NCBI GenBank assembly: GCA_000018565.1
Contig: CP000875.1
Span: forward strand, 313,199 to 377,198
Reading direction: 5' to 3'
Origin: Herpetosiphon aurantiacus DSM 785
Lineage (GTDB): Bacteria; Chloroflexota; Chloroflexia; Chloroflexales; Herpetosiphonaceae
Length of the DNA stretch: 64,000 nucleotides
Shown here: piece after piece, positions 1-64,000 of the stretch
How positions within the stretch are numbered: position 1 is the first letter of the stretch
Layout: the number at the start of each line of letters is the position of its first letter
Program-made: the position numbers and the translations under genes
Notes under the pieces: generated by a model
The model's input: the letters and a program-made list of their open reading frames with translations, nothing else
Database searches by the model: none
What the model was told of the DNA's origin: nothing

Positions 1-1562
1 GATTCAACTTGCGCATGGCCGATGCGGGTTGGCAATACCCAACGCACGCTGCCTTTGGCACGTTTCTTATCTAAGTTCAAAGCTGCCAAAGTCGCCTCGA
101 TATCCAAATCACGCGGCAGGGCGGTTGGTAATTCGAGTGCTTGCAACAAAGCCCGTTGACGCTCGGCCTCGGCGCTAGACCACATGCCAAGTTGCACTGC
201 CAGATTGGCAGCAAAGGTCATGCCAATCGCTACTGCTTCGCCATGCACATAGCGTTTGTATTGGGTCGCGGCCTCGACGGCTTGGCCCAAGGTATGGCCA
301 TAATTGAGCAACATGCGTTCGCCAGTTTCGCGTTCGTCGCGATTGACCACGCCAATTTTGACCGCCGCCGAGCGTACCAACAGATCGCTGGTTATTTTGG
401 CGGGCACATCATTGAGGCTTGCCCCTGCTTGCTCCAAATCAGCGAACAACTGCGCATCAGCAATCACGCCATGTTTGACGGCTTCGGCCCAGCCTGCTGC
501 CCGCTCGCGACGCGGCAAACTGCTCAATACTGCATCATCAATTAACACCAAACGTGGCGGATGAAACGCACCGATCAAATTTTTGCCCCGTGGATGATTA
601 ATGCCTGTTTTGCCACCAATGCTGCTATCGATCATCGCCAAAATTGTGGTTGGCAATTGCACGACCGCGATGCCGCGCAAAATTGAGGCCGCGATAAAGC
701 CCGCTAAATCGCCAACCACGCCGCCGCCCAACGCCAACACCGTATCGCCACGCTGCACGCCATTTTCGAGCAGCCATGTATATAATTCGCCTGCTTGCTG
801 CCATGATTTGCTAGCCTCTTGCGCCGGAATATCGTAGCGTTGGCAGCTGAAACCGGAGTTTTCTAAGGCTTGAATCAAGGTTGGCGCATACATCGGCCCA
901 ACATGACTGTCGCTGATTAGCCAGCATGTGCCAGTGAGGCCAAGATTGGCTAATTCATTGGGTAGGGCTGCCAGTGCGCCGCTTTTGACATAATAACGAC
1001 TGTTGAATGAGCTAAACACTTCGCTGACCTGCGGTTTGCCCACTAAACCCCAAGCCCGAATGAGTTGTTCGACCACAATTTGTGGAGCCAAGCCATCGGT
1101 CTGGATCGTCCAGTTGGCAAGGGTGCTGTAAAGTGGCAAACGCTCGGCGAGCTGAATCACCAGTTGTTCATTAATATCGCTCGCCAGCAATGGCCGAGGA
1201 TTGGCTTGATCGGCAGTTAAACGTTTAACCAAGGTGCTGATGGCGCTGGTGAGATAGACACACCAAGCCTGTTCACGCAGCAATTGCCGATTAATTTCGC
1301 GCAAAACGATGCCGCCACCACAGGCGATGACGGCTTGATCTGTTTGTAGTGCTTGGACCAAAGCGGCGGTTTCGCGCTCACGAAAGCCTGCTTCGCCCTC
1401 TTGGCTAAAAATGTCGCTAATACTTTTTTCAGCGCGTTCGATAATCAGTTGATCTAAATCGATAAAACGCCAGCCGAGCGCTTGGGCTAAACCTACGCCA
1501 ACCGTACTTTTGCCTGCGCCGCTTGGGCCAATTAATGCAATCGATTGCCCAGATGGTTGCAT
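1..1562 (-). CDS. aroKB: Bifunctional shikimate kinase / 3-dehydroquinate synthase (AroK-AroB fusion), partial, runs off window start
   Basis: The reverse-complement translation from ATG 1560-1562 starts MQPSGQSIALIGPSGAGKSTVG..., with a Walker A motif typical of shikimate kinase. The frame stays open to position 1. My hand translation shows 3-dehydroquinate synthase motifs (GGGVVGDLAGF, DSSIGGKTG). The ORF track omits it because it is partial. Confidence 0.75.
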   Translation of the reverse strand, partial: MQPSGQSIALIGPSGAGKSTVGVGLAQALGWRFIDLDQLIIERAEKSISDIFSQEGEAGFRERETAALVQALQTDQAVIACGGGIVLREINRQLLREQAWCVYLTSAISTLVKRLTADQANPRPLLASDINEQLVIQLAERLPLYSTLANWTIQTDGLAPQIVVEQLIRAWGLVGKPQVSEVFSSFNSRYYVKSGALAALPNELANLGLTGTCWLISDSHVGPMYAPTLIQALENSGFSCQRYDIPAQEASKSWQQAGELYTWLLENGVQRGDTVLALGGGVVGDLAGFIAASILRGIAVVQLPTTILAMIDSSIGGKTGINHPRGKNLIGAFHPPRLVLIDDAVLSSLPRRERAAGWAEAVKHGVIADAQLFADLEQAGASLNDVPAKITSDLLVRSAAVKIGVVNRDERETGERMLLNYGHTLGQAVEAATQYKRYVHGEAVAIGMTFAANLAVQLGMWSSAEAERQRALLQALELPTALPRDLDIEATLAALNLDKKRAKGSVRWVLPTRIGHAQVE

Positions 1563-1639
1563 GTTTGTGTCCTTCCATTACCAATAATGCCAAACTTGGC
1601 ATCCCATCTGTGGCGAATGGTAGCACCTTTGGCGATGCT

Positions 1640-1776
1640 CAGGCAAATTGTTGGATCAAAAGTTGAGCAGTGGTCATTGCATTAGCCTGATCATCACCGC
1701 CAGTTGCCACAACTAGCAAAAGAATCAAGAGTATAATAACTACCAACAACATAAAAAAAATCACACCACGATCCAT
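1640..1776 (-). CDS. 45-aa hydrophobic small membrane peptide (hypothetical)
   Basis: The peptide is MDRGVIFFMLLVVIILLILLLVVATGGDDQANAMTTAQLLIQQFA. A strong RBS (AAGGAGG) lies 7 nt upstream. It was not in the ORF track because it is shorter than 60 aa. Confidence 0.3.
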
Positions 1777-1935
1777 AATGCAACCTCCTTGGGAGTGTGA
1801 AACAGCCGCGCCTGCGGTTGCTATGCGGGTTTGTTTGCTGCTAGCACAATGATGCCTGATTCGCCTAGGAGTCTCTAGATGTGCAGATTACGAGTGCATT
1901 ACGTAGGTATCGCAATATGCTGAGGAATTTCTGAG

Positions 1936-2787
1936 ATGGCTATAACAACTGTGCGCGAGGCATTAATTGAGGCAGCTAGCTCTTTGATCAGCGCTTCGCT
2001 GACCCCGCAACTCGATGCCCGCGTGCTGCTGGGCCATGTGCTTGGTCTTACGCAGACCCAAATCTTGGCGGCCTTCAACGATCAGCTCTCGACTGAGCAG
2101 GTTGAGCAATTTCAGGGCTTAATTGAACGGCGTAGCGCCTTAGAACCAATCGCCTATCTGATTGGCTCGCGTGAGTTTTATGGCTTAATGTTTAACGTTG
2201 ATCGGCGGGTTTTGGTGCCACGGCCTGATACTGAGATTTTGGTGGAGCAGGCATTAACCTGGATCAAACAGCAGCAACGCCCGTTGGTGGTGGCCGATAT
2301 TGGCACGGGCAGCGGTTGTATTGCGGTGGCGGTGACCAAACATGCACCCACGATTAAAATGTATGCAGTTGATCTTTCGCCCGCTGCCTTGGCCGTGGCT
2401 CAAAGTAATGTGGAGCGCCATGGCTTGCAGCAACAGATTGAGCTGATTCATGGCGATGGTGTCAGTCAATTGCCAGAGCCAATTGATTTGCTTTTGAGCA
2501 ACCCACCCTATACCTTGCTCGACGAAATTGAGCCTGGAGTACGGTTGCACGAGCCAACCCTCGCACTCGATGGTGGCCCCGATGGGCTTGATTGCTATCG
2601 CCAATTATTGCCAGCAACGGCGGCAATTTTGCGCCAAGGCCTGCCGAGCGCAGCGCTGTTTGAGATTGGGGCTTGGCAAGGGTCAGAGGTTATTGCCCTT
2701 GCGCAAGCCAGTTTTCCGCAGGCCAAGATTCAACTTGTACGCGATTTAGCTGCCCGTGATCGGGTGGTGCAAATTGAGCAGGTCTAG
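1936..2787 (+). CDS. prmC: Release factor glutamine N5-methyltransferase PrmC/HemK
   Basis: It has the NPPY motif (LLLSNPPYTL) and a class I SAM-methyltransferase GxGxG motif (DIGTGSGCIA). Confidence 0.85.
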   Translation: MAITTVREALIEAASSLISASLTPQLDARVLLGHVLGLTQTQILAAFNDQLSTEQVEQFQGLIERRSALEPIAYLIGSREFYGLMFNVDRRVLVPRPDTEILVEQALTWIKQQQRPLVVADIGTGSGCIAVAVTKHAPTIKMYAVDLSPAALAVAQSNVERHGLQQQIELIHGDGVSQLPEPIDLLLSNPPYTLLDEIEPGVRLHEPTLALDGGPDGLDCYRQLLPATAAILRQGLPSAALFEIGAWQGSEVIALAQASFPQAKIQLVRDLAARDRVVQIEQV

Positions 2788-3827
2788 CGTGCTCCAAAGT
2801 TGACTGTCCAATAAATTTGGTATTCTGAATTGGGATTACGGGCGATCCCAACCCCAATTTCGCTGACATCGGCATATAGAATGTTGGCGCGATGACCTGG
2901 ACTTTGCATCCAAGCATCGATAATTGCTTGAGCATCGGTATAGCCAGCCGCTAAATTTTCGGCCCAAGCTCGCCATGAGTAGCCTACCCGTTGCATGCGC
3001 TGGCCTGCGTTCGAGCCATCGCTGCCAGTGTGCTCGAAAAAGTTGTTGCGAGCCATATCGTCGCTATGAATTTGGGCAGCTTGGTTGAGGGTTGGGTTGA
3101 TCGTCAAGCTGCTTAATCCAGCTTGGTTGCGTTGACGATTGATCGCATCAACCAAGGCTGTGATTTCGCTCGGATAGCTGGGGGTGGGCTGGGCTTTGAG
3201 TTCGGCTCCCAAACGGCCAAGCAGCACACCTTTTGCGCCATGATCTTCCAGCCGAGCGCGTTCAAACCACTGAGTCATCACCCAATCGCCATCGGGGTTT
3301 TGTTCGAGGAGTGGCTCGGTCAGCGGCAAGCCTAGCAAACTCAACGACTGTTCATAGGCATTCAACGAGCCATCAAGCAAGCCATGATTCAGCCAATAGC
3401 TCAAAAATGGTTCGCAAACTGAGCGCCCAGTTTCGTTAAATACTAAACAGCCTTGGGTGCTTGGGTTGGTTTTGGGAGCATTGCGCCAGTTGCCGTGGTT
3501 GCGTTCGTAGATTTCGGCTCCCAAACGGCCAAGCAGCACATCATAGGGCGCGGCCAATTCAGGGTGTAGCTCAAAGCGTTGGCGTTCAAAATATTGAGTT
3601 GTAAATGTGCCATTAGCAGTTGTTTCGCTTTGAGCAGGCGAGAGAGGATAGCCAAACACTGCCAAACCACCATTTTGTTGCCAATAGCTCAAAAAACGCC
3701 CACTAATACAATTGCTAATGCCTGGCACATCGGCAAAACACAGGCTGGTTTGGGCAGCAGCAGGTTTGGGGCTAAAACTCAAACTGCCGATAACCAAGAT
3801 CATCATCAATAGAAAACGTAGGCGCAT
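2784..3827 (-). CDS. Secreted CAP/SCP/PR-1 domain protein with two N-terminal ~80-aa repeats
   Basis: There is a signal peptide (MRLRFLLMMILVIGSLSFSPKPAAAQ). The C-terminus carries a CAP domain signature (GHRANILYADVSEIGVGIA). Tandem LLGRLGAE(I/L) repeats are present. An AAGGAG RBS precedes it. Confidence 0.7.
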   Translation of the reverse strand: MRLRFLLMMILVIGSLSFSPKPAAAQTSLCFADVPGISNCISGRFLSYWQQNGGLAVFGYPLSPAQSETTANGTFTTQYFERQRFELHPELAAPYDVLLGRLGAEIYERNHGNWRNAPKTNPSTQGCLVFNETGRSVCEPFLSYWLNHGLLDGSLNAYEQSLSLLGLPLTEPLLEQNPDGDWVMTQWFERARLEDHGAKGVLLGRLGAELKAQPTPSYPSEITALVDAINRQRNQAGLSSLTINPTLNQAAQIHSDDMARNNFFEHTGSDGSNAGQRMQRVGYSWRAWAENLAAGYTDAQAIIDAWMQSPGHRANILYADVSEIGVGIARNPNSEYQIYWTVNFGAR

Positions 3828-4039
3828 AGGTGCTCCTTGGTGCGAAGGTCGCCGTCAGTAGCTTTATTGTACCGAGGCCTGGCCTGAATCAACGCGGTAC
3901 TTTCTGGCTAAAAGCGGCTAGCACAAACTGCTACCGCTAGTCCTAGTACGATTGGCAGATTTAGCCTAGGCTAGACCTTTGTTTTTACAGCGGTTTTGCG
4001 GCATACTCGACAAACAACCAAACTACGGGAGATCAGGTT

Positions 4040-6229
4040 ATGCAACGCATTGGCTTTCCAACCTTCACTACACCATTGATTGGCCGCGATGCCGATGTTG
4101 CAGCGCTAGTAACACGTTTGCGCCAATCGCCAACCCGTTTTACCACTTTGCTCGGCCCAAGTGGCACTGGCAAAACCCGCCTGAGCATTCAAATTGCTGA
4201 TCGTTTGCACGCTGAGTTTCGTGATGGCGTGGCCTTTATTTCGTTAGCAACCCTCGACGACCCCGATTTGGTGATTCCAACAATTGCCCGCACATTTGGC
4301 TTGGCTGAACGCGGCAGTTTGGTGTATGAAGAAGCTTTAGTGCAATTTTTACGCGAACGTCAATACTTAATTGTGCTCGATAATATGGAGCAAGTGATCG
4401 AGGCTGCGCCGCATGTGATTGGCTTGCTCAGCCAAACCGAGCATGTGCGAGTGCTGGTAACCAGCCAACAAGCTGCTAATGATCCCCAAGAAGAAGTTAT
4501 TCCAATTCCACCATTGGCGATTCCGCTAGGCGGTGGCTCAGTCCAAATCGAAACTATCAGCATGAGTCCAGCGGTGGCACTCTTTTTGGATCGGATTCGG
4601 CGCGTGCGACCCGAATTTATGCTTGATCCCAATAATGCGTTGCATATTGTCGAGATTTGTCGGCGTTTGCGCGGCTTGCCCTTGGCGATTGAGTTGGTAG
4701 CAGCGCATAGCGATAAACTACGCCCCGCCGATTTGCTCTTGTTGTTGCGCAATTATCTGCCTGCTGAGCAAAATGTGGGAGCCGCGCCAGCCCCCGAACA
4801 AGTGTTACACCCCGTTTTGGATTGGTGTATTTCGTATAGTATTCCGGCGATTCGCTGGTTGTTGCCGCGCTTGGGGGTCTTTCAAGGCGAATGGACGCTG
4901 AACCAAGTTCAATTATTGGCCAACGAAGCGCCTAACACAATTGATATTGCCAAAACGCTCGAAGCTATGGTTGCCAAAGGCCTGCTGCTGAGCAACGCCG
5001 CCTCAGAAGAACCAACCTATAGCATGCTCGATACAATTCGCCAATATGCGGCCCGCCAACTCAAGCGCAATGCCCAACTCGACCATGCTTGTCACGAGCT
5101 GCATGCGAAGGCTTTTCAACAATTGGCAATCGATATTGATACTGGCATTCGCCAAGGTCAAGGCATGGTCTGGAGCAAATGTCTGAATCAAGCGATGCCC
5201 AATGTGCGCAGTGCTTTGCAATGGCTATATCAACAACAACGCTACAGCGAGATTGCCCGCTTAATTTCGAGCATGGTATTGCCGTTGTTTCAACAAGGCT
5301 ACATTCGCGAAGGATTAAGCTGGATCGCCCGCATTGGGGCACATGCTGCTAGCTTCGAGCCGGAAATTCAACTGCATTTTGGCTATGCCAATGGGCTGCT
5401 TTCCTATGCAATCAGCGATTATCCCTCGGCCTTGCAGGCCTATGGTGCGGCGCTGACCCATGCCAAAACCCTCGGCGATTTGGATTATCAAGCGCGTTTG
5501 TTGAACAATCAAGGCATGATTTACGCCGAGCAAACCAATTATGAGGCGGCCCGCCAAGCCTATGAAGCGGCCTTAACGATTCGCCAACAACAATCCAATG
5601 TTTGGGGCGAGGCGATTATTTTGAACAATCTTGGCTCAGTCACCCAATTTCAAGCTGAACACCAAGCCGCTCGTGAGTATTTCCAAGCAAGTTTGGCAAT
5701 TTACCAGCAAATGGGTGACCAAATGAGCCAAGCAGTCTCGTTTCAAAATATTGCTGGCACCCATTTGAATATGCACGAATATGCCGAGGCTGAGCACTTA
5801 TATCGTGAGAGCATCGCGATTCATCGCCAAAACGAAGAATCGCCACCATTAATTATGGCCTTGTATGGGTTGGGTTTGGCCTTGCTGCGCCAGAATGCTG
5901 ATGAACGACGTGAATCGGGCGAAGTGCTGCATCAAGCAGTCACGATGGCGGCGCGACTGAATGTCCAACGTTCATTGGCGATTGCTTTCGAAGGCTTTGC
6001 TGAATGGTTGGCGACTAGTAACCCTGAGCATGCGGCCTATTTGGTCGGCGGTGCGGCCAGTTTGCGTAATGCCTGCGATGTTGGCTACTCAGCAGTTAGT
6101 TGGCGCGACATAACCAGCTTGCGCGAACAGCTTGATCGCAACTTGGGTCAGGCTGAGCGGCAAGCCGCCGAAGCCACAGGCGAAGCCTTGAGCCAAGCCG
6201 AATTGCTGCTGCTGGTTTCTCAAGCCTGA
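4040..6229 (+). CDS. STAND-class P-loop NTPase (NB-ARC-like) with C-terminal TPR repeats
   Basis: It has a Walker A motif (LGPSGTGKTRL) and multiple TPR-like repeats (YANGLLSYAISDYPSALQAY and similar). No HTH is evident. Its 3' end overlaps the convergent marR by 10 nt. Confidence 0.7.
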   Translation: MQRIGFPTFTTPLIGRDADVAALVTRLRQSPTRFTTLLGPSGTGKTRLSIQIADRLHAEFRDGVAFISLATLDDPDLVIPTIARTFGLAERGSLVYEEALVQFLRERQYLIVLDNMEQVIEAAPHVIGLLSQTEHVRVLVTSQQAANDPQEEVIPIPPLAIPLGGGSVQIETISMSPAVALFLDRIRRVRPEFMLDPNNALHIVEICRRLRGLPLAIELVAAHSDKLRPADLLLLLRNYLPAEQNVGAAPAPEQVLHPVLDWCISYSIPAIRWLLPRLGVFQGEWTLNQVQLLANEAPNTIDIAKTLEAMVAKGLLLSNAASEEPTYSMLDTIRQYAARQLKRNAQLDHACHELHAKAFQQLAIDIDTGIRQGQGMVWSKCLNQAMPNVRSALQWLYQQQRYSEIARLISSMVLPLFQQGYIREGLSWIARIGAHAASFEPEIQLHFGYANGLLSYAISDYPSALQAYGAALTHAKTLGDLDYQARLLNNQGMIYAEQTNYEAARQAYEAALTIRQQQSNVWGEAIILNNLGSVTQFQAEHQAAREYFQASLAIYQQMGDQMSQAVSFQNIAGTHLNMHEYAEAEHLYRESIAIHRQNEESPPLIMALYGLGLALLRQNADERRESGEVLHQAVTMAARLNVQRSLAIAFEGFAEWLATSNPEHAAYLVGGAASLRNACDVGYSAVSWRDITSLREQLDRNLGQAERQAAEATGEALSQAELLLLVSQA

Positions 6230-6717
6230 TTTGGCTCTAAATCGAGCAGCCAACAGCGTAACAGCGTGGCTAATTGTTCGCGCTGCTCGCTACTCAAACT
6301 GGCAATCAAGCGTTGTTCGTTGGCTAGATGCGCCTCGACGGCTCGATTGATCAGATCTAAACCCTCAGCTGTCAGCTGCACCAACAGGCTACGCCGATCG
6401 TGCGGATCGGGAATGCGCTCGATCAAGCCACGATCGGCCAAGCGATCAAGCCGATTGGTCATGGCTCCTGATGAGAGCATCAAGGTATTGAACAAGGCGG
6501 TTGGGCTACGCTGATAGGGCGCTCCTGACCGCCGCAAACTTGCCAGCACATCAAATTCCCCGCGTTGTAAGCCAAATTGGCCGAATATCCGCGCCAAATC
6601 ACGGCTCAAATGTTGTTCCAATCGCGCAATCCGCCCAATCAAGCCCATCGGCGTAGCATCAAGTTCTGGTCGTTCGCGCTGCCACTCAGCAATAAAACTA
6701 TCAACTTGGTCGTGCAT
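6220..6717 (-). CDS. MarR-family transcriptional regulator
   Basis: It has a winged-helix MarR signature (ASLRRSGAPYQRSPTALFNTLMLSSGAMTNRLDRLADRGLIERIPDPHDRRS). Confidence 0.8.
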   Translation of the reverse strand: MHDQVDSFIAEWQRERPELDATPMGLIGRIARLEQHLSRDLARIFGQFGLQRGEFDVLASLRRSGAPYQRSPTALFNTLMLSSGAMTNRLDRLADRGLIERIPDPHDRRSLLVQLTAEGLDLINRAVEAHLANEQRLIASLSSEQREQLATLLRCWLLDLEPNQA

Positions 6718-6724
6718 AGATTAT

Positions 6725-6845
6725 CTCGATATAAAGATACTTGGCATGAAGATAGATTATATCTTGATGTCAAGATACATTGTCAATACCATCAGCATAG
6801 CATATCTGGGTGCTGGTGAAATCTAGCGAAGTTTGTGTTGATCGG
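6725..6845. promoter_or_regulatory. marR promoter/operator region with inverted repeats; homologous copy upstream of eamA at 21325-21450
   Basis: It has inverted repeats (CTTGGCATGAAGATA / TATCTTGATGTCAAG, and ATCTTGA-TG-TCAAGAT). On the minus strand a TTGACA-N19-TATAAT promoter reads into marR. Confidence 0.5.
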
Positions 6846-6869
6846 CTAATGATGGAATATGCTCTTTGA

Positions 6870-7366
6870 TTACCCGAATCGGCGGCTGGAGGATTGGATT
6901 TTAGCGCTAGTGGGGGATGATTGGCTATAGTGTGTAGGCTGGTTGGTTATCTCGAATGCTGCATCCAAATCACTGCCTTTCATTTCCCTGTTTTGGTGAG
7001 CCAGCGGCGCACCAATTAATGTTGCAACGTTGGCAACGAGGTCGGTAAAACTGGCCGGAAGTTCGAGCACATCGCAGCCAGCTGCTTGCCTTGAATAAAG
7101 GCATGATCAACCGTCGTAACCAGAACGGGGATCTGCACCGTATTCGGATCAAAATGGAGTAATTTAAGTAATGGCCAGCCTGGGGCGGATGCTTGAAGGC
7201 CTACATCGAGAATAATTAAACTCGGTTGACTATCCCGTAACTGTTGATAGGTCAGGTCGGTGGTCAGGTAGGTGGTTGTAGCATAGCCTGCTTCGAGCAA
7301 GAATTCCTGTAATAAATCCAATAACGCCACATCATTATTGACAACGGCAATCGTTTGGGGCACCAT
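6870..7366 (-). pseudogene. Stand-alone CheY-like receiver domain gene, copy A, disrupted by a 16-bp deletion (frameshift)
   Basis: The first 94 aa are identical to the intact copy B (11569-11982) apart from V13L and F22L. A 16-nt deletion relative to copy B splits the C-terminus into a second frame (ORF 6870-7070). Confidence 0.5.
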
Positions 7367-7397
7367 AGGATGCTTCTTTATTATGGACTCGCGCTTA
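6998..7397. repeat. Direct repeat DR-A (~400 bp, ~97% identical to 11597-12009)
   Basis: I aligned the two copies by eye. They include the receiver gene, the upstream CATAGGATGCT(T/C)CTTTATTATGGACT leader, and the 3' flank. Confidence 0.8.
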
Positions 7398-7512
7398 CGG
7401 GCATTAACGGCATGATAGATCTAAGCTTGATGCGTATGGGGAATTTACTTTTAGTTCCTGATGTGGTAACTCCACGGATAGTCCACATGGCTCTCATTGT
7501 GTATCACGTTCG

Positions 7513-7941
7513 TTATGACGCTTCGGGTTCGGGGTTATCTGTATCGACCAATCCATGACGGATGGCCTCGCGAGCTCGTTCCGACAATCGTTGATATGTC
7601 GCCCGAATCTGGTCTAACTCGTCCTCTTCCAACTCCTCCAGATCAAGAAGCGCATTATGAGCACCCTGCGTTGCACGGATCAATTCATCAAGCTTGATTT
7701 GAATGGCTTCTGAATCGCGCGTCTGTGTATTTTGAATCAGAAAGACCATAAGAAAGGTAATAATCGTTGTGCTCGTATTAATCACCAACTGCCATGTATC
7801 GCTCCAGCCAAACAGTGGTCCACTAATCATCCACAGGAAGATCACCCCGACCGCAAGACCAAACGTCCTTGGTCGTCCCGTGATATGGGCAGTCCACTTG
7901 GAGACTTGGGTAAACCGTGACTTCGTTTTGACGCTGTACAT
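7513..7941 (-). CDS. Low-affinity iron permease family (PF04120-like) small membrane protein
   Basis: The motifs WSDTWQLVINTSTTIITFLMVFLIQNTQTRD and IQIKLDELIRA match the family consensus. Confidence 0.6.
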   Translation of the reverse strand: MYSVKTKSRFTQVSKWTAHITGRPRTFGLAVGVIFLWMISGPLFGWSDTWQLVINTSTTIITFLMVFLIQNTQTRDSEAIQIKLDELIRATQGAHNALLDLEELEEDELDQIRATYQRLSERAREAIRHGLVDTDNPEPEAS

Positions 7942-8225
7942 ACCATATCCTTTCTATGGTACCGATGGCGGGGATGGGATAAAGACCGGCATCTCACACC
8001 AGCCGTCCTCAAAAAACCATAGGCACGTTACGTGATCTTCGGCACAAAGACATCAACTCCCAGAACTACGATTGCTGGACATCCTTGCATTGCACACCAC
8101 TAAGTCGTCAATGTGGAAGCGAATAAAGCCAACCCGAGCACCTAGGCGCTTCACCTACAACGCCTCAATAATGCGGCGAACGCATAGATTCGGAAAATGT
8201 GACTCTTCATCTTCCCAGGCACGAT

Positions 8226-8921
8226 CTAGACAGCTGTCCCAAAGATCGCTCCAACGCCAGCCGTTAATGCCATCGCAAGCGCACCCCAAAACGCCACCCG
8301 CATGGCACCGACAATAATGGACGAACCACCGGTATAGGCAGCCAATATTCCCAGCAGCGTGAGGAATATGAGTGAGGTTCCCGTTACCAAAACAACGAGA
8401 TAGGAATTAGCCGCAAGCACGGCGGTCATCAGCGGGAGTATCGCGCCAACGGCAAAGGCAGCCGCCGACGCAAGCGCTGCTTGGATGGGACGGGCACTCA
8501 TGGTTTCGGAGATCCCAAGTTCATCACGGGCGTGGGCCGCGAGTGCATCCTTCAGCATCAATTGCTCGGCGACTTGCTCAGCGAGGGATGCGTCAAGGCC
8601 ACGGCGACCATAGATGGCTGCCAGTTCCGCACGTTCGGCGTGGGCATCCACGGCGAGTTCCATGCGCTCACGGTCAATATCCGCTCGTTCCGTATCTGCC
8701 TGGGAACTGACCGATACATATTCGCCTGCGGCCATGGACATTGCCCCTGCAACCAAGCCAGCAATGCCGGCCACGACCACCGACTGATGGGATGCATTTG
8801 ATGCGGCCATCCCAACCACCAGACTGGCAGTTGAGACAATCCCATCGTTTGCGCCTAAGACTGATGCACGCAGCCAGCCGATATGCTGGGTTCGATGCTG
8901 TTCTCGATGTGACGTGACCAT
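8226..8921 (-). CDS. VIT1/CCC1 family iron/manganese transporter
   Basis: It has the LGANDGIVSTASLVVGMAAS signature. It has an N-terminal ferritin-like (Er/DUF125-like) part and a C-terminal TM part. An AAGGAG RBS precedes it. Confidence 0.75.
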   Translation of the reverse strand: MVTSHREQHRTQHIGWLRASVLGANDGIVSTASLVVGMAASNASHQSVVVAGIAGLVAGAMSMAAGEYVSVSSQADTERADIDRERMELAVDAHAERAELAAIYGRRGLDASLAEQVAEQLMLKDALAAHARDELGISETMSARPIQAALASAAAFAVGAILPLMTAVLAANSYLVVLVTGTSLIFLTLLGILAAYTGGSSIIVGAMRVAFWGALAMALTAGVGAIFGTAV

Positions 8922-9168
8922 GGTGACTCCTTTGGAATCCAGGGAGCGGGTGAACCCCGTGTCTCTGATTCTCAGCGCAATACGCTCAGTGTGCCTTCCG
9001 CTTCACCAAGTCAGGAGCAGGTTGCACCAAGCAGTGGATCAGTATGTTGATCGATCATGGTGTATGCCTATGCCCGCTCGATCAGCGATGAGCAGCGCCT
9101 TGCACGACACACATCGATCCGATTACATGCAGAGCAGACGCGATGAACTACTGTCAGCCTTTGCACGG

Positions 9169-9729
9169 TTACACACTGACAGGCTGGATGCCAAAGCGTG
9201 CTGCGACCTCGGGGGTAATCAATCCTCGGAGCGCATAGCCAAGTCCGGTGATGATGAGGCCGAGGATGAAGAACCCGAGGCCGAGGGCCATCGCACCGTA
9301 GGATGCGCCGAGCGCCATTGCCGACAAACTGAGTGAGGTCACGAGACCCGCCGCAGTGAGTTGAGTCGTGCGTGCTTGGTTTGCCACAGGCTGACCCTTC
9401 GCATCCTTCAATGCCGCATCAACGGTATTCGTGCCAGATGGGTCGCCGCTGGCAACGGCAAAACGACCCATCTGGGCATAGGATAATCCATTGGAGCTGT
9501 CAGCGGCATGATGCTGAATAAGTGCGGCCATGCTGAGCGCAGTTGCGATCCCGGTTACTGGGGCATTCGGGATCGAGGCATCCGCTGGGGTTGTAATCTG
9601 TTGGGAACGGAGTTGCTCAGCGACGAACCTATTGATAAAGATGCCAGCGCCTGTGGTGACCAATCCACCACAGGTAAAAAGAACGCCGATCACCATAACG
9701 AGCGTTGGAAAGAGTCGTATCGTTTTCAT
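9169..9729 (-). CDS. Membrane protein, TM segments at both ends (hypothetical)
   Basis: A GAGGAGG RBS precedes it. There are hydrophobic N- and C-terminal segments. Confidence 0.45.
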   Translation of the reverse strand: MKTIRLFPTLVMVIGVLFTCGGLVTTGAGIFINRFVAEQLRSQQITTPADASIPNAPVTGIATALSMAALIQHHAADSSNGLSYAQMGRFAVASGDPSGTNTVDAALKDAKGQPVANQARTTQLTAAGLVTSLSLSAMALGASYGAMALGLGFFILGLIITGLGYALRGLITPEVAARFGIQPVSV

Positions 9730-9805
9730 CCCGACCTCCTCGCTGCAATGCAGCGGTCATCGTGGTCCGATTGCTGTGGTACTTGTAGGCTCCCCGCAGG
9801 TCGAA

Positions 9806-10242
9806 TTATGACTCCACCGTCGTTTGCGCCATGGTGATTGACTCCATGTGATGGACGGTCAAGAGCATCGTGCTCGCGATCTCGGCCCGCACACTATGCG
9901 CAATGGCGGGATTGAGGAACAGGATCTGTCCCGCATCCAAGCGATGATCATTCCCTGCGATCTGGATGCTCAACCTGCCGTTCAGTACCTGAATACTGAC
10001 GATTCCTTGGGCAACATGATCGGGAAGTTCACCGCCCGCATCAAAGACAAATAAGACGAGCGTGACTGGGGCTTGACGGAACAGGGTTATCTGCCGATGC
10101 CCGTGGATCGCGGGATGCACCTCATTCACGAGGTGATCGACAGCATCGGCAAGATGCAGAATCTGATTGTTGCCGATACCGCGTGTGATGGGATGGTCGC
10201 GGAGCCGAGGTGCTCCGTTGGGGACGGGAATAGGGTCGATCA
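9806..10242 (-). CDS. Cupin-domain protein
   Basis: There is a His-rich metal-site-like motif (HPAIHGHRQ). I chose the ATG at 10242 as the start because it has an AAGGAG RBS. Confidence 0.5.
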
Positions 10243-10747
10243 TAGTAACTCCTTGGATACGGATACGTGCCAATAGGCAGAGCATCGGACAGCCCTCCGT
10301 ATCGATTGCGATAGCCTACGTGCGACAGCAGTCTCCGTGGTTTCGGACACAAGCAGATCGGTGAGCGTTGGATTAAGCAGGGTATGACGACGGATGCGGG
10401 TGGGTGACTCTCCAAGAGCACGGAGGGGCATGTGGGAGCCATGGGTTGTCGGATACCAGCTGAGCGATTGTCTATTCAATCGTGCCATATCATGGCACTG
10501 TATCGTTGTCTTCCTGAAATGCTGACGGCACGAGGAGGCAGAATCCACCTTCGGTATTCCAGACATCTCGATCACCACGATCGTTTCCTGACAACCCATC
10601 TTGGGTGGATGATACTACCGCTTCATCGTGACAAACCGCAGCATGTGAAGTATTAGTAGCAGGACTACTGATATTGTTTTGGTTATACGGTAGGATATAC
10701 CATGGTGGTTGTTTCATCGAGAATTCCTTTCTGGGAGGCATCGGTGA

Positions 10748-11101
10748 TCAACATCTGCTATCCTTATGCATATAGTCTTGTTCTATGGGGACGGCCATGC
10801 TTTGAGGGGGACTTGTTCTGATAATCATCGCAGCGTTAATCCCCGCAGCAATCAGTGGCTCAGTAATTCCTGCCGCCGTCGTATCATGATGAATCCAAAT
10901 GATTCCGTCCCGATATTCTAGGTGCAGTAAACAATGATGGATACGATGGTGACCGTTCCATCCAATAACAATGACGAGATAGCGATGCTGATAAGGGTCA
11001 AAAATGGTTTGGAAACTATAGTTTCCATAGGCATACGGAATGCAGGTTTGTTCCGTTAAGACCAGTTCAAGGATTGTGCAGGGGCTTGTGCAGGTATCCA
11101 T
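10748..11101 (-). CDS. xisI: XisI-family protein (FdxN-element excision-controlling factor-like)
   Basis: It has the YLVIVIGWNGHHRIHHCLLHLEYRDGIIWIHHDTT...PLIAAGI signature typical of XisI (PF08869). It overlaps the 3' end of xisH. Confidence 0.75.
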   Translation of the reverse strand: MDTCTSPCTILELVLTEQTCIPYAYGNYSFQTIFDPYQHRYLVIVIGWNGHHRIHHCLLHLEYRDGIIWIHHDTTAAGITEPLIAAGINAAMIIRTSPPQSMAVPIEQDYMHKDSRC

Positions 11102-11490
11102 TGAATTGACTCCTCTTGGGTTGCATCAACCACAATAAACCGCATCTGATAAGCCGAACGTAAGAGATCCCTCAGCGGTGCGACTAACAAGGCCGTAAAT
11201 AGAGCTCGATCAAGCGCACAGTAGAGCGTACACATCGGGTCAAGTCGTCCAAGAATTGCTTGTGTCACTAAGGCTTGCCCCAAGAAGCATGTCAATGGTG
11301 GTACGCTACTGTCATCGTGCGGAGGGTAGATCGCAATCGCGATAGAACTATGGCTGTTGCTATTTGCCGCAAGATCAAGTTGGCTTTCGATCCCATACCA
11401 GAGCATACGTAATGGTTGATGGGTGATTAACCATCCCTGCCGTTCTAAGGCTGGAATCAAGATGGAAGACATGGTTGTATGAGACAACAT
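11056..11490 (-). CDS. xisH: XisH-family protein (PD-(D/E)xK-like endonuclease fold)
   Basis: It matches XisH: ALERQGWLITHQPL compared with ALxKDGWTITHDPL, and it has a C-terminal FIVVD...ESIQW motif. I chose the MLSH start because an AGGAG lies 9 nt upstream. The ORF-track start at 11520 is probably too long. Confidence 0.7.
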   Translation of the reverse strand: MLSHTTMSSILIPALERQGWLITHQPLRMLWYGIESQLDLAANSNSHSSIAIAIYPPHDDSSVPPLTCFLGQALVTQAILGRLDPMCTLYCALDRALFTALLVAPLRDLLRSAYQMRFIVVDATQEESIQWIPAQAPAQSLNWS

Positions 11491-11568
11491 CTTTCTCATC
11501 TCCTGCATGGAATGGGGCACACTTCGCCTTTCGGTAGGTAACCTATATTGAATTGATTACCCTTGGAT

Positions 11569-11982
11569 TTATGGTGGATCGCTTGTCGGTATGATTCGAG
11601 CCAGCGGCGCACCAATTAATGTTGCAACTTTGGCAACGAGGTCGGTAAAACTGGCCGGAAGTTCGAGCACATCGCAGCCAGCTGCTTGTAAAAAGGCTTG
11701 CTTACCTTGTATAAAAGCATGATCAACCGTCGTAACCAGAACGGGGATCTGCACCGTATTTGGATCAAAATGGAGTAATTTAAGTAATGGCCAGCCTGGA
11801 GCGGATGCTTGAAGGCCTACATCGAGAATAATTAAACTCGGTTGACTATCCCGTAACTGTTGATAGGTCAGGTCGGTGGTCAGGTAGGTGGTTGTAGCAT
11901 AGCCTGCTTCGAGCAAGAGTTCCTGTAATAAATCTAATAATGCCAAATCATTATTAACAACAGCAATCGTTTGGGGCACCAT
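11569..11982 (-). CDS. Stand-alone CheY-like receiver domain protein (intact copy B)
   Basis: The phosphoacceptor is in IILDVGL, with T in VLVTTVD and K in IQGKQ. The first acidic position is N (NND). Confidence 0.7.
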   Translation of the reverse strand: MVPQTIAVVNNDLALLDLLQELLLEAGYATTTYLTTDLTYQQLRDSQPSLIILDVGLQASAPGWPLLKLLHFDPNTVQIPVLVTTVDHAFIQGKQAFLQAAGCDVLELPASFTDLVAKVATLIGAPLARIIPTSDPP

Positions 11983-12009
11983 AGGATGCTCCTTTATTAT
12001 GGACTAGCG
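11597..12009. repeat. Direct repeat DR-B (partner of 6998-7397)
   Basis: Alignment by eye. It has 16 extra nt relative to DR-A. Confidence 0.8.
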
Positions 12010-12107
12010 TAGGCAGCAATTGTCTGCGCATTGTGATCGATGCGGAAATTCCGCAGCCGATCATGGTTTCCGCTTGCATTGGGCCAGCCCAACGCAAGCG
12101 GGATGGA

Positions 12108-12317
12108 TTAGGCATACGACTCCGGTTGACTCTCGGCGGTGCGCGTAGAGGATGGGTCAACCAGCCTCAGTCGCATTGGTCGGAGGGTCGTAACCCGCAG
12201 CGACGAATGACACGTCGCACAGATCACGATGCTGCCGCAATGCAAGACCCCCGAGAGTCCTTGTTTAGCACGACAGACGGGACAGGCAACCACGGTTATG
12301 CGCGCATAGGTGCTCAT
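12108..12317 (-). CDS. Zinc-ribbon small protein (two CxxC pairs)
   Basis: It has CPVC...CATC pairs. Its start overlaps the stop of the upstream LapA-like gene by 4 nt. Confidence 0.4.
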   Translation of the reverse strand: MSTYARITVVACPVCRAKQGLSGVLHCGSIVICATCHSSLRVTTLRPMRLRLVDPSSTRTAESQPESYA

Positions 12318-12699
12318 ACCGTGCGCTTTGGCGCATCATCGATCCATGGATCAAGGCGCTCACCGGTTTGTGGATTATAGTGTTGTGGCCCAGCCTCGAC
12401 GGCGAGTGGCATGGTTGTTGGTGGTGGCATCGCAGCATCAATTGGAATCAATGGTCGTTGGACAGGAGTGGCCTGCCCACGCTCGCGGAGGTTCGTATAG
12501 TAGGTCTCGATCTGGCGTGGAAAGGCAAACAAGCCAACCACCAGCATCCCACTGGCCAAGGCAGCCAATAGGAGCATCCATAGAGGCAAGGCTGGTGTTT
12601 GCCAATCGAAGAGGTGAATCGAAATCGCCGTTGTGTTTTGGAAGCCGATTGCTGCAAAGAGCAAGATTAAGATTCCAGTAATGATGCCAAGAATGGCTT
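12314..12699 (-). CDS. LapA-domain (DUF1049-like) small inner-membrane protein
   Basis: The protein starts MKAILGIITGILILLFAAIGFQN. An AAAGGAG RBS precedes the ATG at 12699. Confidence 0.5.
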
Positions 12700-13424
12700 T
12701 CATGAGGAGGACTCCTTTGCCCATGGTCGCACTGTGCTGCATGCTGAGGAGCTGGATATTGATCCAACCATTCCAACAACGCAGGAACAGGAATTCCACG
12801 GCAATAGTAGATCCATTCAGGAGCAGTTCCTGAATAGGTGGTAGGTGGTGCAGCCATCGATGACGATGGAGACACGCAACCCATAGATGTGGGTTATCAC
12901 CATATAAGAGAAGGGGAACTCGGTGTGATAGGATAACCAACGGTTATCGATGGGGGAGTGGCCGAGTTGAGGAGCACGATGCGCTTGAAGTGATACACAA
13001 GAGCATCTACGTATCACTATAGCACGCTTTCCATAATAAACAAGCTGCTGTTATCGTTTCGCCTCAACAATCATGTCTGAACCCGCTGCCTTGATATCGA
13101 TCCCTCACCCCTTGGGATAGGGACTTTACAGAGCTATCTATCGAGCGTACTCTTTCGGATGTAGCCGCATGCTTCCTATGTCATCGCCACCTGATGACTT
13201 ATTCTTCCCACACTTTTCTTCAGTTGTTGGTGTGATTCGCCCAATCTCTATGGGTGGGATCACGACCCGCAAAGCTCTACGATGCTCACCAGATGCACCA
13301 CCGAAAACCCTTGCCCAACCAAGTACTGATAGATAGCAGCGAAGGTCAGCTGTTTGAGGCCATCTGCTGTGCTTGGATTAGCGAATGGGTTATAGGTGTA
13401 TCTTGGTTATGGAGGAACTTCCCT

Positions 13425-15020
13425 ATGCGTATCATCCATCGTTCAGAACAAACCATCCAAACGGCGCATCATTATGCTGAACGTGCAGCGCATCATGGAG
13501 ATGCTGTATTTGATGGGGTAAGCATTCCGCCTGAGATTAGCGCACGAAACTGGGCTTTGGAAGGAACCGTGCATAGTACCAAGATTGTGACCAATCAGCT
13601 TGATAGCACACGTTATTTCCTAGGACCACAAGTCTGTATTACCCATGATGATAATCGTCGGACAACGTGGGCTGCCCATGTCGAACATGCACAGGCTGAT
13701 CAAGCCCATGGACAGTTGATTTTGAGTCAATTTATTGGCCCAAACCCTGCCGCAGCGGCGGCCTCGCTCAGCCCTGCAATGCGCTACGTTCCACAACTTG
13801 AGCGGACCATCATCGCGGAGGGTGAGATTTGGCGCTATCATCTTACCTTGAACAAATTTACTGGAACCATTGTTACGACGTGGATTACGCGCAGCGCTAA
13901 AGGTCTCCAATTGTGGCTCGATGGAACATTGGTTAATACCGAATCGTCAGAAGTTGATTTCCCCTTTTTCGGCTTGAGCCAAGTTGCGGTTGGGCATGTT
14001 GCGACCGCCCCGCCACCATTCGGTTTGTTGAGTTATAAATGCCGTAATACCGGTCGCCTGTTTATTCGACGGTATGTTGATGGCCAACTGGGACCAGAAG
14101 TTGGCCTTGATGTTGGTGAAATCCGTGGCGGACTCTCATTTGGCATTAGTGGTAAACAGATTCTGGCACGGGTCGATCGGATTACTGCAGGTGGATTAGT
14201 TCCAACCCTGCTACGATCAGCGGATGGCGGAAAATCGTTTGATAAGCCCCATGCGATTGATCTTGGTGGCTATGACCAAGATTTTAAGCTTATCCCTGGC
14301 TATACCGAACCAATCGTTGATAAAGGCGGCGCGTTTCATGTGCCGATCATCCTCAGTAATGGGCGTGAATCGGTTGCGCTTAATTATATTCCTGAACATG
14401 AGACGATTGTCGAAGCCATTCGCGTGACTGGTGGCAACCCATTGGGCAAACTCGCGGTATTTCCAAGCACGGTTGGCAGTAAAACCTCCTTTGGCAATGG
14501 CACGAGCGATGGTCATGGCCTAATTATGATTCTTGCGACTGAAGGCCGACTATTTACCAGTAATTCTTCGGCTGGCGGAATCTATTTTCCCGAAGCTGTT
14601 CTGCTGAATCATGAAATGCCCTTAATTGCCGGATTCGCTGCATCGGAATGCTATAGCAGTGGCTTAAAACCCAACATTGTCAGTATGGACTATATCTATC
14701 TTGAAGCGAATTCAATTGGTCAGGTAGCTTCCCCAACGCTCCATTATGAAACATGGGATATGCCGCTGCCGTTGCCCCAAGCCACGGCGAAAAGTAAGGG
14801 AGCATCAGTGGCTATCACGATCCAGTCTGATGCTGATGTTGAGCCAGGTAAGGTGGTCTTTAACTTTGATGACCCATCGATTGTGATTACCAATAGCACA
14901 ATCACAAGCCTGCGCACTGCCACCCTTGAAACGAATACCCCCAAGCTTTCAGGAAAAAAGGTCTCTTTTGATATTCTGACCCTTTTTCATCGGCATTATG
15001 GTGAGGCGATGATTGATTAA
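13425..15020 (+). CDS. Hypothetical 531-aa protein with a BNR/Asp-box motif (possible beta-propeller fold)
   Basis: A GGAGGAA RBS lies before the ATG at 13425. It has an SADGGKSF Asp-box. There is no signal peptide. The local GC is lower than in neighbouring regions. Confidence 0.5.
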   Translation: MRIIHRSEQTIQTAHHYAERAAHHGDAVFDGVSIPPEISARNWALEGTVHSTKIVTNQLDSTRYFLGPQVCITHDDNRRTTWAAHVEHAQADQAHGQLILSQFIGPNPAAAAASLSPAMRYVPQLERTIIAEGEIWRYHLTLNKFTGTIVTTWITRSAKGLQLWLDGTLVNTESSEVDFPFFGLSQVAVGHVATAPPPFGLLSYKCRNTGRLFIRRYVDGQLGPEVGLDVGEIRGGLSFGISGKQILARVDRITAGGLVPTLLRSADGGKSFDKPHAIDLGGYDQDFKLIPGYTEPIVDKGGAFHVPIILSNGRESVALNYIPEHETIVEAIRVTGGNPLGKLAVFPSTVGSKTSFGNGTSDGHGLIMILATEGRLFTSNSSAGGIYFPEAVLLNHEMPLIAGFAASECYSSGLKPNIVSMDYIYLEANSIGQVASPTLHYETWDMPLPLPQATAKSKGASVAITIQSDADVEPGKVVFNFDDPSIVITNSTITSLRTATLETNTPKLSGKKVSFDILTLFHRHYGEAMID

Positions 15021-15511
15021 TCAGCCAGTTTGGCCTCTATTCGTGGCATAATTACCAGCACGAAGCGATTCCAATCAGCGTCTGTCGTTGTGTTTATCAT
15101 GCGATAGTGCTATACTAGGTAGGTGAAGTATATCAATTGTATTTCACCTACCTACCTCTTAACTCGGCCATATCCCCCACTCGATAACTATTTTGGTTAT
15201 CCTATCATTCCGAGTTTTCACTCTTCAGATGAATGTTAATGATTGTCGGTGTGTTGAACACCATCATTGTTGCTGGCGAAAACGCTACCATACCATAATG
15301 GTCGCTTGCTCGCTGCAATTGTTGGTGATAGCCACTCACAAAAATCCCGCATGGTGACGCGCAGTTGCATCGGCATGTACTTAAAGGGATACGTCATCAA
15401 GCTCCGAGTCATCCACATATGGATGGCTTGGAATTAATTGTTGTTGTATGCACCCCTGTTGCTGTATGCACGTTCAATCAACCCGCTGGCTGCGCCGCGA
15501 GATAGGATATT

Positions 15512-16723
15512 TTGATGAAGCCGAATGGGATGCAGATCTTATTCATTGACCATGATGGGCATGGCATACCCATTATTGCGTCGATCATCACGGCAATTCA
15601 AACCGTCCAGTATCGCCTGATTGCGGTCTCCGACCTCCACCATGGCCTGAGTATGCTGGCAACTCGCCGGATCGATGCTATCTTGGTGCGACTGTCACTG
15701 ACGGATAATACCGGCATGATCATCCAAACGCTGTCTGATCATGCATCAACCTATCCACTCATTCTCTCCTCCCCAAATACCGATGATCACACCTTGATCC
15801 CTATGCTGCACGGCGGGGTTCATGCCACGCTGTTTGACGATGAACTTACGCCAGCACTGTTTCAGCGGACACTCGACTATGGGTTTGCCCGCGTCGCTCA
15901 ATTAGCGGCAGAAGATCATGTCCAAACGCTCACCAGCACGCTGGCAGTGGCGCTTGATACAACCCATCAGATTGAACATCATCTGGCAATTGCGATTCAT
16001 GAACTCCAAACGCCCATCAGTATTTTGCTCGGCTATATTGATCTATTTGAGCGACGAGTTGCGACATGGGGTGGAATTCCCCTACGCGAACGGCAAATGA
16101 TTAATACGATGCGGATGCAAGCGATTCATGTAGGACGATTGGTTCCAACGTTGCTTGATAGCACGCTGATGACGCACGAGCTTGGGCCGATTCAGCGGCG
16201 TTCGCTTGAACTGAGTGCGGTGCTGCGAACGGTCGTTGGAGCAATGCAAGGCATGCGAGCCTCGCATCTGTTGGTGTTGCGGGTGCCCGATGCAGCTGTA
16301 TGGATTGAGGGCGATTATGGGCGCTTAGTTCAAATTTTTCAGAATCTCTTGCTCAATGCCCTGCACTATAGCGGCATGCATAGTGAAATTACCATCACCC
16401 TCGCTGCTGATGGGCAGATCACCATTCAGGATTATGGGGTCGGGATCTCCGCTGATGCCCTTGTGCAAATTGCGCGTCCATTTTTTGACACTGCTGATCC
16501 CCATGGAGCGGCACGGATTGGTCAAGGACTTGGCTTGGCCATTGTGCAAGAACTCATCCAGCAACACGAGGGCAGCATCACGATCGCCAGCACGGTAGAT
16601 CATGGAACAACCATCACCATCCAATTTCCCTGGAGTGTTCGGCCAACCCGTCTACCGGAACATCCTGCATCAATGCCGGTGAACTATCCCACCATTACTG
16701 ATATTCAAGGGAGCACGCTATGA
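15512..16723 (+). CDS. Sensor histidine kinase with N-terminal degenerate receiver-like domain
   Basis: It has an H-box (IAIHELQTPISILLGYIDL) and HATPase_c motifs (NLLLNALHYSG, DYGVGIS, GQGLGLAIV). The start may be at 15530. Confidence 0.75.
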   Translation: MMKPNGMQILFIDHDGHGIPIIASIITAIQTVQYRLIAVSDLHHGLSMLATRRIDAILVRLSLTDNTGMIIQTLSDHASTYPLILSSPNTDDHTLIPMLHGGVHATLFDDELTPALFQRTLDYGFARVAQLAAEDHVQTLTSTLAVALDTTHQIEHHLAIAIHELQTPISILLGYIDLFERRVATWGGIPLRERQMINTMRMQAIHVGRLVPTLLDSTLMTHELGPIQRRSLELSAVLRTVVGAMQGMRASHLLVLRVPDAAVWIEGDYGRLVQIFQNLLLNALHYSGMHSEITITLAADGQITIQDYGVGISADALVQIARPFFDTADPHGAARIGQGLGLAIVQELIQQHEGSITIASTVDHGTTITIQFPWSVRPTRLPEHPASMPVNYPTITDIQGSTL

Positions 16724-16992
16724 AAAAACGTTCTGTTCTGCTCTGGCTAAGCCTGATTGGTGGGCTGATGCTACTGGGTAGTGCTAGCCCACAACCACAG
16801 GTGACGATTGGTGGTCTGACCATTCCCGTGTGGCAGATGCTCATGGCGATCGTTCTCACCATGCTGAGTGGATTAGTGCTGCGGTTCATAGCTCACCAAT
16901 ATCATGAGTATCGCACACTCTACAACCACCCCCCCACCCATTGGAATCAATGGCCAGACGATCCGCTGCCATCGAAACCGAGCATTCGCTAA
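16720..16992 (+). CDS. Small membrane protein, translationally coupled to the kinase (ATGA overlap)
   Basis: There is a signal/TM segment (MKKRSVLLWLSLIGGLMLLG) and a second TM segment. Confidence 0.45.
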   Translation: MKKRSVLLWLSLIGGLMLLGSASPQPQVTIGGLTIPVWQMLMAIVLTMLSGLVLRFIAHQYHEYRTLYNHPPTHWNQWPDDPLPSKPSIR

Positions 16993-17020
16993 CCCAACGA
17001 CTATTTCGGAAGGAGGCGTT

Positions 17021-17332
17021 ATGGTGGCCTGTTCTACCACCACGATCATTGAAACAGTGCTGATCGCAACGCTATGTCCTGACACGACGGGAACATGTGC
17101 CGTACAAACTGTGTTTGACCGCGAGCAACAGCATTATATGGTGGTGGTTGCTGGTTGGCACGGACAGCATCGGATTCATCGTTGTCTTGTGCATATCGCC
17201 TATCACGATGAGCGGGTTTGGATTCATTGTGATCATACAATCCATGGGATTCCTGAGCGCTTAATCGCCGCAGGGATTCCTGCCACCCGCATTTTGCAGG
17301 TTTTTCCGCTGGCTGGCCTACGCATGCCCTAG
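17021..17332 (+). CDS. Orphan XisI-like protein
   Basis: It has the YMVVVAGWHGQHRIHRCLVHIAYHDERVWIHCDHT...RLIAAGIP signature. A GGAGG RBS lies before the ATG at 17021. There is no adjacent xisH. Confidence 0.65.
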   Translation: MVACSTTTIIETVLIATLCPDTTGTCAVQTVFDREQQHYMVVVAGWHGQHRIHRCLVHIAYHDERVWIHCDHTIHGIPERLIAAGIPATRILQVFPLAGLRMP

Positions 17333-17372
17333 CCGCCCATGGCGCTCCGATCATTCAAGAAAGGGGCTATCG

Positions 17373-17837
17373 ATGGATAGTCATTGGTTTACACCCGATC
17401 ATCAGCACTATTTTCAGGTAGGGATTGATTCCTATCCGCATCCCGTTCCCGTTACCAATGCCCTACGTTGTCTGTTGTTTGGGTTTAGTCAGCAGGATCA
17501 TCCGCTGGTGATCCATCCCCTGACCTTTGCTGAACCAAATCATTTTGGTACCTTCACGCAGCGCTGGATGAGTCCTCAGATGCAAGGGAATGCCATCGCA
17601 GGCTGGACAGGCTTTATGGCTTTACGCTATCTGTTGGGCTACTTTAGCCAGTGGGTGCTGCTCCCACCTGCTATTCGCTATCAGGCTTGGCATCCGACCG
17701 CCCGCACGGTTACGCCACCAGTTCAGGTGATTGCCGCCATTCGGGCCTGGGATGTGGGCTGGGAACATCAGCTTGATAACCTTTTGCCACGGATTGAAAC
17801 ATTGCGCCACCCACAATATGCCGCTCTGGCAGGGTGA
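17373..17837 (+). CDS. Hypothetical protein
   Basis: It is an ORF with an AAAGGGG RBS. It has Trp-rich regions and no recognisable motifs. Confidence 0.4.
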   Translation: MDSHWFTPDHQHYFQVGIDSYPHPVPVTNALRCLLFGFSQQDHPLVIHPLTFAEPNHFGTFTQRWMSPQMQGNAIAGWTGFMALRYLLGYFSQWVLLPPAIRYQAWHPTARTVTPPVQVIAAIRAWDVGWEHQLDNLLPRIETLRHPQYAALAG

Positions 17838-17866
17838 TTGCTTCCCGTTAGTATAGGAGGTGTGGC

Positions 17867-20209
17867 ATGCCGACACCGATTCGCTCAATCTTAATCATTG
17901 GAAATTATGCTCCGCGCCAGTGTGGCATAGCAACCTATACCACCGATTTACGCATGGCCTTGCTTGACGCGTATCCGCAGAGCAGGATCGACGTGATGGC
18001 CATGAATGATACTCCCGCAGGCTATGACTACCCCGATTCAGTCGTCTTTACGATTGATCAGGATGACCCCTATGCCTATTATCAAGCTGCCGATTTTATC
18101 CGCTTGAGTTCGTATGACCTTGTGTGTATTCAGCACGAATATGGGATTTTTGGTGGTGCTTCGGGGCGGAATCTGCTCTTGCTCATTCGTGCTATCACGA
18201 TTCCGATTGTAACCACCTTACACACGGTGTTACGCGAACCAACCGCCGATCAACATACGATTCTGTGGGAGCTTGCGCAACGATCACAACGGATTATCGT
18301 GATGAGTTCGCATGCGGTCGATTTAATGCATACAATCTATGGTATTCCATTGGCTCAGATTGATTGTATTCCGCATGGCATTCCTGATCTGCCGTTTCGC
18401 GATGGCTATGAGGATAAACAACACGCGAATCTGATTGGGAAGCAGGTTTTGCTTACCTTCGGCTTGCTTTCGCCAAATAAAGGGATTGAAGATGTCTTAC
18501 ATGCGTTGCCATTGCTGATCAAACAGCATCCGCATGTGCTGTATCTGATTGTTGGCGCAACCCATCCAACCGTTCGTCAAACCTTTGGCGAGGCCTATCG
18601 GGAGATGCTTCAGGCCTTAGTCGAGCAACTTGGAATTCAAGCGCATGTGCGGTTTCACGACCAATTTGTGAGTTCCAGCGCTTTAGCAATTTATATGGGT
18701 GCGGCTGATATTTATATTACGCCCTATCATACCCAAGAACAAAGCGTCTCGGGTACTTTAGCCTATGCGATTGGGGCAGGCAAGGCGATTGTCTCGACAC
18801 CCTATTGGTATGCAACCGAACTCTTGGCCCATGGTGGTGGCATGCTGGTTCCGTTTCATGATCCAGCGCTGCTCGCTGAGCAGGTTAACACGCTTTTAGC
18901 CGAACCCCAGCTGCGTCAAACCATCCGCGAACGCGCCTATCAACGCGGGCGCACGATGCTCTGGTCGGTTGTTGCCACGCACTATATGCACAGTTTTATG
19001 CAGGCACGAACGCACCCCCTCCATCCCGTGCTAGTGCTGGCGAATCAACCAATCAAGTCCGATTCGCCGATCATCCCGCCGTTATGTCTTGATCATCTGA
19101 TCGCCATGACTGACGATATGGGCTTGATCCAACATGCGATCTTGAATATTCCGAATCATCACGAAGGCTATGCGACCGATGATAATGCGCGAGCCTTGAT
19201 TGCCACGATGCTGCTCGATCCTATCCAAGAACCACAGGCCCAGCGCTTGGCAATGCGCTATTTAGCGTTTCTCTGGTATGCCTTTAATCCAGCGACCCAA
19301 CGGTTTCGCAACTTTATGGGGGCAAATCGGCAGTGGTTAGAGGCGACAGGCTCGGAAGATGCCCATGCTCGCAGTATCTGGGCACTTGGCACGGTGCTTG
19401 AACAGAGCCATGATCCGGGCTTGTGCGGCGTTGCGCAACGACTCCTCCGTTTTGCGCTTCCAGCGGTGGCTCAGCTGACTCACCCACGGCCATGGGCCTT
19501 AGCATTGTTGGGTTTCGCTGCCTATCGTCAACGCTTTCCTGGTGATCGCACGGTTATGGCCAGCCAATTGCACCTCGCTGAACAATTATTGTCCCGCTTT
19601 CAAGCGGCGCATCAGCCTGATTGGGAATGGTTTGATGATCATCTGACCTATGATAATGCGGTTCTGCCGCATGCATTGATTGTCAGCGGTCAAACCCTTC
19701 AGCGCCCAGATATGGTTGAGGCTGGGTTAACGGCCTTGACCTGGCTCTGTGCGATTCAGCGGCCTGAGGCTGACCATTTCAAGCCCATTGGCTCGAATGG
19801 GTTTTTCCAGCGTGGGCAAGCTCCAGCCCACTATGATCAACAGCCAATTGAGGCTCAGGCAACCGTGCTGGCAGCCTGTGCCGCCTTTGAAAGCACAGGC
19901 GATTCAGGCTGGTACGATGAAGCCCAGCATGCCTTTTATTGGTTTCTCGGCCACAACGATGCAGGCGTAGCCCTTTACGACCCGCGCACTGGTGGCTGTG
20001 CTGATGGGCTGGAAATTGATCGGATTAATCAAAATCAGGGGGCTGAATCAACCCTCGCATTTTTAATTGGCCGATTGACGATGCAGACGATCACGCCACC
20101 AATCAGGCGCGGAACAGCGGAAAACACGTCAGCCAGCGTCACCCGACCACCGCGCATTCGAGCGGATTTGATTCCGCCACGTGATCCCAATCCATCAAGA
20201 CCATTGTAG
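17867..20209 (+). CDS. GT4-family glycosyltransferase fused to a C-terminal (alpha/alpha)6-barrel-like domain
   Basis: A GGAGG RBS precedes it. The N-terminal ~380 aa have a GT-B/GT4 layout. The C-terminal ~350 aa are helical, resembling AGE or GH63 toroids. The specific family cannot be assigned by eye. Confidence 0.7.
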   Translation: MPTPIRSILIIGNYAPRQCGIATYTTDLRMALLDAYPQSRIDVMAMNDTPAGYDYPDSVVFTIDQDDPYAYYQAADFIRLSSYDLVCIQHEYGIFGGASGRNLLLLIRAITIPIVTTLHTVLREPTADQHTILWELAQRSQRIIVMSSHAVDLMHTIYGIPLAQIDCIPHGIPDLPFRDGYEDKQHANLIGKQVLLTFGLLSPNKGIEDVLHALPLLIKQHPHVLYLIVGATHPTVRQTFGEAYREMLQALVEQLGIQAHVRFHDQFVSSSALAIYMGAADIYITPYHTQEQSVSGTLAYAIGAGKAIVSTPYWYATELLAHGGGMLVPFHDPALLAEQVNTLLAEPQLRQTIRERAYQRGRTMLWSVVATHYMHSFMQARTHPLHPVLVLANQPIKSDSPIIPPLCLDHLIAMTDDMGLIQHAILNIPNHHEGYATDDNARALIATMLLDPIQEPQAQRLAMRYLAFLWYAFNPATQRFRNFMGANRQWLEATGSEDAHARSIWALGTVLEQSHDPGLCGVAQRLLRFALPAVAQLTHPRPWALALLGFAAYRQRFPGDRTVMASQLHLAEQLLSRFQAAHQPDWEWFDDHLTYDNAVLPHALIVSGQTLQRPDMVEAGLTALTWLCAIQRPEADHFKPIGSNGFFQRGQAPAHYDQQPIEAQATVLAACAAFESTGDSGWYDEAQHAFYWFLGHNDAGVALYDPRTGGCADGLEIDRINQNQGAESTLAFLIGRLTMQTITPPIRRGTAENTSASVTRPPRIRADLIPPRDPNPSRPL

Positions 20210-20237
20210 TGTCTCTTGGCGAGGCAGTCTGGAATAC

Positions 20238-21194
20238 ATGATGATGCAACCTAATCGACTCGATCTCTTCGCACGCCATCCAGCCAACCCGATTTTACAA
20301 GCAAGCGATTGGCCGTACCCGATTAATAGCGTGTTTAACCCTGGTGCAACCGTGCTCGCCGATGGGACGACCTTGTTATTATGCCGCGTTGAAGATCGGC
20401 GTGGCCATTCGCATTTTTGTGCAGCTCGCTCGGCCAATGGGCTTGATCATTGGCAAATTGATGCCCACCCAACCTTTGCCCCCGATCCACAGCAGTATCC
20501 CGAAGAACGCTGGGGGATTGAAGATCCACGCATTACCTATCTTGAGGAATTAGCGGCCTATGGGGTTGTATATACCTCCTATGCGACTGGTGGGCCTGGG
20601 GTTTCCTTGGCAACCACCACCGATTTCAAGACCTTTACCCGCTATGGGGTCGTGATGCAGCCCGAAAATAAAGATGCGGCGCTCTTTCCAGTGCGGATTA
20701 ACGGCTTATGGGCGATGATCCATCGCCCAATTGGCGCACAAGGGTCGCATATTTGGATGTCGCTCTCACCGGATTTGCGCCATTGGGGCCAACACCAATG
20801 TATGCTTGAGGCTCGTAAAGGCGGATGGTGGGATGCTAATAAAATTGGGTTGTCGCCACCGCCGATCGCCACCGAGGAAGGCTGGTTGATGATCTATCAT
20901 GGCGTTCGGATGACTCCTGGTGGGTGTCTCTATCGGCTTGGCGTAGCCCTGTTCGATACCGAACATCCTGAGCGCTGTCTGCGGCGTGGCGAACCATGGG
21001 TCTTGAGTCCGCACACGGAGTATGAACGCCATGGTGATGTCCCCAATGTGATTTTCCCCTGTGGCGTGACCGTCCTGCCGGATGGCGATACCCTCCATGT
21101 CTATTATGGAGCCGCCGATAGCTGCGTTGCGGTTGCGATTGGAAGTATTCGCCAGATTCTTGATTGGCTGACGATCTATGGAGTGGCGACGTAA
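20238..21194 (+). CDS. GH130 family glycoside phosphorylase/hydrolase (beta-mannoside phosphorylase-like)
   Basis: It has DUF377/GH130 signatures (WGIEDPRITY, IYHGV, and a beta-propeller). Its start overlaps the upstream gene's end. The start may be 20181 or 20238. Confidence 0.8.
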   Translation: MMMQPNRLDLFARHPANPILQASDWPYPINSVFNPGATVLADGTTLLLCRVEDRRGHSHFCAARSANGLDHWQIDAHPTFAPDPQQYPEERWGIEDPRITYLEELAAYGVVYTSYATGGPGVSLATTTDFKTFTRYGVVMQPENKDAALFPVRINGLWAMIHRPIGAQGSHIWMSLSPDLRHWGQHQCMLEARKGGWWDANKIGLSPPPIATEEGWLMIYHGVRMTPGGCLYRLGVALFDTEHPERCLRRGEPWVLSPHTEYERHGDVPNVIFPCGVTVLPDGDTLHVYYGAADSCVAVAIGSIRQILDWLTIYGVAT

Positions 21195-21324
21195 GCCTAG
21201 GCCGCTGGATTGCTTGAAGGCTGGTTGGGCAACTGAACCGCGAACATGGTATCAAGCTAATTGGAAGAAGATCGAGTTTCAGTCGTTCTCCTAGGCACTC
21301 AGCCAAAAACTATTAACCTCGTCG

Positions 21325-21450
21325 TGCATGAAACTGTCTCGACATAAAGATGCTTGACATGAAGATAAATTTCTTATATCTTCATGTCAAGCTAAATTGT
21401 CAATCCCATCACTATTGTCATTAGATAGTGCTGATGGGATTTAGCGAAGG
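21325..21450. promoter_or_regulatory. eamA promoter with MarR-type operator (homolog of 6725-6845), plus relic of marR 5' end
   Basis: There is a perfect 15-bp inverted repeat (CTTGACATGAAGATA / TATCTTCATGTCAAG) that contains a TTGACA-N17-TATCTT promoter. Upstream at ~21296-21334 there is a relic marR 5' end. Confidence 0.5.
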
Positions 21451-21458
21451 CGGCGGCG

Positions 21459-22358
21459 ATGCAACGATTGTGGAATATGCTGTTAACGGCGATTGCTCCA
21501 ATTTTGTGGGGCACAACCTATGTCATTACCACCGAGTGGCTGCCAGCCAACCGTCCGTTGTTGGTCGGCGTAATGCGGGCCTTGCCGATTGGCTTGATCT
21601 TTTTGGCCTTGGGGCGGCAATTGCCCAAAGGCATTTGGTGGTGGCGCTCGTTGGTGCTGGGCGCGTTGAATATTGGCTTCTTCTTCCCCTTATTATTTAT
21701 TGCCGCCTACCGCTTGCCTGGTGGTATCGCCGCTACGTTGGGCGCATTGCAACCATTTATCGTGGCGTTTTGGGGCTGGGTGGTGCTCAAAGAGCGAGTC
21801 ACTTCGCGCTTGCTGTTGATGGCGGGTTTAGGTGTGCTTGGGGTTGGCATGATGCTGCTCAATCCACAGGCTCAACTTGATGCTTGGGGCATGCTGGCAG
21901 CTTTTGGTGGCGCGATGCTCTATGGCGTGGGCATTACATTAAACAAACATTGGGGACGACCAGTGCCCTTATTGACCTATACCGCTTGGCAATTGGTGGT
22001 TGGCGGCCTGATGATTGTGCCAATTGCCCTGTTGATTGAAGGCCTACCGCCCGCCTTTACAACCAGCAATTGGCTGGGTTTTGGCTTGATTGGCCTCGTC
22101 AACACGGGCGTGGCTTATCTCTTTTGGTTTCGCGGCATCGAGCGCCTAAAAACATCCACCATGTCGTTTTTGATTTTGCTTAGCCCAGTTTCAGCGACCG
22201 TGCTAGGCTGGCTGGTACTCGATCAACGCCTGAGTTGGTTGCAAATGCTGGGCGCTTTGGTGGTACTGGCTAGCATCGTATTAAGCCAACTGCCGAGCCG
22301 CCAGCCCACCCCGCGTTTGCAGGTGCAACCAGCAGCTGACTCTGCCCTCACCCCCTAG
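21459..22358 (+). CDS. EamA/DMT-superfamily transporter
   Basis: It has 10 predicted TM segments with two EamA halves. Confidence 0.8.
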   Translation: MQRLWNMLLTAIAPILWGTTYVITTEWLPANRPLLVGVMRALPIGLIFLALGRQLPKGIWWWRSLVLGALNIGFFFPLLFIAAYRLPGGIAATLGALQPFIVAFWGWVVLKERVTSRLLLMAGLGVLGVGMMLLNPQAQLDAWGMLAAFGGAMLYGVGITLNKHWGRPVPLLTYTAWQLVVGGLMIVPIALLIEGLPPAFTTSNWLGFGLIGLVNTGVAYLFWFRGIERLKTSTMSFLILLSPVSATVLGWLVLDQRLSWLQMLGALVVLASIVLSQLPSRQPTPRLQVQPAADSALTP

Positions 22359-22414
22359 CCCCCTAGCCCGCCTAGCGAGCGAGGGGGAATCCAACGGTCA
22401 TGAAGCTTGGAATA

Positions 22415-22457
22415 CCCCTCGCCCGCCGACGTGGGAGAGGGGATGGGCGTGAGGGAA
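22415..22457. repeat. GC-rich hairpin repeat R2 copy (CCCCTCGCCCGCC-N4-TGGGAGAGGGG-N-TGGG(C/G)GTGAGGGAA)
   Basis: It lies between convergent genes. Related copies are at 23773-23817 and 56034-56077. Confidence 0.7.
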
Positions 22458-23438
22458 CTAAACCACCCGACCTTTGGCAATCGTCTGGTCAGCAATTCGC
22501 AGCACAAATTTTGAGCCTCTTGGCAAAGCTTTGATATGCTCTTTAATCCCATGCAGATCGAGATGACCACGTACAGGTTGTCCGATTGTGACCGTTTGGC
22601 CTTCTTCAAGGATCAGCAAACGTTCGGTACCATTCAACTCATAATTCTCACCCTCGAAAAGCCTGCCATAGATAAAGCCATAATGCATATGGGTGGCCTT
22701 TTGAAACTGTTCCAGTTGCTTGGCTGCAATCGTTAAGTTTGCTATAAACGATCGCCCCTTATGTTCAAGCAGCTGAATGCCTTGACCTTTGGCCAAAATG
22801 GGGTTATTTATTGTTGGAAATGTTGCATTGCTAGCGTAGTTTTCAGTAATCATCCATTGATGTTGTTCTGTAAACCAAGGCTGATTGTTGATTTCGGATT
22901 GATTCAGAGTAATGGCCGTGATTTCAAATGGCACGGGAATATGCTTCGGCTTGGTAGCGATTGATGTGTGCCCCGCTGCGAGTTTGATGTAGCCGTTGTG
23001 CAGATCATACTCATTCAAATGCTTGCCATAGAATAATGAATAGACTTGGCTTGGGTTATTGGCTGGCATTGCTAGGAATGTTACTTCAACTGGTAAATCA
23101 TACTTTGATTTTGCGCGAACAGCCTGCTCTAAATTGGTAATTTGAGTCACATGACCTGTACCATCAAGCCGTTGTGCTGAACGAAGCCAAAACGGTGTTC
23201 CGACTGTTAGTTGCCCTAACTGATATTGTGGGCTGAGAAACCAGAGACAAGCTTGAACGGTCTCGCCTGGCATGACATGGCGATCTTCATCGAGCAGCAT
23301 CGTAAAGCACCATGCCTGTTTATCATCGACTCCATAATACAATTCAGCGCGATAGTAGTAGTGCGCAAAGTGGGTTCGACTGGGGTTCTGGTCAAAGGTA
23401 ATTTCAACCCCAATATGGTGATCGATATTCGTACTCAT
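22458..23438 (-). CDS. Hypothetical cytoplasmic protein
   Basis: It is a long ORF with no motif recognised. Confidence 0.5.
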   Translation of the reverse strand: MSTNIDHHIGVEITFDQNPSRTHFAHYYYRAELYYGVDDKQAWCFTMLLDEDRHVMPGETVQACLWFLSPQYQLGQLTVGTPFWLRSAQRLDGTGHVTQITNLEQAVRAKSKYDLPVEVTFLAMPANNPSQVYSLFYGKHLNEYDLHNGYIKLAAGHTSIATKPKHIPVPFEITAITLNQSEINNQPWFTEQHQWMITENYASNATFPTINNPILAKGQGIQLLEHKGRSFIANLTIAAKQLEQFQKATHMHYGFIYGRLFEGENYELNGTERLLILEEGQTVTIGQPVRGHLDLHGIKEHIKALPRGSKFVLRIADQTIAKGRVV

Positions 23439-23562
23439 CTAGCTCTCCTTTTGTTTGCATTAGGTTTATAGTATAGCTGTAATGGTTTATCGCATTAACA
23501 ACCGCCAGCGTTCCCTCACCCCCTGACCTTTCAAGGATAGGTTTTTAACAATGATTGCGCAT

Positions 23563-23636
23563 CACCACCCTTCCGTCCCGCCTCAAGGCGGGAGACGCAG
23601 GGGGCTTTAATCCCCCTGCACCCCCTCAAGGGCAAT
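23563..23636. repeat. Double-hairpin repeat R1 copy 1
   Basis: The sequence CACCACCCTTCCGTCCCGCCTCAAGGCGGGAGACGCAGGGGGCTTTAATCCCCCTGCACCCCCT recurs at 53584-53649 with the apical loop flipped. Confidence 0.75.
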
Positions 23637-23772
23637 CAGGGGCAGTTATTCATCCACCGATGAACCACGGGATTGGTGGTTCAAACCGGAAAACGGTTAA
23701 AAACCTACCCTTGTAAGCACCCCCTGACCCCCTCTCCCGCCCGCGAGGCGAGAGGGAACCGCTCCTGGAGTG

Positions 23773-23817
23773 CTCCCCTCGCCCGCCGCCGTGGGAGAGG
23801 GGCTGGGGGTGAGGGAA
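23773..23817. repeat. R2 hairpin repeat copy
   Basis: The sequence is CTCCCCTCGCCCGCCGCCGTGGGAGAGGGGCTGGGGGTGAGGGAA. Confidence 0.7.
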
Positions 23818-23963
23818 AGAACCATGGTTGCCAACCTCATGAACCATTACATATACCGACTTGAGCGCCATTGGGGTCTGTCGCAAGACCTACTTGCTCG
23901 TGCCATTTCTGGTACAATAGACGCACAGTTGAGCGACTAGATCAGAACATAGAGCTAGTTTCT

Positions 23964-26462
23964 ATGTTCTTTGTTTTGATGGTTATGCAAGCAAATCAGC
24001 ATATTATTGAACTTGGCAAAACCTTGGCTGCCGAAGAAAAGGCCGGCTGCGACGATACTGCAACCGACCACGGCATCAGCATATTTCTGCGCGAATGGCA
24101 GGCCCAACATCCCCAAGCCTTGCATGAACCAGTTGTGCAGGGCGTGCTTGATGCCCTCGATGGCTACTCCGAGTTGAGCCATGCCGAACGTGAGGCTCGT
24201 TTGAGTGTTGCGCTTGATCGGCTGCGCAATTTGTTTCGCAAACAGCCCAAAGCTCCGGCTGAACCCGTGGGTGCTGTGCCGCCAATCGATACCTTGCTGA
24301 AAACTTTGCAAGGCATTGGCCCAAGTACTGCCCGTTCATTTGCCAAACTCGGGGTGCATACGCTCGAAGATTTGCTCTATCACGTGCCGCATCGCTACGA
24401 CGATTTCAGCAAACGCAAGCAGATTTGTGATTTGGTGGTGGGCGAAACTGATACGGTGATTGTAACCGTCGATGCAATTAAAAGCTTCAATGCCAAAGGT
24501 CGCCAAGGTGTGGAAATTACCGTCGGCGACGATACTGGCGTGCTCAAGGCTTCGTGGTTTCGTGGTACGTGGATGGCCAAGCAGTTTCGCGAAGGCATGC
24601 GGATTGTGCTCAGTGGCAAAGTCAGCATGTTCCGCGAAATGAAATCGATGAGCAACCCACAGTGGGAGCCATTTGTTGAAGACGATTTGGTGCATACAGG
24701 TCGCCTTGTGCCCGTCCACCCACTGACCAAAGGCTTGCAAGATCGCAATGCCCGTCAAGTTATTAAACGGGTCGTTGATGCAGTGACCCCAACCTTGTCC
24801 GACCCGTTGCCGATTGAACTCCGCGAACGAGCTGGATTATTGCCCTTGGGCGTTGCCATCAGCCAAATACATTTCCCTGATAGTTGGGCAATGGTGCAAC
24901 GCGCCCGCCAACGCTTGGGCTTTGATGAATTTTTGTACATTCAATTGGGCGTATTACAGCGCAAACGGCTGTATCAAGGCGTGCAAGGCCAGCCAATTGC
25001 CTTTAATCAAGCGATTCATGATGCCTACCTGAGCAGTTTGCCCTTTGCTTTGACCAACGCCCAAACTCGGACATTTAACGAAATTTGCCGTGATTTGGAG
25101 CGGCCAGTGCCCATGACACGGCTGGTGCAGGGCGATGTTGGTTCGGGCAAAACGGCGGTGGCGGCGGCAGCTTTGGTGCAGGCAGTCGCAGCGGGTTTTC
25201 AAGGGGCGATGATGGCTCCGACTGAAATTTTGGCCGAGCAACATTATCGCGGGCTGAAAAAACTGCTTGCCAATGTTAAAATTCCAGGCCGTGAAACCAA
25301 TAGCAATGGCGATTGGCGCGATGAACTTGATCAAGAAAAACGTAATCGCCTCGCCCAAATTAAGCAATTATTGATGCTGGCCGACGAGCCAGAACCCGAG
25401 CCAGGTGGCATTCGGGTTGCGCTGCTAACTGGTAGCCTCAAAGCTCGCCAACGCCGCGAAGCGCTCAAACTGATCGCCGATGGCGAAGTTGATATCATCA
25501 TTGGAACCCATGCCCTGATTCAAGCCAATGTTGATTATCAAGCGCTCGGCTTGGCAGTGGTCGATGAGCAACATCGCTTTGGGGTTGAGCAGCGCGAGGC
25601 ACTCAAACGCAAGGGCTTCAATCCACATCTTTTGGTGATGACCGCCACGCCAATTCCGCGCTCGTTGGCCTTGACGATTTACGGCGATCTTGATGTTTCA
25701 GTGATCGACGAGCGCCCGCCAGGCCGCCAGCCAATTCGCACCAAATGGATCAGCTCGGGCGAACGCAGCAAAGCCTACAAACATATGCGCAAGGAGATTG
25801 CGGCTGGCCGTCAAGCCTTTGTAATTTGCCCGTTAGTTGAGGAAAGCGAAAAACTCGAAGATGTAAAATCGGCGATTGTTGAGCAAGAGCATTTGCAACA
25901 CGAGATTTTCCCTGATCTCAAGGTAGGCTTGATTCATGGCCGTATGACTTCGAGCGAAAAAGACACAATTATGGCCCAGTTTCGCGACCGCGAATTCGAT
26001 ATTTTGGTGGCGACGGCGGTGGTTGAAGTTGGGATTGATATTCCCAATGCCACGACGATTATGATCGAAGGTGCTGAGCGTTTTGGTTTGGCCCAATTGC
26101 ACCAATTTCGCGGGCGGGTTGGGCGGGGCAGCCATCAATCGTTCTGCGTTTTGGTCAGCGATAAAGAAGATAACGATGTAACCGTGGCGCGGCTTTCGTC
26201 GATGGAAGAGAGCGAAGATGGCTTCCGTTTGGCTGAAATTGACCTTGAATTGCGTGGGCCAGGTGAGTTTTTTGGTATTCGCCAGAGCGGCACGCCTGAT
26301 CTTAAAGTTGCCCAGTTGACCGATACGCGCTTGCTGCATGCGGCGCGGATTGAAGCTGAGCGAATATTGAAACTTGATCCTGAATTGGAATTACCTGAAC
26401 ATGCCAAAGTCCGCGAAAAACTCCAAGCTTTTTGGGCGGGCATGGAAACTCAAAGCAACTAA
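23964..26462 (+). CDS. recG: ATP-dependent DNA helicase RecG
   Basis: It has the DEQHRFGV motif, a Walker A (GDVGSGKT), and a wedge or N-terminal domain. The start is uncertain. It could be 23871, 23964, 23977 or 23985. Confidence 0.85.
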   Translation: MFFVLMVMQANQHIIELGKTLAAEEKAGCDDTATDHGISIFLREWQAQHPQALHEPVVQGVLDALDGYSELSHAEREARLSVALDRLRNLFRKQPKAPAEPVGAVPPIDTLLKTLQGIGPSTARSFAKLGVHTLEDLLYHVPHRYDDFSKRKQICDLVVGETDTVIVTVDAIKSFNAKGRQGVEITVGDDTGVLKASWFRGTWMAKQFREGMRIVLSGKVSMFREMKSMSNPQWEPFVEDDLVHTGRLVPVHPLTKGLQDRNARQVIKRVVDAVTPTLSDPLPIELRERAGLLPLGVAISQIHFPDSWAMVQRARQRLGFDEFLYIQLGVLQRKRLYQGVQGQPIAFNQAIHDAYLSSLPFALTNAQTRTFNEICRDLERPVPMTRLVQGDVGSGKTAVAAAALVQAVAAGFQGAMMAPTEILAEQHYRGLKKLLANVKIPGRETNSNGDWRDELDQEKRNRLAQIKQLLMLADEPEPEPGGIRVALLTGSLKARQRREALKLIADGEVDIIIGTHALIQANVDYQALGLAVVDEQHRFGVEQREALKRKGFNPHLLVMTATPIPRSLALTIYGDLDVSVIDERPPGRQPIRTKWISSGERSKAYKHMRKEIAAGRQAFVICPLVEESEKLEDVKSAIVEQEHLQHEIFPDLKVGLIHGRMTSSEKDTIMAQFRDREFDILVATAVVEVGIDIPNATTIMIEGAERFGLAQLHQFRGRVGRGSHQSFCVLVSDKEDNDVTVARLSSMEESEDGFRLAEIDLELRGPGEFFGIRQSGTPDLKVAQLTDTRLLHAARIEAERILKLDPELELPEHAKVREKLQAFWAGMETQSN

Positions 26463-26510
26463 TTTGTGGCGAATTTGCAACATTGCGTGACTAAAACACG
26501 AAAAACCCTC

Positions 26511-26539
26511 TTGACAGAGAGTGATTGCTGCGGTACTAT
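26511..26539 (+). promoter_or_regulatory. Sigma70-like promoter TTGACA-N17-TACTAT
   Basis: It is a consensus -35 with a 17-nt spacer. It drives the short transcript described next. Confidence 0.4.
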
Positions 26540-26545
26540 ATATTC

Positions 26546-26640
26546 AAACCTTCTCCTCTCTCTTCTCTCCCACAAGCGGCTCCATTATGCGAGCCGTTTG
26601 TGGTTTTAGAACATTTTTTTATTTTACCTCAATAGCAAAC
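26546..26640 (+). ncRNA. Candidate small RNA: CU-rich 5' tract + strong intrinsic terminator
   Basis: The transcript begins with CCUUCUCCUCUCUCUUCUCUCCC. It is followed by a 13-bp hairpin (CCACAAGCGGCUC / GAGCCGUUUGUGG) and a U-run. It has no ORF with an RBS. Confidence 0.3.
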
Positions 26641-26795
26641 CCATTCTCACTTTGCCCTAAAAAATTTTTACTTTGTATCCAACGGTAGCGAAACTGCAAC
26701 GTTCTGCCACTTTAAGAAGTGGTATGCTCAAAGCCTAAATCAACATCAAGAGGGTTTCGATTGTTTGCTCATTTGAGCACAGCGCTCAGCTAGGC

Positions 26796-26824
26796 TTGCC
26801 GTTCGGCCACGACGGCGCTATAAT
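26796..26824 (+). promoter_or_regulatory. Promoter TTGCCG-N17-TATAAT for the EF-G paralog
   Basis: A consensus -10 lies 66 nt upstream of an AAGGAGG RBS. Confidence 0.45.
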
Positions 26825-26889
26825 CGACAAACAATCAACCTCACATTGATTCCGTCGTCGTTTCAAGTAACTCCAAAGGAGGAGTCTCT

Positions 26890-29001
26890 ATGAAAGAGTA
26901 CGGTCCGGATCGTATCCACACAATTGGCCTCTTTGGCCATGGCGGTGCTGGCAAAACTACCCTCGCTGAAGCCCTACTTTTCGCCAGCAAAGCTCTCCCA
27001 CGGATGGGTCGCGTCGAAGATGGCTCGACGGTTAGCGATTACGACCCCGATGAAGTCAAGCGCCATGCCTCAATTAACCTCTCGGTGATTCCGATCGAAT
27101 GGAATGGCAACAAGTTCAATTTTATCGATGTGCCTGGCTATGCCGATTTCCGGGGTGAAGCCGCTGCGGCGCTCCGTGTGATCGATGGGATGGTGCTGGT
27201 GCTCGATGCGGCTGGCGGGGTGGAAGTTGGCGCAGAATTACTTTGGCAAATGGCTCGTGAGGCGAATATCCCACGGGTCGTTTTTATTAACAAGCTTGAT
27301 CGCGAAAATGCCAATTTCCAGCGGACTGTCGAACAAGCCAAGGGTCTGTTGAGCGAGGCAATCACGCCTGTGCATATGCCAATCGGCAGCGGAGCCAACT
27401 TCAAGGGCATCGTGTCGCTACGCAAACGCAAAGCATGGCTGCATCACAATGGCAAAGATGGCGCGTATGAAATTGCCGAAATTCCCGCCGAAATTCGCCA
27501 AGAAGCGCTGCAAATGGCCGATGGCTTGATCGAAAAAATCGCCATGACCAACGACCACCTGATCGAAGAATATTTAGAAGGTGGAGCCGATGCCCTGAGT
27601 GCCGAGGAAATTCGCCAAGGCTTTCAAGCGGCAATCAATGCGCATACGATTATGCCGCTGTTTATTGGCTCGGCCACCACGCTTTCGGGCATTCCCCAGT
27701 TGCTCGATGGGATTCTCGATGCGATTCCTTCGGCGGCCAATCGCTTGACGACCGCCCACGATTTGCGCAACGATGATGATTATTTCCTTGAAGGCAAGGC
27801 TGATGAGCCACTGAGCGCTTTAGTGTTCAAAACCTTGGTTGACCAATATGTTGGGCGCTTGAGTTTCTTCCGCGTGTTTAGCGGCGAAATTCATTCCAAC
27901 TCAGTGGTGCGTAATGCTCGTACAGGCCGCGAAGAGCGGATTGGCCAGCTCTTTCAGATGCGCGGCAAGGAGCAAACGCCTGTCTCCTCGGTGAGCGCTG
28001 GCGATTTGGGAGCTGTGGCCAAACTCGCTGATACGCTCAGCGGCGACACGCTTTACAATCCTGAAAACCCTTTACGTTTACGCAGTGTTAGCTACCCCGA
28101 AGCTGCTTTTACCGCCAAAGTTACGCCTCATTCCAAAAACGACCTCGATAAGTTGGGCAATGCATTGCATCGGATCGTCGAAGAAGACCCCACCTTGCAC
28201 CTCGGACGCGACATCCAAACTGGCGAAACCTTGCTTGCTGGTTTGAGCGAAACCCACCTGAATTTTGTGGCCGAGCGAGTCAAACGCAAATTCGATGTGC
28301 ATTTTGATTTGGCAATACCTAGCGTGCCCTATCGCGAACGCATCAGCAGCACCGCTACTGCCACCTATCGCCACAAAAAACAAACAGGTGGGGCTGGGCA
28401 ATTTGCCGAAATTTCGCTGCGGCTCGAACCATTGCCAACTGACCCGAATCGTGCTGATCCATTGGAATTTGTCAGCGAGATTGTGGGGGGCGTGGTTTCA
28501 CGGTCGTTCTGGCCAGCGATTGAAAAGGGTATCCGTGAATCGATGGCCTTGGGCGTGCTTTCTGGCCATCCAGTGATCGACGTGAAAGCAGCGATTTACG
28601 ATGGCAAGGAACATCCCGTCGATAGCAAAGAAATTGCCTTCAAAACCGCTGGTAAATTTGCCTTCCGCGAGGCCGCGCGTAAAGCCAACCCAGTTATTAT
28701 CGAGCCAATTTATGCCTTGAAAATCAATGTGCCCGATGAATATGTTGGCGATATTCTAAGCGATTTGAATGGCAACAAACGTGGGCGAGTGCAAGGTATG
28801 GAGCAAATCGGCCATAGTCGCACCTTGATCACAGCCCACGTGCCATTAGCTGAATGCCAGCGTTATGCTACCGATTTGCGCTCAATTACCCAAGGCCGTG
28901 GCGATTTTGTGATGCGGCTTGATCACTATGATGATGTGCCACATAGCGTTGCCCAAACGATCATTGCCAACTCCAAACAGCAACACGACGATGATGAGTA
29001 G
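26890..29001 (+). CDS. Elongation factor G family GTPase (EF-G paralog)
   Basis: It has the G1 motif (GHGGAGKTT), DVPG, NKLD, and the five-domain EF-G length. Confidence 0.85.
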   Translation: MKEYGPDRIHTIGLFGHGGAGKTTLAEALLFASKALPRMGRVEDGSTVSDYDPDEVKRHASINLSVIPIEWNGNKFNFIDVPGYADFRGEAAAALRVIDGMVLVLDAAGGVEVGAELLWQMAREANIPRVVFINKLDRENANFQRTVEQAKGLLSEAITPVHMPIGSGANFKGIVSLRKRKAWLHHNGKDGAYEIAEIPAEIRQEALQMADGLIEKIAMTNDHLIEEYLEGGADALSAEEIRQGFQAAINAHTIMPLFIGSATTLSGIPQLLDGILDAIPSAANRLTTAHDLRNDDDYFLEGKADEPLSALVFKTLVDQYVGRLSFFRVFSGEIHSNSVVRNARTGREERIGQLFQMRGKEQTPVSSVSAGDLGAVAKLADTLSGDTLYNPENPLRLRSVSYPEAAFTAKVTPHSKNDLDKLGNALHRIVEEDPTLHLGRDIQTGETLLAGLSETHLNFVAERVKRKFDVHFDLAIPSVPYRERISSTATATYRHKKQTGGAGQFAEISLRLEPLPTDPNRADPLEFVSEIVGGVVSRSFWPAIEKGIRESMALGVLSGHPVIDVKAAIYDGKEHPVDSKEIAFKTAGKFAFREAARKANPVIIEPIYALKINVPDEYVGDILSDLNGNKRGRVQGMEQIGHSRTLITAHVPLAECQRYATDLRSITQGRGDFVMRLDHYDDVPHSVAQTIIANSKQQHDDDE

Positions 29002-29042
29002 GGTTGATAAGGATGAATTATGAAGGATGAGGGATGAAATAG

Positions 29043-29110
29043 TGATCCACGAAGGACACGAAGGAATACCAAGCAGAAGCCTGCCTTCGTGTCCTTCGTG
29101 TCCTTTGTGG
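29043..29110. repeat. Array of degenerate 9-mer CACGAAGGA repeats forming an inverted pair (terminator-like)
   Basis: The sequence CACGAAGGACACGAAGGAATACC...CCTTCGTGTCCTTCGTGTCCTTTGTGG lies between convergent EF-G and rpsT. Confidence 0.65.
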
Positions 29111-29210
29111 TTAAAACTAGCCCCCAACCCCCAACAACTGATTCCCAGATTAACGCAAAAAAGCCCAAAATAGGGCTTTCGTTGCAGAGAATTGCTAAAA
29201 ATGGCGCAGC

Positions 29211-29498
29211 TTATTGCACAGTGGTGCGCGTGCCGATGCCGTTAGCAATGTTAAATCGGCGAACCAACCGTGATTTACGGCGGGCAGCTTGGTTTTTGTG
29301 AATGATGCCTTTAGCGGCTGCTTGATCAAGCGCCTTCAACGCTGCTGCCAATGATTCTTTGCTAGCTTCGTTTTTGGCATTGACGCTTTGGGCTGATTTT
29401 TTGACCAAGGTTTTGAGTGCTGAGCGCACCATGACGTTGCGGTTATGGCGGCGAGCATTTGTCCGAATACGTTTGCGGGCGGAAGCTGTATTAGCCAA
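29211..29498 (-). CDS. rpsT: 30S ribosomal protein S20
   Basis: The sequences MANTASARKRIRTNARRHNRN and AAKGIIHKNQAARRKSRL match S20. Confidence 0.85.
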   Translation of the reverse strand: MANTASARKRIRTNARRHNRNVMVRSALKTLVKKSAQSVNAKNEASKESLAAALKALDQAAAKGIIHKNQAARRKSRLVRRFNIANGIGTRTTVQ

Positions 29499-29600
29499 CG
29501 TGACCTCCTCGAAGGTTTGGTATCATAAGAAAACGCCGAGGCCACGCAGCCTGCGGCTAATTTGGTTTCGCGACGATGGATTATACCAGAAAGAATCAAA

Positions 29601-31442
29601 ATGAGCAACGAGTCCTTATCGACGACTCCCGCGCCAGCCCCAAGCCCGTTACGTAAACGCTCGATGAGTGCCCTGTTGAATAGCGCAATTGTGATGTTGG
29701 GCTATTTATTGAGCCGTGTGATTGGCATTGTGCGTCAAACGGTCTTATCAAGCTATTTTGGCACAAATATCGTTAGCGATATCTATACCACAGCCTTTCA
29801 AATTCCCGATTTGTTGTACTTGGTGATTATTGGTGGAGCCTTGGGCACGGCCTTTATTCCAATTTTTATCGAAGCCTATACGAAGGAAACCCATGAACGC
29901 GCTTGGCAAGTGGCAAATTTGGTGATCAACGCCGCATTGACTGTGCTGAGTGTGGTATCGTTGGCAATTTTGTTGCTGGCCGACCCGCTGCTGCGTTGGC
30001 TCAACCCAACCTATACGCCTGAACAACTGGGCTTGGCGATTTACTTGGTGCGCTTGTTTATGCTCTCGCCGTTGTTGCTTGGTTTGGGTGGTTTGGCAAT
30101 GGCGACGCTGAATGCGCTTGACCATTTCACCCTGCCAGCCTTGGTTCCGGTGATTTATAACGTGGCGATTATTGCCGGAATTGTGCTGATCGGGCCGTTG
30201 CTGGTGCGCTTTGGTTGGGTGCAGCACTCGATCAGTGTGGTTGAGCATAATGGTCAACCAGTTTCAATCGAAGGAGCCGCCTGGGGCGTGGTGTTGGGGG
30301 CGTTGCTTTATTTAGTTTGTCAATTGCCAGTGCTCTATCGCTCAGGTTTTCGCTATCGTGTGCTGTTCAACTGGCGCGATGCCGCCTTGCGCCGGATTGG
30401 CCTGCTGATGGGGCCACGAGTGTTTGGACAAGCAGCGATGCAAATCAACACAATTGCGATTTTTAGTTTTGCCAAATTATTTGGTGATGGCCGCGCCACA
30501 GCGTTGAGCAATGCCCTGACGTTAATGTTGCTGCCGCATGGAATTTTTGCCCTCAGCTTGGCCACCGTGATGTTTCCGCAACTTAGCCGTTTAGATGCTG
30601 CTGGCGATCACGAGGGCTTTAATCAAACCACCCGCAACACTTTGGGCACAGTCTTATGGGCAATTATTCCTGCTGCTGCTGGCTTGATCATGCTGGCCAC
30701 GCCGATTGTGCAGGTGCTATTTCAACGCGGCAACTTCGATAGCCAATCGACCTTGTGGGTGGTGCAGGCCTTGATGATGTATGCCACCGCCTTGCCAGCC
30801 TTTGGCGCTGCCGAAATTCTGATTCGTGGCTTTTATGCCCGTCAAGAAACCACGATCCCAGTGGTGATTGGGGTGGTGACCGTAGCGTTGAATATTGGTC
30901 TGTGTTGGCTATTGACCCAATTTAGCACCAGCCATATTGGTTTGGCAGGTGCATTTAGCATCACCAACAACCTCGAATTACTGCTGTTGCTGGTGATGTG
31001 GCGGCGACGCAATGGCAATCTTGATGCGACTGGTCAACTCCGCCGCTCCTTGCTGATTACGCTGGTGAGTTCGTTGGCAATGGTGTTGGTGTTGCAAGCG
31101 CCAGTCTTGGCCTTGCTGCTTGTTGGCCTGCTGATGCTGAATTATGCTTGGCGGCGTTGGGGGCGGCAGCGCTGGCCGCAGGCTGGTCAAGCGCCGATTT
31201 GGTTGGGTTTAGCACTGGCTACGTTGGCAGGCTTGGGCTTAGGCTGGCAATTGCAATTATTCGATTTGGCGACATGGCTGCAAATTGCGCCGCAAGCTCA
31301 GAGTTTATGGCGTTTGCTTGGCTCGTTGGTTTTCAATGGCTTACTGGCAATTGCCGTTTATTTTGGGTGTTCAAGTGTTTTGGGTGCGTCGGAAGCCGCA
31401 GTTTGGCAACGACGGATTTTGGGCCGTTTGAAACGCCGCTAA
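29601..31442 (+). CDS. murJ: Lipid II flippase MurJ/MviN with C-terminal extension
   Basis: It has the MviN N-terminus (LLNSAIVMLGYLLSRVIGIVRQTVLSSYFGT), 14 or more TM segments, and an extra ~100 aa at the C-terminus. Confidence 0.8.
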   Translation: MSNESLSTTPAPAPSPLRKRSMSALLNSAIVMLGYLLSRVIGIVRQTVLSSYFGTNIVSDIYTTAFQIPDLLYLVIIGGALGTAFIPIFIEAYTKETHERAWQVANLVINAALTVLSVVSLAILLLADPLLRWLNPTYTPEQLGLAIYLVRLFMLSPLLLGLGGLAMATLNALDHFTLPALVPVIYNVAIIAGIVLIGPLLVRFGWVQHSISVVEHNGQPVSIEGAAWGVVLGALLYLVCQLPVLYRSGFRYRVLFNWRDAALRRIGLLMGPRVFGQAAMQINTIAIFSFAKLFGDGRATALSNALTLMLLPHGIFALSLATVMFPQLSRLDAAGDHEGFNQTTRNTLGTVLWAIIPAAAGLIMLATPIVQVLFQRGNFDSQSTLWVVQALMMYATALPAFGAAEILIRGFYARQETTIPVVIGVVTVALNIGLCWLLTQFSTSHIGLAGAFSITNNLELLLLLVMWRRRNGNLDATGQLRRSLLITLVSSLAMVLVLQAPVLALLLVGLLMLNYAWRRWGRQRWPQAGQAPIWLGLALATLAGLGLGWQLQLFDLATWLQIAPQAQSLWRLLGSLVFNGLLAIAVYFGCSSVLGASEAAVWQRRILGRLKRR

Positions 31443-31554
31443 ATCTACTGTGACCTAATTCACACTCCCATTGCTCAATCGGTGACAGAAATTGACACAT
31501 TCGCCAATTATAGTGCCTACATCAACAGATAAATATGTATGGAGGAACGTAATC

Positions 31555-31980
31555 ATGGCGAATCGACGGATTTCAACGATTGTGATGGCAGTTTTGGGTG
31601 TTTTGATGCTGGTTGGTTTATTCTTACCTTATCTGAAAAGTACCACAACCGATTTTTCAATCAGCGTTTTCCAGACCTTTGGTAGCGATCTTAAAGGGCT
31701 TGTTCCAGAAGATAGCAAAACACTCTATATGATTATTGCGGCAGCGGTGGCAGTTGGTGGTTTATTTGCCTTATTGAGTCTTACTGGCAAGAAAGTTTTT
31801 GGAGTATTCAGTATTATCGTTAGTTTTCTGATTGCGGCATTTCATGGTTTATTGACGGCTGGTTTGTCGGGAGAACGTGATGTTGTGCAAGGTTTAGGGT
31901 TTTGGTTGCTCTTAGGGGTTAGTTTAGCGCTATTTATTACAAGTATTGTATTTGTAGCCCGCAAACCCAAACTTGCCTAA
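31555..31980 (+). CDS. Small polytopic membrane protein (hypothetical)
   Basis: A GGAGGAA RBS precedes it. It has 4 TM segments. Confidence 0.5.
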   Translation: MANRRISTIVMAVLGVLMLVGLFLPYLKSTTTDFSISVFQTFGSDLKGLVPEDSKTLYMIIAAAVAVGGLFALLSLTGKKVFGVFSIIVSFLIAAFHGLLTAGLSGERDVVQGLGFWLLLGVSLALFITSIVFVARKPKLA

Positions 31981-31994
31981 TTCGTAGTTCGAAG

Positions 31995-32033
31995 CGCGGC
32001 GGCAGTTCCACCTAACTGCCGCCGTTTTGTATT
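31995..32033 (+). terminator. Intrinsic terminator (GCGGCGGCAGTT...AACTGCCGCCG + TTTTGTATTT)
   Basis: It is a perfect 12-bp stem followed by a T-run. It sits between convergent genes. Confidence 0.6.
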
Positions 32034-33568
32034 TAACTATTCGATTTGGCAAATGGCAGATACATTCGGAAATTGAGGTTTGGTACAACCGTTGGTGTAC
32101 GGCTGGGGGTTATTGTCGCGGTTGGGGTGCGACTAGGCGTTATCGTGATGGTAGCTGGTGTGCCAGTCGAGGTACGGGTTGGGGTGTTGCTTGGAGTTGC
32201 GGTTGCAGTCCGCGTTGCTGTCGCAGTTGGGGTGCGCGTAATCGTCGGTGTGATAGTTGGGGTTGCCGTGCCGCCAGTGCCACTTTGGGCCATTTCATAT
32301 AAATTGGGAAAATTGCCCGTGAGTAATAACATGCTCAGCAAGCGCCAAGCATTGGGATAATAGCTGTTGGGCGTATCTTTGGTGGCGAGCACCGCATTGT
32401 ATGCTTGTTGCGGTGTGGTTTTGAGGCTGGCAGTTGCCGCACCACAATTGACTGCTTGCGGAGCTGGAGCCGCCCAAATTGCCGCCGCTGCGTTGGCGAC
32501 GAAGAATACGCCACGATAATTATCAACTGATGTGCCGTCAAGCCGATAGCGAGCTTGAATGTTGTCAATGCCCACGCTGCTGAAAAAACCACCAATTTCG
32601 TTCATGGTTTCGCGTGAGTTGCTGGTGTTGTACCACGCTTTGTCGATCGCGATGCGCCATGCAAACCGCGCTGCATCGTAGCTCCACCACGCCGATTCTT
32701 CTGGTTGCCACGATACATATTGCACATCGCCGTCATATTGATTCCAATTGGGCACAAGTTTCGAGCAATTGCCTGCTTTGGCTTGCACCAAATTGGTGAT
32801 AGCGTAGTTACGGGTGTTGACGGCGGCCCATTCAGTATTTTTGTTGGTGAATTTGCCAAAGACCGTGCTATAGCCAGGTGAAAAATAAGAAAGATTAACA
32901 ATACCTTGAGTATATTCGGTCGCGGTTGACCATGAATCACCTGGCAGTAGTTCGTTGCCTTGGTTATTGGGCAAGCCGGCGGGTGGGTTGCTGCCAGCAT
33001 GATCAACTTCATAGGTATAAATATTGTTGATCATGGTGCTGGCAAGCGTGCAATAATTCAGGCCATTGCTGCTAGCGGGCCAAACTCCTTGTTGCACTTT
33101 GATACAGGCATTGACCAGTCCCATGGCAATATCTTCATCGCCATCGGTTGCTGCGCCGCTGCCATTAATTTGGCCTGGATTGCCGATGTGCCAATGCATC
33201 AGGCCGCGGCTGGTAAAATAATCACGAGTGAAAAGCCACAAACCGTCGAAGGTTGCTTGATCATCGAATAATGAGGCGAAAAGCAAGCCATAGCCTTGGC
33301 CCTCAGAGACCGTGGTGCTATTGCTAACTCCGCCGAGTACCCGCAAACGTCCGCCACCACCAGCGTTGTTGCTGGTAATTTGAGCACTTTTCCATTCATT
33401 CCAAGCTTGAGTGAGATCGGTCACATTGTAGTTAATGCCCGAAGCTTGATTATAGGGAAAGCTAAATGCTTGCGGATTGGCGCTGGCCGATTGCTGACGG
33501 GGCAAGCTAAGGCCGAGACCAACCAACATAACCAAAATAAGCCAACGCGAGTGCAATGCTTGCTTCAT
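32033..33568 (-). CDS. GH8 family glycoside hydrolase (endoglucanase-like) with signal peptide and Pro/Thr linker but no CBM
   Basis: It has GH8 catalytic signatures (TVSEGQGYGLLFA, ATDGDEDIAMGLVNA). It is a paralog of 33652-35481. It ends with a PT-linker plus a 19-aa tail. Confidence 0.8.
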   Translation of the reverse strand: MKQALHSRWLILVMLVGLGLSLPRQQSASANPQAFSFPYNQASGINYNVTDLTQAWNEWKSAQITSNNAGGGGRLRVLGGVSNSTTVSEGQGYGLLFASLFDDQATFDGLWLFTRDYFTSRGLMHWHIGNPGQINGSGAATDGDEDIAMGLVNACIKVQQGVWPASSNGLNYCTLASTMINNIYTYEVDHAGSNPPAGLPNNQGNELLPGDSWSTATEYTQGIVNLSYFSPGYSTVFGKFTNKNTEWAAVNTRNYAITNLVQAKAGNCSKLVPNWNQYDGDVQYVSWQPEESAWWSYDAARFAWRIAIDKAWYNTSNSRETMNEIGGFFSSVGIDNIQARYRLDGTSVDNYRGVFFVANAAAAIWAAPAPQAVNCGAATASLKTTPQQAYNAVLATKDTPNSYYPNAWRLLSMLLLTGNFPNLYEMAQSGTGGTATPTITPTITRTPTATATRTATATPSNTPTRTSTGTPATITITPSRTPTATITPSRTPTVVPNLNFRMYLPFAKSNS

Positions 33569-33592
33569 CGAGGTTGCTCCTACACACAAAAA

Positions 33593-33620
33593 CAAGGATG
33601 CAGGCAAAACTGCATCCTTG
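33593..33620 (-). terminator. Hairpin (AAGGATGCAG...CTGCATCCTT) + U-run on the minus strand, 6 nt upstream of the GH8 RBS
   Basis: It is a 10-bp perfect stem. The minus strand reads ...CAAGGAUGCAGUUUUGCCUGCAUCCUUGUUUUUGUGUG. Confidence 0.45.
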
Positions 33621-33651
33621 CAATAAACCGACGGCTAGTATACCAACAATT

Positions 33652-35481
33652 CTATGGCGCAACGCTACAAGCTGTGCCATTCAGGCTAAAACTGGTTGGT
33701 TTGGGGTTGCTGCCATTGTAGCTGGCTTGGAAGCCAAAGCTGGCAGTGCCGCCACTACCAATATAGCCATTCCAGCCTACGTTATTGACGCTGACTGCTT
33801 GGCCAGTTTGGCTCACAGTTCCATTCCAGAGATTGTTAATTTGTTGATTGCCTGCGAAATTCCAGCGCACATTCCAATTGTTGATTGCTGTGCCGTTGTT
33901 GCGAATGCTTACATCGGCGGTAAAACCACTACCCCAATCGTTGCTGATGCTGTAGGTAATTTGGCATGCCCCAGCAATTGGCGTATTGGTTGGTGGCACG
34001 CTGGTCGGAACCGTGGTTGGAATCGGGGTCAGGGTTGGAATTGGGGTCAAAATCGGTGTGATTGTGACAGGGGTGTTGGTTGGCCGTGGTGTGCTGGTTG
34101 GCGGCACGGTTGTGTTGGTTGGTGGCACGTTGGTTGGAACCGCCGTGTTAGTTGGTGGCACACTGGTTGGCACAGGCGTGTTGGTTGGCGTAACACCGTT
34201 GGCCAATTCATAAATATTGGGGAAATTGCCAGTCAACAACAACATGCTCATCAAACGCCAAGCATTGACATAATATGAATTTGGCGAATCTTTGGTGGTC
34301 AACACCATATTGTAGGCTTGTTGCGGGCTGGTTTTGAGCGTGCCCGTTGCCGCGCCACAATTGATAGCTTGCGGTGCAGGAGCGGCCCAAATTGCGGCAG
34401 CAGCATTGGCGACGAAGAACACACCACGATAATTATCAACTGATGTGCCGTTCATCCGATAGCGAGCCTGCACATTTTCGATGCCCACGCTACTGAAGAA
34501 CCCCCCAACTTCGTTCATGGTTTCGCGTGAGCTGGCGGTGTTGTACCAAGCTTTATCGACGGCAACGCGCCATGCAAAGCGAGCAGCGTCATAGCTCCAC
34601 CAAGCATATTCTTCGGGCTGCCACGAAACTAATTGGGCATCACCATCATATTGGTTCCAGTTGGGCACAAGCTTCGAGCAGTTGCCTGGCCGCGATTGAG
34701 CGAGGTTGGTAATTTCATAATTGCGGGTGTTGACGGCTTCCCATTCGCTGGTCTTGCCCGTGAATTTACCAAATACCGTGAAATAGCCAGGCGAGAAATA
34801 CGAGAGATTGACGATGCCTTCGGGATAATCGCGGGCCAAATTCCAACCATCGCCGGGCAATAATTCGTTGCCTGGGTTGCTGGGCAAGCCAGCGACTGGC
34901 GATGAGCCTGGGTGATCAACTTCATAGGTGTAAATATTGTTGATCATGGTGGTGGCAAGGCTACAATAATCTAAGCCATTGCTGCTATTTGGCCAAACGC
35001 CCTTGCGTACTTTGACACAGGCATTGACGAGGCCGAGAGCAATATCTTCATCGCCATCGGTAGCGGCGTAGCTGCCGCGCAATTGGCCAGGATTGCCAAT
35101 GTGCCAGTGCATCAAGCCGTTGGGGTCAAGGTGATCGCGGGTGAACAACCACAACCCATCGAGGGTGGTTTGGTCGTCGAATAGCGAGGCAAACAAAATG
35201 CCATAGCCTTGGCCTTCGGAAACCGTCGATGAGCTATCGACCCCACCCATCACCCGTAGCCGATTACCGCCACCAGCGTTGTTGGCGGTGATCATGTTGC
35301 TTTTCCACTCGTTCCAAGCCTGCGTGAGATCGGTCACATTGTAGTTAATGCCCGAAGCTTGATTGTATGGGAATAATAATGGGCTAACACTATTGCCTTG
35401 GGCGGCTTTGGATTGCCACCATGGCACGGTCAGTAGCGTGAGCAACGCCACCATCAGCAACATTTTGCGATGCTTTAACAT
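33652..35481 (-). CDS. GH8 glycoside hydrolase with C-terminal CBM2
   Basis: It has a signal peptide, the GH8 motifs, a PT linker, and a CBM2 (CQITYSISNDWGSGFTADVSIRNNG...NGTACS). A GGAGG RBS precedes it. Confidence 0.8.
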   Translation of the reverse strand: MLKHRKMLLMVALLTLLTVPWWQSKAAQGNSVSPLLFPYNQASGINYNVTDLTQAWNEWKSNMITANNAGGGNRLRVMGGVDSSSTVSEGQGYGILFASLFDDQTTLDGLWLFTRDHLDPNGLMHWHIGNPGQLRGSYAATDGDEDIALGLVNACVKVRKGVWPNSSNGLDYCSLATTMINNIYTYEVDHPGSSPVAGLPSNPGNELLPGDGWNLARDYPEGIVNLSYFSPGYFTVFGKFTGKTSEWEAVNTRNYEITNLAQSRPGNCSKLVPNWNQYDGDAQLVSWQPEEYAWWSYDAARFAWRVAVDKAWYNTASSRETMNEVGGFFSSVGIENVQARYRMNGTSVDNYRGVFFVANAAAAIWAAPAPQAINCGAATGTLKTSPQQAYNMVLTTKDSPNSYYVNAWRLMSMLLLTGNFPNIYELANGVTPTNTPVPTSVPPTNTAVPTNVPPTNTTVPPTSTPRPTNTPVTITPILTPIPTLTPIPTTVPTSVPPTNTPIAGACQITYSISNDWGSGFTADVSIRNNGTAINNWNVRWNFAGNQQINNLWNGTVSQTGQAVSVNNVGWNGYIGSGGTASFGFQASYNGSNPKPTSFSLNGTACSVAP

Positions 35482-35646
35482 CAAACAACCTCCAAAAGAA
35501 CAATTGAGAAAAAAGAGGGCAGGCAATCAATTACTGCCGCCCTCAGTCTACTATTTATTAATATATTTAATGGATAGCCTAAAAGTCCCAAGTTAATATT
35601 TATTAAGCGATGCTCGCCAGCCGGCGCAAGCGAGCATCGTGGGAGC

Positions 35647-38211
35647 TTACTGGAACAAGCGATCGTATTCGGCGTAAGCCATTGCGATATCGGCCTGGGC
35701 CCAGAAGCGGTGGTAGGTGAAGGTTGGAGCAGGGCCACCGTTTAGGTAGGCTTGCACGGCTGGGAAGGCTGGATCATCTTCGTACTTGGTGCGAATGCTC
35801 AAGAAGGTTGATGAATTGTTGATTGGATCACCATTGGCCATGGTGCCAGTCCAGCCGTTTGGCACTGACACTGGATCATCGAAGCGGTTGTAATCGCGGC
35901 GGGTTTCGGGGTTCGCAACACCCTTATCATCGCGGTATTCTGACCACATACGGTCGATCAATTCTTTGGCCATGGTTTGTGAAGCGACATGTTGAGTGCC
36001 ATAGCGCTTGGTTGCAGCGCTGTAGTACATCAAGGTTTTGGCATAGGCGGCGGCAACACCAACGTCTTGGGTCTTATCGACGACCGTGACGTGCAAGTTG
36101 GTGTTAGCGGCTGGATTGCTGGCGTTCCAGGTAGCTGGTTGGCCGCTCCAAGCCAAGGTTGATGGAATTTCATAGCTGCCATTGCTGGTCAAGGTGGTGT
36201 TGGCCAAAGCCCAGGTTACCCACTTATCGAGCACGTTCTTGGCTTTGACATCGCCTGAAGCGTAGTAATATTCAGCGACCCGTTCCATCGACCAAGCTTG
36301 GAAACCAAACCAGGTGTTGCTAGCGGGATCGTGATAGACTGGTTTTTCGTCGTAGGCCATATTGTAGAAGGTGCTGGTTCCGGCTGGGGCTGCTTCGTAG
36401 CGGCCATTCCAGCTATTGGTAGCACCACCAGCGATGGCACCTTCGCTTGATTGCAACCAAGTATAGAACTCGATTTGGCGGGTCAAGCTGGTGTTCCAGT
36501 CGCGAGCGCCGTTGGTTGAAGCTGGCTTGAAGGCTGGTTGGCTGCCCAAAATCCAGGCTGCCATTGGGTTTTGGTAGCCAAAGTGATTGTGGCTGCTGCC
36601 GATGCGCCATGCCCAGCCACCACCATTGCCAATCGAACCACCCCAAGCGTAGTACCACGACAATAGGTAGTGAGCGCTGCTGTAGCCTGAACCAGCTGGA
36701 CATGAAGTTGAAGTACAGCCAATTTGCTTGAAGTACTTATCGAAGAAGGCGTAGCGCAAGTAGTCGCCCATCTTGGCGGCCTTGGTTACCAAACCATTGA
36801 CGATTGGTGAGCCACCTTGTTCGTCGGCCCATACTTTGGCCCAGTAAATCGCTTGGACAGCACGGGCATCAGCATCGGGGGCGTTGGTGTAGCGCCATTG
36901 GCGGGCATAGCTCGCATCGCCAGTGAACAAGTTCAAGAAGCCGAAGGGGCCGCCATCGTTGAAACTTTCCCACGATGGATGGGGCACGGTTTCCCAAACT
37001 GATTCTTGAGCGCCACGTTGGAAGGTGTTGATATATGATGGTTTGCTGGTGCCATCGCCACGGCGGCCATAGCCATACCAGTTATCAACGTCGAGCAACC
37101 AGTGCATGCCATAGACATCGCTGGTGCCATAAGCCGAGCGCAATTCAGCGGCGATTGGGTCTTGGCCAACTGAAACGTTGGTTTGCAATTGTGATGGATA
37201 TTGGCTGGGTAATTCCCATTCGCCAGCATAGGTGGCTGGGCTATTGGCATTATACGAACCACTGCTTGGTTGATCTTGGCTGGTTGGAATGATGTACATT
37301 TCCATGTTGCGCCAAGCATCGGCCAATGGTTGCCAATTGCCAGTTGCCTCACCGTACATCGCTTCGAGCCACAACCAATAGCTATAGGCTTCGGAAGTGG
37401 TTTCGTGGCCATAATCCGGAGCTTCGACAATCAAGGTTTCGATTGAGTGGTAGGGCACACCTTCAGGGCTGAAATAGCCATTAGCTGGGTTCTTCAACTC
37501 AGCATACATTTCCAAGAAGCGTTGATCGTAGGTATCATCGCCTGGTTGGGTTGGGGTGCTGGTTGGTGGCACAACCGTTGGGGTATTGGTGGGCCGTGGC
37601 GTGCTGGTTGGGCCGTTGGTCGCGGTTGGCGGCACAGCCGTATTAGTTGGGCGAGTTGTGCTAGTTGGTGGCACAGCCGTATTAGTTGGTGGTACGGTTG
37701 TGTTAGTTGCCCGTGGTGTATTGGTTGGTACAACTACCGTGTTGGTTGGGCGGGTGGTTGCGGTTGGTGGAGTGGTTGCGGTTGGGTTCGGATTCGTTTC
37801 ACCACAAACCACACCATTTAATGTAAACACCGTTGGGATTGCATTAGCACCGCTGTAGGTTCCTTGGAAGCCAAAGTTGACTGCACCACCACTGCTGATC
37901 GTGCCGTTCCAGCCTGCGTTACGCACGCTTACTTGGTTGCCAGTTTGGGTTACAATCCCACTCCAGAGGTTGGTAATTTGCTGATTGCCAGCGAAACTCC
38001 AGCCAACCGTCCAGCTACTGATGGCTGCACCATTATTTTGAATATTAACATCGCCGAGGAAGCCACTGCCCCAATCGTTGGGAATGCGATAGGTGACCAC
38101 ACAACTGGCAGCGGCGGCGGTTGGCTTGGCATTCTGGGTGGTCAACAGGCCACCAATCATCGTTAGCAGCGCTAACAGCATCGCCCCTCGGGCGTAATAG
38201 TGCCGAGACAT
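35647..38211 (-). CDS. GH48 family cellobiohydrolase (exoglucanase) with N-terminal CBM2
   Basis: It has a signal peptide, a CBM2 ([25 protein letters not shown]), a PT linker, and GH48 signatures ([42 protein letters not shown]). Confidence 0.85.
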
Positions 38212-38386
38212 ACATACTCCTTGGGTAAATGAAAAGTTCAGAGACAATACGAAGCGAACCTCTGCCCAATCGACGGCAGAGCTATCTATTTCCATACAAC
38301 TGGTTTAGCGAATTCAGGGCAATGGTTGGATCAAACAGCGCGGATTGTTCAATCGAACCATTGCCGAGGCTTGGCTAATTCGTTGG

Positions 38387-41161
<2,775 letters not shown>

Positions 41162-41275
41162 CTAAATGATTCATTGCGACTTGTCAAGCGTAAATTTTAA
41201 AAAGTTTTTAGATTTGGATTTAGGCTCTTCTGAAGCGCTAAAAAGCTACTACATACCTATTAAGAGAGCTAGAGC

Positions 41276-41325
41276 GTGTTTTCAGAAAACACCTGCTTGA
41301 CAAAATACATAAGATCTTTTATTCT
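41276..41325 (+). promoter_or_regulatory. Palindrome GTGTTTTC-a-GAAAACAC followed by promoter TTGACA-N17-TATTCT for the LacI gene
   Basis: It has a perfect 8-bp-arm inverted repeat that abuts a consensus -35. Confidence 0.4.
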
Positions 41326-41385
41326 CTCCCTAAGACTTCTGAGACCGGTTCCAAAGTAATTTAAATCAGTTTGTGGGGTTTCGCC

Positions 41386-42408
41386 GTGGAACAACTCACG
41401 ATTCGCCAAATAGCCCAACTTGCCAATGTTTCACGCTCGACCGTTTCGCGGGTAATCAACAATCATCCCAGCGTGCGGCCCGAAGTGCGACAACGGGTGT
41501 TGGAAGTTATTCGCGAACAAGACTATGTTCCGCAGGCAGCCGCTCGTAGTCTGGCAAGCCGCCGAACCAATGTGGTGACCCTGTTGATCCCACGCAGCTC
41601 GGCAATTATCTTCACTGACCCATTCTTCCCATTAATCATCCAAGGAATTACCGAAACCTGTTCTGAGCGGGATTATTCGGTGATGCTTTCGATGGTGACT
41701 GGCACCCAAGAACGGGATTTCTATCAGCGGGTATTACGCAGTCGGATGACCGACGGTCTGTTGATGCTTTCGAGCGATATTGATGACCCAGTGTTACCCT
41801 TGCTGATTAACGACCAAATGCCGTTGGTCTTAATCGGCGAACACCCGTATATGCAGCCAATGTATACCGTTGACGTGGCAAATCGGGCCGGGGCAGTGCT
41901 AGCAGTCAGCCATTTATTGCAACTTGGCCATCGACGGATTGGGGCGATTACAGGCCTACTGCAGATGAAAACCGCCATTGATCGCCGTGACGGCTATAAG
42001 CAAGCGTTATTGCAAGCAGGCGTTGCCATCGAGCATTCGTTGATGATCGAGGGCGAATTTACCCAAGAGGGTGGCTATGCTGCAATGCGCCAATTGCTCA
42101 GCCTTGAACAGCGACCAAGCGCTGTCTTTGTGGCCAGCGACACCATGGCATTAGGAGCCTTACGGGCTATTTACGAGGCCGGGTTACATGCTCCCCACGA
42201 TATTTCGCTGATCGGCTTTGATGATGTGCCAGGCGCGGCCTATACAACCCCCGCCCTGACGACGATTCACCAACCAATTCAGAAGCTTGGTAGTACCGCC
42301 GCCACGATGTTGCTTGACCATCTCGAAGGGCGACCACCGCTCCAGCAACACATCCGTCTCTCACCTTCGTTAGTCTTACGCCAATCGTGCGGGCCACGGG
42401 TCGCCTAA
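41386..42408 (+). CDS. LacI-family transcriptional regulator (CelR-like)
   Basis: It has an HTH (LTIRQIAQLANVSRSTVSRVINNH) and a periplasmic-binding-fold sugar domain. The start is either GTG at 41386 or TTG at 41371. Confidence 0.8.
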   Translation: MEQLTIRQIAQLANVSRSTVSRVINNHPSVRPEVRQRVLEVIREQDYVPQAAARSLASRRTNVVTLLIPRSSAIIFTDPFFPLIIQGITETCSERDYSVMLSMVTGTQERDFYQRVLRSRMTDGLLMLSSDIDDPVLPLLINDQMPLVLIGEHPYMQPMYTVDVANRAGAVLAVSHLLQLGHRRIGAITGLLQMKTAIDRRDGYKQALLQAGVAIEHSLMIEGEFTQEGGYAAMRQLLSLEQRPSAVFVASDTMALGALRAIYEAGLHAPHDISLIGFDDVPGAAYTTPALTTIHQPIQKLGSTAATMLLDHLEGRPPLQQHIRLSPSLVLRQSCGPRVA

Positions 42409-42460
42409 ACAGCACCCACGGATTCACTAGATCGCATGGTCTGTCGAACACGGGAGTTTT

Positions 42461-42474
42461 TGGGAGCGATCCCA
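42461..42474. promoter_or_regulatory. Palindromic CelR-type operator TGGGAGCGATCCCA upstream of ABC transporter
   Basis: It matches 13 of 14 positions of the T. fusca CelR consensus. It is 62 nt upstream of the SBP start. Confidence 0.55.
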
Positions 42475-42535
42475 AATGAGTTCGAATGGACACTGATGTT
42501 CAACCCACTCAACGCCGGAATCAAGGAGGATTCGT

Positions 42536-43996
42536 ATGCAACGCTCACGCCGTCCGTTTATTACTTGGCTAAGCCTCTTAACTCTGATTTCAATGATCTT
42601 GGTTGCTTGTGGTGGAGCTGAGACCGCTCCCACTGCAACCACTGCTCCAGCTGCTACCGCTACGACTGCGGCTCAAGTTGAACCAACTGCTGCTGATGCT
42701 CCAACCGAAGTTGCCGCAACCGCTGAACCAGCAACCGCTGAGCCAGCTGGTGGCGATGTTGTTACCTTGAAGCTGTGGCACATGCCTAACGGTGCTGCTC
42801 CAGCCGATGCCATCCAAGCTGAAATCGATGCCTTCGAAAAAGCTAACCCCGGCATTAACGTTGAGCCAGAAATGCTCGACTGGGGTGCAGCTTTCCAACG
42901 CATCCAAACCTCGGTTCAAGGTGGTGAAGGCCCATGTATTACCCAATTGGGTACGACCTGGAACCCAACCTTTGCGGCAATGGGTGGCTTACGCCCATTC
43001 ACCGAAGAAGAAATCACCGCTATGGGTGGCAGCGATAGCTTCGTCGCCGCTTCATGGGCAACCTCACAATTGCAAGGTATGGAAGGTACATTCTCGATTC
43101 CATGGTTTGCTGATGTTCGCGCCTTGGCCTATCGCAAAGACTTGTTGGAAAAAGCTGGCTTGAAGCCAGAAGAAGCCTTCAAGGATTGGGCCAGCTTCAA
43201 AACGACCTTGGCTACCATCCAAGAACAAAATCCTGACGTTGCTGGGATCGCTTTCCCAGGCCGCAACGACTGGAACGTTTGGCAAAATAGCTCAATGTGG
43301 ATTTGGAACAGCGGTGGCGATTTGTTGAGCAGCGATCTCAGCGAAGCAACCTTCAACTCAGAAGCAGCTGTGGCTGGGGTTTCAGAATTTGCTAACCTCT
43401 ACAGCAGCAAATTGACCGTTACCAATACCTTGGAATTGAACTCAGCCCAAGTTGATGCCAGCTTTGGCGATGGCCGCACCTTTAGCGCAATCACTGGCCC
43501 ATGGTTGATCAGCAACGCTCGCACTGCTGCCGACGCTGGTGGCTGGGCTAACCGCACCGTGGCCGATAACTTGGCCTACGCCGAATTCCCAGCTGGCCCT
43601 GGTGGCTCATACACCTTCGTTGGTGGTAGCAACTTGGCCATCTTGAAGAGCTGCGAAAACGCCGATGCCGCTGTCAAGTTCGTGCAATTCTTGGCTGCTA
43701 ACGAATCACAATTGCGCTATAGCCAAGCCATCGGGATGTTGCCAGCAACCAAGACCGCTCAAGCCGATGCTAGCATCGCCAGCGATGCCTTGTACAGCGT
43801 CTTCATCGCCGCTGCTGCTAAGGGCAAAACCTCAGCTCCAATCGCTGAATGGGGTCAAGTCGAGAGCGTTCTCAACGAACAACTTGGTTCACTCTGGGAC
43901 GATGTAGCAACCGCTGGCGGTCCAGTTAGCGCTGAAGTCGTCAAGACCCGCTTGGATCAAGCTGCTCAAACTGTCAACGAATTGTTGGGTAACTAA
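42536..43996 (+). CDS. ABC transporter solute-binding lipoprotein (carbohydrate/cellodextrin type)
   Basis: It has a lipobox (LVAC) and an Ala/Thr/Pro-rich tether. It has the SBP family 1 fold. An AAGGAGG RBS precedes it. Confidence 0.8.
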   Translation: MQRSRRPFITWLSLLTLISMILVACGGAETAPTATTAPAATATTAAQVEPTAADAPTEVAATAEPATAEPAGGDVVTLKLWHMPNGAAPADAIQAEIDAFEKANPGINVEPEMLDWGAAFQRIQTSVQGGEGPCITQLGTTWNPTFAAMGGLRPFTEEEITAMGGSDSFVAASWATSQLQGMEGTFSIPWFADVRALAYRKDLLEKAGLKPEEAFKDWASFKTTLATIQEQNPDVAGIAFPGRNDWNVWQNSSMWIWNSGGDLLSSDLSEATFNSEAAVAGVSEFANLYSSKLTVTNTLELNSAQVDASFGDGRTFSAITGPWLISNARTAADAGGWANRTVADNLAYAEFPAGPGGSYTFVGGSNLAILKSCENADAAVKFVQFLAANESQLRYSQAIGMLPATKTAQADASIASDALYSVFIAAAAKGKTSAPIAEWGQVESVLNEQLGSLWDDVATAGGPVSAEVVKTRLDQAAQTVNELLGN

Positions 43997-44074
43997 TCGG
44001 ACGAGTGACGTGGCGCAGGGTGTTTGCTCACTGCGCCACGCCCACCACTGCATCCACGCAATGGAGCGACGTTT

Positions 44075-45052
44075 ATGGCTCTGGCACCAAAAAAAAATAA
44101 ACTCTCACTCTGGCAACGGATTCGGCAAAACAGCCTAGCATATAAATTTATCGCTCCAACCTTTGTGGCGATGATGATTGTGCACTTGATTCCGATTGTC
44201 CAAGGGTTGTATCTTTCACTCCTCGATGTTCGCCTTACAACCTTAACCCTCTATCTCAAAGCACCATTTGTTGGGCTAAAATACTACATCGAAGTCTTCA
44301 ACGCGATCTTTGGCATTGGTGAAGCTGGCGCAAGCTCGCGGGTAACAGGCCTAATTAATGCTGCCTCAAATACATTAGTCTATACCATTTGGACCAATAT
44401 TGGCACACTCGGCTTGGGCTTGATTCTGGCCATGCTGCTGAATCGTGAATTCCGCTGGCGTGGGATTGCCCGCACCCTCGTGTTGTTGCCGTGGGTTGTG
44501 CCAACCTTCGTGACTGGGACAATCTTCAACTTTATTTGGCTCGAACAAGGTGGCCTTGCCAATAAAATCTTGCTTGGCTTGAATATCGTTGATACCCCAG
44601 TAACTTGGTTGATTGGCCCGAATTCCTTGTATGCTTTGGTGATTGCCACGGTTTGGCGTGGTTTACCCTTCACCACAATTATGTTCCTCGCGGCAATTCA
44701 GGTGATTCCAACCGACCTCTATGAAGCAGCTTCGCTCGATGGAGCTAACGGCTGGCAGCGCTTTCGCCATATTACCTTGCCGTTGATTAAGCCAATTGCC
44801 GGAACCCAAGTGTTGTTTGGCTTGATTAACGGTTTCTATGGTGGCTATAATATTGCCGTGCAAATGTTCGGCGGTGGTACCGGTTTCGCAGGCGAATACG
44901 CCGACTTGCTCGTACCAGCAATTACTCGCCAAACATGGGAACGTCACTTATATGGATTTGGTTCGGCAGCCTCAGTGATTCTGATGGGCATGCTGTTGGT
45001 CTTTGTTGGCATTTGGTATCGTGCATTCCGCGATAGCTTGCGGGCTGAATAA
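44075..45052 (+). CDS. ABC sugar transporter permease (MalF/UgpA-like)
   Basis: It has an EAA-like loop and 6 TM segments. The start is the ATG at 44075, which has a GGAG RBS. Confidence 0.8.
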   Translation: MALAPKKNKLSLWQRIRQNSLAYKFIAPTFVAMMIVHLIPIVQGLYLSLLDVRLTTLTLYLKAPFVGLKYYIEVFNAIFGIGEAGASSRVTGLINAASNTLVYTIWTNIGTLGLGLILAMLLNREFRWRGIARTLVLLPWVVPTFVTGTIFNFIWLEQGGLANKILLGLNIVDTPVTWLIGPNSLYALVIATVWRGLPFTTIMFLAAIQVIPTDLYEAASLDGANGWQRFRHITLPLIKPIAGTQVLFGLINGFYGGYNIAVQMFGGGTGFAGEYADLLVPAITRQTWERHLYGFGSAASVILMGMLLVFVGIWYRAFRDSLRAE

Positions 45053-45063
45053 GGAGGCCGTTT

Positions 45064-45957
45064 ATGGGTGTTTCGCTCAGTAAAAAGGCCGAATCGGCCC
45101 GACCTGCACGCGCAACGATCAATTACAAAGCATGGTTACTTGATCGTGGTGGCGATATCCTATTGCTGGTGATCATTGCCTTGATGTTGTTGCCAATTAT
45201 CTTCTTGGTGGTTGGCTCATTCAAATCGCGTGAAGAGTTCGCAGTTGGCAGTAATTTCTTTCCAAGCGACTGGCGATTTGAAAATTATAGCGAGATGTGG
45301 ACACGGGTTAAGTTTGGTACATATTTCAGCAATAGCTTAATTATTTGTGGCATTACCACCTTGGTTGTCACGATTTTGGCATCGATGTCGGGCTATGCCT
45401 TGGCACGATTCCGCTTCCCGGGTGCTGGCGGGTTGAGTATGGCGATTTTGGGAACCCAATTAGTGCCTGGCACGCTGTTCCTGATTCCGTTGTATATGAC
45501 CTTCCTTTGGATGAAAAATAACCTTGGAATTCCTTTGATTGGCACCAATTTTGGCGCGATTGTGCTGTATGTTGGGTTCTTTTTGCCAATCTCGCTCTGG
45601 ATTCAGCGCAGTTTCTTTGCGACGATTCCGATAGATTTGGAAGAACAGGCCATGGTCGATGGGGCAACTCGCTTCCAAGCTTTTGTCTATATCGTTATGC
45701 CATTGGCAGGCCCAGGCGTGATTTCAACCGCGATCTTTGTGTTCTTGACTGCATGGGACGAATTGTTGTTCGCATGGGTCTTGAATGTTCAAACGATTCC
45801 GGTCGGGATTCGCCAATTTACGGGGGTGGCTGGCTCGCAAAATCGCTACGAGTTGCTTTCGGCAGCCTCGGTGGTGATTATTCTGCCAGTTGCTGCGATG
45901 TTCTTCCTATTGCAAAAGCGTTTTATCGCTGGCCTCACTGCTGGCGCAGTCAAATAG
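45064..45957 (+). CDS. ABC sugar transporter permease (MalG/UgpE-like)
   Basis: An AAGGAGG RBS precedes it. It has 6 TM segments. Confidence 0.8.
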   Translation: MGVSLSKKAESARPARATINYKAWLLDRGGDILLLVIIALMLLPIIFLVVGSFKSREEFAVGSNFFPSDWRFENYSEMWTRVKFGTYFSNSLIICGITTLVVTILASMSGYALARFRFPGAGGLSMAILGTQLVPGTLFLIPLYMTFLWMKNNLGIPLIGTNFGAIVLYVGFFLPISLWIQRSFFATIPIDLEEQAMVDGATRFQAFVYIVMPLAGPGVISTAIFVFLTAWDELLFAWVLNVQTIPVGIRQFTGVAGSQNRYELLSAASVVIILPVAAMFFLLQKRFIAGLTAGAVK

Positions 45958-46081
45958 ATTTATTTTCTCAACAACCAGAACAAAGGCGTGTAGACTTTGG
46001 CGTTGCTGAGGTCTGCACGCCGATTTGTATCTGTATCGATCAGTGTTTGGGCACAGCACCCAAACATAGGAGCACAGGATC

Positions 46082-48406
46082 ATGACCGAACAACGCCACC
46101 ATTCCTCAATTCCTCTCGCTGCGTGGCAACGCCCACTTGGCCTCGATTATCCGAATGCGGCGATTGCCGCCCACGATCATGGGCCGATTATTGACGATGG
46201 AGTCTTTCATGGTTTGCCAATTGGTGGCATGGGTAGCGGGGCGATTGGCCGCAACTTTCGCGGCGATTGGTCACGCTGGCATTTAGAGGTTGGCAAGCAC
46301 GTACATCGCAGCGTTTGGCCGAATCAATGGAGTGTTTTCTGGCAAACCGCCAGTCAACAAGCCGCCCAAGTTTTATGCACGACCCAACCAGATACCGATG
46401 AATTGAGTAGCTGGAACTGGAATTATCCAGTTGGCGCTGGCAATTATCATGCACTTTTCCCCCGCGCTTGGTTCGATTATCAACACCCCGATTGGCCACT
46501 GGAATTGGTTCAAGAGCAATTTTCGCCTGTTTTGGCGGGTAATCTCAAGGAAAGCAGCTTTCCCGTTGGCGTGTTTACCTGGCGCGTAACCAATCGTGGC
46601 AGCGAAACCGTGCGTTTGGGATTGATGCTGACATGGGAACATACCCGTGCGGTCGAAGCTGCTGGCTTAAGCTTGCAACGCCAACACAGCGCTTGGAACG
46701 ACGGTAACACCAGCGGCGTAACCTTGACCCAAACCAGCGATCAAGCCTTGAGCAGCCATAATGGCACTTGGGCTTTGGCGGTGCAAGCCCCCGAATCGGC
46801 CAGCGTCAGTCAATGGACATGCTGGGATGTTGCGCAAGATGCTGCCGCGCTCTGGCAAGATTTTGCCAGTGACGGCCAATTAGCCGACTATCCAACCAGC
46901 CAAAAAGTTGCTGCCGATCAACGCAGCGCAACGGCAATTGCCGTCACCCTCGAATTAGCGCCTGGTGCTAGCGCCGTGATTCCCTTCAGCCTCGCTTGGG
47001 ATTTTCCAATTGTCGAGTTTGCTGATCAAAGCCGCTGGTACAAGCGCTATACCCGTTTTTGGGGCACGAACGGCGATCAAGCTCAAGCCTTGGCGGTTGC
47101 TAGTTTGACCAATGCTGATGCTTGGCGTACAGCAATTGAAGCATGGCAAAACCCCATTCTTGCTGATGATCAACGGCCATTTTGGTATAAATCTGCTCTT
47201 TTTAACGAACTCTATTATTTGGTTGATGGTGGTACGTTGTGGGTTGATCGGGCGGTTGGCGGGCCGGAGCCTGCGGCTGATGATGTGGGCTTGTTCAGCT
47301 ACCTCGAATGCTACGACTACCCGTTCTATGGCACGCTCGATGTGTCGTTCTACAGCTCGTGGAGCATCTTGGCCTTGTGGCCAGAGCTTGAACGCGGCGA
47401 GATTTTGGCCTTCTCCAAAACGGTTAACGATGCTGATGATACCGTTGTCACAATTGTGGCAACTCAAGTCCCAGCAATTCGCAAGGCCGCTGGCGCATTG
47501 CCGCATGATCTTGGTGCGCCCAAAGAGCAACCATTAATCAAAACCAATGCCTACGACTTCCAAGATATCAATAACTGGAAAGATCTCAACCTCAAGTATA
47601 TTTTGCGAATCTATCGTGATGTGAGCTTGTGGAACGATCAGGCCATGCTGGAAGCAACTTGGGACACAATTCCAACTGCTTTAGAATATGTGCATCAATT
47701 CGATAGTGATGGCGATGGCTTGCTCGACCATAGTGGAGCCGACCAAACCTACGATACCTGGGCCATGAGCGGCGCGGCCAGCTATTCGGCAAGCTTGCTG
47801 ATTTGTGCCTTGGAAGCTGCGATTCGCCTAGCCCAACGCATGGGCGACCATGCCCAAGCCGATGCTTGGAGTGAATGGCTGGCCGCGGCTCGCCAAAGTT
47901 TTGAAACTAAGCTTTGGAATGGTACTTACTTCCGCTATCACACCGCTGATACTGATTTGCGCGAAGTGATTATGGCCGATCAATTGGTGGGCCAATGGTA
48001 TGCAGGCGCAATTGGCTTGCCAGCGGTTGCTCCACGCGAGATGATTCGCTCGGCCTTGCAAACGGTCTATCGCTTCAACGTCATGCAATATGCCAACGGC
48101 GCATTGGGTGCAGTCAACGGCATGCATCCAGATGGCACGGTTGATACCAGCTCCAACCAAGCCAGCGAAGTTTGGAGCGGCACGACCTATGCGATTGCGG
48201 CCATGATGCTGCAAGAAGGGCTTGATCTTGAAGGCTGGCAAACCGCTTGGGGAGCCTATAACGCCACCTATAATGAACTTGGATTGTGGTTTCGCACACC
48301 GGAAGCATGGGGCATCGAACGAACTTTCCGTGCCAGCATGTACATGCGACCACAATCAATCTGGGCGATTGAGCATGCCTTAGCGGTGCGTGCTAAAAAC
48401 GCCTGA
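46082..48406 (+). CDS. GH116 (GBA2-type) beta-glucosidase, cytoplasmic
   Basis: Its N-terminal motif GLPIGGMGSGAIGRNFRGDWSRWHL matches the GBA2/TxGH116 family. The C-terminal part is an (alpha/alpha)6 domain. There is no signal peptide. Confidence 0.7.
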   Translation: MTEQRHHSSIPLAAWQRPLGLDYPNAAIAAHDHGPIIDDGVFHGLPIGGMGSGAIGRNFRGDWSRWHLEVGKHVHRSVWPNQWSVFWQTASQQAAQVLCTTQPDTDELSSWNWNYPVGAGNYHALFPRAWFDYQHPDWPLELVQEQFSPVLAGNLKESSFPVGVFTWRVTNRGSETVRLGLMLTWEHTRAVEAAGLSLQRQHSAWNDGNTSGVTLTQTSDQALSSHNGTWALAVQAPESASVSQWTCWDVAQDAAALWQDFASDGQLADYPTSQKVAADQRSATAIAVTLELAPGASAVIPFSLAWDFPIVEFADQSRWYKRYTRFWGTNGDQAQALAVASLTNADAWRTAIEAWQNPILADDQRPFWYKSALFNELYYLVDGGTLWVDRAVGGPEPAADDVGLFSYLECYDYPFYGTLDVSFYSSWSILALWPELERGEILAFSKTVNDADDTVVTIVATQVPAIRKAAGALPHDLGAPKEQPLIKTNAYDFQDINNWKDLNLKYILRIYRDVSLWNDQAMLEATWDTIPTALEYVHQFDSDGDGLLDHSGADQTYDTWAMSGAASYSASLLICALEAAIRLAQRMGDHAQADAWSEWLAAARQSFETKLWNGTYFRYHTADTDLREVIMADQLVGQWYAGAIGLPAVAPREMIRSALQTVYRFNVMQYANGALGAVNGMHPDGTVDTSSNQASEVWSGTTYAIAAMMLQEGLDLEGWQTAWGAYNATYNELGLWFRTPEAWGIERTFRASMYMRPQSIWAIEHALAVRAKNA

Positions 48407-48502
48407 TCAGCGGACAAGCCTAGCTTGTCGGATCTCCTCGCGTCGCCTTGACGCAACCATGCCTCAAAACCACGCTGGATTCTGGCCCAGCGTGGTTTCG
48501 TT

Positions 48503-48961
48503 CTACCAACTTTCGACCAAATCCTTGGCTTCTTTCAAGCTCAGTTTGGTTGCTTCACGCACCATTTTGATCGCCTGAATTTTATTGCCTTGCTGGGCAA
48601 CAATTTGGGCTTCACGCAAGAGATCTTCGGGAAGTTGCAGCACTGGTGGCTCAACCACGACTGGGCTAAGCGGGCTTTGGCCACGCTCGATTGCTTCGAC
48701 ATAATCTTTGGCTTCTTTTAGGCCAAGGCTCGTTTGGAGCCGAACGTGTTTGATGGCCTCAAGCTTTTTGCCTTGGCTTAGCAACAGCTGAATTTGAGCT
48801 TGATCAAGTTTGGCTGAATCGAAACTTGGTGTTTGCGTTGGTTTGATTGGTGGTTGATTGAAGTTGATCATGCTGCTGGGGCGTTCGGAGCGTTTACTCC
48901 AACTCCACAGCATTAAGCCCATCACGACTGCGATTGAAATCCATAAAATTGCACTTGACAT
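48503..48961 (-). CDS. Membrane-anchored protein with two ribosomal L7/L12 C-terminal-domain-like repeats
   Basis: It has an N-terminal TM segment (ILWISIAVVMGLMLWSW). Two repeats are present: KLEAIKHVRLQTSLGLKEAKDYVE and KIQAIKMVREATKLSLKEAKDLVE. An AAGGA RBS precedes it. Confidence 0.5.
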   Translation of the reverse strand: MSSAILWISIAVVMGLMLWSWSKRSERPSSMINFNQPPIKPTQTPSFDSAKLDQAQIQLLLSQGKKLEAIKHVRLQTSLGLKEAKDYVEAIERGQSPLSPVVVEPPVLQLPEDLLREAQIVAQQGNKIQAIKMVREATKLSLKEAKDLVESW

Positions 48962-49050
48962 CGTGTTGATCCTTTTAATTAAGTTAATTAAGCCCTTGCT
49001 CAAAAGTGTACTGTAAGCTCTCCAGAATCGCTAGCGATCAAAGAGCGCTT

Positions 49051-49125
49051 TTGATCCACACAGAGTACGAAGAGCACAAAGATGGCTTTTTAGCCACGAA
49101 TTACACGAATTGCACGAATGATGTT
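49051..49125. repeat. Degenerate CACGAA-type short repeat array (TTTTAGCCACGAATT family)
   Basis: The sequence GATCCACACAGAGTACGAAGAGCACAAAG...TTTTAGCCACGAATTACACGAATTGCACGAATG resembles the arrays at 58924-58982. Confidence 0.6.
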
Positions 49126-49441
49126 TAAAATCCCTGTATGTTTTATGCTCTATGTTCTATGTTCTTTTCAGCAGCAAGACGTGGTGTGAGCAGCAAAAAT
49201 TTCTATTAAACAGCGAAGAATGCGAAAACTGTTTTAGCCACAGATTAGCACAGATTATTATGATTACGCTTCAATGCTTATTGGCTGATGCTTAACCCCT
49301 GACCGCTCATAGCCTCTGCGCCGCTGCGTTAAATGCTGATCCTCGATCACCGAATATATGTCTGTTCTAGGCGCTATGTTCTTTGCTCTACGGATCAGGC
49401 TTATAATAATTGTATGCTTTGATTGATTTAGGAGACAACCT

Positions 49442-49687
49442 ATGCAAATCACCATTACCTTTTGCATGTATTGAAACTACACCCCGCGTGCTGTCAGTTT
49501 GGCAGCCCAACTGTTGGAAATCCATCGGCAAGCGATTCAGCAACTGAGCCTGATTCCGGCCAAAGGTGGTTGTTTTGAAGTTGAAGTTAATGGGCAACTG
49601 CTCTATAGCAAACTGCAAACCGAACGCCACGCCGAAGCTGGCGAAGTTGAAGGATTAATCGCCGCCTATCTCGACCAACAAGCCTAA
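49442..49687 (+). CDS. SelW/Rdx-family candidate selenoprotein with in-frame TGA (Sec) in a CxxU motif
   Basis: An AGGAG RBS lies 6 nt upstream of the ATG at 49442. The N-terminus MQITITFCMYU(TGA 49472-49474)NYTPRAVSLAAQLL matches the Rdx consensus (ITYCxxCxWLLRAAWLAQELL). The C-terminal GGCFEVEVNGQLLYSKLQ matches GGxFEVxVNGxLxFSK. A stem-loop candidate (GCUG-N9-CAGC) lies 20 nt downstream of the UGA. Confidence 0.55.
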
Positions 49688-49793
49688 AACGCTGCTGCCA
49701 GCCCATGTACGGCGTGCAGTGGGCTGGCACATTCCACATAGCCAAATCCGCATGCTATAATCGCAGCCACAACATACTAATCAAGGAGTCTCC

Positions 49794-50748
49794 CGTGTTG
49801 GTTTTGATCACAGGTTCCAGTGGGCAGATTGGCACCAATTTGGCGCTACGCCTTCTCGCAGATGGCCATGAAGTGTTTGGGGTTGATCAACGGGTCAACA
49901 CGTGGACAAAAGCCTTTGAGTATGTGATTCAGGATCTTGGCGCACCCTACCGCGATTTCCAAGGCGGAATCGGCGGCGTGCCCTATCCTAAGCCTGATGT
50001 TGTGGTGCATTTGGCGGCCAATGCCAAAGTCCACGAACTAGTAACCTACCCCCATCGAGCGTTGGAAAATGTGATGACCACCTACAACGTATTGGAATAC
50101 TGTCGCCATCAACAAGTTCCAATCATTTTTAGCTCATCACGCGAAGTCTATGGTGATATTCATCGCTACTTAACCGAAGAAGCCCAAGCCGATTTCGTCT
50201 ATACCGAAAGCCCCTATTCGGCCTCAAAAATCAGCGGCGAAGCATTTATCTATTCCTATGCCCGATGTTACAACTTGCCCTATTTGGTTTTTCGTTTCTC
50301 GAATGTCTATGGGCGCTACGATAACGACATCGAACGCATGGAGCGGGTAATTCCCTTGTTCATTCGCCGCATGCGCGACGGCCAACCTGTGACCGTCTTT
50401 GGGCGTGAAAAAACCCTCGATTTCACCTATGTCGATGATTGTGTCGATGGGATTGTGCGCGGAATCGAGCGAATTGTCAGTGGCCAAGTTGCCAATCAGA
50501 CCTTTAATTTAGCCTATGGTGAAGGCAATACCTTGGTTCGTATGGCCGAATTGATCGCCGAGGCTCTGCAAATTGAAGCAACGATTAACGTGCAACCGTC
50601 AAAACTCGCTGGTGAAGTAACCTACTATGTGGCCAACATCGGGCGAGCACGCCAACTCTTGGGTTACACGCCCCAAGTTGCTTTAGCCGATGGTTTACGG
50701 CGAGCAGTCGCGTGGAACATTGCGTGGGACGAGGAACAGCGGCGATGA
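49794..50748 (+). CDS. NAD-dependent epimerase/dehydratase (SDR family, GalE-like)
   Basis: It has a Rossmann motif (ITGSSGQIG) and a YSASK catalytic motif. The start is the GTG at 49794 after an AAGGAG RBS. A TATAAT lies at 49754. Confidence 0.75.
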
Positions 50749-53009
50749 CTGAACGATCACGGCAACGCGGCCATCAACAGCTCCAAACTATGCGCAGCAA
50801 ACGGATTCAGGCGCGACTGCTAGCGCTCTCACGGGTCATGAACGATATTATGAATGTTGATGATCCAGCGCGATTGATCACTGCTGCCAGTGCCAAATTG
50901 CGCCAGGTTTTAGCTGTTGATGCCATTGCAGTGTGGTTTTATAGTCCTACTTCACATCGTTACCTACTAAGCCACTTCAATAATGCCAACCACGAAGATT
51001 TTAGTGCAGATGATCGCGAGGCCTTAAGTGCTTTGCAAGTGCGCAGCGGCGAGGCGTTGGCTGGGCGTGTGGTCAGTGAAGGCCATGCGATCAGCGCCCG
51101 CAACGCCGACGAATATCGCAGCATGTTTGGCGCATTGGGTCGCCGCCGCGAGGCCTTATTCAATCGCTGGCGAGCGCTCCTGCCAATTTCATTTCAAGTA
51201 ACCGGTTTCACGCTGGGCGGCAATGGGCGACCCAGCGGCGTGATTGAGCTTTTCAGTAGCAAGCCCAGCATCAATGCTAACTCGGCTGCTTGGCTACAAC
51301 CAACCCTTGATCAGCTTGGTTCGTTGTTGCAGTTAGTGCGTCAACAGGCCGATGCCCGTAGCCAGCGCCGCCGTTTGGCCGCCCTCGATGCCGTCGTTAC
51401 CGCGATTAGCACCTCTTCCGACTTGCCCGACCTCTTAAATGTGGCGCTGTTGGTGGTGATTGAGGTAGTCAGCGCCAATGGTGGGGCAATTTGTTTGGCC
51501 TCGCCTGGTGGCCGTAGCATGACTTTAGCCGCGCAACATCAACTCCCGCAACGCGAGGCTTTGCTCCTTGGTTCGAGCCAAGCCAACAGCGTGTTGGAAG
51601 ATGTCGTTTACTACGGCCAGCCAACCTTGCGACCCGTGATCAGCACCAGCGATCTTGGCGAGGATATTATGGGTCGCGCTGCCATGCCTTTGCTGGCTGG
51701 GGGCACAATCGTCGGGGTTTTGGTGTTATATGGCAATTACCAAACGCTCTCGAATAATATCGATTGGCCTTCGCTGGTTTCGATGGGTTCGCAAATTGGC
51801 ATCGCGATTGCCAATACCCGTTTATACGAAGAAAGCCAACGCGAACGCCAACGGCTGGGCACGGTGATCGAATCGATCGCTGATGGCGTGGCAATTTGTA
51901 ATGGCGTTGGCGAATTAATTCTGGCCAACGAAACCGCAGCGGGCTTGGTGGAAATTTCAATTCTGCCCACCTTAGCCACCAGCAGCGAATCGGGCGCACG
52001 CTACCTTGATGGCACGTTTGTCGAAGCTGATATGCTGCCATTTGCCCGCGCTTTGGCTGGTGAAGTGTTCCGCGATTATCGTTTAATTGTGCCAGGCAGC
52101 CAAGACCAAGATGTGGTGCTGAGCTTCAGCGGTGCACCGTTGCGCCGTTCAGTATTAATTGATAGTACTGAAACATCGTTTGATGGTGCAGTAATCGTGT
52201 TTCGCGATATTACCGAGCAACGCCGTTTGGAAGAGGCCAAGGATGAGTTTTTAGCGGTTGCTGCTCACGAACTGCGCTCACCACTGGCGGCAATCAAAGG
52301 CTACAGCGATTTGTTGCTGCGCCGCGAGTTGAAGCAAGCCAGCGAAGGCCGTGATTTGCGCGGCTTTATCACCTTGAGCCAGCAAGTCAATATTATGGTG
52401 CAGTTGGTCGATAATTTGCTTGATGTTTCACGAATTGATGCCGAGCGCTATACGATTCAGCTTGATGCGGTTGATTTGGGGATCTTGCTTGATTCAGTTG
52501 TGACCCATGCTCGCCAAACCGCCAACAATCATACCTTACATTTTGAGCAACTCAACCAGAGCGTCGTCTATGGCGATTCGCTAAAATTGCGCCAAGTTGC
52601 TACCAATTTTCTGACTAATGCAATTCGCTATAGCCCGCAACAAACCAACATTTGGGTGCAAGTGTTTAGCGATGAACAATTTGGCTATGTCCAAGTTGAT
52701 GATCAAGGGCCAGGCATTCCACAAGGCCAACGCGAACGTTTGTTTGAACGCTACTACAGAGTGCCGGGGATTCGCCGTACCGGATCGAGCACCGAAGGTT
52801 TGGGTTTAGGCTTGTATTTATGTCGCGAAATTATTACACTGCACAATGGGCGAATTTGGGTTGATAGCGCTCCGAGCGGCGGCGCACGCTTTTGCATCGC
52901 CATTCCGCGCTTTATCCCTGAAAAACATGAAACCAACACAACCCAAACCACCCTCGATCTCGATGCCTTTTTATTCTCGCCCCAACCAGGCCGGAGGAAT
53001 GATGAATAG
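50745..53009 (+). CDS. Sensor histidine kinase with GAF domains
   Basis: It has an H-box (AAHELRSPLAAIKGYSDLL), N/G boxes (LTNAIRYSP, DDQGPGIP, GLGLGLYLCREII), and two GAF-like regions. It has an ATGA overlap with the epimerase stop. Confidence 0.8.
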   Translation: MTERSRQRGHQQLQTMRSKRIQARLLALSRVMNDIMNVDDPARLITAASAKLRQVLAVDAIAVWFYSPTSHRYLLSHFNNANHEDFSADDREALSALQVRSGEALAGRVVSEGHAISARNADEYRSMFGALGRRREALFNRWRALLPISFQVTGFTLGGNGRPSGVIELFSSKPSINANSAAWLQPTLDQLGSLLQLVRQQADARSQRRRLAALDAVVTAISTSSDLPDLLNVALLVVIEVVSANGGAICLASPGGRSMTLAAQHQLPQREALLLGSSQANSVLEDVVYYGQPTLRPVISTSDLGEDIMGRAAMPLLAGGTIVGVLVLYGNYQTLSNNIDWPSLVSMGSQIGIAIANTRLYEESQRERQRLGTVIESIADGVAICNGVGELILANETAAGLVEISILPTLATSSESGARYLDGTFVEADMLPFARALAGEVFRDYRLIVPGSQDQDVVLSFSGAPLRRSVLIDSTETSFDGAVIVFRDITEQRRLEEAKDEFLAVAAHELRSPLAAIKGYSDLLLRRELKQASEGRDLRGFITLSQQVNIMVQLVDNLLDVSRIDAERYTIQLDAVDLGILLDSVVTHARQTANNHTLHFEQLNQSVVYGDSLKLRQVATNFLTNAIRYSPQQTNIWVQVFSDEQFGYVQVDDQGPGIPQGQRERLFERYYRVPGIRRTGSSTEGLGLGLYLCREIITLHNGRIWVDSAPSGGARFCIAIPRFIPEKHETNTTQTTLDLDAFLFSPQPGRRNDE

Positions 53010-53502
53010 TAGTGTGATTGCAGTATTACGTCGCGTCGATATTTTTGCTGGGCTAAACGATCTCGAGTTAAGCCAAATTGCCCAATTGTGCAAAGTTGCC
53101 AAGGCCAAAAAAGGCCAAATCATCTTCCGCGAAGATAGTGACGGCGACGATTTGTATGTGGTTCACGATGGTGCGGTGGAAATTCAAGTCCAAACCCGTG
53201 GCTCCGACGGCCAACATCGTTTATCAACGATCAACACCGCTTACGAAGGGCAAGCTTTTGGCGAAATTGCCATGCTGGGCGGTGGCAGCCGTTCGGCTAC
53301 AGCGGTTGCCAGCATGAATCCAACCACCTTGTTAGTGATCAACGGCCCAGAACTTTCGACGCTCTGCGACACCAACACCGCGATTGGCTATCGCATTATG
53401 CGTAACTTTATCAACGATATGATCTACAAGCTGCGCTCGGCCTCGTTGCTGCTGCGCGGCCATATCAAATGGCAAGATAATCAACTGAGCCAGATTGATT
53501 AG
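52999..53502 (+). CDS. Stand-alone cyclic-nucleotide-binding (cNMP) domain protein
   Basis: It has the FGEIAMLGGGSRSATAVA phosphate-binding cassette. There is no HTH. Its start overlaps the kinase 3' end. Confidence 0.65.
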   Translation: MMNSSVIAVLRRVDIFAGLNDLELSQIAQLCKVAKAKKGQIIFREDSDGDDLYVVHDGAVEIQVQTRGSDGQHRLSTINTAYEGQAFGEIAMLGGGSRSATAVASMNPTTLLVINGPELSTLCDTNTAIGYRIMRNFINDMIYKLRSASLLLRGHIKWQDNQLSQID

Positions 53503-53583
53503 TCCATGTTGATAGTTTGCAATCCTTTCGCCCCTTCGTCGGAGGGAAATACGGGAGGTGTTGCTTTTCAAGGGTAGATTTGA

Positions 53584-53649
53584 TCACCACCCTTCCGTCC
53601 CGCCTCAAGGCGGGAGACGCAGGGGGATTAAAGCCCCCTGCACCCCCTA
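53584..53649. repeat. Double-hairpin repeat R1 copy 2 (loop flipped relative to 23563-23636)
   Basis: It has identical arms. The apical loop is ATTAAAG versus CTTTAAT. Confidence 0.75.
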
Positions 53650-53720
53650 AAAGTACAATTAGTGATAGCCTGTGGTTGATTGATAAACTTCAAACTAAGC
53701 GTTAATTCCTTATTCTTAGT

Positions 53721-53790
53721 GCTCTTCGCGTTCTTCGAGGTTTCGATTACTTCATGCTCTTCGTGTCCTTCGTGCCCTTCGTGGATCAAA
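53721..53790. repeat. Tandem degenerate 9-mer (YCCTTCGTG)n array
   Basis: The units are CTCTTCGCG TTCTTCGAG ... CTCTTCGTG TCCTTCGTG CCCTTCGTG. Confidence 0.65.
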
Positions 53791-53857
53791 TCTTGTGGTA
53801 CGCAACTTGCGATAGTGCTCAGTAGATTGCAATAGCCTGCTAGTGAAGGAGTTTTGT

Positions 53858-54769
53858 ATGGCTACTGAGAAAAATGTGCATCAAACTGAGCGCTTGCTTT
53901 CGGTAGCAAGCGGCAGTGCGTTGGTTGCATTTGGAATTATGCGTCGCCATTTGCCAGTAAGCTTGGCGGCGATTGCTGGTGGTGCGCCGCTCTTGTGGCG
54001 CGGCTTGACTGGCCATTGCCCAGTCTATAGTGCGCTCAATATCAATACAGCTGAACCAACGACCCAAGCCATGTGGAGCAAGCCTACTGCCCCAGCAACG
54101 CCACGGATTCCAATTCCTACCAACCATACCAATGCCGATCAGGCTGGCGTAGACCAAGCCAAGGCGATCAGCGTTGAACAGACAATTACGGTTGATCAGC
54201 CAGTCGCCGAGGTGTTTCGCTTTTGGGGCAATTTTGAAAACTTGCCTAAATTTATGCATTACCTCAATAGCGTCAAGATGTTTCAAAATGGCACGAGCCA
54301 CTGGGAAGCCAAGGCTCCGCTGGGCTTGAGCATTTCGTGGGATGCAGAAATTGCTGATGCCAAACTGAATGAATATATCGCTTGGCGTTCATTGCCCAAC
54401 TCAACGTTGCCCAATCAAGGTCGAGTTGAATTTAATGCCTTGAGCGATGAACAAACTGAAGTGCGCGTGCAGCTCGATTATCAACCACCAGCAGGCACGG
54501 TTGGTGAGGCTGTCGCCAAATTGTTTGGCAACGATCCCCAAAAGGCGATTGCCGAAGATCTTGAACGGTTCCGCAAGGTAATTGAGGATGAAGAAGAACG
54601 CACGGCGGTCAAGGCCAATGCGGTTGGCGAAAAGCCCAATGCTAACAATCCTGAATATAGCGATAAGCTCAAGGTTGAGGCCAAAACTAACAAAGAAGAA
54701 TCGCTTGAGAATGAAGATAAAGCGGTCGATACCAGTTTTCCTGCCAGTGATCCGCCAGCAACCTGGTAG
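53858..54769 (+). CDS. DUF2892 (YgaP-like) membrane segment fused to SRPBCC/cyclase-dehydrase domain protein
   Basis: An AAGGAG RBS precedes it. It has GAPLLWRGLTGHCPVYSALNI, an SRPBCC-like core, and an acidic C-terminal tail. Confidence 0.6.
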   Translation: MATEKNVHQTERLLSVASGSALVAFGIMRRHLPVSLAAIAGGAPLLWRGLTGHCPVYSALNINTAEPTTQAMWSKPTAPATPRIPIPTNHTNADQAGVDQAKAISVEQTITVDQPVAEVFRFWGNFENLPKFMHYLNSVKMFQNGTSHWEAKAPLGLSISWDAEIADAKLNEYIAWRSLPNSTLPNQGRVEFNALSDEQTEVRVQLDYQPPAGTVGEAVAKLFGNDPQKAIAEDLERFRKVIEDEEERTAVKANAVGEKPNANNPEYSDKLKVEAKTNKEESLENEDKAVDTSFPASDPPATW

Positions 54770-54862
54770 TAATTTGACTATCTGAGGCGTTAAGAGCAGT
54801 GGCTATGCTCGTAGCCCTTGCCTTGCAATACGGGAGCAACCTGTTGGTTGCTCCCGATCAAT

Positions 54863-56005
54863 TTAACTAAGCTTTTTTTCGTAAATGCGATAGGTTTTAT
54901 AGCGCCGCCCGCCTAAACCAGCAATCGTATTGTTCATCACATCGTTATTTTCAAGAATCCACGACATTTCGGCGGTATGATAGCCGCGCTTGAGGCCTGC
55001 ATTGCGCACTTCACGATAAAAAACTGCATCGATCCCGCGTCGTCGATATTCGGGCAAAACCCCCATAATCAACACCCGCATTTGGTCGATTTCGCGTTTG
55101 CGCCGCAACATCGTGAGCCAGCCAAATGGCAATAAGCGTCCATCACTGTAGCGCAACGGAATATTAATATCGGGCACAGCGATCAGTAAGCCTACCATGC
55201 GCCCCTGATCTTCGGCCACAATCATCACTTCGGGGTCGAGAAAAGGCTTGAAGCTATAGGCTAAATGGCGAAATTCAGCCAAGGTCATATGAATTGCGCC
55301 CCAATTGTTGGCCCAAGCCTGATTATAAACGTGCCAGCCCGCCTCAACTTCTTCGGCAAAACGTCGCATATTCAGTTTGCGAAAAGTTAAGCCAGTTTGG
55401 GCTTGGGCTAAGGCTGCCACCCGCTCGATTTTCGCCCCACGCCCTTTTTCGGCATAGCTGCGCTGATCGACGATCCAGGCATATAAATCGATCGCCTTGC
55501 CAAAACCTTGATGCTCGATATATTCAACATAACGGGCTGGATTATAGGTCATCATCATCACAGGGGCTAGCTCAAAGCCTTCGATCAGCAAGCCACATTC
55601 ATCATTAATCGAGAAGTTCATAGGGCCACGAATCGCTTTATAGCCGCGATCACGCACCCAAGCACAGGCAGTTTGCAGCAGTGTAGCGGCAGCTTCGGGG
55701 TCATCGAGCACCTCGAAAAAACCAAAAAAACCAATGTGCTCGTTGTGAGTGCGATTATGCAGAAAATTGATGTGGGCCGAGATTGTGCCAACAATTTCCG
55801 TGCCGCGCTGCGCCAGAAACAATTGCACATCGCCATGGGCAAAAAAACCGCCATGTTTGGGGTTAAAAAAGCGTTCGCGTTCGATTAACAAGGGCGGAAC
55901 CCACAACGGATCGGGGTTTGCGCCACGATAAACCTTCCACGGAAAATGAATAAATTGTTGCCGCTGGCGGGCATTACGCACTGGTACAATCTGCAACGGC
56001 AGCAT
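54863..56005 (-). CDS. GNAT-fold acyltransferase-like protein (tandem domains), function unknown
   Basis: It is a 380-aa ORF. The assignment rests only on general similarity recognised by eye, so it is low confidence. Confidence 0.4.
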   Translation of the reverse strand: MLPLQIVPVRNARQRQQFIHFPWKVYRGANPDPLWVPPLLIERERFFNPKHGGFFAHGDVQLFLAQRGTEIVGTISAHINFLHNRTHNEHIGFFGFFEVLDDPEAAATLLQTACAWVRDRGYKAIRGPMNFSINDECGLLIEGFELAPVMMMTYNPARYVEYIEHQGFGKAIDLYAWIVDQRSYAEKGRGAKIERVAALAQAQTGLTFRKLNMRRFAEEVEAGWHVYNQAWANNWGAIHMTLAEFRHLAYSFKPFLDPEVMIVAEDQGRMVGLLIAVPDINIPLRYSDGRLLPFGWLTMLRRKREIDQMRVLIMGVLPEYRRRGIDAVFYREVRNAGLKRGYHTAEMSWILENNDVMNNTIAGLGGRRYKTYRIYEKKLS

Positions 56006-56033
56006 TAATCAACCTCAAATGAACTTAAATCAA

Positions 56034-56077
56034 GCTCCCCTCGCCCGCCACAGTGAGAGGGGTTGGGGGTGAGGGAA
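56034..56077. repeat. R2 hairpin repeat copy
   Basis: The sequence is CTCCCCTCGCCCGCCACAGTGAGAGGGGTTGGGGGTGAGGGAA. Confidence 0.7.
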
Positions 56078-56081
56078 AAGC

Positions 56082-56432
56082 CTAGGCTTTACGCCGTTTT
56101 GGCCGGACTAAATCATAGGAATGGGCGATCAGCGCCAAACATTCCTCATCGGGCACGCTGCCATCAAGCACAATTGTGTTCCAATGGCGCTTATTTAAAT
56201 GATAGCCAGCCGTAATCGCTGGATATTGTTCGCGCAACATCTCAGCCCGATCAGGATCGCATTTCAGGCTAATTTGGGCTGGCTCACTGCGAACAAGTAG
56301 GGCAAACATTTTGCCGCGCTCATCGCCAATTTTAAACACCAAGGGTTCAATCCCAAATGGATAATCTTCAATTACGTCGTCAAGGCTCAGGCAATAGCTG
56401 CGAGCTTGGGCATAATCAACGTGGTTGCTCAT
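56082..56432 (-). CDS. MmcQ/YjbR-family protein
   Basis: It has the family motif pattern (DYAQARSYCLSL...YPFGIEPLVFKIG...HLNKRHWNTI). The start is the ATG at 56432, which has an AAGGAG RBS. Confidence 0.6.
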   Translation of the reverse strand: MSNHVDYAQARSYCLSLDDVIEDYPFGIEPLVFKIGDERGKMFALLVRSEPAQISLKCDPDRAEMLREQYPAITAGYHLNKRHWNTIVLDGSVPDEECLALIAHSYDLVRPKRRKA

Positions 56433-57036
56433 TGGCTGGCTCCTTTGCTTGATCTTTACTTTTCTTGGGGGCTTCGCCATTGACGGCGTTCATGGCTTTG
56501 GTCACGCCATCACTCAAGCACAATTCGCAGGCCTCAACCGCCCGATCGTAGAGTTTTGGCAAGGTTTCGCGTTCGGCAGCATTCCAATTGCCGAGCACAA
56601 AATTAATCACTTCCCAACCTTCAGGTGGGCGGCCAATGCCAAAGCGCAAGCGGGCAAATTTTTGAGTTCCCAGCAATTGAATAATCGAATTCATGCCACG
56701 CTGACCACCAGAACTACCTTGATTGCGCAGCTTGATCGTGCCAAAAGGCAGATCTAAATCGTCGTAAACCACCAATAATTCGCTGGCTGGGTCGATTTTG
56801 TACCAATTTACGAGGCCGACGACTGATTTGCCACTATCGTTCATAAAGGTTTGCGGGCGAGCCAAGGCCACGCGTTGGCCATTGACCAAGCCCTCAGCAA
56901 TGCGGGCATCGGAGCGCTTGCCATCGAAACTTAAATGATGGCGACGGGCAAACTCGGCTACACATTGAAAGCCCACATTATGCCGATTATTCAGATATTT
57001 CTCACCTGGATTGCCCAGCCCAACAATTAAAAACAT
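56416..57036 (-). CDS. pth: Peptidyl-tRNA hydrolase with Lys-rich C-terminal tail
   Basis: The N-terminus MFLIVGLGNPGEKYLNNRHNVGF and the catalytic His are present. Confidence 0.85.
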   Translation of the reverse strand: MFLIVGLGNPGEKYLNNRHNVGFQCVAEFARRHHLSFDGKRSDARIAEGLVNGQRVALARPQTFMNDSGKSVVGLVNWYKIDPASELLVVYDDLDLPFGTIKLRNQGSSGGQRGMNSIIQLLGTQKFARLRFGIGRPPEGWEVINFVLGNWNAAERETLPKLYDRAVEACELCLSDGVTKAMNAVNGEAPKKSKDQAKEPANEQPR

Positions 57037-57129
57037 GACATCCCCACGACAGGTTTGGTTAAAATCGCGATATACTACAGGCAATGCGCCGCCAATGGCG
57101 CAGGCTGAAGCATTGTACCATAGGGAAGT

Positions 57130-57666
57130 ATGCGCATTCTACGATTTCTGTTTGTGGCACTAGCGCTGCTGGTGCTCCTGCCCAACCGCGCTTTCGCGGA
57201 TAATCCAAACGAGCAAGTGTTGATCGACGAAGTTCGCGGAGCGTATCGGGTTGTCGCCACCCTTGCCCCAAATCCACCAGCAGTTGGTGAGGCGCTGTTG
57301 CGGGTTGTGATTACCGATGCGACCTCGGGCCAACCTTCGCCGCTTAATTTGGTGCAGCTCTATGCCGCGCCCGATAGCATTGGCCGCGAAGAATTATTTA
57401 CCATGCTGCCGGAAAATCAAGATCGTAACGCAGGCCGCTATACCAGCGACCGACTGCGCTTTACGATTAGCGATCAATGGACAATGCGCTTAGTGCTGGG
57501 CGCTCCTGAAGGCGAGATGGTTTTTACCACCAAAGTCCAAGTCGATTCAGTGTTTAAGGAGATCGGCGAAGCAGCAGTGATTGCCGTGCCTGCAACCTTG
57601 GTCGGTTTGGCGGTGGTCTTTATCGGCTATAAAATTTGGCGCAAAAAACGCCAAGCAGCCAACTAA
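57130..57666 (+). CDS. Secreted, C-terminally membrane-anchored protein (hypothetical)
   Basis: It has a signal peptide and a C-terminal TM segment followed by KKRQ. Confidence 0.5.
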   Translation: MRILRFLFVALALLVLLPNRAFADNPNEQVLIDEVRGAYRVVATLAPNPPAVGEALLRVVITDATSGQPSPLNLVQLYAAPDSIGREELFTMLPENQDRNAGRYTSDRLRFTISDQWTMRLVLGAPEGEMVFTTKVQVDSVFKEIGEAAVIAVPATLVGLAVVFIGYKIWRKKRQAAN

Positions 57667-57746
57667 ATCAAGGCCAATTTTTGGTGGCGCTAGGCTACTC
57701 AATACCAATTAAGTACGTCTTAGCGTCGCCACATTGAGTTAATTCC

Positions 57747-58913
57747 ATGCAACTAACACCAGAAAATTATCATGAGCAGTTGATCGCGTTGGCGTTAACT
57801 GACGATTTTGTGCGCCTGACCATGAGTGGTGCTGCCCGTGCCACCGATCTACGTTGGCAACGGGTGGTGGTGCGGCCTGTGCAATTGAAACAAGGCCGCG
57901 CTTGGCAAGCAGCCTATTTTGACCAGCGTCAAAATATCACCAAAAATTACGCAATCGAGCAAGCCAGCAGCGCCCTCGGTGAGATTATTGCGATTCCGCT
58001 GAGCAATATTACGCTGGAAACCACCAGCGAACGCATCCAAATCCAACGGAGCAAAAAGGGCAAAGTGATTATTAGTCGAGTCCGCAATCAAGCGGCGGCT
58101 CCAGATTTGCGCCATAACCACGTTAAAGCCTTGCCTTTGCCCAGCGATAGCCCTGATGCCTATTTACAAAAAACGGGCATTATGACCAACGATGGGGTGA
58201 TTCGTGCCAGCATGAGCAAAAAATACACCCAAATCAATGAATTTTTGCGGGTGTTCGATGAGCTTGATCTCAAACCCAGCCCTGAGCAACCGTTGCGAAT
58301 TCTTGATGCTGGCTGTGGCTCGGCCTATTTGACCTTTGCGGCCTATCACTATTTGGTCAACATTCGTGGCTTAGCGGCGGTGGTGATTGGGGTTGATTCA
58401 AACGAATATTTAATTGCTAAATGTCGCGCTCAAGCAGAAGAATTGGGCTACACCGATATGCAATTTATCGCCATGCCCTTAGCCGATTGGCAGCCTGAGC
58501 AGCAGCCAGATGTGGTGTTTTCGTTGCATGCCTGCGATACCGCCACCGACGATGCCTTGGCTTTGGCGATTCGCAGCCAAGCCCAAGCAATTTTGAGTGT
58601 GCCTTGTTGCCATAAACATCTGACGCATCAAATTCAAGCCGAGGTGCTCAACTCCATGTTGCGCCATGGCAGCATTCGCCAGCGCACCGCCGATTTAGTG
58701 ACCGACAGCCTGCGGGCGCAACTGTTGCGGATCAATGGCTATCGTAGCGAGATTATTGAGTTTGTTGATGCAGAGCAGACTGGCAAGAATTTAATGATTC
58801 GGGCTATTCGTAGCAAAAAACCTGATTCCAAAGCCGTGGCCGAATATCAGGCACTTAAGCAATTTTGGGGTGTTACGCCCTATTTAGAGCAGTTGTTGGG
58901 ATCAGGCAACTGA
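57747..58913 (+). CDS. Class I SAM-dependent methyltransferase
   Basis: It has motif I (ILDAGCGSAYLTFAAY) and the SVPCCHKH motif. Confidence 0.65.
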   Translation: MQLTPENYHEQLIALALTDDFVRLTMSGAARATDLRWQRVVVRPVQLKQGRAWQAAYFDQRQNITKNYAIEQASSALGEIIAIPLSNITLETTSERIQIQRSKKGKVIISRVRNQAAAPDLRHNHVKALPLPSDSPDAYLQKTGIMTNDGVIRASMSKKYTQINEFLRVFDELDLKPSPEQPLRILDAGCGSAYLTFAAYHYLVNIRGLAAVVIGVDSNEYLIAKCRAQAEELGYTDMQFIAMPLADWQPEQQPDVVFSLHACDTATDDALALAIRSQAQAILSVPCCHKHLTHQIQAEVLNSMLRHGSIRQRTADLVTDSLRAQLLRINGYRSEIIEFVDAEQTGKNLMIRAIRSKKPDSKAVAEYQALKQFWGVTPYLEQLLGSGN

Positions 58914-58923
58914 TCCCTTTTTT
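58898..58923 (+). terminator. Intrinsic terminator overlapping the stop codon (GGGATCAG-GCAA-CTGATCCC + TTTTTT)
   Basis: It is an 8-bp stem followed by a T6 run. Confidence 0.6.
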
Positions 58924-58982
58924 GATCCACAAAGGACACAAAGAACGCGAAACCACGAAGGACACGAAGATCGCGAAGGATT
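58924..58982. repeat. Tandem degenerate 9-mer (CACGAAGGA)n array
   Basis: The units are CACAAAGGA CACAAAGAA CGCGAAACC ACGAAGGAC ACGAAGATC GCGAAGGAT. Confidence 0.65.
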
Positions 58983-59313
58983 ATTTTTTAGCCACGAATT
59001 GCCCAGATTGTTTTGATTATTCTTCTAGATCCAAAAACCTCACATTCTCTGCGCCTCTGCGTTAAACCTGCCTCTAGGCTCTATCTTCTATATTCTCAAC
59101 TTCATCCCTCGTTCTTTTTGCCTTCTGCCTTCTGCCTTTTGATTTTCTCCCTGTTAACCATCTCTTACACAAAACTAACACTCCATCTATATTGTTCTAG
59201 TGGATGATCGGCTATACTCCATACACAGGTCGGGCAGTAAACGCCGCCTGTTCCAACAAACATACAAACACATTAGACATATCAATAAACACATTTTTGG
59301 AGGATTAACCGCT

Positions 59314-61194
59314 ATGGCAAAGATTGTAGGGATCGACTTGGGGACAACCAACTCGGTAGTCGCTGTTATGGAAGGTGGCGATCCAGCGGTTATTGCAAAC
59401 GTTGAAGGTGGTCGCACCACACCATCAGTTGTGGCCTTCTCGAAAAACGGCGAACGATTGGTTGGGCAAACTGCCAAGCGGCAAGCAACCGTCAACCCCG
59501 AAAATACTATTTTCTCAATCAAGCGCTTTATGGGCTTGGAGTTTGATAAAGCAACCCAAGAACGCAGCACGGTTCCATACGAAATTGTCAATGGCCCACG
59601 CGGCGATGCTCGGGTACGCGTACCACGCACTGGCAAGGATTACACACCCCAAGAAATTTCAGCTATGACCTTGCAAAAGCTCAAAAACGATGCTGAACAA
59701 TATTTGGGCGAGCCTGTGCGCCAAGCGGTCATTACCGTGCCAGCCTATTTCAACGATGCTCAACGCCAAGCAACCAAAGATGCTGGTCAAATTGCTGGGT
59801 TGGAAGTATTGCGGATTATCAACGAGCCAACCGCTGCGGCTTTGGCCTATGGTCTCGATAAAAAGAACGACGAAACGATCTTGGTCTTCGACCTTGGTGG
59901 CGGTACATTCGACGTTTCAGTGCTCGAAGTTGGCGATGGCGTGATTCAGGTCAAGGCAACCAATGGCGATACTCACCTTGGCGGCGATGACTACGACCAT
60001 CGGATTGTTAAATGGTTGATCGACGAGTATAAAAAAGATCAAGGCATTGACCTGACCAGCGATAAGCAAGCCTTACAACGCTTGAAAGAAGCTGCTGAAA
60101 AAGCCAAGATGGAACTCTCGACGACCATGGAAACCGAAATCAACCTGCCCTTTATTACGGCAGATGCCAGCGGACCCAAGCACTTGGTCACCAACTTGAC
60201 CCGCTCGAAGTTCGAGCAATTGACCGCTGATTTGACCGAACGGCTCAAAGGGCCATTTACCCAAGCGCTCAAAGATGCTGGCTTGAAGGCCACCCAAATT
60301 GATGAAGTGGTCTTGGTCGGTGGTTCAACCCGGATGCCAGTGGTGCAAGAATTAGTGCGCAAACTGACCGGCAAAGATCCACATAAGGGTGTGAACCCAG
60401 ACGAAGTGGTGGCAATCGGCGCAGCAATTCAAGCTGGTGTGCTTGGCGGCGAAGTCAAAGATGTGCTCTTACTTGACGTAACGCCATTGTCGTTGGGCGT
60501 GGAAACCCTTGGTGGGATCATGACCAAGTTGATTGATCGCAACACCACCATCCCAACCCGCAAATCGGAAGTATTTAGCACGGCGGCTGATGGCCAAACT
60601 GCGGTTGATATTCACGTTTTGCAGGGCGAACGCGAGATGGCTGGCGACAACATGACCTTGGCTCGCTTCCAATTGCAAGGGATTACGCCTGCGCCACGTG
60701 GTGTGCCACAAATCGAAGTGACCTTTGATATTGATGCAAACGGCATTATCAACGTTTCGGCCAAAGATAAAGCCACCAACAAAGAGCAAAAGATCACGAT
60801 TACCGCTAGCACCAACCTGAGCAAAGACGATGTGCAAAAAATGGTGCGTGATGCTGAATCGAATGCTTCAGCCGACCAAGCTCGTCGTGCCAAGATTGAG
60901 CTGAAAAACCAAGCTGATAACATTGCCTATCAAGCTGAAAAAACGCTCAACGACCTCGGCGATAAGGTTGACCCAAGCGCCAAGAGCCAAGCCGAAGCCC
61001 AAATTGCCGACTTGCGCTCGAAGATTGCTGCCGAGGATGATGCTGGGATTCAATCTGCAATGGCTACCTTGCAACAAACCTTGATGAGCATTGGCGAAGC
61101 CCAGTACAGCGACCAAGCTGCTGCTGCTGGTGCACCTGCCAACGCCAAGGCCGCTGATGATGGCGTAGTCGATGGTGAGTTCACCGTCGAGTAA
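59314..61194 (+). CDS. dnaK: Chaperone DnaK (Hsp70)
   Basis: The N-terminus is [18 protein letters not shown] and the C-terminus ends with EFTVE. A GGAGG RBS precedes it. Confidence 0.9.
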
Positions 61195-61212
61195 ACCGCG
61201 CTCGCTTCGCTC

Positions 61213-61250
61213 AAACCACCTCTATGCTAGGTCATAGGGGTGGTTTTTTG
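61213..61250 (+). terminator. Intrinsic terminator after dnaK (AAACCACC...GGTGGTTTTTT)
   Basis: It is an 8-9 bp stem followed by a T6 run. Confidence 0.6.
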
Positions 61251-61514
61251 GTTAATCAGGGTAGGCAAGTTAACACCTTTTGGGCTAAAATTCAGTCTTG
61301 CGATGGAGCCAAAAAATTGGTATGCTATTTACACTATCGACCAGATGACATTTTGAAACCAAGGAGGGTGCATATGGCTGCTGTAATTGTGTTCTCAAAC
61401 GGGGAGCTCTAAGTAGCTGGGGCACGATAGCCTAATTTAAATCGGCCCTGGGGCAGGCTCCCCGTAGCGCTCGTCGTTGCGGAATCAATTTCTATTGAGG
61501 AGTATGCTGTCGCC

Positions 61515-61706
61515 ATGAAAGGCCAAACACGCAATTATTTGAATGAAGAGTGGTTGGAAGACCAAGAAACTGAAGAAATAGCTGAGCGCCGCGAACGCAA
61601 AAATGATGATCGCCCACCGCCCAATCCGCGCCAACAAAAGGCCAAAGAATGGGGGCGGGCAATGGCGAAATATCATCGTCAGCGCAAAAAAGAAGGTCGC
61701 CAATAA
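61515..61706 (+). CDS. Small highly charged protein (hypothetical)
   Basis: It is a 63-aa ORF that is rich in Lys, Arg and Glu. The RBS spacing is suboptimal. Confidence 0.25.
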   Translation: MKGQTRNYLNEEWLEDQETEEIAERRERKNDDRPPPNPRQQKAKEWGRAMAKYHRQRKKEGRQ

Positions 61707-61761
61707 TGCCAACAGCCCGCTGCATAGATTGCAGCGGGCTTTGTTGTGGATGCTTGGTTAT

Positions 61762-62970
61762 TTATTGATGGAGCCATAATTGGTGGGTGAGTTTGTTCAC
61801 ATCCGCATCAGCAATTGCGTAAAACAAACGTCCGTCACCACCATCGACCCCACTAAACCCATCGGTAAACATATGTTGATCTCCACCAGGATCAAGGGTG
61901 ATAACTGAACCCGAGGTGCTCAGCGTATTCTGAAACAAAGACCCAAGGATATTTTCTCGGAGTAAGACCAAATCGCCACCGCCCATATCAAAGATTTGGA
62001 CACCATTACTTGATCCAGTTGATAATGAGCCACTTGCATCCAATGAGATTTGATTCGTGAACGGATCAACATTCCACATTTCAATCACCGTTGTCCCATC
62101 AGATTTATAGCGGGCAGTGAGGAGCCGTTGACTTGAAAAGGCTACATCGAAGCCCTCGATTGATGTGCCATAGACAACGCCTGAAAGAAAATTGATCGAA
62201 CCACTTGCATCTTGATCTACGTTCCAGACGCGAATGTTCATAAGATCGTTACTATTCTTATGGACGGTTGCAAACTGCCAGAGATTGGTTGTATTTCTGA
62301 TCATCGCGATCTCATCGCCGATCTGAAGTCCTCCGTCCACAAAATCAAGCCATGTAAAGGTAACTGTGTTGTTATTGTTGCGTACAACTTTCCACGAATC
62401 TAACCGCATTGTGCCGTCTTGTCGGCGGACGATCGTCACAAACTGTCCTCTGTTCAGCGAACCGACGCGAGCAATTTGCACATCTGAGACAAAGGATAAA
62501 TCGGGAATCGAGGGAATATGATCATTGAGCCGATCAATCGTTCGACCATTCGTTCCGGTCGTAACATCGTAGGCAATGAACTTCAGGCTCCTGTCGTTCA
62601 TCTCCACAGCCGCAACCACGAGACCTGAGCTACCAACGCGATCAATTGCGACATCGTTCATTGCCCCGCCATCTTCGATATCGGCCCCAAGTTTTGTGTT
62701 GGTAGTGGTATTGACGTAATAAGCACTGACCCGCAGATTGCCATCATCTTTGCGCACAGCGCTGACAAAGGTCTGAACTCCAGCAATATCATCGAAGTCA
62801 CCAATTGCTGTGGCCATCCCGTAGTCCATCACATTTACCGTGTCCTTCACATCAACAGTGTTGTAATCGGTAAATTTATTGGTCAACGTCCCACTTGCAA
62901 AGGCGGGAGTACTTAATCCAACGACGAGCAATCCAGCGGCAACCGCTTTTACTATTTGTCGAGCAACCAT
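61762..62970 (-). CDS. Secreted beta-propeller-like repeat protein (hypothetical)
   Basis: It has a signal peptide (AAGLLVVGLSTPAFA) and repeated blades (IRVWNVD, IEMWNVD, RLDSWKV). A GGAGGA RBS lies before the ATG at 62970. Confidence 0.55.
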   Translation of the reverse strand: MVARQIVKAVAAGLLVVGLSTPAFASGTLTNKFTDYNTVDVKDTVNVMDYGMATAIGDFDDIAGVQTFVSAVRKDDGNLRVSAYYVNTTTNTKLGADIEDGGAMNDVAIDRVGSSGLVVAAVEMNDRSLKFIAYDVTTGTNGRTIDRLNDHIPSIPDLSFVSDVQIARVGSLNRGQFVTIVRRQDGTMRLDSWKVVRNNNNTVTFTWLDFVDGGLQIGDEIAMIRNTTNLWQFATVHKNSNDLMNIRVWNVDQDASGSINFLSGVVYGTSIEGFDVAFSSQRLLTARYKSDGTTVIEMWNVDPFTNQISLDASGSLSTGSSNGVQIFDMGGGDLVLLRENILGSLFQNTLSTSGSVITLDPGGDQHMFTDGFSGVDGGDGRLFYAIADADVNKLTHQLWLHQ

Positions 62971-63186
62971 CGTTCCATCCTCCAATAAGAGATTCACTCT
63001 TAATTTGATGGATATAGCATAGCAGCGCGACCCATGGCAAAAGTCTCATTTCACGATTAAAAAGTCTCATCCTCCGACTCCAGCCACTAGCGACAGTATT
63101 GACGCAACCACAGAACGCCGTTGCGTAACTAAATAAAAGCCCGCTGCACGAGTTGCAGCGGGCTTTGTTGTGGATGCTTGGGTTTG

Positions 63187-64000
63187 CTAGTTGAAGATTT
63201 CGCGTAAGGCGACATAGTTGTCGATGACTGAAGGCGTTACGCGGCGCACCGTATTGACATATGAATTCAGATTCGAACAGGTGAAACATTCTTCGGTGAT
63301 AATCACTGCTGACACAACCGGAATATCTTTGCCGTGGTGGGCGCTGTATTCATAATGATAAACTGGGCTGCCACTATGACCAGCGCTGGCATCACATTTC
63401 ACATCGTAGCGCCGTGACCAACCATCACCATCAAGGTTCTTGAACCAACGTGCCCCACAATTGCCAGGATCACCATACATTCGAGCAACTTGACAGCCAG
63501 CTGGAGCATTGCCACGAGTCGCTCCGTCGCCATTACAGTTAGGGTAACCACGATTATAGCTGGTTGTATTCTTCAAATAGGTCGCTGTACGTGGAGCAAC
63601 GCCCATCCATGAAGTGGTATCGCCCAAACGATCAGGTACAACGATCATCCCAATGTCCCAGCGAGTGCGATTGTTTTGGTTTGGATCGCGCCATTCTTCA
63701 AAGGTCCAATACCATGATTCCACTGGTGGCTGTGGATTGGGCATGATCACGGTTGAGTTATACGGTGCTGAGCCTGTGCCCGTGCCATTCCGGCCAGGCG
63801 TAACTTTGGTGGTAAACCAAACATTGGTTGCTTCACGATTGATACAGTGGGCGGCGGTAATCAAGTGACGTGGCCCTACAAAAGTCCCGGTACAGTTGGA
63901 ATCTTGGTTGCCGCTCACCCGTGAAAATTGGCTGATTGTGCGTAATGGAAATTGGGTATGGTTGGTTTTTAATTCACGATTATCGTCGCCATTGCTCCAG
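63187..64000 (-). CDS. Trypsin-like S1 serine protease, partial (N-terminus beyond window end)
   Basis: It has the catalytic His (LITAAHC) and a Ser motif (DASAGHSGSPVY). The frame is open through position 64000. Confidence 0.75.
   Translation of the reverse strand, partial: WSNGDDNRELKTNHTQFPLRTISQFSRVSGNQDSNCTGTFVGPRHLITAAHCINREATNVWFTTKVTPGRNGTGTGSAPYNSTVIMPNPQPPVESWYWTFEEWRDPNQNNRTRWDIGMIVVPDRLGDTTSWMGVAPRTATYLKNTTSYNRGYPNCNGDGATRGNAPAGCQVARMYGDPGNCGARWFKNLDGDGWSRRYDVKCDASAGHSGSPVYHYEYSAHHGKDIPVVSAVIITEECFTCSNLNSYVNTVRRVTPSVIDNYVALREIFN

What the first reader, a model, noticed from the sequence alone, without database searches (positions are those of the whole stretch)
6690..21500. A 14.4-kb accessory block bounded by diverged duplicate copies of the marR-eamA promoter junction
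The marR 5' end and promoter/operator region (6690-6880) and the region upstream of eamA (21296-21500) are about 75-80% identical over ~180 bp in direct orientation. Each copy keeps a relic of the partner gene. At 21334-21296, rc, the sequence ATGCACGACGAGGTTAATAGTTTTTGGCTGAGTGCCTAG encodes MHDEVNSFWLSA*. This is a decayed copy of the MarR N-terminus MHDQVDSFIAEW. Conversely, downstream of the marR promoter the sequence 6855-6868 CTAATGATGGAATATGCT mirrors the eamA start ATGCAACGATTGTGGAATATGCT. So the ancestral state was probably a divergent marR-eamA pair. Everything between now (6880-21300) looks like inserted or duplicated accessory DNA. It contains the metal transporters, xisH/xisI, the duplicated receiver genes, a histidine kinase, an orphan xisI, a hypothetical Asp-box protein, and the GT4-fusion plus GH130 genes.
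Basis: seen in the sequence. Interest (0 to 1): 0.65.

Follow-up and report, generated by a model that had tools for sequence, protein, structure and literature searches.

The report
Regulator-exporter gene pair split by insertion
In Herpetosiphon aurantiacus an old 14.4-kb insertion split a conserved back-to-back regulator and exporter gene pair and duplicated about 245 bp of their shared control region, so each gene kept its own promoter and operator; this is a clear but fairly ordinary example of genome-island evolution.

Summary
The repeat is real. Window 6638-6879 (copy A) and 21251-21502 (copy B) are direct copies, 75.6% identical over 180 bp (E=1e-25), with only two copies in the window and one per locus elsewhere.

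Five other Herpetosiphon species, two close strains, Nostoc and Microbacterium all have marR and eamA adjacent and divergent across about 128 bp.

The regulator is PecS/UrtR-type and eamA is a PecM-like exporter. The duplicated piece carries two UrtR-consensus boxes that overlap candidate divergent promoters.

New points:
- **Source.** The window is H. aurantiacus DSM 785.
- **Age.** The insertion is old. H. gulosus and a metagenome strain share it and the same decayed relics, so it predates their split.
- **Polymorphism.** Block-free alleles still exist in the same species complex.
- **Origin of the block.** It is Herpetosiphon DNA found at other loci in H. geysericola and strain NSE202. It is much more similar at silent sites than the flanks, which indicates exchange within the genus.
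- **Layers.** A 4.6-kb iron-permease module was added later, with its own 400-bp duplication of a receiver gene.

No recombinase, tRNA or att-like site was found. How the duplication arose is unresolved.

The parts
6220..6717 (-). marR, a PecS/UrtR-type MarR-family repressor of 165 aa (ABX02922.1 of H. aurantiacus ATCC 23779).
   Evidence: Pfam MarR/MarR_2. Best solved relative is PecS 8YLH, E=1e-45. Residues W12, D56, R63 and H130 align with the UrtR-invariant W24, D68, R75 and H142 (PMC11602129).
6638..6879 (.). Copy A of the duplicated junction. It holds the first 27 codons of marR, the full intergenic control region, and a decayed relic of the eamA start.
   Evidence: Left of the core it differs from the intact junction of L017 at 2 of 80 sites (marR part) and 10 of 112 sites (intergenic part). 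Right of the core it differs at 18 of 47 sites and has a 5-bp gap.
6737..6777 (.). Copy A operator: box 1 ATACTTGGCATGAAGATA (6737-6754) and box 2 TATCTTGATGTCAAGATA (6760-6777). The boxes sit 4 bp closer together than in intact junctions.
   Evidence: The 4-bp deletion is shared with H. gulosus copy A. It is absent from L080 copy A and from all intact junctions. The match to the UrtR consensus TxxCT-N8-AGxxA was read directly from the sequence against PMC11602129.
6832..6879 (+). Relic of the eamA ribosome-binding site and first ~12-15 codons. The ATG has become ATC and there is a 5-bp deletion.
   Evidence: The same relic with shared changes is present in L080 and H. gulosus.
6880..6997 (.). 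118-bp left-end segment of the insert, origin unknown.
   Evidence: Homologous in the block-bearing genomes L080 and H. gulosus. No match in any other held locus.
6998..7393 (-). RRa', a duplicate of the receiver gene region. The ORF at 7016-7366 (116 aa) is frameshifted by a 16-bp deletion.
   Evidence: 93% identical to 11598-12009. L080 has a single receiver gene with the left context of RRa' and the right context of RRb, which is the un-inserted state.
7394..11597 (-). Younger nested module: low-affinity iron permease (7513-7941), VIT1 (8226-8921), 186-aa hypothetical (9169-9729), cupin (9806-10285), XisI (10748-11101) and XisH (11056-11520).
   Evidence: Pfam. Absent from block-bearing strain L080. 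Four-fold-site divergence is 0.05-0.17 against H. geysericola, NSE202 and H. gulosus, while flank genes give 0.2-0.7.
11598..21250 (.). Older layer of the insert: receiver RRb (11569-11982, minus strand), LapA-domain protein (12314-12940, minus strand), 588-aa hypothetical (13254-15020), histidine kinase (15512-16723), 90-aa ORF, XisI (16904-17332), 154-aa hypothetical, GT4-fusion glycosyltransferase (17867-20209), GH130 (20181-21194), and 56 bp of unique right-end DNA.
   Evidence: Pfam. The same gene order occurs at other loci in H. geysericola and NSE202. It lies between marR and eamA in L058/L080. Four-fold divergence against H. geysericola is 0.26-0.40, while the flanks give 0.61-0.74.
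21251..21502 (.). Copy B of the duplicated junction. It holds a decayed relic of the marR 5' end, a diverged intergenic region with both boxes, and the intact eamA start.
   Evidence: The marR relic differs from L017 at 23 of 79 sites and has a 1-bp frameshift. The intergenic part differs at 26 of 117 sites. The part right of the core differs at 3 of 52 sites.
21251..21329 (-). Relic of the first ~27 codons of marR (MHDEVNSFWLSA*, then further stops).
   Evidence: Strain L058/L080 shares most of the derived changes.
21350..21394 (.). Copy B operator and promoters: box 1 ATGCTTGACATGAAGATA (21350-21367) and box 2 TATCTTCATGTCAAGCTA (21377-21394). Perfect 15-bp inverted arms are separated by 9 bp. 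TTGACA-17 nt-TATCTT promoter-like sites are present on both strands.
21402..21441 (+). Extended hairpin in the eamA leader of copy B (AATCCCATCACTATTGTC...GATAGTGCTGATGGGATT). Intact junctions have only a 7-8 bp version.
   Evidence: the 86-nt stretch 21385-21470 containing the hairpin folds at -28 kcal/mol, z=-2.9. The matching L017 leader gives z=+0.4.
21440..21449 (.). Core TTTAGCGAAG (copy A equivalent TCTAGCGAAG, 6822-6831). This is the approximate point where each copy switches between conserved and decayed sequence.
   Evidence: Change-point analysis. Support intervals are alignment columns 169-175 for copy A and 183-207 for copy B. By eye the switch lies at 6812-6834 / 21430-21452.
21459..22358 (+). 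eamA, a PecM-like 10-TMS drug/metabolite exporter of 299 aa.
   Evidence: Pfam EamA x2. TIGR00950 gives 184 bits, below its cut-off of 230. It is the divergent partner of the regulator in all intact loci.

Best explanation
The ancestor had a divergent PecS-type regulator (marR) and PecM-like exporter (eamA) sharing a ~128-bp control region with two repressor boxes. These boxes overlap candidate back-to-back promoters.

**The insertion.** Early in the H. aurantiacus/H. gulosus lineage, a block of about 9-10 kb of Herpetosiphon-type genes was inserted just upstream of the eamA start. The block ran from the receiver gene through GT4-GH130 and was probably acquired from another Herpetosiphon lineage. 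This happened after the split from the H. geysericola group.

**The duplication.** The event duplicated about 245 bp of the target: 27 marR codons, the whole intergenic region, and about 12-15 eamA codons. Each gene therefore kept a complete promoter and operator copy. The useless halves then decayed in place: the eamA start next to marR, and the marR start next to eamA. The boxes were kept in both copies, so the repressor probably still controls eamA in trans from 14 kb away.

**The later addition.** A 4.6-kb iron-permease/VIT1/cupin/XisI-XisH module that is spreading among Herpetosiphon species inserted into the block. It made a second, ~400-bp duplication of the receiver gene.

**What is shown:** the repeat, the ancestral adjacency, shared relics in three lineages, the block at other loci in other species, the silent-site divergence layers, and the un-inserted state of the receiver gene.

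**What is inferred:** the regulatory consequence, and the molecular mechanism that made the duplications. The likeliest mechanisms are single-crossover (insertion-duplication) integration of a circular fragment, or fill-in of staggered breaks.

The confidence given applies to the insertion-with-duplication history. The specific mechanism is much less certain.
For: **Repeat and relics:**

**Intact pairs:** five other species, two close strains and distant phyla.

**Age of the insertion:**
- Block-bearing relatives have the same junctions and shared relic changes: L058/L080 and H. gulosus L082.
- Flank trees place H. gulosus basal. Its four-fold divergence (K4) from the window is 0.22-0.36, while the H. 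geysericola group gives 0.61-0.74.
- Relic divergence is JC 0.37-0.54. This fits an insertion between those two splits.
- The relic differs between the window and L058 by only about 8%, close to the silent-site rate.

**Origin of the block:** it is contiguous at other loci in H. geysericola and NSE202, 90-94% identical against 83% for the flanks. K4 is 0.26-0.40 for the right layer and 0.05-0.17 for the left layer.

**Nested event:** L080 has a single receiver gene and no iron-permease module.

**Regulator type and boxes:**, and PMC11602129 and PMC6391409.

**Not dispersed or mobile-element-like:** the repeat is not dispersed. The block has no match in plasmids, phages or viral contigs. No tRNA or Rfam family was found. 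No recombinase domain was found in any of the 18 block ORFs submitted to Pfam; the 90-aa ORF was checked only against NCBIfam.
Against: **Mechanism not observed.** No donor is known in which the block lies beside a junction fragment.

**Block-free strains inside the clade.** L017 and L081 nest among block-bearing strains in the flank trees. This requires either long coexistence of both alleles with flank recombination, or secondary deletions.

**Recombination at the junction.** The left flank of L080 is nearly identical to block-free L081 right up to the core. Recombination breakpoints therefore sit at the junction and blur the history.

**Weak dating.** Relic ages rest on about 125 sites. The flank trees are nearly star-like for eamA.

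**Uncertain promoter in copy A.** Copy A has a 4-bp deletion between the boxes, so its palindromic promoter spacing is 13 nt. How marR is transcribed there is unknown.

**Unknown copy number.** Whether H. aurantiacus has another GT4-GH130 copy elsewhere was not checked, because only this window was available.
Confidence: 0.8

Rival explanations
1. Recent integration: a circular element carrying the block plus an already-diverged copy of the junction (an attP-like piece made of copy B's left part and copy A's right part) recombined once with an intact junction at the TTTAGCGAAG core. Block-free strains such as L017 are the unoccupied or excised state.
For: The two copies switch between conserved and diverged sequence at roughly the same place, in reciprocal fashion. 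The relics are about three times older than the window-L017 split. Block-bearing and block-free strains are interleaved in the flank trees. The block or its parts have moved between species.
Against: H. gulosus, the basal member of the clade, already has the same relic, the same left-end DNA and the same 4-bp box deletion. The insertion is therefore old enough for in-place decay to explain the relic age. No recombinase gene is in the block. In H. geysericola and NSE202 the block has no junction-like sequence at its ends. The longest run identical between the two copies is about 11 bp, read from alignment A1. No circular or extrachromosomal form was found.
Confidence: 0.1
2. Whole-locus duplication: the complete marR-eamA pair was duplicated, as pecS-pecM pairs are in Vibrio. 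The inner marR and eamA copies were then mostly deleted and replaced by other genes, leaving only their 5' ends.
For: pecS-pecM duplications are reported in Vibrio (PMC6391409). Both relics start at the gene starts and could be remnants of longer copies.
Against: Homology ends sharply after about 27 marR codons and about 12-15 eamA codons, at the same points in three lineages. No other marR or eamA remnant exists anywhere in the block. No related genome shows two full pairs.
Confidence: 0.07
3. The block between marR and eamA is the ancestral arrangement, and the adjacent pairs in other genomes arose by deletion.
For: Block-free strains L017 and L081 nest within block-bearing strains in the flank trees. 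At least some adjacency could therefore be secondary.
Against: Adjacent divergent pairs with the same palindromic boxes occur in five other Herpetosiphon species, in Nostoc and in Microbacterium. The window carries decayed duplicate gene starts, which only an insertion with duplication explains. In other species the block sits at other loci.
Confidence: 0.02
4. The ~180-bp similarity is a common dispersed promoter or repeat element, not a duplication of this junction.
For: The window does contain dispersed short repeats, the 43-bp and 69-bp families found.
Against: Only two copies exist in the window. There is one copy per locus in 953 kb of related DNA, always at the marR-eamA junction. The copies include coding relics of both genes.
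Confidence: 0.01

Closest known systems
pecS-pecM (UrtR-type MarR repressor with a divergent DMT/EamA efflux pump), as in Dickeya, Agrobacterium and Vibrio
   Same: The regulator is most similar to the solved PecS structure (8YLH, E=1e-45). It keeps the four invariant UrtR residues. In related genomes it is divergent from an EamA-family exporter. The intergenic DNA has two boxes fitting the UrtR consensus TxxCT-N8-AGxxA (PMC11602129, PMC6391409).
   Different: Here the pair is physically split by 14.4 kb and the control region exists in two diverged copies. The host is a Chloroflexia bacterium. Ligand response and DNA binding are untested. eamA scores below the TIGR00950 cut-off, and no direct comparison with PecM was made.
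Genomic islands and integrative elements flanked by direct repeats that include a displaced partial copy of the target gene (attL/attR)
   Same: A multi-gene insert is bounded by direct repeats derived from the target. A functional gene end lies on one side of each repeat and a displaced relic on the other. The insert is present or absent among close strains and shows signs of horizontal exchange.
   Different: No integrase or other recombinase is in the block of H. aurantiacus. There is no tRNA target. The repeats are long (~245 bp), only 75-80% identical, and have no identical core longer than about 11 bp. The cargo is ordinary genus-level genes that sit at different, non-att-like loci in other species.
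Insertion-duplication by single-crossover (Campbell-type) integration of circular DNA
   Same: The product has the expected form: insert flanked by two direct copies of the homologous segment. It is seen twice here, nested: the 245-bp junction and the 400-bp receiver gene. For the receiver-gene case the un-inserted state exists in L080, and the right joint (xisH-RR-LapA) is collinear with the arrangement in other species.
   Different: No circular intermediate or donor was observed. The mosaic test on the receiver-gene copies was inconclusive. For the main event no known source places the block beside a junction fragment.
XisH/XisI of the Anabaena fdxN excision element
   Same: The block encodes one XisH-XisI pair and one orphan XisI (Pfam).
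   Different: No XisF-type or any other recombinase is present. The xisH-xisI pair is absent from the NSE202 version of the block and from the short block of L080. It therefore belongs to the later module and has no demonstrated link to the insertion.

Membership tests
UrtR / PecS subfamily of MarR regulators | Four absolutely conserved residues (W24, D68, R75 and H142 in PecS numbering). | tested here: met
   The alignment to 8YLH places W12, D56, R63 and H130 at those positions. The residue list is from PMC11602129.
UrtR / PecS subfamily of MarR regulators | Gene divergent from a pecM-type (EamA/DMT) exporter gene. | tested here: met
   The genes are adjacent and divergent in all intact relatives. 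In the window itself they are separated by the insertion. The criterion is stated in PMC6391409.
UrtR / PecS subfamily of MarR regulators | Palindromic operator fitting TxxCT-N8-AGxxA in the intergenic region. | tested here: met
   Box 2 fits at 6 of 6 positions and box 1 at 5 of 6, in both copies. This was read from the sequences returned against the consensus quoted.
UrtR / PecS subfamily of MarR regulators | Urate or xanthine relieves DNA binding. | not testable with these tools
   Needs binding assays.
Integrative element / genomic island with site-specific recombination | Encodes, or lies next to, a tyrosine or serine recombinase. | tested here: not met
   No recombinase domain was found in any block ORF scanned. 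tblastn with the H. geysericola integrase fragment found nothing in the window. A degraded integrase lies beside the block only in H. geysericola.
Integrative element / genomic island with site-specific recombination | Identical core sequence shared by the two flanking repeats. | tested here: inconclusive
   TCTAGCGAAG and TTTAGCGAAG lie at the switch point, with one mismatch. The longest identical run between the copies is about 11 bp.
Integrative element / genomic island with site-specific recombination | Presence/absence polymorphism at the same site among close relatives. | tested here: met
   Block present in the window, L058/L080 and H. gulosus. Block absent in L017/L018 and L081.
Campbell-type insertion-duplication | Insert flanked by two direct copies of one segment that is single-copy in the un-inserted state. 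| tested here: met
   Shown for the junction (L017, L081 and other species against the window) and for the receiver gene (L080 against the window and H. gulosus).
Campbell-type insertion-duplication | Reciprocal mosaic of resident and incoming sequence in the two copies, attributable to one crossover. | tested here: inconclusive
   A reciprocal pattern exists at the junction. In-place decay plus selection explains it equally well now that the insertion is known to be old. The receiver-gene test was uninformative.
Transposon or insertion sequence | Transposase gene, terminal inverted repeats and a short (2-14 bp) target duplication. | tested here: not met
   No transposase domain. No inverted repeats of 40 bp or longer in the window. 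Only short direct word matches (≤11 bp) and inverted matches (≤8 bp) link the block's two ends. The duplication is about 245 bp.

The most novel reading that the evidence does not exclude
Herpetosiphon may have a recurrent, recombinase-independent way of adding gene modules that duplicates a few hundred base pairs of the target each time. Two nested instances occur at this locus. When the target is a shared divergent control region, the duplication lets both genes keep regulation. The mechanism could be integration of circularised DNA taken up from relatives, and might involve the co-travelling XisH/XisI proteins.
Probability: 0.15. Interest if true: 0.55.

Novelty: new member of a known kind. 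Interest (0 to 1): 0.35.

Why it matters
This is a clean natural example of how a shared, bidirectional control region survives being split. Duplication gives each gene its own copy, and the copies then specialise. It offers a testable case of a PecS-type repressor acting on an exporter gene 14 kb away.

It also documents three things in a little-studied predatory Chloroflexia genus:
- layered exchange of gene modules within the genus;
- an iron-transport module that differs by only 5-17% at silent sites between species whose core genes differ by 22-74%;
- a long-lived presence/absence polymorphism with recombination breakpoints at the insertion junction.

None of this overturns current understanding.

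Tried and rejected
- **Pre-diverged attP-like junction.** For some time I favoured recent single-crossover integration of an element carrying an already-diverged junction, because the relics looked about three times older than the split from block-free strain L017. I downgraded this after finding the same relics and the same 4-bp deletion in H. gulosus.
- **Short repeats at the block ends.** An 11-mer AGGCTGGTTGG occurs at 6936 and 21218, and a 17-mer at 21212 and 36525. The second copy of the 17-mer (36525) lies in the repeat-rich 32-39 kb part of the window (repeat families). I treated both matches as uninformative.
- **GH130 3' end as an attachment site.** Synteny breaks there in four genomes, but the alignment shows only a poorly conserved C-terminal tail.
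- **Junction-like sequence at block ends in H. geysericola and NSE202.** None was found.
- **Plasmid, phage and viral-contig searches.** Searches with the block and with a relic-specific pattern found nothing.
- **Reciprocal-mosaic test on the two receiver-gene copies.** Too few informative sites, and there are signs of gene conversion between the copies.
- **tRNA and Rfam scans.** Nothing found.
- **Flank imported with the block.** The sliding identity profile of the left flank against L017 shows no drop near the block, so the marR side was not imported with it.

Full report
**1. Observation**

Self-BLAST of the window pairs 6658-6831 with 21271-21449 in direct orientation, 75.6% identical over 180 bp, E=1e-25. 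No third copy exists.

Multiple alignments with related junctions extend the homology to 6638-6879 (copy A) and 21251-21502 (copy B).

It lies at 21291-21329 on the reverse strand, not at 21296-21334. The eamA-start relic string is at 6846-6863.

Pfam confirms the gene list:
- STAND NTPase 4040-6229
- marR 6220-6717 (minus strand)
- a truncated receiver 7016-7366
- iron permease, VIT1, a 186-aa hypothetical, cupin, XisI, XisH
- receiver 11569-11982
- a LapA-domain protein, a 588-aa hypothetical, histidine kinase, XisI, a 154-aa hypothetical
- a GT4 fusion, GH130
- eamA 21459-22358

**2. Source and identity of the pair**

The MarR protein is ABX02922.1 of Herpetosiphon aurantiacus ATCC 23779 (DSM 785), on the 6.35-Mb chromosome.

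- Its closest solved relative is PecS (8YLH, E=1e-45). MftR and HucR follow.
- In the printed alignment, W12, D56, R63 and H130 occupy the positions of the four residues that PMC11602129 gives as invariant in urate-responsive MarR proteins.
- eamA is a 10-TMS drug/metabolite exporter. It has two Pfam EamA domains, and TIGR00950 gives 184 bits, below its cut-off.
- PecS proteins are defined partly by being divergent from pecM, an efflux pump gene, and by repressing both genes from the intergenic region (PMC6391409).

The duplicated DNA contains two 18-bp boxes. Box 2 (TATCTTSATGTCAAGMTA) fits the UrtR consensus TxxCT-N8-AGxxA at all six positions. Box 1 fits at five.

In copy B and in intact junctions, the boxes form perfect 15-bp inverted arms 9 bp apart. 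These also read as TTGACA-17 nt-TATCTT promoter-like sites on both strands. The same kind of box is recognisable upstream of the Nostoc homologues.

**3. Ancestral state**

The gene pair is adjacent and divergent, about 128 bp apart, in:
- H. llansteffanensis, H. geysericola, strain NSE202, H. giganteus and a Chloroflexia MAG;
- strains L017/L018 (MarR 98% identical) and L081;
- a 69%-identity relative;
- Nostoc, other cyanobacteria and Microbacterium.

The left flank (STAND NTPase, CAP, PrmC, AroK/B fusion) is syntenic in all the Herpetosiphon loci. The 326-aa gene to the right of eamA is conserved in H. geysericola, H. giganteus and L058.

About 203 bp of the intact L017 junction aligns to both window copies. 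The inserted DNA is therefore 6880-21250 plus one copy of the ~245-bp segment.

The element is not dispersed. It occurs once per locus in 953 kb of related DNA.

**4. Age of the insertion**

Against the intact junction:

| Region | Differences from L017 |
|---|---|
| Copy A, marR part | 2.5% |
| Copy A, intergenic part | 9% |
| Copy A, eamA relic | 38%, plus a 5-bp gap |
| Copy B, marR relic | 29%, plus a frameshift |
| Copy B, intergenic part | 22% |
| Copy B, right of the core | 6% |

The switch in both copies lies near TTTAGCGAAG (6822-6831 / 21440-21449).

Four-fold-site divergence (K4) of the flanking genes:

| Window compared with | K4 |
|---|---|
| L017, L080, L081 | about 0.1-0.2 |
| H. 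gulosus | 0.22-0.36 |
| H. geysericola group | 0.61-0.74 |

The relics, at JC 0.37-0.54, looked too old for a strain-level insertion. The puzzle was resolved by two further block-bearing genomes:
- the MAG contig Ga0209460_1000024 (L058/L080, about 95% identical in DNA);
- H. gulosus (L082).

Their relics share most derived changes with the window. H. gulosus also shares the 118-bp left-end segment and the 4-bp deletion between the boxes of copy A.

In flank trees H. gulosus is basal to the window and to L080, L081 and L017. The insertion therefore predates the gulosus/aurantiacus split and postdates the split from the H. geysericola group. The relics decayed in place at about the silent-site rate. 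The relic differs by about 8% between the window and L058, where K4 of the neighbouring genes is 0.10-0.18.

**5. Block-free alleles inside the clade**

L017 and L081 lack the block yet group with block-bearing L080 in the flank trees.

- The left side of L080's copy A is almost identical to L081 up to the core and lacks the 4-bp deletion.
- The two B copies (window and L080) share derived sites just right of the core that L017 and L081 lack.
- The eamA of L081 is not L080-like, at 92.7% identity.

The simplest reading is that both alleles have coexisted in a recombining population, with exchange tracts ending at the junction. A secondary deletion between the repeats cannot be excluded.

**6. 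What the block is**

The same gene order, from iron permease through GH130, lies at other loci:
- In H. geysericola it is beside a degraded tyrosine integrase and Tn3 fragments on one side, and HORMA/TRIP13-type genes on the other.
- In NSE202 it is beside PrcB and an S8 peptidase.

A LapA-XisI-GT4-GH130 core occurs in yet another context in a more distant MAG, where those genes are about 73-80% identical in DNA to the window.

Identity to the window is 94.2% (7461-13476) and 90.0% (14742-21181), against 83% for the flanks.

Silent-site divergence separates two layers:
- **Right layer** (HK to GH130): 0.26-0.40 against H. geysericola.
- **Left layer** (iron permease to LapA): 0.05-0.17 against H. 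geysericola, NSE202 and H. gulosus.

Both values are well below the core values, so block sequences have been exchanged within the genus. The iron-permease layer was exchanged very recently. The iron permease itself has no close relative outside Herpetosiphon; the next hit is 70% identical, in Acidobacteria.

**7. Nested second event**

L080 has a short block with one receiver gene. Its left context is that of the window's RRa' and its right context is that of RRb. It has no iron-permease module.

In the window and in H. gulosus, the 4.2-kb module is flanked by two receiver-gene copies, 6998-7393 and 11598-12009. These are 93% identical, and RRa' carries a 16-bp frameshifting deletion. The xisH-RRb-LapA joint is collinear with the arrangement in H. 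geysericola. Those genomes also keep a 30-bp vestige of the receiver 3' end beyond the iron permease.

This is a second insertion with a duplication of several hundred base pairs at the same locus. A site-by-site mosaic test was uninformative.

**8. Mechanism**

The following were not found:
- a recombinase or transposase domain in any block ORF scanned;
- a tRNA or Rfam family;
- long inverted repeats;
- a plasmid, phage or viral-contig match.

A ~245-bp target duplication is far longer than transposition makes. Three routes remain open:
- single-crossover integration of a circular fragment (insertion-duplication);
- fill-in of widely staggered breaks or template switching;
- a small tandem duplication that later served as a harmless landing site.

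The nested receiver-gene case makes the first route somewhat more attractive. There the incoming DNA naturally carried the homologous gene. For the main event, no source is known that places the block beside a junction fragment.

**9. Function (inferred)**

After the split each gene has its own control region.

- **Copy B** keeps both boxes, the 17-nt promoter spacing, the ribosome-binding site and the eamA start. The PecS-type repressor should therefore still control eamA in trans. Copy B's leader has acquired an extended hairpin, and the 86-nt stretch containing it folds with z=-2.9.
- **Copy A** keeps both boxes and the upstream TTGTCAAT. However, in the window and H. gulosus it has lost 4 bp between the boxes, so the palindromic promoters have 13-nt spacers. 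marR may therefore be transcribed from another start, or by read-through from the same-strand genes upstream.

These points need experiments.

**10. Verdict**

- the insertion is ancient and shared at lineage level;
- the block is genus-native and layered;
- the mechanism of duplication is unresolved.

This is a well-documented member of a known kind, an island insertion bounded by duplicated target sequence. Its instructive feature is the duplication and specialisation of a bidirectional PecS/PecM control region.

Noticed in passing
window 6998-7393 and 11598-12009: A second, younger direct duplication of about 400 bp (93% identical, with a 16-bp indel) of a receiver gene flanks the 4.2-kb iron-permease/VIT1/cupin/XisI/XisH module. 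Strain L080 shows the single-copy, un-inserted state.
   Followed up: yes
window 7461-13476 compared with L053/L056, L057 and L082: The iron-permease-to-LapA stretch differs by only 0.05-0.17 at four-fold sites between species whose core genes differ by 0.2-0.7. This indicates very recent horizontal spread within the genus. The iron permease has no relative above 74% identity outside Herpetosiphon.
   Followed up: partly
window 22415-22457, 23775-23817, 56035-56077; 23561-23629 and 53583-53651: Two families of short dispersed repeats (43 bp and 69 bp, GC-rich, partly palindromic) recur in the window. They also recur in other Herpetosiphon loci, often where synteny breaks (for example L017 1133-1209, L019 8279-8345, and several in L022). 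They look like REP or MITE-type elements.
   Followed up: partly
window 32281-33460 vs 34194-35373, and 33653-33993 / 37790-38097 / 38388-38728: Large diverged internal duplications (72-81% identical) and GTTGG-rich short tandem-like repeats lie in the 32-39 kb region, probably within repetitive surface or secreted protein genes.
   Followed up: no
window 13476-14742: A 1.27-kb segment inside the 588-aa hypothetical gene is missing from the H. geysericola and NSE202 versions of the block. That gene is fragmented there, and most of it is also absent from L080. The gap coincides with the boundary between the two divergence layers of the block.
   Followed up: partly
window 21402-21441: The eamA leader in copy B folds into a 17-bp hairpin that is an extension of a 7-8 bp inverted repeat (CCATCAG...CTGATGG) conserved in all intact junctions. 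The extension is shared by strain L058.
   Followed up: partly
L053 13802-15677 and L056 10711-14806 (H. geysericola contig LGKP01000020.1): In H. geysericola the block lies between a degraded tyrosine integrase with Tn3-family fragments and a bacterial HORMA / AAA (TRIP13-like) / DUF6602 cluster. This looks like a defence-island setting.
   Followed up: no
window 10492-11404: The xisI-xisH pair is a 0.9-kb indel within the block. It is present in H. aurantiacus, H. geysericola and H. gulosus and absent from NSE202.
   Followed up: partly
L001-L014: Contigs 100% identical to the window at both junctions occur in many unrelated public metagenome runs (ENA PRJEB12287, several Logan SRR/ERR runs, two JGI samples). 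Assemblies often break at the receiver-gene repeat. The type strain or a near-clone appears to be widespread, or is a recurrent contaminant.
   Followed up: no

What the first reader, a model, noticed from the sequence alone, without database searches (positions are those of the whole stretch)
6998..12009. 400-bp near-identical direct repeats (each carrying a CheY-like receiver gene) flank a 4.2-kb cassette with xisH/xisI and metal transporters
DR-A (6998-7397) and DR-B (11597-12009) are ~97% identical and in direct orientation. Between them lie a low-affinity iron permease, a VIT1/CCC1 transporter, a membrane protein, a cupin, and an overlapping xisH/xisI pair. Homologous recombination between the repeats would excise the cassette as a circle and leave one receiver gene. 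XisH and XisI were originally described as factors controlling excision of a developmentally deleted element. Copy A of the receiver carries a 16-bp deletion that frameshifts its C-terminus. This could be decay, or it could be a sequencing or assembly artefact in a repeat.
Basis: partly seen in the sequence, partly recalled or inferred. Interest (0 to 1): 0.6.

Follow-up and report, generated by a model that had tools for sequence, protein, structure and literature searches.

The report
Decaying gene duplicate flanks deletable cassette
Two ~400-bp copies of a receiver gene (one intact, one a truncated decaying duplicate) bracket a 4.2-kb metal-transporter/xisHI segment in Herpetosiphon aurantiacus, and a sister strain has lost exactly that segment by recombination between the copies; this is ordinary genome plasticity, not an xisH/xisI-driven excision system.

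Summary
Direct repeats lie at 6998-7393 and 11598-12009, with 13 substitutions and one 16-bp gap. They bracket genes for an iron permease, VIT1, a membrane protein, a cupin, XisI and XisH. The window is the finished Sanger chromosome of Herpetosiphon aurantiacus DSM 785. More than ten independent Illumina assemblies of the same strain reproduce both copies, their flanks and the 16-bp deletion, so it is not an artefact.

Copy B is the ancestral, conserved gene. Copy A is a duplicate that lacks the last 29 nt. It is shared with H. gulosus, where it is also a pseudogene. The copies are more alike within each species than the A copies are between species, which indicates gene conversion. The closest relative (LCH85 MAG, 326-kb contig) has LapA, a single hybrid receiver and MarR, with breakpoints exactly at the repeat ends. 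That is the predicted deletion product, and it is itself pseudogenised.

The xisH/xisI link is unsupported. No XisF-type recombinase lies nearby. The pair also occurs in a relative that lacks repeat A, and it was lost alone in another. "Circle-junction" contigs in public mock-community assemblies are most likely assembler chimeras.

Verdict: a known kind of event (homologous deletion plus gene conversion). Interest is low.

The parts
6998..7393 (-). Direct repeat copy A: a truncated duplicate of the receiver gene (27 nt of 5' leader plus the CDS without its last 29 nt)
   Evidence: The A-type flanks on both sides are shared with H. gulosus, so the duplicate predates the aurantiacus/gulosus split.
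7016..7366 (-). Receiver A ORF (116 aa, ABX02923.1). A 16-bp deletion after window 7088 shifts the frame. Pfam Response_reg scores 25.9 bits, below the 30.2 cut-off.
   Evidence: The deletion is reproduced in 10 independent assemblies. It is absent from gulosus copy A and from LCH85.
7394..7461 (-). 68-nt spacer between the end of shared synteny (7461) and repeat A. It is shared with H. gulosus, but H. geysericola and NSE202 have unrelated sequence here.
7513..7941 (-). Low-affinity iron permease (PF04120)
   Evidence: E 1e-52
8226..8921 (-). VIT1/CCC1-family transporter (PF01988)
   Evidence: E 4.5e-64. A degraded paralogue lies on plasmid pHAU01.
9169..9729 (-). 186-aa membrane protein with no family assignment. 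It has been deleted independently in H. gulosus and in the plasmid paralogue.
9806..10285 (-). Cupin-like protein (weak Cupin_2 and AraC_binding matches)
9835..10216 (.). 382-nt stretch identical to plasmid pHAU01. It is a branch point in short-read assembly graphs.
   Evidence: Contig ends fall at 9961, 10090 and 10216. The downstream genes are ABX07814-17 on the 339,639-bp plasmid.
10748..11101 (-). xisI homologue (PF08869)
   Evidence: E 5e-21
11056..11520 (-). xisH homologue (PF08814, PD-(D/E)XK fold family). It overlaps xisI by 46 nt.
   Evidence: E 6e-13. Family background from PMC3424549.
11569..11982 (-). Receiver B (137 aa, ABX02929.1). This is the ancestral, conserved copy with the native C-terminal tail.
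   Evidence: The orthologues differ mostly by synonymous changes (18 syn: 3 nonsyn vs gulosus; 42: 14 vs llansteffanensis).
11598..12009 (-). Direct repeat copy B
6220..6717 (-). MarR-family regulator. It forms the right flank and becomes the receiver's neighbour in the deletion allele.
12314..12940 (-). LapA-domain membrane protein. It forms the left flank and is conserved next to the receiver in all six Herpetosiphon genomes compared.

Best explanation
Receiver B (11569-11982) is the original gene. With the downstream block xisH-xisI-cupin-membrane protein-VIT1-iron permease, it forms an arrangement older than H. aurantiacus.

In the common ancestor of H. aurantiacus, H. gulosus and the LCH85 lineage, a 412-bp piece of this gene was duplicated to a site 68 nt beyond the end of the block, next to marR. 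The piece comprises the leader and the CDS minus the last 29 nt. The mechanism of this duplication is not resolved.

The duplicate (copy A) is non-functional and decaying. It has a foreign 3' tail in all lineages, a 16-bp frameshift in DSM 785, and a stop plus indels in H. gulosus.

The two copies stay similar through intrachromosomal gene conversion. Because they are direct repeats, with up to 118 bp of uninterrupted identity, they are also a substrate for ordinary RecA-type crossover. A crossover deletes 4.6 kb (one repeat plus the 4.2-kb cassette), presumably as a non-replicating circle.

That crossover became fixed in the LCH85 lineage. It left a hybrid B-5'/A-3' receiver that has since been pseudogenised.

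xisH/xisI are passenger genes of the cassette and play no part in this.

Shown: the anatomy, the orthology of copy A, the concerted-evolution pattern and the natural deletion allele. Inferred: RecA dependence, a circular by-product, and any ongoing excision in DSM 785.
For: 1. The structure is real. The window is the finished DSM 785 chromosome. Independent Illumina contigs cross A with both flanks (L006-L015), cross B with both flanks (L001-L004) and cover the interior (L039 = window 11620-7800 at 100%).
2. B is ancestral. H. geysericola, NSE202, H. gulosus and H. llansteffanensis all have LapA followed by a receiver with the B-type tail (ARxxPxxxP), including H. llansteffanensis, which has no cassette. 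Orthologue differences are mostly synonymous.
3. A is an old orthologous duplicate. H. gulosus has a copy between the iron permease and marR (L033 5305-5694) with the same 5' spacer and the same 3' tail sequence as aurantiacus A. It carries 12-nt and 4-nt deletions and a TAA stop.
4. Gene conversion. Substitution counts are aurA-aurB 13, gulA-gulB 26 and aurA-gulA 35. At eight sites gulA = gulB and aurA = aurB, but the two species differ.
5. Natural deletion. In L031 (326-kb contig) and L032 (independent Logan contig), the order is LapA, one receiver, then MarR-NB-ARC-CAP-PrmC. B-flank homology ends at 11598 and A-flank homology begins at 7393. The alleles are B-like through the 16-bp segment and then A-like, apart from one A-like site (col 125, Val13) inside the B-like part.
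6. Polarity. Flank identities give (((aur, LCH85), gul), (gey, NSE)), lla, so the cassette-less state is nested among cassette-bearing genomes.
7. The LCH85 sample has only one contig with the conserved 32-mer of the receiver. No LCH85-type VIT1 was found.
Against: - No read-level evidence of excision or circles in DSM 785.
- The hybrid contigs in mock-community assemblies (L021-L028) cannot be trusted (see the full report).
- The LCH85 allele comes from metagenome assemblies. A collapsed repeat is unlikely but is not excluded by read data.
- LCH85 has one A-like site (Val13 codon) inside the B-like part, so its history is not a perfectly clean single switch.
- The event that created copy A is not reconstructed. 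There is no microhomology or target-site duplication at its borders.
- The tree rests on about 1 kb upstream (six taxa) and about 5.7 kb downstream (three taxa) of flanking DNA, not on whole genomes.
Confidence: 0.75

Rival explanations
1. Programmed or site-specific excision. The cassette would be a developmentally or conditionally excised element, like the Nostoc fdxN element. Its own XisH/XisI would control a recombinase that acts at the repeats.
For: - xisH and xisI are present inside the repeat-flanked segment.
- The host is a filamentous multicellular bacterium.
- A cassette-less relative exists.
Against: - In Nostoc, XisH and XisI act together with the serine recombinase XisF (PMC4874684). 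Pfam lists for about 10 kb on each side show no recombinase of any class.
- The same xisHI pair occupies the same position in H. geysericola, which lacks repeat A. In NSE202 it was deleted alone.
- Excision does not restore a gene. It replaces the native 3' end with a foreign tail.
- 400-bp repeats with scattered SNPs are not att-like core sites.
- PADLOC and Pfam give nothing further.
Confidence: 0.03
2. Insertion rather than deletion. LapA-receiver-MarR (the LCH85 state) would be ancestral. A circular element carrying a receiver fragment plus the cassette would then have integrated by a single homologous crossover (Campbell type), creating the two repeats at once.
For: A single crossover between a circle and the chromosome gives exactly this topology, with direct repeats flanking the insert. 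Part of the cassette has a 100%-identical 382-nt counterpart on plasmid pHAU01 next to a resolvase, so the block does move between replicons.
Against: - Campbell integration would place the native 3' end on the marR-proximal copy. Instead the tail conserved across the genus is the B-type tail, next to xisH. This includes cassette-free H. llansteffanensis.
- The geysericola/NSE202 clade has the cassette after B without copy A or marR.
- LCH85 is nested inside cassette-bearing taxa.
- The LCH85 receiver carries an aurantiacus-A-specific allele at its 3' end.
Confidence: 0.08
3. Assembly artefact. The two repeats, or the 16-bp indel, would result from mis-assembly. The true genome would have one receiver gene, or would have the copies at unlinked loci.
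For: - Short-read assemblies break or go chimeric inside the cassette, at 9961, 10090 and 10216.
- One 72-kb JGI contig (L001) joins the B side to different downstream genes.
Against: - The alternative path is the plasmid pHAU01 paralogue (ABX07814-17), so L001 is a chromosome-plasmid chimera.
- L039 spans 11620-7800 at 100% identity.
- L006 and nine other contigs span the iron permease, copy A with the deletion, and MarR.
- The reference is a finished Sanger genome with fosmid ends, and its reads are longer than the repeat.
Confidence: 0.01
4. No natural deletion. The LCH85 contig would be a collapsed-repeat assembly of a genome that still carries the cassette. The repeats would then only be a static old duplication kept similar by gene conversion.
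For: The same kind of contig (L022, LapA-hybrid receiver-MarR) is produced artefactually from DSM 785 DNA in a mock-community assembly. In that sample the cassette is clearly present (L040 comes from the same sample).
Against: - Independent assemblies give the same junction: two 326-kb versions (JGI and NCBI) and Logan k-mer contigs seen in 3 samples, which would break at a true repeat.
- Only one contig in the JGI collection carries the conserved receiver 32-mer.
- No VIT1 at least 82% identical from that sample or MAG was found in a 5.8-billion-protein database. No contig from that sample carries the exact DSM 785 protein.
- The hybrid has private inactivating mutations.
Confidence: 0.07

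Closest known systems
RecA-dependent deletion between long direct repeats (duplication- or IS-flanked deletions in bacterial chromosomes)
   Same: There are two direct repeats of about 400 bp at 97% identity, with a 118-bp perfect stretch. The natural deletion allele keeps exactly one hybrid copy, and its breakpoints lie at the repeat ends.
   Different: The repeats are a gene and its truncated pseudogene copy, not IS or rRNA operons. No frequency, recA dependence or circular product has been measured.
Concerted evolution of duplicated genes by intrachromosomal gene conversion (for example tufA/tufB in enterobacteria; recalled from general knowledge, not tested here)
   Same: Paralogues within a genome are closer (13 and 26 substitutions) than the orthologous A copies between species (35). 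Species-specific alleles are shared by both copies.
   Different: One partner is a pseudogene, so conversion is not maintained by selection on both copies. Conversion could also spread defects, such as the 16-bp deletion, into the functional copy.
Nostoc/Anabaena PCC 7120 fdxN element (XisF with XisH and XisI)
   Same: It contains an overlapping xisH-xisI pair, sits in a filamentous bacterium and is bounded by direct repeats.
   Different: There is no XisF or other recombinase. The repeats are 400-bp homologous segments and not short core sites. Excision does not reconstitute an interrupted gene. The xisHI pair is also present where only one repeat exists, and it was lost alone in NSE202.
Campbell-type integrated circle or genomic island
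   Same: The topology matches: an insert flanked by direct repeats of a chromosomal gene segment. The cargo consists of accessory metal-transport genes, part of which is also on a plasmid.
   Different: There is no integrase. The native gene end is on the wrong copy for this model. The cassette is older than the second repeat.

Membership tests
Homologous-recombination deletion substrate (direct repeats) | Two direct repeats long and similar enough for RecA-type recombination | tested here: met
   There are 396/412 nt with 13 substitutions. The longest perfect stretch is 118 bp, 7185-7302.
Homologous-recombination deletion substrate (direct repeats) | A deletion allele with one hybrid repeat and breakpoints at the repeat borders | tested here: met
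   In L031 and L032, B-flank homology ends at 11598 and A-flank homology starts at 7393. The alleles are B-like and then A-like. The state is derived according to the flank tree.
Homologous-recombination deletion substrate (direct repeats) | Reciprocal circular product, or recA dependence | not testable with these tools
   Iron permease-receiver-xisH junction contigs exist (L021, L023-L028). They come from assemblies that also make multi-switch mosaics and chromosome-plasmid chimeras.
Concerted evolution by gene conversion | Orthologous duplicates (same flanks in two species) whose interiors are more alike within species than between species | tested here: met
   The flanks of gulA and aurA are shared. 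Substitution counts are 13 and 26 within species against 35 between species.
XisF/XisH/XisI developmental excision element (fdxN type) | xisH and xisI genes present | tested here: met
   PF08814 scores 49.5 bits and PF08869 scores 75.6 bits.
XisF/XisH/XisI developmental excision element (fdxN type) | Cognate large serine recombinase (XisF) in or next to the element | tested here: not met
   The Pfam lists for all called genes about 10 kb either side contain no Resolvase, Recombinase or Phage_integrase family. The cassette ORFs were scanned.
XisF/XisH/XisI developmental excision element (fdxN type) | Excision restores an interrupted functional gene | tested here: not met
   B is intact without excision. 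The product acquires the foreign A tail and is a pseudogene in LCH85.
XisF/XisH/XisI developmental excision element (fdxN type) | xisHI co-occur with the element borders across relatives | tested here: not met
   H. geysericola has xisHI but no repeat A. NSE202 lost xisHI but kept the rest.
Response regulator receiver domain (PF00072, CheY-like) | Profile match above Pfam's gathering score | tested here: inconclusive
   B scores 30.9 bits against a cut-off of 30.2. A scores 25.9 bits, below the cut-off.
Response regulator receiver domain (PF00072, CheY-like) | Phospho-acceptor Asp, acidic pocket and conserved Lys | tested here: not met
   This was read from the alignment to receiver 3t6k. Asp54 is present. 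The pocket reads N-N-D instead of D-D-D. Leu108 replaces the Lys of the K-P motif. FrzS-type pseudo-receivers are among the best PDB matches.
Integrase-mediated genomic island | Integrase gene and short att repeats at a tRNA or gene 3' end | tested here: not met
   There is no integrase. The repeats cover nearly the whole gene.

The most novel reading that the evidence does not exclude
In living H. aurantiacus filaments the cassette might be excised at appreciable frequency, possibly helped by the PD-(D/E)XK protein XisH making breaks near the repeats. This would yield subpopulations that lack the iron/manganese transporters and carry a receiver with a switched C-terminus. It would be a recombinase-free, homology-driven phase-variation-like switch. 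The hybrid junction contigs in mock-community data would then be partly real.
Probability: 0.04. Interest if true: 0.6.

Novelty: new member of a known kind. Interest (0 to 1): 0.2.

Why it matters
This is a clean, small natural example with every stage preserved in one genus:
- the ancestral gene alone (H. llansteffanensis);
- the gene plus cassette (H. geysericola, NSE202);
- the addition of a truncated duplicate (H. gulosus, H. aurantiacus), with gene conversion between the copies;
- the recombination product that deleted the cassette (LCH85).

Three practical points follow:
1. xisH/xisI homologues outside heterocystous cyanobacteria should not be read as markers of an excision element.
2. 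Public mock-community assemblies and protein databases contain chimeric "recombinant" contigs and proteins from this locus. They mimic excision junctions.
3. The accessory Fe/Mn-transport block is strain-variable and is partly shared with plasmid pHAU01.

None of this changes current understanding of recombination.

Tried and rejected
- Hybrid contigs as evidence of excision were rejected. All PRJEB12287, JGI Ga0168xxx/Ga0169xxx and Logan ERR1254xxx contigs derive from a mock community containing ATCC 23779 DNA. Some show 2-4 allele switches (L019, L020, L028). The same assemblies make chromosome-plasmid mosaics (L001, L013, L023, L029; proteins P0043-45). Sample ERZ926318, which gave the "deletion" contig L022, also holds the cassette (L040).
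- A protein-pattern scan of JGI metagenome contigs with the receiver found nothing usable. An exact 32-mer scan then found only the LCH85 contig.
- PLSDB searches with the variant locus and with the window found no Herpetosiphon plasmid. The plasmid origin was established from accession names instead. An attempt to fetch the plasmid's upstream context returned only mock contigs that start at the branch node.
- PADLOC gave no hit for XisH, XisI, the cupin, the membrane protein or the receiver.
- I inspected both borders of copy A and the 16-bp deletion for microhomology or target-site duplication and saw none.
- I considered gene conversion of an old divergent paralogue as the origin of A. This is disfavoured: the homology includes 27 nt of 5' leader and ends abruptly, with no residual similarity outside.

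Full report
**1. The observation.**
Repeat finding, pairwise alignment and self-BLAST agree on one direct repeat. Copy A is 6998-7393 and copy B is 11598-12009. There are 13 substitutions over 396 shared positions (96.7%) and one 16-bp gap in A after position 7088.

All genes in 6220-12940 are on the minus strand.
- MarR 6220-6717
- receiver A 7016-7366 (116 aa)
- low-affinity iron permease 7513-7941
- VIT1 8226-8921
- a 186-aa membrane protein 9169-9729 with no family
- a weak cupin 9806-10285
- XisI 10748-11101, overlapping XisH 11056-11520
- receiver B 11569-11982 (137 aa)
- a LapA-domain protein 12314-12940

The repeat stops 29 nt before the stop codon of B. Copy A therefore lacks the native C-terminal nine codons whether or not it carries the 16-bp deletion.

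**2. Source of the window, and whether it is an artefact.**
Exact look-ups identify receiver A as ABX02923.1 and receiver B as ABX02929.1 of Herpetosiphon aurantiacus DSM 785 / ATCC 23779, on a 6,346,587-bp record. That genome is finished: 11x Sanger, 3-kb, 8-kb and fosmid libraries (PMC3368417).

Many metagenome contigs match the window at 100%. They come from study PRJEB12287 (Schirmer et al. 2016, PMC4787001). That study sequenced the Shakya mock community, which contains H. aurantiacus ATCC 23779 (PMC4712552). These contigs are therefore independent re-sequencings of the same strain.
- Ten of them cross copy A with both unique flanks and carry the 16-bp deletion.
- Five match copy B at every site; four of these (L001-L004) extend into unique sequence on both sides.
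- L039 covers 11620-7800 at 100%.

The structure and the indel are real.

**3. A trap in the public data.**
The same assemblies also contain contigs that look like recombination products:
- iron permease-receiver-XisH, the "circle junction" (L021, L023-L028);
- LapA-receiver-MarR, the "deletion" (L022);
- A-flanked copies with a B-type interior (L019, L020).

I do not count these as evidence, for three reasons. Several need two to four allele switches. The sample that yields L022 also yields the cassette (L040). The same assemblies produce mosaics between the chromosomal VIT1 and a 95%-identical paralogue (L013, L029, proteins P0043-45).

That paralogue lies on plasmid pHAU01. It consists of the 3' end of the cupin gene, a deleted membrane-protein gene and a truncated VIT1. 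Next to it are a P-type ATPase, a pRiA4-ORF3 protein and a resolvase (ABX07814-ABX07817, longest record 339,639 bp). It shares 382 nt of exact identity with window 9835-10216. This explains why MEGAHIT contigs end at 9961, 10090 and 10216. It also explains why the 72-kb JGI contig L001 switches from chromosome to plasmid.

**4. Comparison with relatives.**
Gene orders were read:
- H. llansteffanensis: LapA, receiver, then unrelated genes.
- H. geysericola: LapA, receiver, XisH, XisI, cupin, membrane protein, VIT1, iron permease, then integrase and Tn3 fragments.
- Herpetosiphon sp. NSE202: the same, but xisH-xisI are reduced to a 39-codon remnant, followed by a subtilase.
- H. gulosus: LapA, receiver, XisH, XisI, cupin, (membrane-protein gene deleted), VIT1, iron permease, a degraded second receiver copy, MarR, NB-ARC/TPR, CAP, PrmC.
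- LCH85 MAG (JGI Ga0209460_1000024, 326 kb; also Logan contigs): LapA, one receiver, MarR, NB-ARC/TPR, CAP, PrmC, with no cassette.

In every species the receiver next to LapA has the B-type tail (ARxxPxxxP). Orthologue differences are mainly synonymous (18:3 against gulosus, 42:14 against llansteffanensis). B is therefore the ancestral gene and is under selection.

**5. Copy A is an old, orthologous pseudogene kept similar by gene conversion.**
The second copy in H. gulosus has the same 68-nt upstream spacer and the same downstream tail sequence as aurantiacus A. The duplication therefore happened once, before these species split. The gulosus copy carries a 12-nt deletion, a 4-nt deletion and a TAA stop, but it retains the 16 bp that DSM 785 copy A lacks.

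The substitution counts are aurA-aurB 13, gulA-gulB 26, aurA-gulA 35 and aurB-gulB 21. At eight sites both gulosus copies share one base and both aurantiacus copies share another. Paralogues that are closer than orthologues, despite orthologous flanks, are the signature of intrachromosomal gene conversion.

**6. A natural deletion.**
In the LCH85 contig, homology to the window's B side runs to 11598 and homology to the A side starts at 7393. These are exactly the repeat borders. Its single receiver has the B-type 5' flank and B-type alleles through the 16-bp segment. It then has an aurantiacus-A-specific allele (the Asn119 codon) and the A-type 3' flank. One A-like site lies in the 5' part. 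It is inactivated by a CAG-to-TAG change at codon 78 and by two 1-nt deletions.

Flank identities:

| Region | Pair | Identity |
|---|---|---|
| Upstream | aur-LCH85 | 97.8% |
| Upstream | aur-gul | 96.1% |
| Upstream | LCH85-gul | 95.5% |
| Upstream | gey-NSE | 96.3% |
| Upstream | all others vs lla | ~88% |
| Downstream | aur-LCH85 | 95.5% |
| Downstream | aur-gul | 92.9% |

These give (((aurantiacus, LCH85), gulosus), (geysericola, NSE202)), llansteffanensis. The cassette-less state is therefore nested among cassette-bearing genomes and is derived.

Several observations argue against a collapsed assembly:
- Only one contig in the JGI collection carries a 32-mer conserved in all receiver copies.
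- Logan contigs cross the gene without breaking.
- No VIT1 from that sample appears among all database proteins at least 82% identical, and no contig from it carries the exact DSM 785 VIT1.

**7. xisH/xisI.**
In Nostoc PCC 7120 these genes are needed, together with the serine recombinase XisF, for fdxN-element excision. Their exact role is unclear (PMC4874684). XisH belongs to the PD-(D/E)XK superfamily, and the Herpetosiphon homologue groups with cyanobacterial ones (PMC3424549).

Here no recombinase gene lies within about 10 kb on either side. The pair is present where repeat A is absent (H. geysericola), and it was lost alone in NSE202. A further orphan xisI-like gene lies at 16904-17332. 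They behave as dispensable passengers.

**8. Mechanism and rivals.**
The best-supported account has three steps:
- an ancient truncated duplication of the receiver gene;
- gene conversion between the copies;
- occasional RecA-type crossover that deletes the 4.6-kb interval, fixed once in the LCH85 lineage.

I estimate confidence in this account at about 0.75.

The rivals fare as follows:
- Campbell-type insertion is disfavoured. The genus-wide native tail sits on the LapA-proximal copy, and the cassette predates copy A.
- Programmed XisHI-dependent excision fails three of four defining features.
- Mis-assembly is excluded by independent data.

Three things remain unshown: any excision in DSM 785 itself, the circular by-product, and the event that created copy A.

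**9. Verdict.**
The recombination prediction is borne out by a natural allele. The xisH/xisI interpretation is not supported. The phenomenon is a textbook kind: homologous deletion and concerted evolution between a gene and its pseudogene copy. Interest is low (0.2), and I classify it as a new member of a known kind.

Noticed in passing
window 9835-10216 (and 8216-9129 at 84-96%); L001 12279-20414, L035: Plasmid pHAU01 carries a degraded copy of the block from the 3' end of the cupin gene to VIT1. The membrane-protein gene is deleted and VIT1 is truncated. It sits next to a P-type ATPase, a pRiA4-ORF3 protein and a resolvase (ABX07814-17). The 382 nt that are 100% identical to the chromosome suggest recent chromosome-plasmid exchange or gene conversion. 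The chromosomal metal-gene part also has higher G+C (0.54-0.59) than its surroundings (0.47-0.50).
   Followed up: partly
L001 (JGI Ga0169454_100394), L013, L019-L029; proteins P0034, P0035, P0037, P0039, P0042-P0045: Public mock-community assemblies (PRJEB12287 and the JGI re-assemblies, Logan) contain chimeric contigs. Derived "proteins" mix the two receiver copies, or the chromosomal and plasmid VIT1 genes. These are now members of public protein clusters and could be mistaken for natural recombinants.
   Followed up: yes
window 16904-17332 (+): A second, orphan xisI-like gene (PF08869, 69.5 bits) lies about 5.5 kb from the xisH-xisI pair, with no Pfam-detectable xisH beside it. It is conserved in the same place in L016, L017, L018 and L031.
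   Followed up: partly
window 9169-9729; L033 3466-3600; L001 ~12278: The 186-aa membrane-protein gene has been deleted independently, with different breakpoints, in H. gulosus (window 9685 to 9263) and in the plasmid paralogue (9705 to 9130).
   Followed up: partly
L017 10463-10790: In Herpetosiphon sp. NSE202 the xisH-xisI pair is reduced to a 39-codon xisH remnant, while the neighbouring genes are intact.
   Followed up: yes
window 11569-11982: The receiver is atypical. The acidic pocket reads N-N-D, and Leu replaces the conserved Lys of the K-P motif. FrzS-type pseudo-receivers are among its best PDB matches. It may not be phosphorylated. A HisKA/HATPase_c kinase gene lies 3.5 kb away (15512-16723, +).
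   Followed up: partly
window 7461; L016 14503-20411; L017 13597-16097: The DNA just downstream of the iron-permease gene is a rearrangement hotspot, and three different continuations occur in three lineages. In H. geysericola it holds a tyrosine-recombinase fragment and a Tn3-transposase-like fragment. This identification is by eye from the ORF translations and was not scanned.
   Followed up: partly
window 32288-33459 vs 34201-35373; 33653-33993 vs 38388-38728; 23561-23629 vs 53583-53651: The self-BLAST shows other internal repeats. One is a 1.2-kb pair at 78% identity with related 240-340-nt pieces (a paralogous gene family). Another is a 69-nt repeat at 94% identity that also occurs in L031.
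   Followed up: no

What the first reader, a model, noticed from the sequence alone, without database searches (positions are those of the whole stretch)
26505..26645. Candidate small RNA with a long CU-rich (anti-Shine-Dalgarno-like) 5' tract and strong terminator in the recG/EF-G intergenic region
The 428-bp gap between two same-strand genes contains a near-consensus promoter (TTGACA-N17-TACTAT) that is not needed for the downstream gene, which has its own TTGCCG-N17-TATAAT promoter at 26796. The promoter would produce an ~85-95-nt RNA. The RNA begins with CCUUCUCCUCUCUCUUCUCUCCC. It ends in a 13-bp near-perfect hairpin (CCACAAGCGGCUC / GAGCCGUUUGUGG) plus UUUUAGAACAUUUUUUUAUUUU. There is no ORF with an RBS. 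A single-stranded polypyrimidine tract is complementary to GGAGG-type ribosome-binding sites. Such a tract is typical of translation-repressing sRNAs and of CsrA-independent SD mimics.
Basis: seen in the sequence. Interest (0 to 1): 0.6.

Follow-up and report, generated by a model that had tools for sequence, protein, structure and literature searches.

The report
Multicopy pyrimidine-tailed small RNA gene
The recG/EF-G spacer of this Herpetosiphon genome holds a real, undescribed small-RNA gene of about 62 nt, with an unpaired all-pyrimidine 5' tail and a terminator hairpin, that belongs to a multicopy family found across Herpetosiphonaceae and on their prophages, most likely a regulator that pairs with purine-rich ribosome-binding sites.

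Summary
No expression data were available.

- **Anatomy.** TTGACA-N17-TACTAT (26511-26539) precedes a 62-nt unit (26546-26607). It has 24 unpaired nt (AAACCUUCUCCUCUCUCUUCUCUC), a 13-bp hairpin and UUUU.
- **Orthologues.** In six Herpetosiphon genomes 26541-26606 is invariant, while only 44% of EF-G four-fold sites are.
- **Family.** Searches found about 20 further copies. At least six lie in one Herpetosiphon-like metagenome and eight in predicted prophage or phage contigs. Four were reached through a neighbouring gene (gmk), so they do not depend on the tract used as a search pattern.
- **Boundaries and promoters.** Homology between copies stops at the RNA ends. Every copy has its own unrelated sigma-70-like promoter, with the -10 ending 6-7 nt before AAACC.
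- **Structure.** 7 of 13 stem pairs show compensatory changes. The 5' 28 nt is identical in all canonical copies.
- **Context.** Neighbouring genes differ from copy to copy, so it is not a leader.
- **Known families.** No Rfam family matches.

Function is inferred: pairing with GGAG-type ribosome-binding sites or another purine-rich partner. This is a new family of a known kind.

The parts
26491..26510 (+). A-rich block upstream of the -35 (CTAAAACACGAAAAACCCTC), conserved among orthologues. Possibly an UP-like element or a regulator site.
   Evidence: Nearly invariant in the six Herpetosiphon orthologous loci, while the DNA between it and the recG stop codon is divergent. Its function was not tested.
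26511..26516 (+). -35 hexamer TTGACA
   Evidence: Invariant in the six orthologues.
26534..26539 (+). -10 hexamer TACTAT, 17-nt spacer
   Evidence: The hexamer and the spacer length are invariant while about 5 spacer positions vary. All 18 distinct family loci have a TAnnnT hexamer ending 6-7 nt before AAACC.
26546..26607 (+). Predicted sRNA of about 62 nt: AAACCUUCUCCUCUCUCUUCUCUCCCACAAGCGGCUCCAUUAUGCGAGCCGUUUGUGGUUUU
   Evidence: BLAST homology between paralogous loci begins at 26544/26545 and ends at 26606-26609. Covariance-model hits score 84-96 bits in all members. 26541-26606 is invariant in six species. The transcription start and the 3' end are predicted, not measured.
26546..26569 (+). 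Unpaired 5' tail, the putative seed: AAA followed by 21 pyrimidines. The full pyrimidine run is 26549-26571.
   Evidence: Unpaired probability is 1.00 at all 24 positions. The sequence CAAACCUUCUCCUCUCUCUUCUCUCCCA is identical in 20 of 21 aligned members, including four found through gmk rather than through the tract.
26570..26603 (+). Terminator hairpin: 13-bp stem (26570-26582 with 26591-26603) and 8-nt loop
   Evidence: One search gives -25.2 kcal/mol and z = -8.5. 99.3% of cells are paired, 7 of 13 pairs have compensatory changes, and 0 of 500 shuffles reach this. A G.U pair kept in 19 of 21 members marks + as the RNA strand.
26604..26609 (+). Short U tail and the conserved end of the unit (UUUUAG)
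   Evidence: UUU(U)A(A)G follows the stem in nearly all members, and sequences diverge completely after it.
26796..26824 (+). Separate promoter of the EF-G-like gene (TTGCCG-N17-TATAAT). Not part of the sRNA; listed because it shows the sRNA promoter is not needed downstream.
   Evidence: This promoter and the 5' UTR down to the ATG are almost invariant in the six orthologues.

Best explanation
This is a gene for a small non-coding RNA of about 62 nt. It is transcribed from its own sigma-70-type promoter, starting at A26546, and ends at a covarying hairpin plus a short U tail.

It is the core-chromosome copy of a multicopy family. There are at least six copies in one Herpetosiphon-like metagenome, further copies in other Herpetosiphonaceae, and copies on their prophages. 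All share an identical, fully unpaired, G-free 5' tail: AAACCUUCUCCUCUCUCUUCUCUC.

The most likely mechanism is trans-acting base pairing. The pyrimidine tail would anneal to purine-rich stretches of mRNAs, above all GGAG/GAGG-type ribosome-binding sites, blocking 30S binding and lowering translation. The differently promoted copies would feed different signals, or simply dosage, into one shared seed.

Shown here: the gene anatomy, purifying selection, the family, hairpin covariation, strand, and independence from neighbouring genes. Inferred: transcription itself, the exact ends, and the targets and mode of action.
For: 1. Promoter and terminator are at the stated sites.
2. Six Herpetosiphon genomes keep 26541-26606 invariant, a 66-nt run. 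Only 44% of EF-G four-fold sites are invariant, and the longest invariant run in the EF-G coding sequence is 41 nt. The promoter hexamers and N17 spacing are kept while spacer bases vary.
3. About 20 further copies were found. Similarity between loci is confined to the 62-66-nt unit.
4. Each copy has a non-homologous promoter whose -10 ends 6-7 nt before AAACC. 17 of 18 score at least 8/12 against 1.9% of random positions, and 10 of 18 score at least 10/12 against 0.04%.
5. The hairpin is 99.3% paired, with compensatory changes at 7 of 13 pairs and 0 of 500 shuffles reaching this. RNAalifold predicts the same stem. Conserved G.U pairs fit only the + strand.
6. Neighbouring genes differ at every locus. 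In L130 and L062 the downstream gene is convergent.
7. Four gmk-linked copies were found through the protein, not the tract. They include the NCBI Herpetosiphonaceae MAG OHK22, whose RecG is 73% identical to the window's. They carry the identical 5' 28 nt with a changed stem.
8. The tail is 100% unpaired in the ensemble and pairs with AAGGAGGU, GGAGAG and the EF-G ribosome-binding site at -8 to -12 kcal/mol.
9. Multicopy sRNAs with CU-rich or anti-SD motifs that block ribosome-binding sites are an established kind: LhrC1-5 (PMC4132741) and the cuckoo RNAs (PMC4615179).
Against: - No RNA-seq, Northern or transcription-start data exist, so transcription is inferred from sequence.
- The U tail directly after the stem is only 3-5 nt, which is weak for a canonical intrinsic terminator.
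- No mRNA target with extended complementarity at a start codon was found in the 64-kb window or in about 250 kb of related loci. Whole genomes could not be searched.
- Any pyrimidine tract pairs with any Shine-Dalgarno site, so the complementarity is not specific evidence.
- Canonical copies lack an exact CCUCC.
- Absolute identity of 28 single-stranded nucleotides across family-level divergence is more than a 7-10-nt seed needs. It hints at a full-length partner, such as a protein, a long purine tract or DNA, rather than short Shine-Dalgarno contacts.
Confidence: 0.6

Rival explanations
1. Protein decoy or sponge. The G-free, unstructured 24-nt CU tail is a high-affinity site for a protein that binds pyrimidine-rich single strands. 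Candidates are ribosomal protein S1, cold-shock proteins, KH-domain KhpA/B, Hfq or Rho. The multicopy RNA would titrate or recruit that protein rather than pair with mRNAs.
For: 28 single-stranded nt are identical across Herpetosiphonaceae, which is more constraint than a short seed needs. High gene dosage of at least six copies suits stoichiometric titration. No specific mRNA target was found.
Against: No candidate protein was examined. Known bacterial sponges such as CsrB or 6S are longer and carry repeated structured motifs. The tail-plus-terminator layout is the classic base-pairing sRNA design. Long low-complexity seeds also occur in true pairing sRNAs; the GU-rich R1 region of GcvB is one example (my own knowledge).
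Confidence: 0.15
2. Base-pairing RNA aimed at something other than ribosome-binding sites. The target would be the G-rich arm of the abundant REP-like palindromes (GUGGGAGAGGGGCUGGGGGUGAGGGA) that sit in Herpetosiphon intergenic regions and UTRs, changing the stability or termination of transcripts that carry them.
For: These repeats are the strongest predicted partners, at -33 to -39 kcal/mol against -8 to -12 for Shine-Dalgarno sites. They include a perfect 9-nt match, GUGGGAGAG to CUCUCCCAC. Several copies lie in the window. One is inserted directly upstream of the sRNA promoter in H. giganteus and sp. NSE202.
Against: A pure-pyrimidine probe scores best on any G-rich sequence, because G pairs with both C and U, so the ranking is partly trivial. 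In the repeat's own RNA the G arm is already paired with its C arm. Whether the higher-GC lineages that carry the sRNA also carry these repeats is unknown.
Confidence: 0.12
3. Primarily a DNA element. The 65-bp unit would be a phage or island attachment site, analogous to tRNA and tmRNA gene att sites, spread and multiplied by temperate phages. Conservation would then reflect integrase recognition, with any RNA being secondary.
For: Eight copies lie in predicted proviral or phage contigs. In two related phages the copy sits just downstream of a tyrosine integrase (Pfam PF00589, 1.8e-22). In two related prophages it abuts the distal end of the tail module, next to a tape-measure protein (PHROG hit, 1e-16). 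A 3'-half copy with the hairpin only lies 2.1 kb from a full copy in L130. Three copies occur within 10 kb, with an inverted duplication.
Against: The window copy and the gmk-linked copies are syntenic core loci with no integrase nearby. An att site does not explain a correctly spaced promoter at all 18 loci, the compensatory stem changes, or the invariance of the 5' tail rather than a crossover core. Use as an att site would also be compatible with, and normally depends on, a functional RNA gene. No attL/attR pair was demonstrated.
Confidence: 0.08
4. Cis-acting element of the local operon. It would be the recG terminator, or a leader or attenuator controlling the EF-G-like gene, with a chance promoter match.
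For: It lies between two same-strand genes, and no other + strand terminator follows recG. recG read-through would end at this hairpin.
Against: The same unit occurs at more than 15 unrelated loci with different neighbours and sometimes convergent downstream genes. The EF-G gene has its own conserved promoter 190 nt further on. The promoter hexamers are under selection. In two species a 180-bp insertion separates recG from the element without disturbing it.
Confidence: 0.03

Closest known systems
LhrC1-5 of Listeria monocytogenes (multicopy CU-rich sRNA; PMC4132741)
   Same: Several homologous copies per genome. The RNA is G-poor, with CU-rich (UCCC) single-stranded sites that bind the G-rich region just upstream of a start codon and block translation. 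It has a terminator hairpin. The UCCC motif occurs here too, in CUCUCCCAC.
   Different: There is no sequence or model similarity: no Rfam family, LhrC included if Rfam holds it, matched at gathering score, and none matched the + strand of 26350-26950 even at E up to 10. LhrC has three short motifs in loops and a linker. Here one continuous 24-nt 5' tail carries everything. The LhrC copies share one regulator (LisRK), whereas these copies have unrelated promoter regions. The phylum differs, and some copies here are phage-borne.
Cuckoo RNAs (RSs0680/SmelA075 group) of Alphaproteobacteria (PMC4615179)
   Same: A multicopy family, with up to 9 copies in some genomes. An invariant pyrimidine anti-SD-like motif contrasts with stems that vary through compensatory mutations. 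Copies are spread over replicons.
   Different: The cuckoo motif CCUCCUCCC sits in 2-4 hairpin loops. Here the canonical tail has no CCUCC, is linear and lies at the 5' end, and there is a single hairpin. No model match.
UCCC/C-rich seed sRNAs of Firmicutes (RsaE/RoxS, RNAIII, SprD, FsrA; as reviewed in PMC4132741)
   Same: C/U-rich unpaired motifs pair with Shine-Dalgarno sequences.
   Different: Those are single-copy, longer and multi-hairpin RNAs with 4-6-nt motifs. There is no homology.
GcvB of Enterobacteria (my own knowledge; not tested here)
   Same: A long (about 30 nt), low-complexity, single-stranded, highly conserved seed serves many targets. That is a precedent for conservation well beyond 7-10 nt.
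   Different: The GcvB seed is G/U-rich and targets C/A-rich enhancers. GcvB is single-copy, Hfq-dependent and about 200 nt long.
tRNA/tmRNA/sRNA genes used as phage attachment sites, and prophage-encoded sRNAs such as DicF (PMC5069750)
   Same: Small RNA genes sit next to integrases and at prophage ends, and sRNA genes are carried as phage cargo.
   Different: No att duplication was demonstrated here. Unlike DicF, the same RNA also has conserved core-chromosome copies.

Membership tests
Any Rfam 15 family (4227 models) | Covariance-model score at or above the family's gathering threshold | tested here: not met
   There are 0 hits in the whole window at gathering score. With E up to 10 on 26350-26950, the only hits overlapping the element are weak (13-15 bits against gathering scores of 45-100) and lie on the minus strand.
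Trans-encoded base-pairing sRNA (generic class) | Own promoter placed to start the conserved sequence | tested here: met
   The hexamers and N17 spacing are conserved in six orthologues while the spacer varies. All 18 distinct loci have a -10 ending 6-7 nt before AAACC, which is far above chance.
Trans-encoded base-pairing sRNA (generic class) | Rho-independent terminator: a stable stem followed by a U run | tested here: met
   The 13-bp stem gives -25 kcal/mol and covaries at 7 of 13 pairs. The U run is kept but is short, 3-5 nt, so termination efficiency is uncertain.
Trans-encoded base-pairing sRNA (generic class) | Non-coding | tested here: met
   The only ORFs overlapping the element start upstream of the predicted transcription start, in or before the promoter, and none has a ribosome-binding site. 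The loop AUG is absent in L062, L099, L106 and L144.
Trans-encoded base-pairing sRNA (generic class) | Independence from flanking genes | tested here: met
   Neighbours differ at every locus, and the downstream genes are convergent in L130 and L062.
Trans-encoded base-pairing sRNA (generic class) | Accessible, conserved seed | tested here: met
   Unpaired probability is 1.00 over 24 nt. The seed is identical in 20 of 21 members, including four found independently of the tract.
Trans-encoded base-pairing sRNA (generic class) | A discrete transcript is detected | not testable with these tools
   No expression data are available. No paper on Herpetosiphon or Chloroflexi sRNAs was found.
Trans-encoded base-pairing sRNA (generic class) | Identified mRNA target with conserved complementarity | tested here: inconclusive
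   Generic pairing with Shine-Dalgarno sites is -6 to -12 kcal/mol. No extended site at a start codon was found in the window or in about 250 kb of related loci. Whole genomes could not be searched.
LhrC family | Three redundant UCCC motifs in loop, linker and terminator loop, and homology to LhrC | tested here: not met
   There is one UCCC, at the tail/stem junction, and none in the loop. There is no Rfam match.
Cuckoo RNA family | CCUCCUCCC motif in each of 2-4 hairpin loops | tested here: not met
   The motif is absent from the canonical copies, which have a single hairpin with an unrelated loop. Only the variant L229 has CCUCCUCU.
Cis-acting leader / transcription attenuator | Constant downstream gene in the same orientation, and no separate promoter for that gene | tested here: not met
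CsrB-type protein sponge | Multiple GGA motifs in loops | tested here: not met
   The RNA strand has no G in its first 30 nt and no GGA in the loop. The GA-rich minus strand lacks a conserved promoter, and the G.U pairs exclude it as the RNA strand.
Integrase attachment site within a small-RNA gene | Adjacent integrase, plus a direct repeat of the gene's 3' part at the other end of the element | tested here: inconclusive
   An integrase is adjacent in L141 and L142. One hairpin-only partial copy exists, L130:4536-4586. No complete attL/attR pair was seen, because loci were cut at storage-chunk boundaries.

The most novel reading that the evidence does not exclude
The family is a phage-disseminated global regulator whose whole 24-28-nt homopyrimidine tail is the functional unit. 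It would act on one deeply conserved full-length partner rather than through a short seed. Candidate partners are a pyrimidine-tract-binding protein such as S1, Csp or KhpA/B, or a purine tract in RNA or DNA, possibly as a triplex. Temperate Herpetosiphonaceae phages would both carry the gene and integrate next to or into it, so phages set the copy number of a host translation regulator.
Probability: 0.15. Interest if true: 0.8.

Novelty: new member of a known kind. Interest (0 to 1): 0.62.

Why it matters
I found no described regulatory sRNA from Herpetosiphon or other Chloroflexi in Rfam 15 or in the papers searched.

This family is defined well enough to test at once. Its ends, promoter, structure, copy number and phylogenetic spread are all laid out. 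It would give a first handle on post-transcriptional control in these filamentous predatory bacteria.

Three features go beyond a routine new sRNA:

- a 28-nt single-stranded segment identical across a bacterial family;
- at least six differently promoted copies per genome;
- repeated carriage by prophages next to integrase and tail modules.

If the tail acts broadly on GGAG-type ribosome-binding sites, it would be a dosage-controlled, phage-exploitable brake on translation. If it binds a protein, it would be a new kind of pyrimidine-tract sponge.

Tried and rejected
- **Rfam.** The gathering-score search of the whole window and the permissive search of the spacer gave nothing usable.
- **tRNA/tmRNA.** None in the window.
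- **Minus-strand RNA.** A GA-rich, CsrA-sponge-like RNA was considered. Its promoter-like site at 26650-26621 is not conserved, and the G.U pairs would become C.A mismatches. Rejected.
- **Small protein.** No conserved ORF or AUG. Rejected.
- **Leader or attenuator of EF-G, or a mere recG terminator.** Rejected by the family contexts.
- **CU tract in a distant MAG (L003:1801-1821).** It lies upstream of a promoter and has no hairpin, so it is unrelated.
- **Most metagenome hits.** Most of the 97 hits to the 20-mer are eukaryote-like CT microsatellites or unrelated repeats. They score at most 28 bits with the covariance model, against 84-96 for true members.
- **Target search.** Duplex energy in the window and related loci returned only G-rich repeats, with nothing at start codons.
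- **Variant tracts in viral contigs.** A gapped pattern found no new member. A hairpin-based pattern found one variant copy, L229. The weak hit L260 (E = 0.08) was not accepted.
- **PLSDB plasmids and GenBank phages.** No match.
- **gmk loci of other Chloroflexia.** No copy in a Herpetosiphon sp. MAG, Chloroflexus aggregans, a Roseiflexaceae MAG or Chloroflexia SDU3-3. This says nothing about the rest of those genomes.
- **Withdrawn inference.** I first read several viral copies as lying at contig ends. The contig ranges showed that the loci were cut at storage-chunk boundaries.
- **Failed computation.** A four-fold-site calculation for recG failed through a frame error. Only the EF-G figures are used.

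Full report
**1. What is in the window**

The window is Herpetosiphon DNA. Its RecG is 95-97% identical to that of H. geysericola, H. llansteffanensis, H. giganteus, H. sp. NSE202 and a Chloroflexia MAG.

The finding lies in the 427-nt spacer between recG (23871-26462, +) and an EF-G-type GTPase gene (26890-29001, +). The sequence shows, in order:

- TTGACA at 26511-26516;
- a 17-nt spacer;
- TACTAT at 26534-26539;
- six bases, then AAACC at 26546;
- the pyrimidine run CCTTCTCCTCTCTCTTCTCTCCC at 26549-26571;
- a 13-bp stem (26570-26582 with 26591-26603) around the loop CATTATGC;
- TTTT at 26604-26607.

The consensus scan ranks this promoter and the EF-G promoter (26796-26824) as the only two 10/12 matches in 7 kb. 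The tract is unique in the window even with 3 mismatches, against 0 expected. It is longer than the longest purine or pyrimidine run in any of 200 shuffles. The RNA folds at -25.2 kcal/mol with z = -8.5.

**2. Is it under selection?**

I aligned the spacer from six Herpetosiphon genomes.

- The DNA just after the recG stop codon is divergent. Two species carry a 180-bp GC-rich insertion there.
- From an A-rich block through the -35 the sequence is conserved. The promoter spacer varies at about 5 positions but stays 17 nt long. The -10 is invariant.
- Positions 26541-26606 form a 66-column invariant run. Conservation drops immediately after GUGGUUU.
- At EF-G four-fold degenerate sites only 44% of columns are invariant in the same genomes, and pairwise identity is 63-85%. 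The longest invariant run in the EF-G coding sequence is 41 nt.

The element is therefore under strong purifying selection. The pattern is that of a promoter plus a transcript.

**3. It is a family**

One metagenome scan with the 20-mer TTCTCCTCTCTCTTCTCTCC returned 97 loci. Most are eukaryote-like CT-rich DNA or unrelated repeats. Twelve have the full anatomy.

Six of the twelve come from large, roughly 50%-GC contigs of a single metagenome (Ga0209460). One is the orthologue of the window locus (L087). A paralogue, L095, lies 55 kb away on the same 524-kb contig.

Scans of viral contigs added eight more copies in predicted proviruses or phages.

BLAST between loci shows similarity only over 62-66 nt, corresponding to window 26544/26545-26606/26609.

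Upstream of that boundary the sequences are unrelated. Even so, all 18 distinct loci carry a TAnnnT hexamer ending 6-7 nt before AAACC, usually with a good -35 or a TG extension. 17 of 18 score at least 8/12, against 1.9% of random positions. 10 of 18 score at least 10/12, against 0.04%. This places the transcription start at the first A of AAACC and argues strongly for independent transcription of every copy.

**4. Structure and strand**

In an alignment of 21 distinct members, 99.3% of stem cells are standard pairs. 7 of 13 pairs show changes on both sides, for example CCACUAACCGCCC/GGGCGGUUAGUGG and CCAUCAGCGGUCC/GGACCGUUGAUGG. No shuffle out of 500 reaches this, and slid registers pair at about 40%.

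A G.U pair kept in 19 of 21 members, and other G.U variants, would be C.A mismatches on the minus strand. A U run follows the stem only on the + strand. The minus-strand promoter-like site is not conserved. The RNA strand is +.

After the stem nearly all members read UUU(U)A(A)G and then diverge. The RNA is about 62 nt.

**5. Not a leader, not coding, not a known family**

- Neighbouring genes differ at every locus. In L130 and L062 the next gene converges on the hairpin.
- The EF-G gene keeps its own conserved promoter and 5' UTR.
- The loop AUG is not conserved.
- Rfam 15 gives no hit at gathering score, and only weak wrong-strand hits at E up to 10.
- Literature searches found nothing on Herpetosiphon or Chloroflexi sRNAs.
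- PLSDB plasmids and GenBank phages hold no copy.

**6. The invariant tail, tested without ascertainment bias**

Because the family was found with the tract itself, I looked for copies by another route.

In L110 the sRNA follows gmk. Homologues of that Gmk at 81-92% identity led to four contigs. One belongs to the NCBI MAG GCA_013538855.1, Herpetosiphonaceae bacterium OHK22, whose RecG is only 73% identical to the window's.

All four carry the sRNA just downstream of gmk at 84-92 bits. The 5' sequence CAAACCUUCUCCUCUCUCUUCUCUCCCA is identical in all, and the stems have changed in a compensatory way.

A gapped pattern that allowed any 4-22 nt inside the tract found no variant in viral contigs. 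A hairpin-based pattern found one, L229, with AUAUCCUCCUCUCUCUUCACUCCCAC.

So 28 single-stranded nucleotides are essentially fixed across the family Herpetosiphonaceae.

gmk loci of a Herpetosiphon sp. MAG, Chloroflexus aggregans, a Roseiflexaceae MAG and Chloroflexia SDU3-3 have no copy. That limits nothing beyond that one locus.

**7. How it probably works**

The first 24 nt contain no G and are unpaired with probability 1.00. They include CUCCU and UCUCCC, the complements of AGGAG and GGGAGA.

Predicted duplexes with AAGGAGGU, GGAGAG and the EF-G ribosome-binding site are -8 to -12 kcal/mol. This is the design of the CU-rich or anti-SD sRNAs that block ribosome binding, several of which are also multicopy: LhrC1-5 (PMC4132741) and the cuckoo RNAs (PMC4615179). 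I therefore favour trans-acting pairing with purine-rich translation-initiation regions. The differently promoted copies would integrate signals or raise dosage.

This step is inference. A duplex scan of the window and of about 250 kb of related loci found no extended site at a start codon. Whole genomes could not be searched.

The best-scoring partners are G-rich arms of a REP-like palindrome family, at -33 to -39 kcal/mol with a perfect GUGGGAGAG/CUCUCCCAC core. Any pyrimidine probe favours G-rich sequence, so I treat this as a rival, not a result.

The complete invariance of 28 nt also keeps a protein-binding or decoy model alive.

**8. Phage connection**

- L142 (= L100) is a 52-kb phage-like contig with an amidase and small and large terminase subunits. 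Its sRNA copy sits just after an integrase module.
- The related L141 has a 308-aa protein 79.6% identical to L142's. It shows tyrosine integrase (PF00589, 1.8e-22), then a DUF4145 protein, then the sRNA.
- In two related proviruses of one isolate genome (L143, L145) the 3' end of the sRNA faces the distal end of a tail module that includes a tape-measure protein (PHROG hit, 1e-16).
- One 79-kb provirus holds three copies within 10 kb, two of them in a 1.8-kb inverted duplication.
- L130 has a hairpin-only partial copy 2.1 kb from a full one.

These positions, next to the integrase and just past the distal tail genes, are where prophage ends usually lie. The gene may therefore serve as an attachment site as well as cargo. 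No attL/attR pair was shown, and the core loci have no integrase.

**9. Verdict**

It is a new family of a known kind: a multicopy pyrimidine-seed sRNA.

Confidence that it is an independently transcribed small-RNA gene is about 0.9. Confidence that it acts by pairing with ribosome-binding sites is about 0.45. Confidence in the combined statement is 0.6.

Noticed in passing
window 22345-22457, 23717-23817, 56053-56088; L005:8590-8760; L006:8590-8765: A family of GC-rich, REP-like palindromic repeats, with a C-rich arm CCCTCACCCCCAGCCCCTCTCCCAC and a G-rich arm GTGGGAGAGGGGCTGGGGGTGAGGG. It occurs several times in the window and in related loci. In H. giganteus and sp. NSE202 one copy is inserted between recG and the sRNA promoter. 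The C arm shares CTCTCCCAC with the sRNA tail, and the G arm is the sRNA's best predicted partner at -33 to -39 kcal/mol.
   Followed up: partly
window 26676-26745: A second conserved block in the same spacer: CCAACGGTAGCGAAACTG..AAC.TTCTG.CA.TT...TGnTATGCTCAAAGCCTAAA. It contains an extended -10-like TGnTATGCT. A variable segment follows that can form a hairpin in each species, but RNAalifold gives no covariation support. It could be a distal EF-G promoter, a regulator site or another small transcript.
   Followed up: partly
L141:11913-13612 (coordinates with the locus turned so the sRNA is on +); L142:5918-8193: Two related phage or prophage contigs carry a full sRNA copy, with its own promoter, directly downstream of a tyrosine-integrase module. 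In L142 an amidase and terminase genes follow. This position is typical of attP.
   Followed up: partly
IMGVR_UViG_2508501111_000003, contig positions 23672-23741 (-), 26092-26159 (-), 33947-34015 (+) = L229, L144, L147: Three sRNA copies lie within 10 kb of one predicted provirus. Two sit at the outer ends of a roughly 1.8-kb inverted duplication. The third is the only member with an altered tail, AUAUCCUCCUCUCUCUUCACUCCCAC, which contains a true CCUCC.
   Followed up: partly
L130:4536-4586: A hairpin-only partial copy (38 bits, model positions 22-73) lacks the CU tail. It sits at the 3' end of an aldo-keto-reductase-like gene, 2.1 kb downstream of a full copy in the same orientation. An AraC-like regulator gene and the reductase-like gene lie between them. 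It could be a decayed paralogue reused as a terminator or an att-type duplication.
   Followed up: no
L066, L070, L073, L120, L123, L132, L133, L138 (metagenomes Ga0307978, Ga0307981, Ga0307933): An unrelated repeated element of about 130 nt carries the identical 20-mer inside a predicted hairpin loop: TCGAGCACGAAGTGCTCGACACCA-[TTCTCCTCTCTCTTCTCTCC]-GGTGTCGGCACGTAGTGCATTATTATC. Its left flanks vary. It scores at most 20 bits with the sRNA model. The shared 20-mer is probably a chance match in a CT-rich repeat of another organism.
   Followed up: partly
L285-L289 and L110 (gmk loci): In the OHK22-like Herpetosiphonaceae lineage the sRNA is syntenic with gmk, 60-160 nt downstream, with an NFACT-family gene divergent upstream. 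This is a second conserved core locus besides the recG/EF-G spacer.
   Followed up: yes
window 23871-26462: The recG ORF is 863 aa from a TTG start. The RecG wedge domain begins only at residue 144, so the protein has either an N-terminal extension of about 140 residues or a later true start. The extended region is also matched in the related species (tblastn from residue 1-9).
   Followed up: no
L002:11113-11170; L005 about 8530-8565 (minus strand): Tandem heptamer repeats (GGGATGA)n appear in Herpetosiphon intergenic DNA. They surfaced as G-rich hits in the duplex scan.
   Followed up: no
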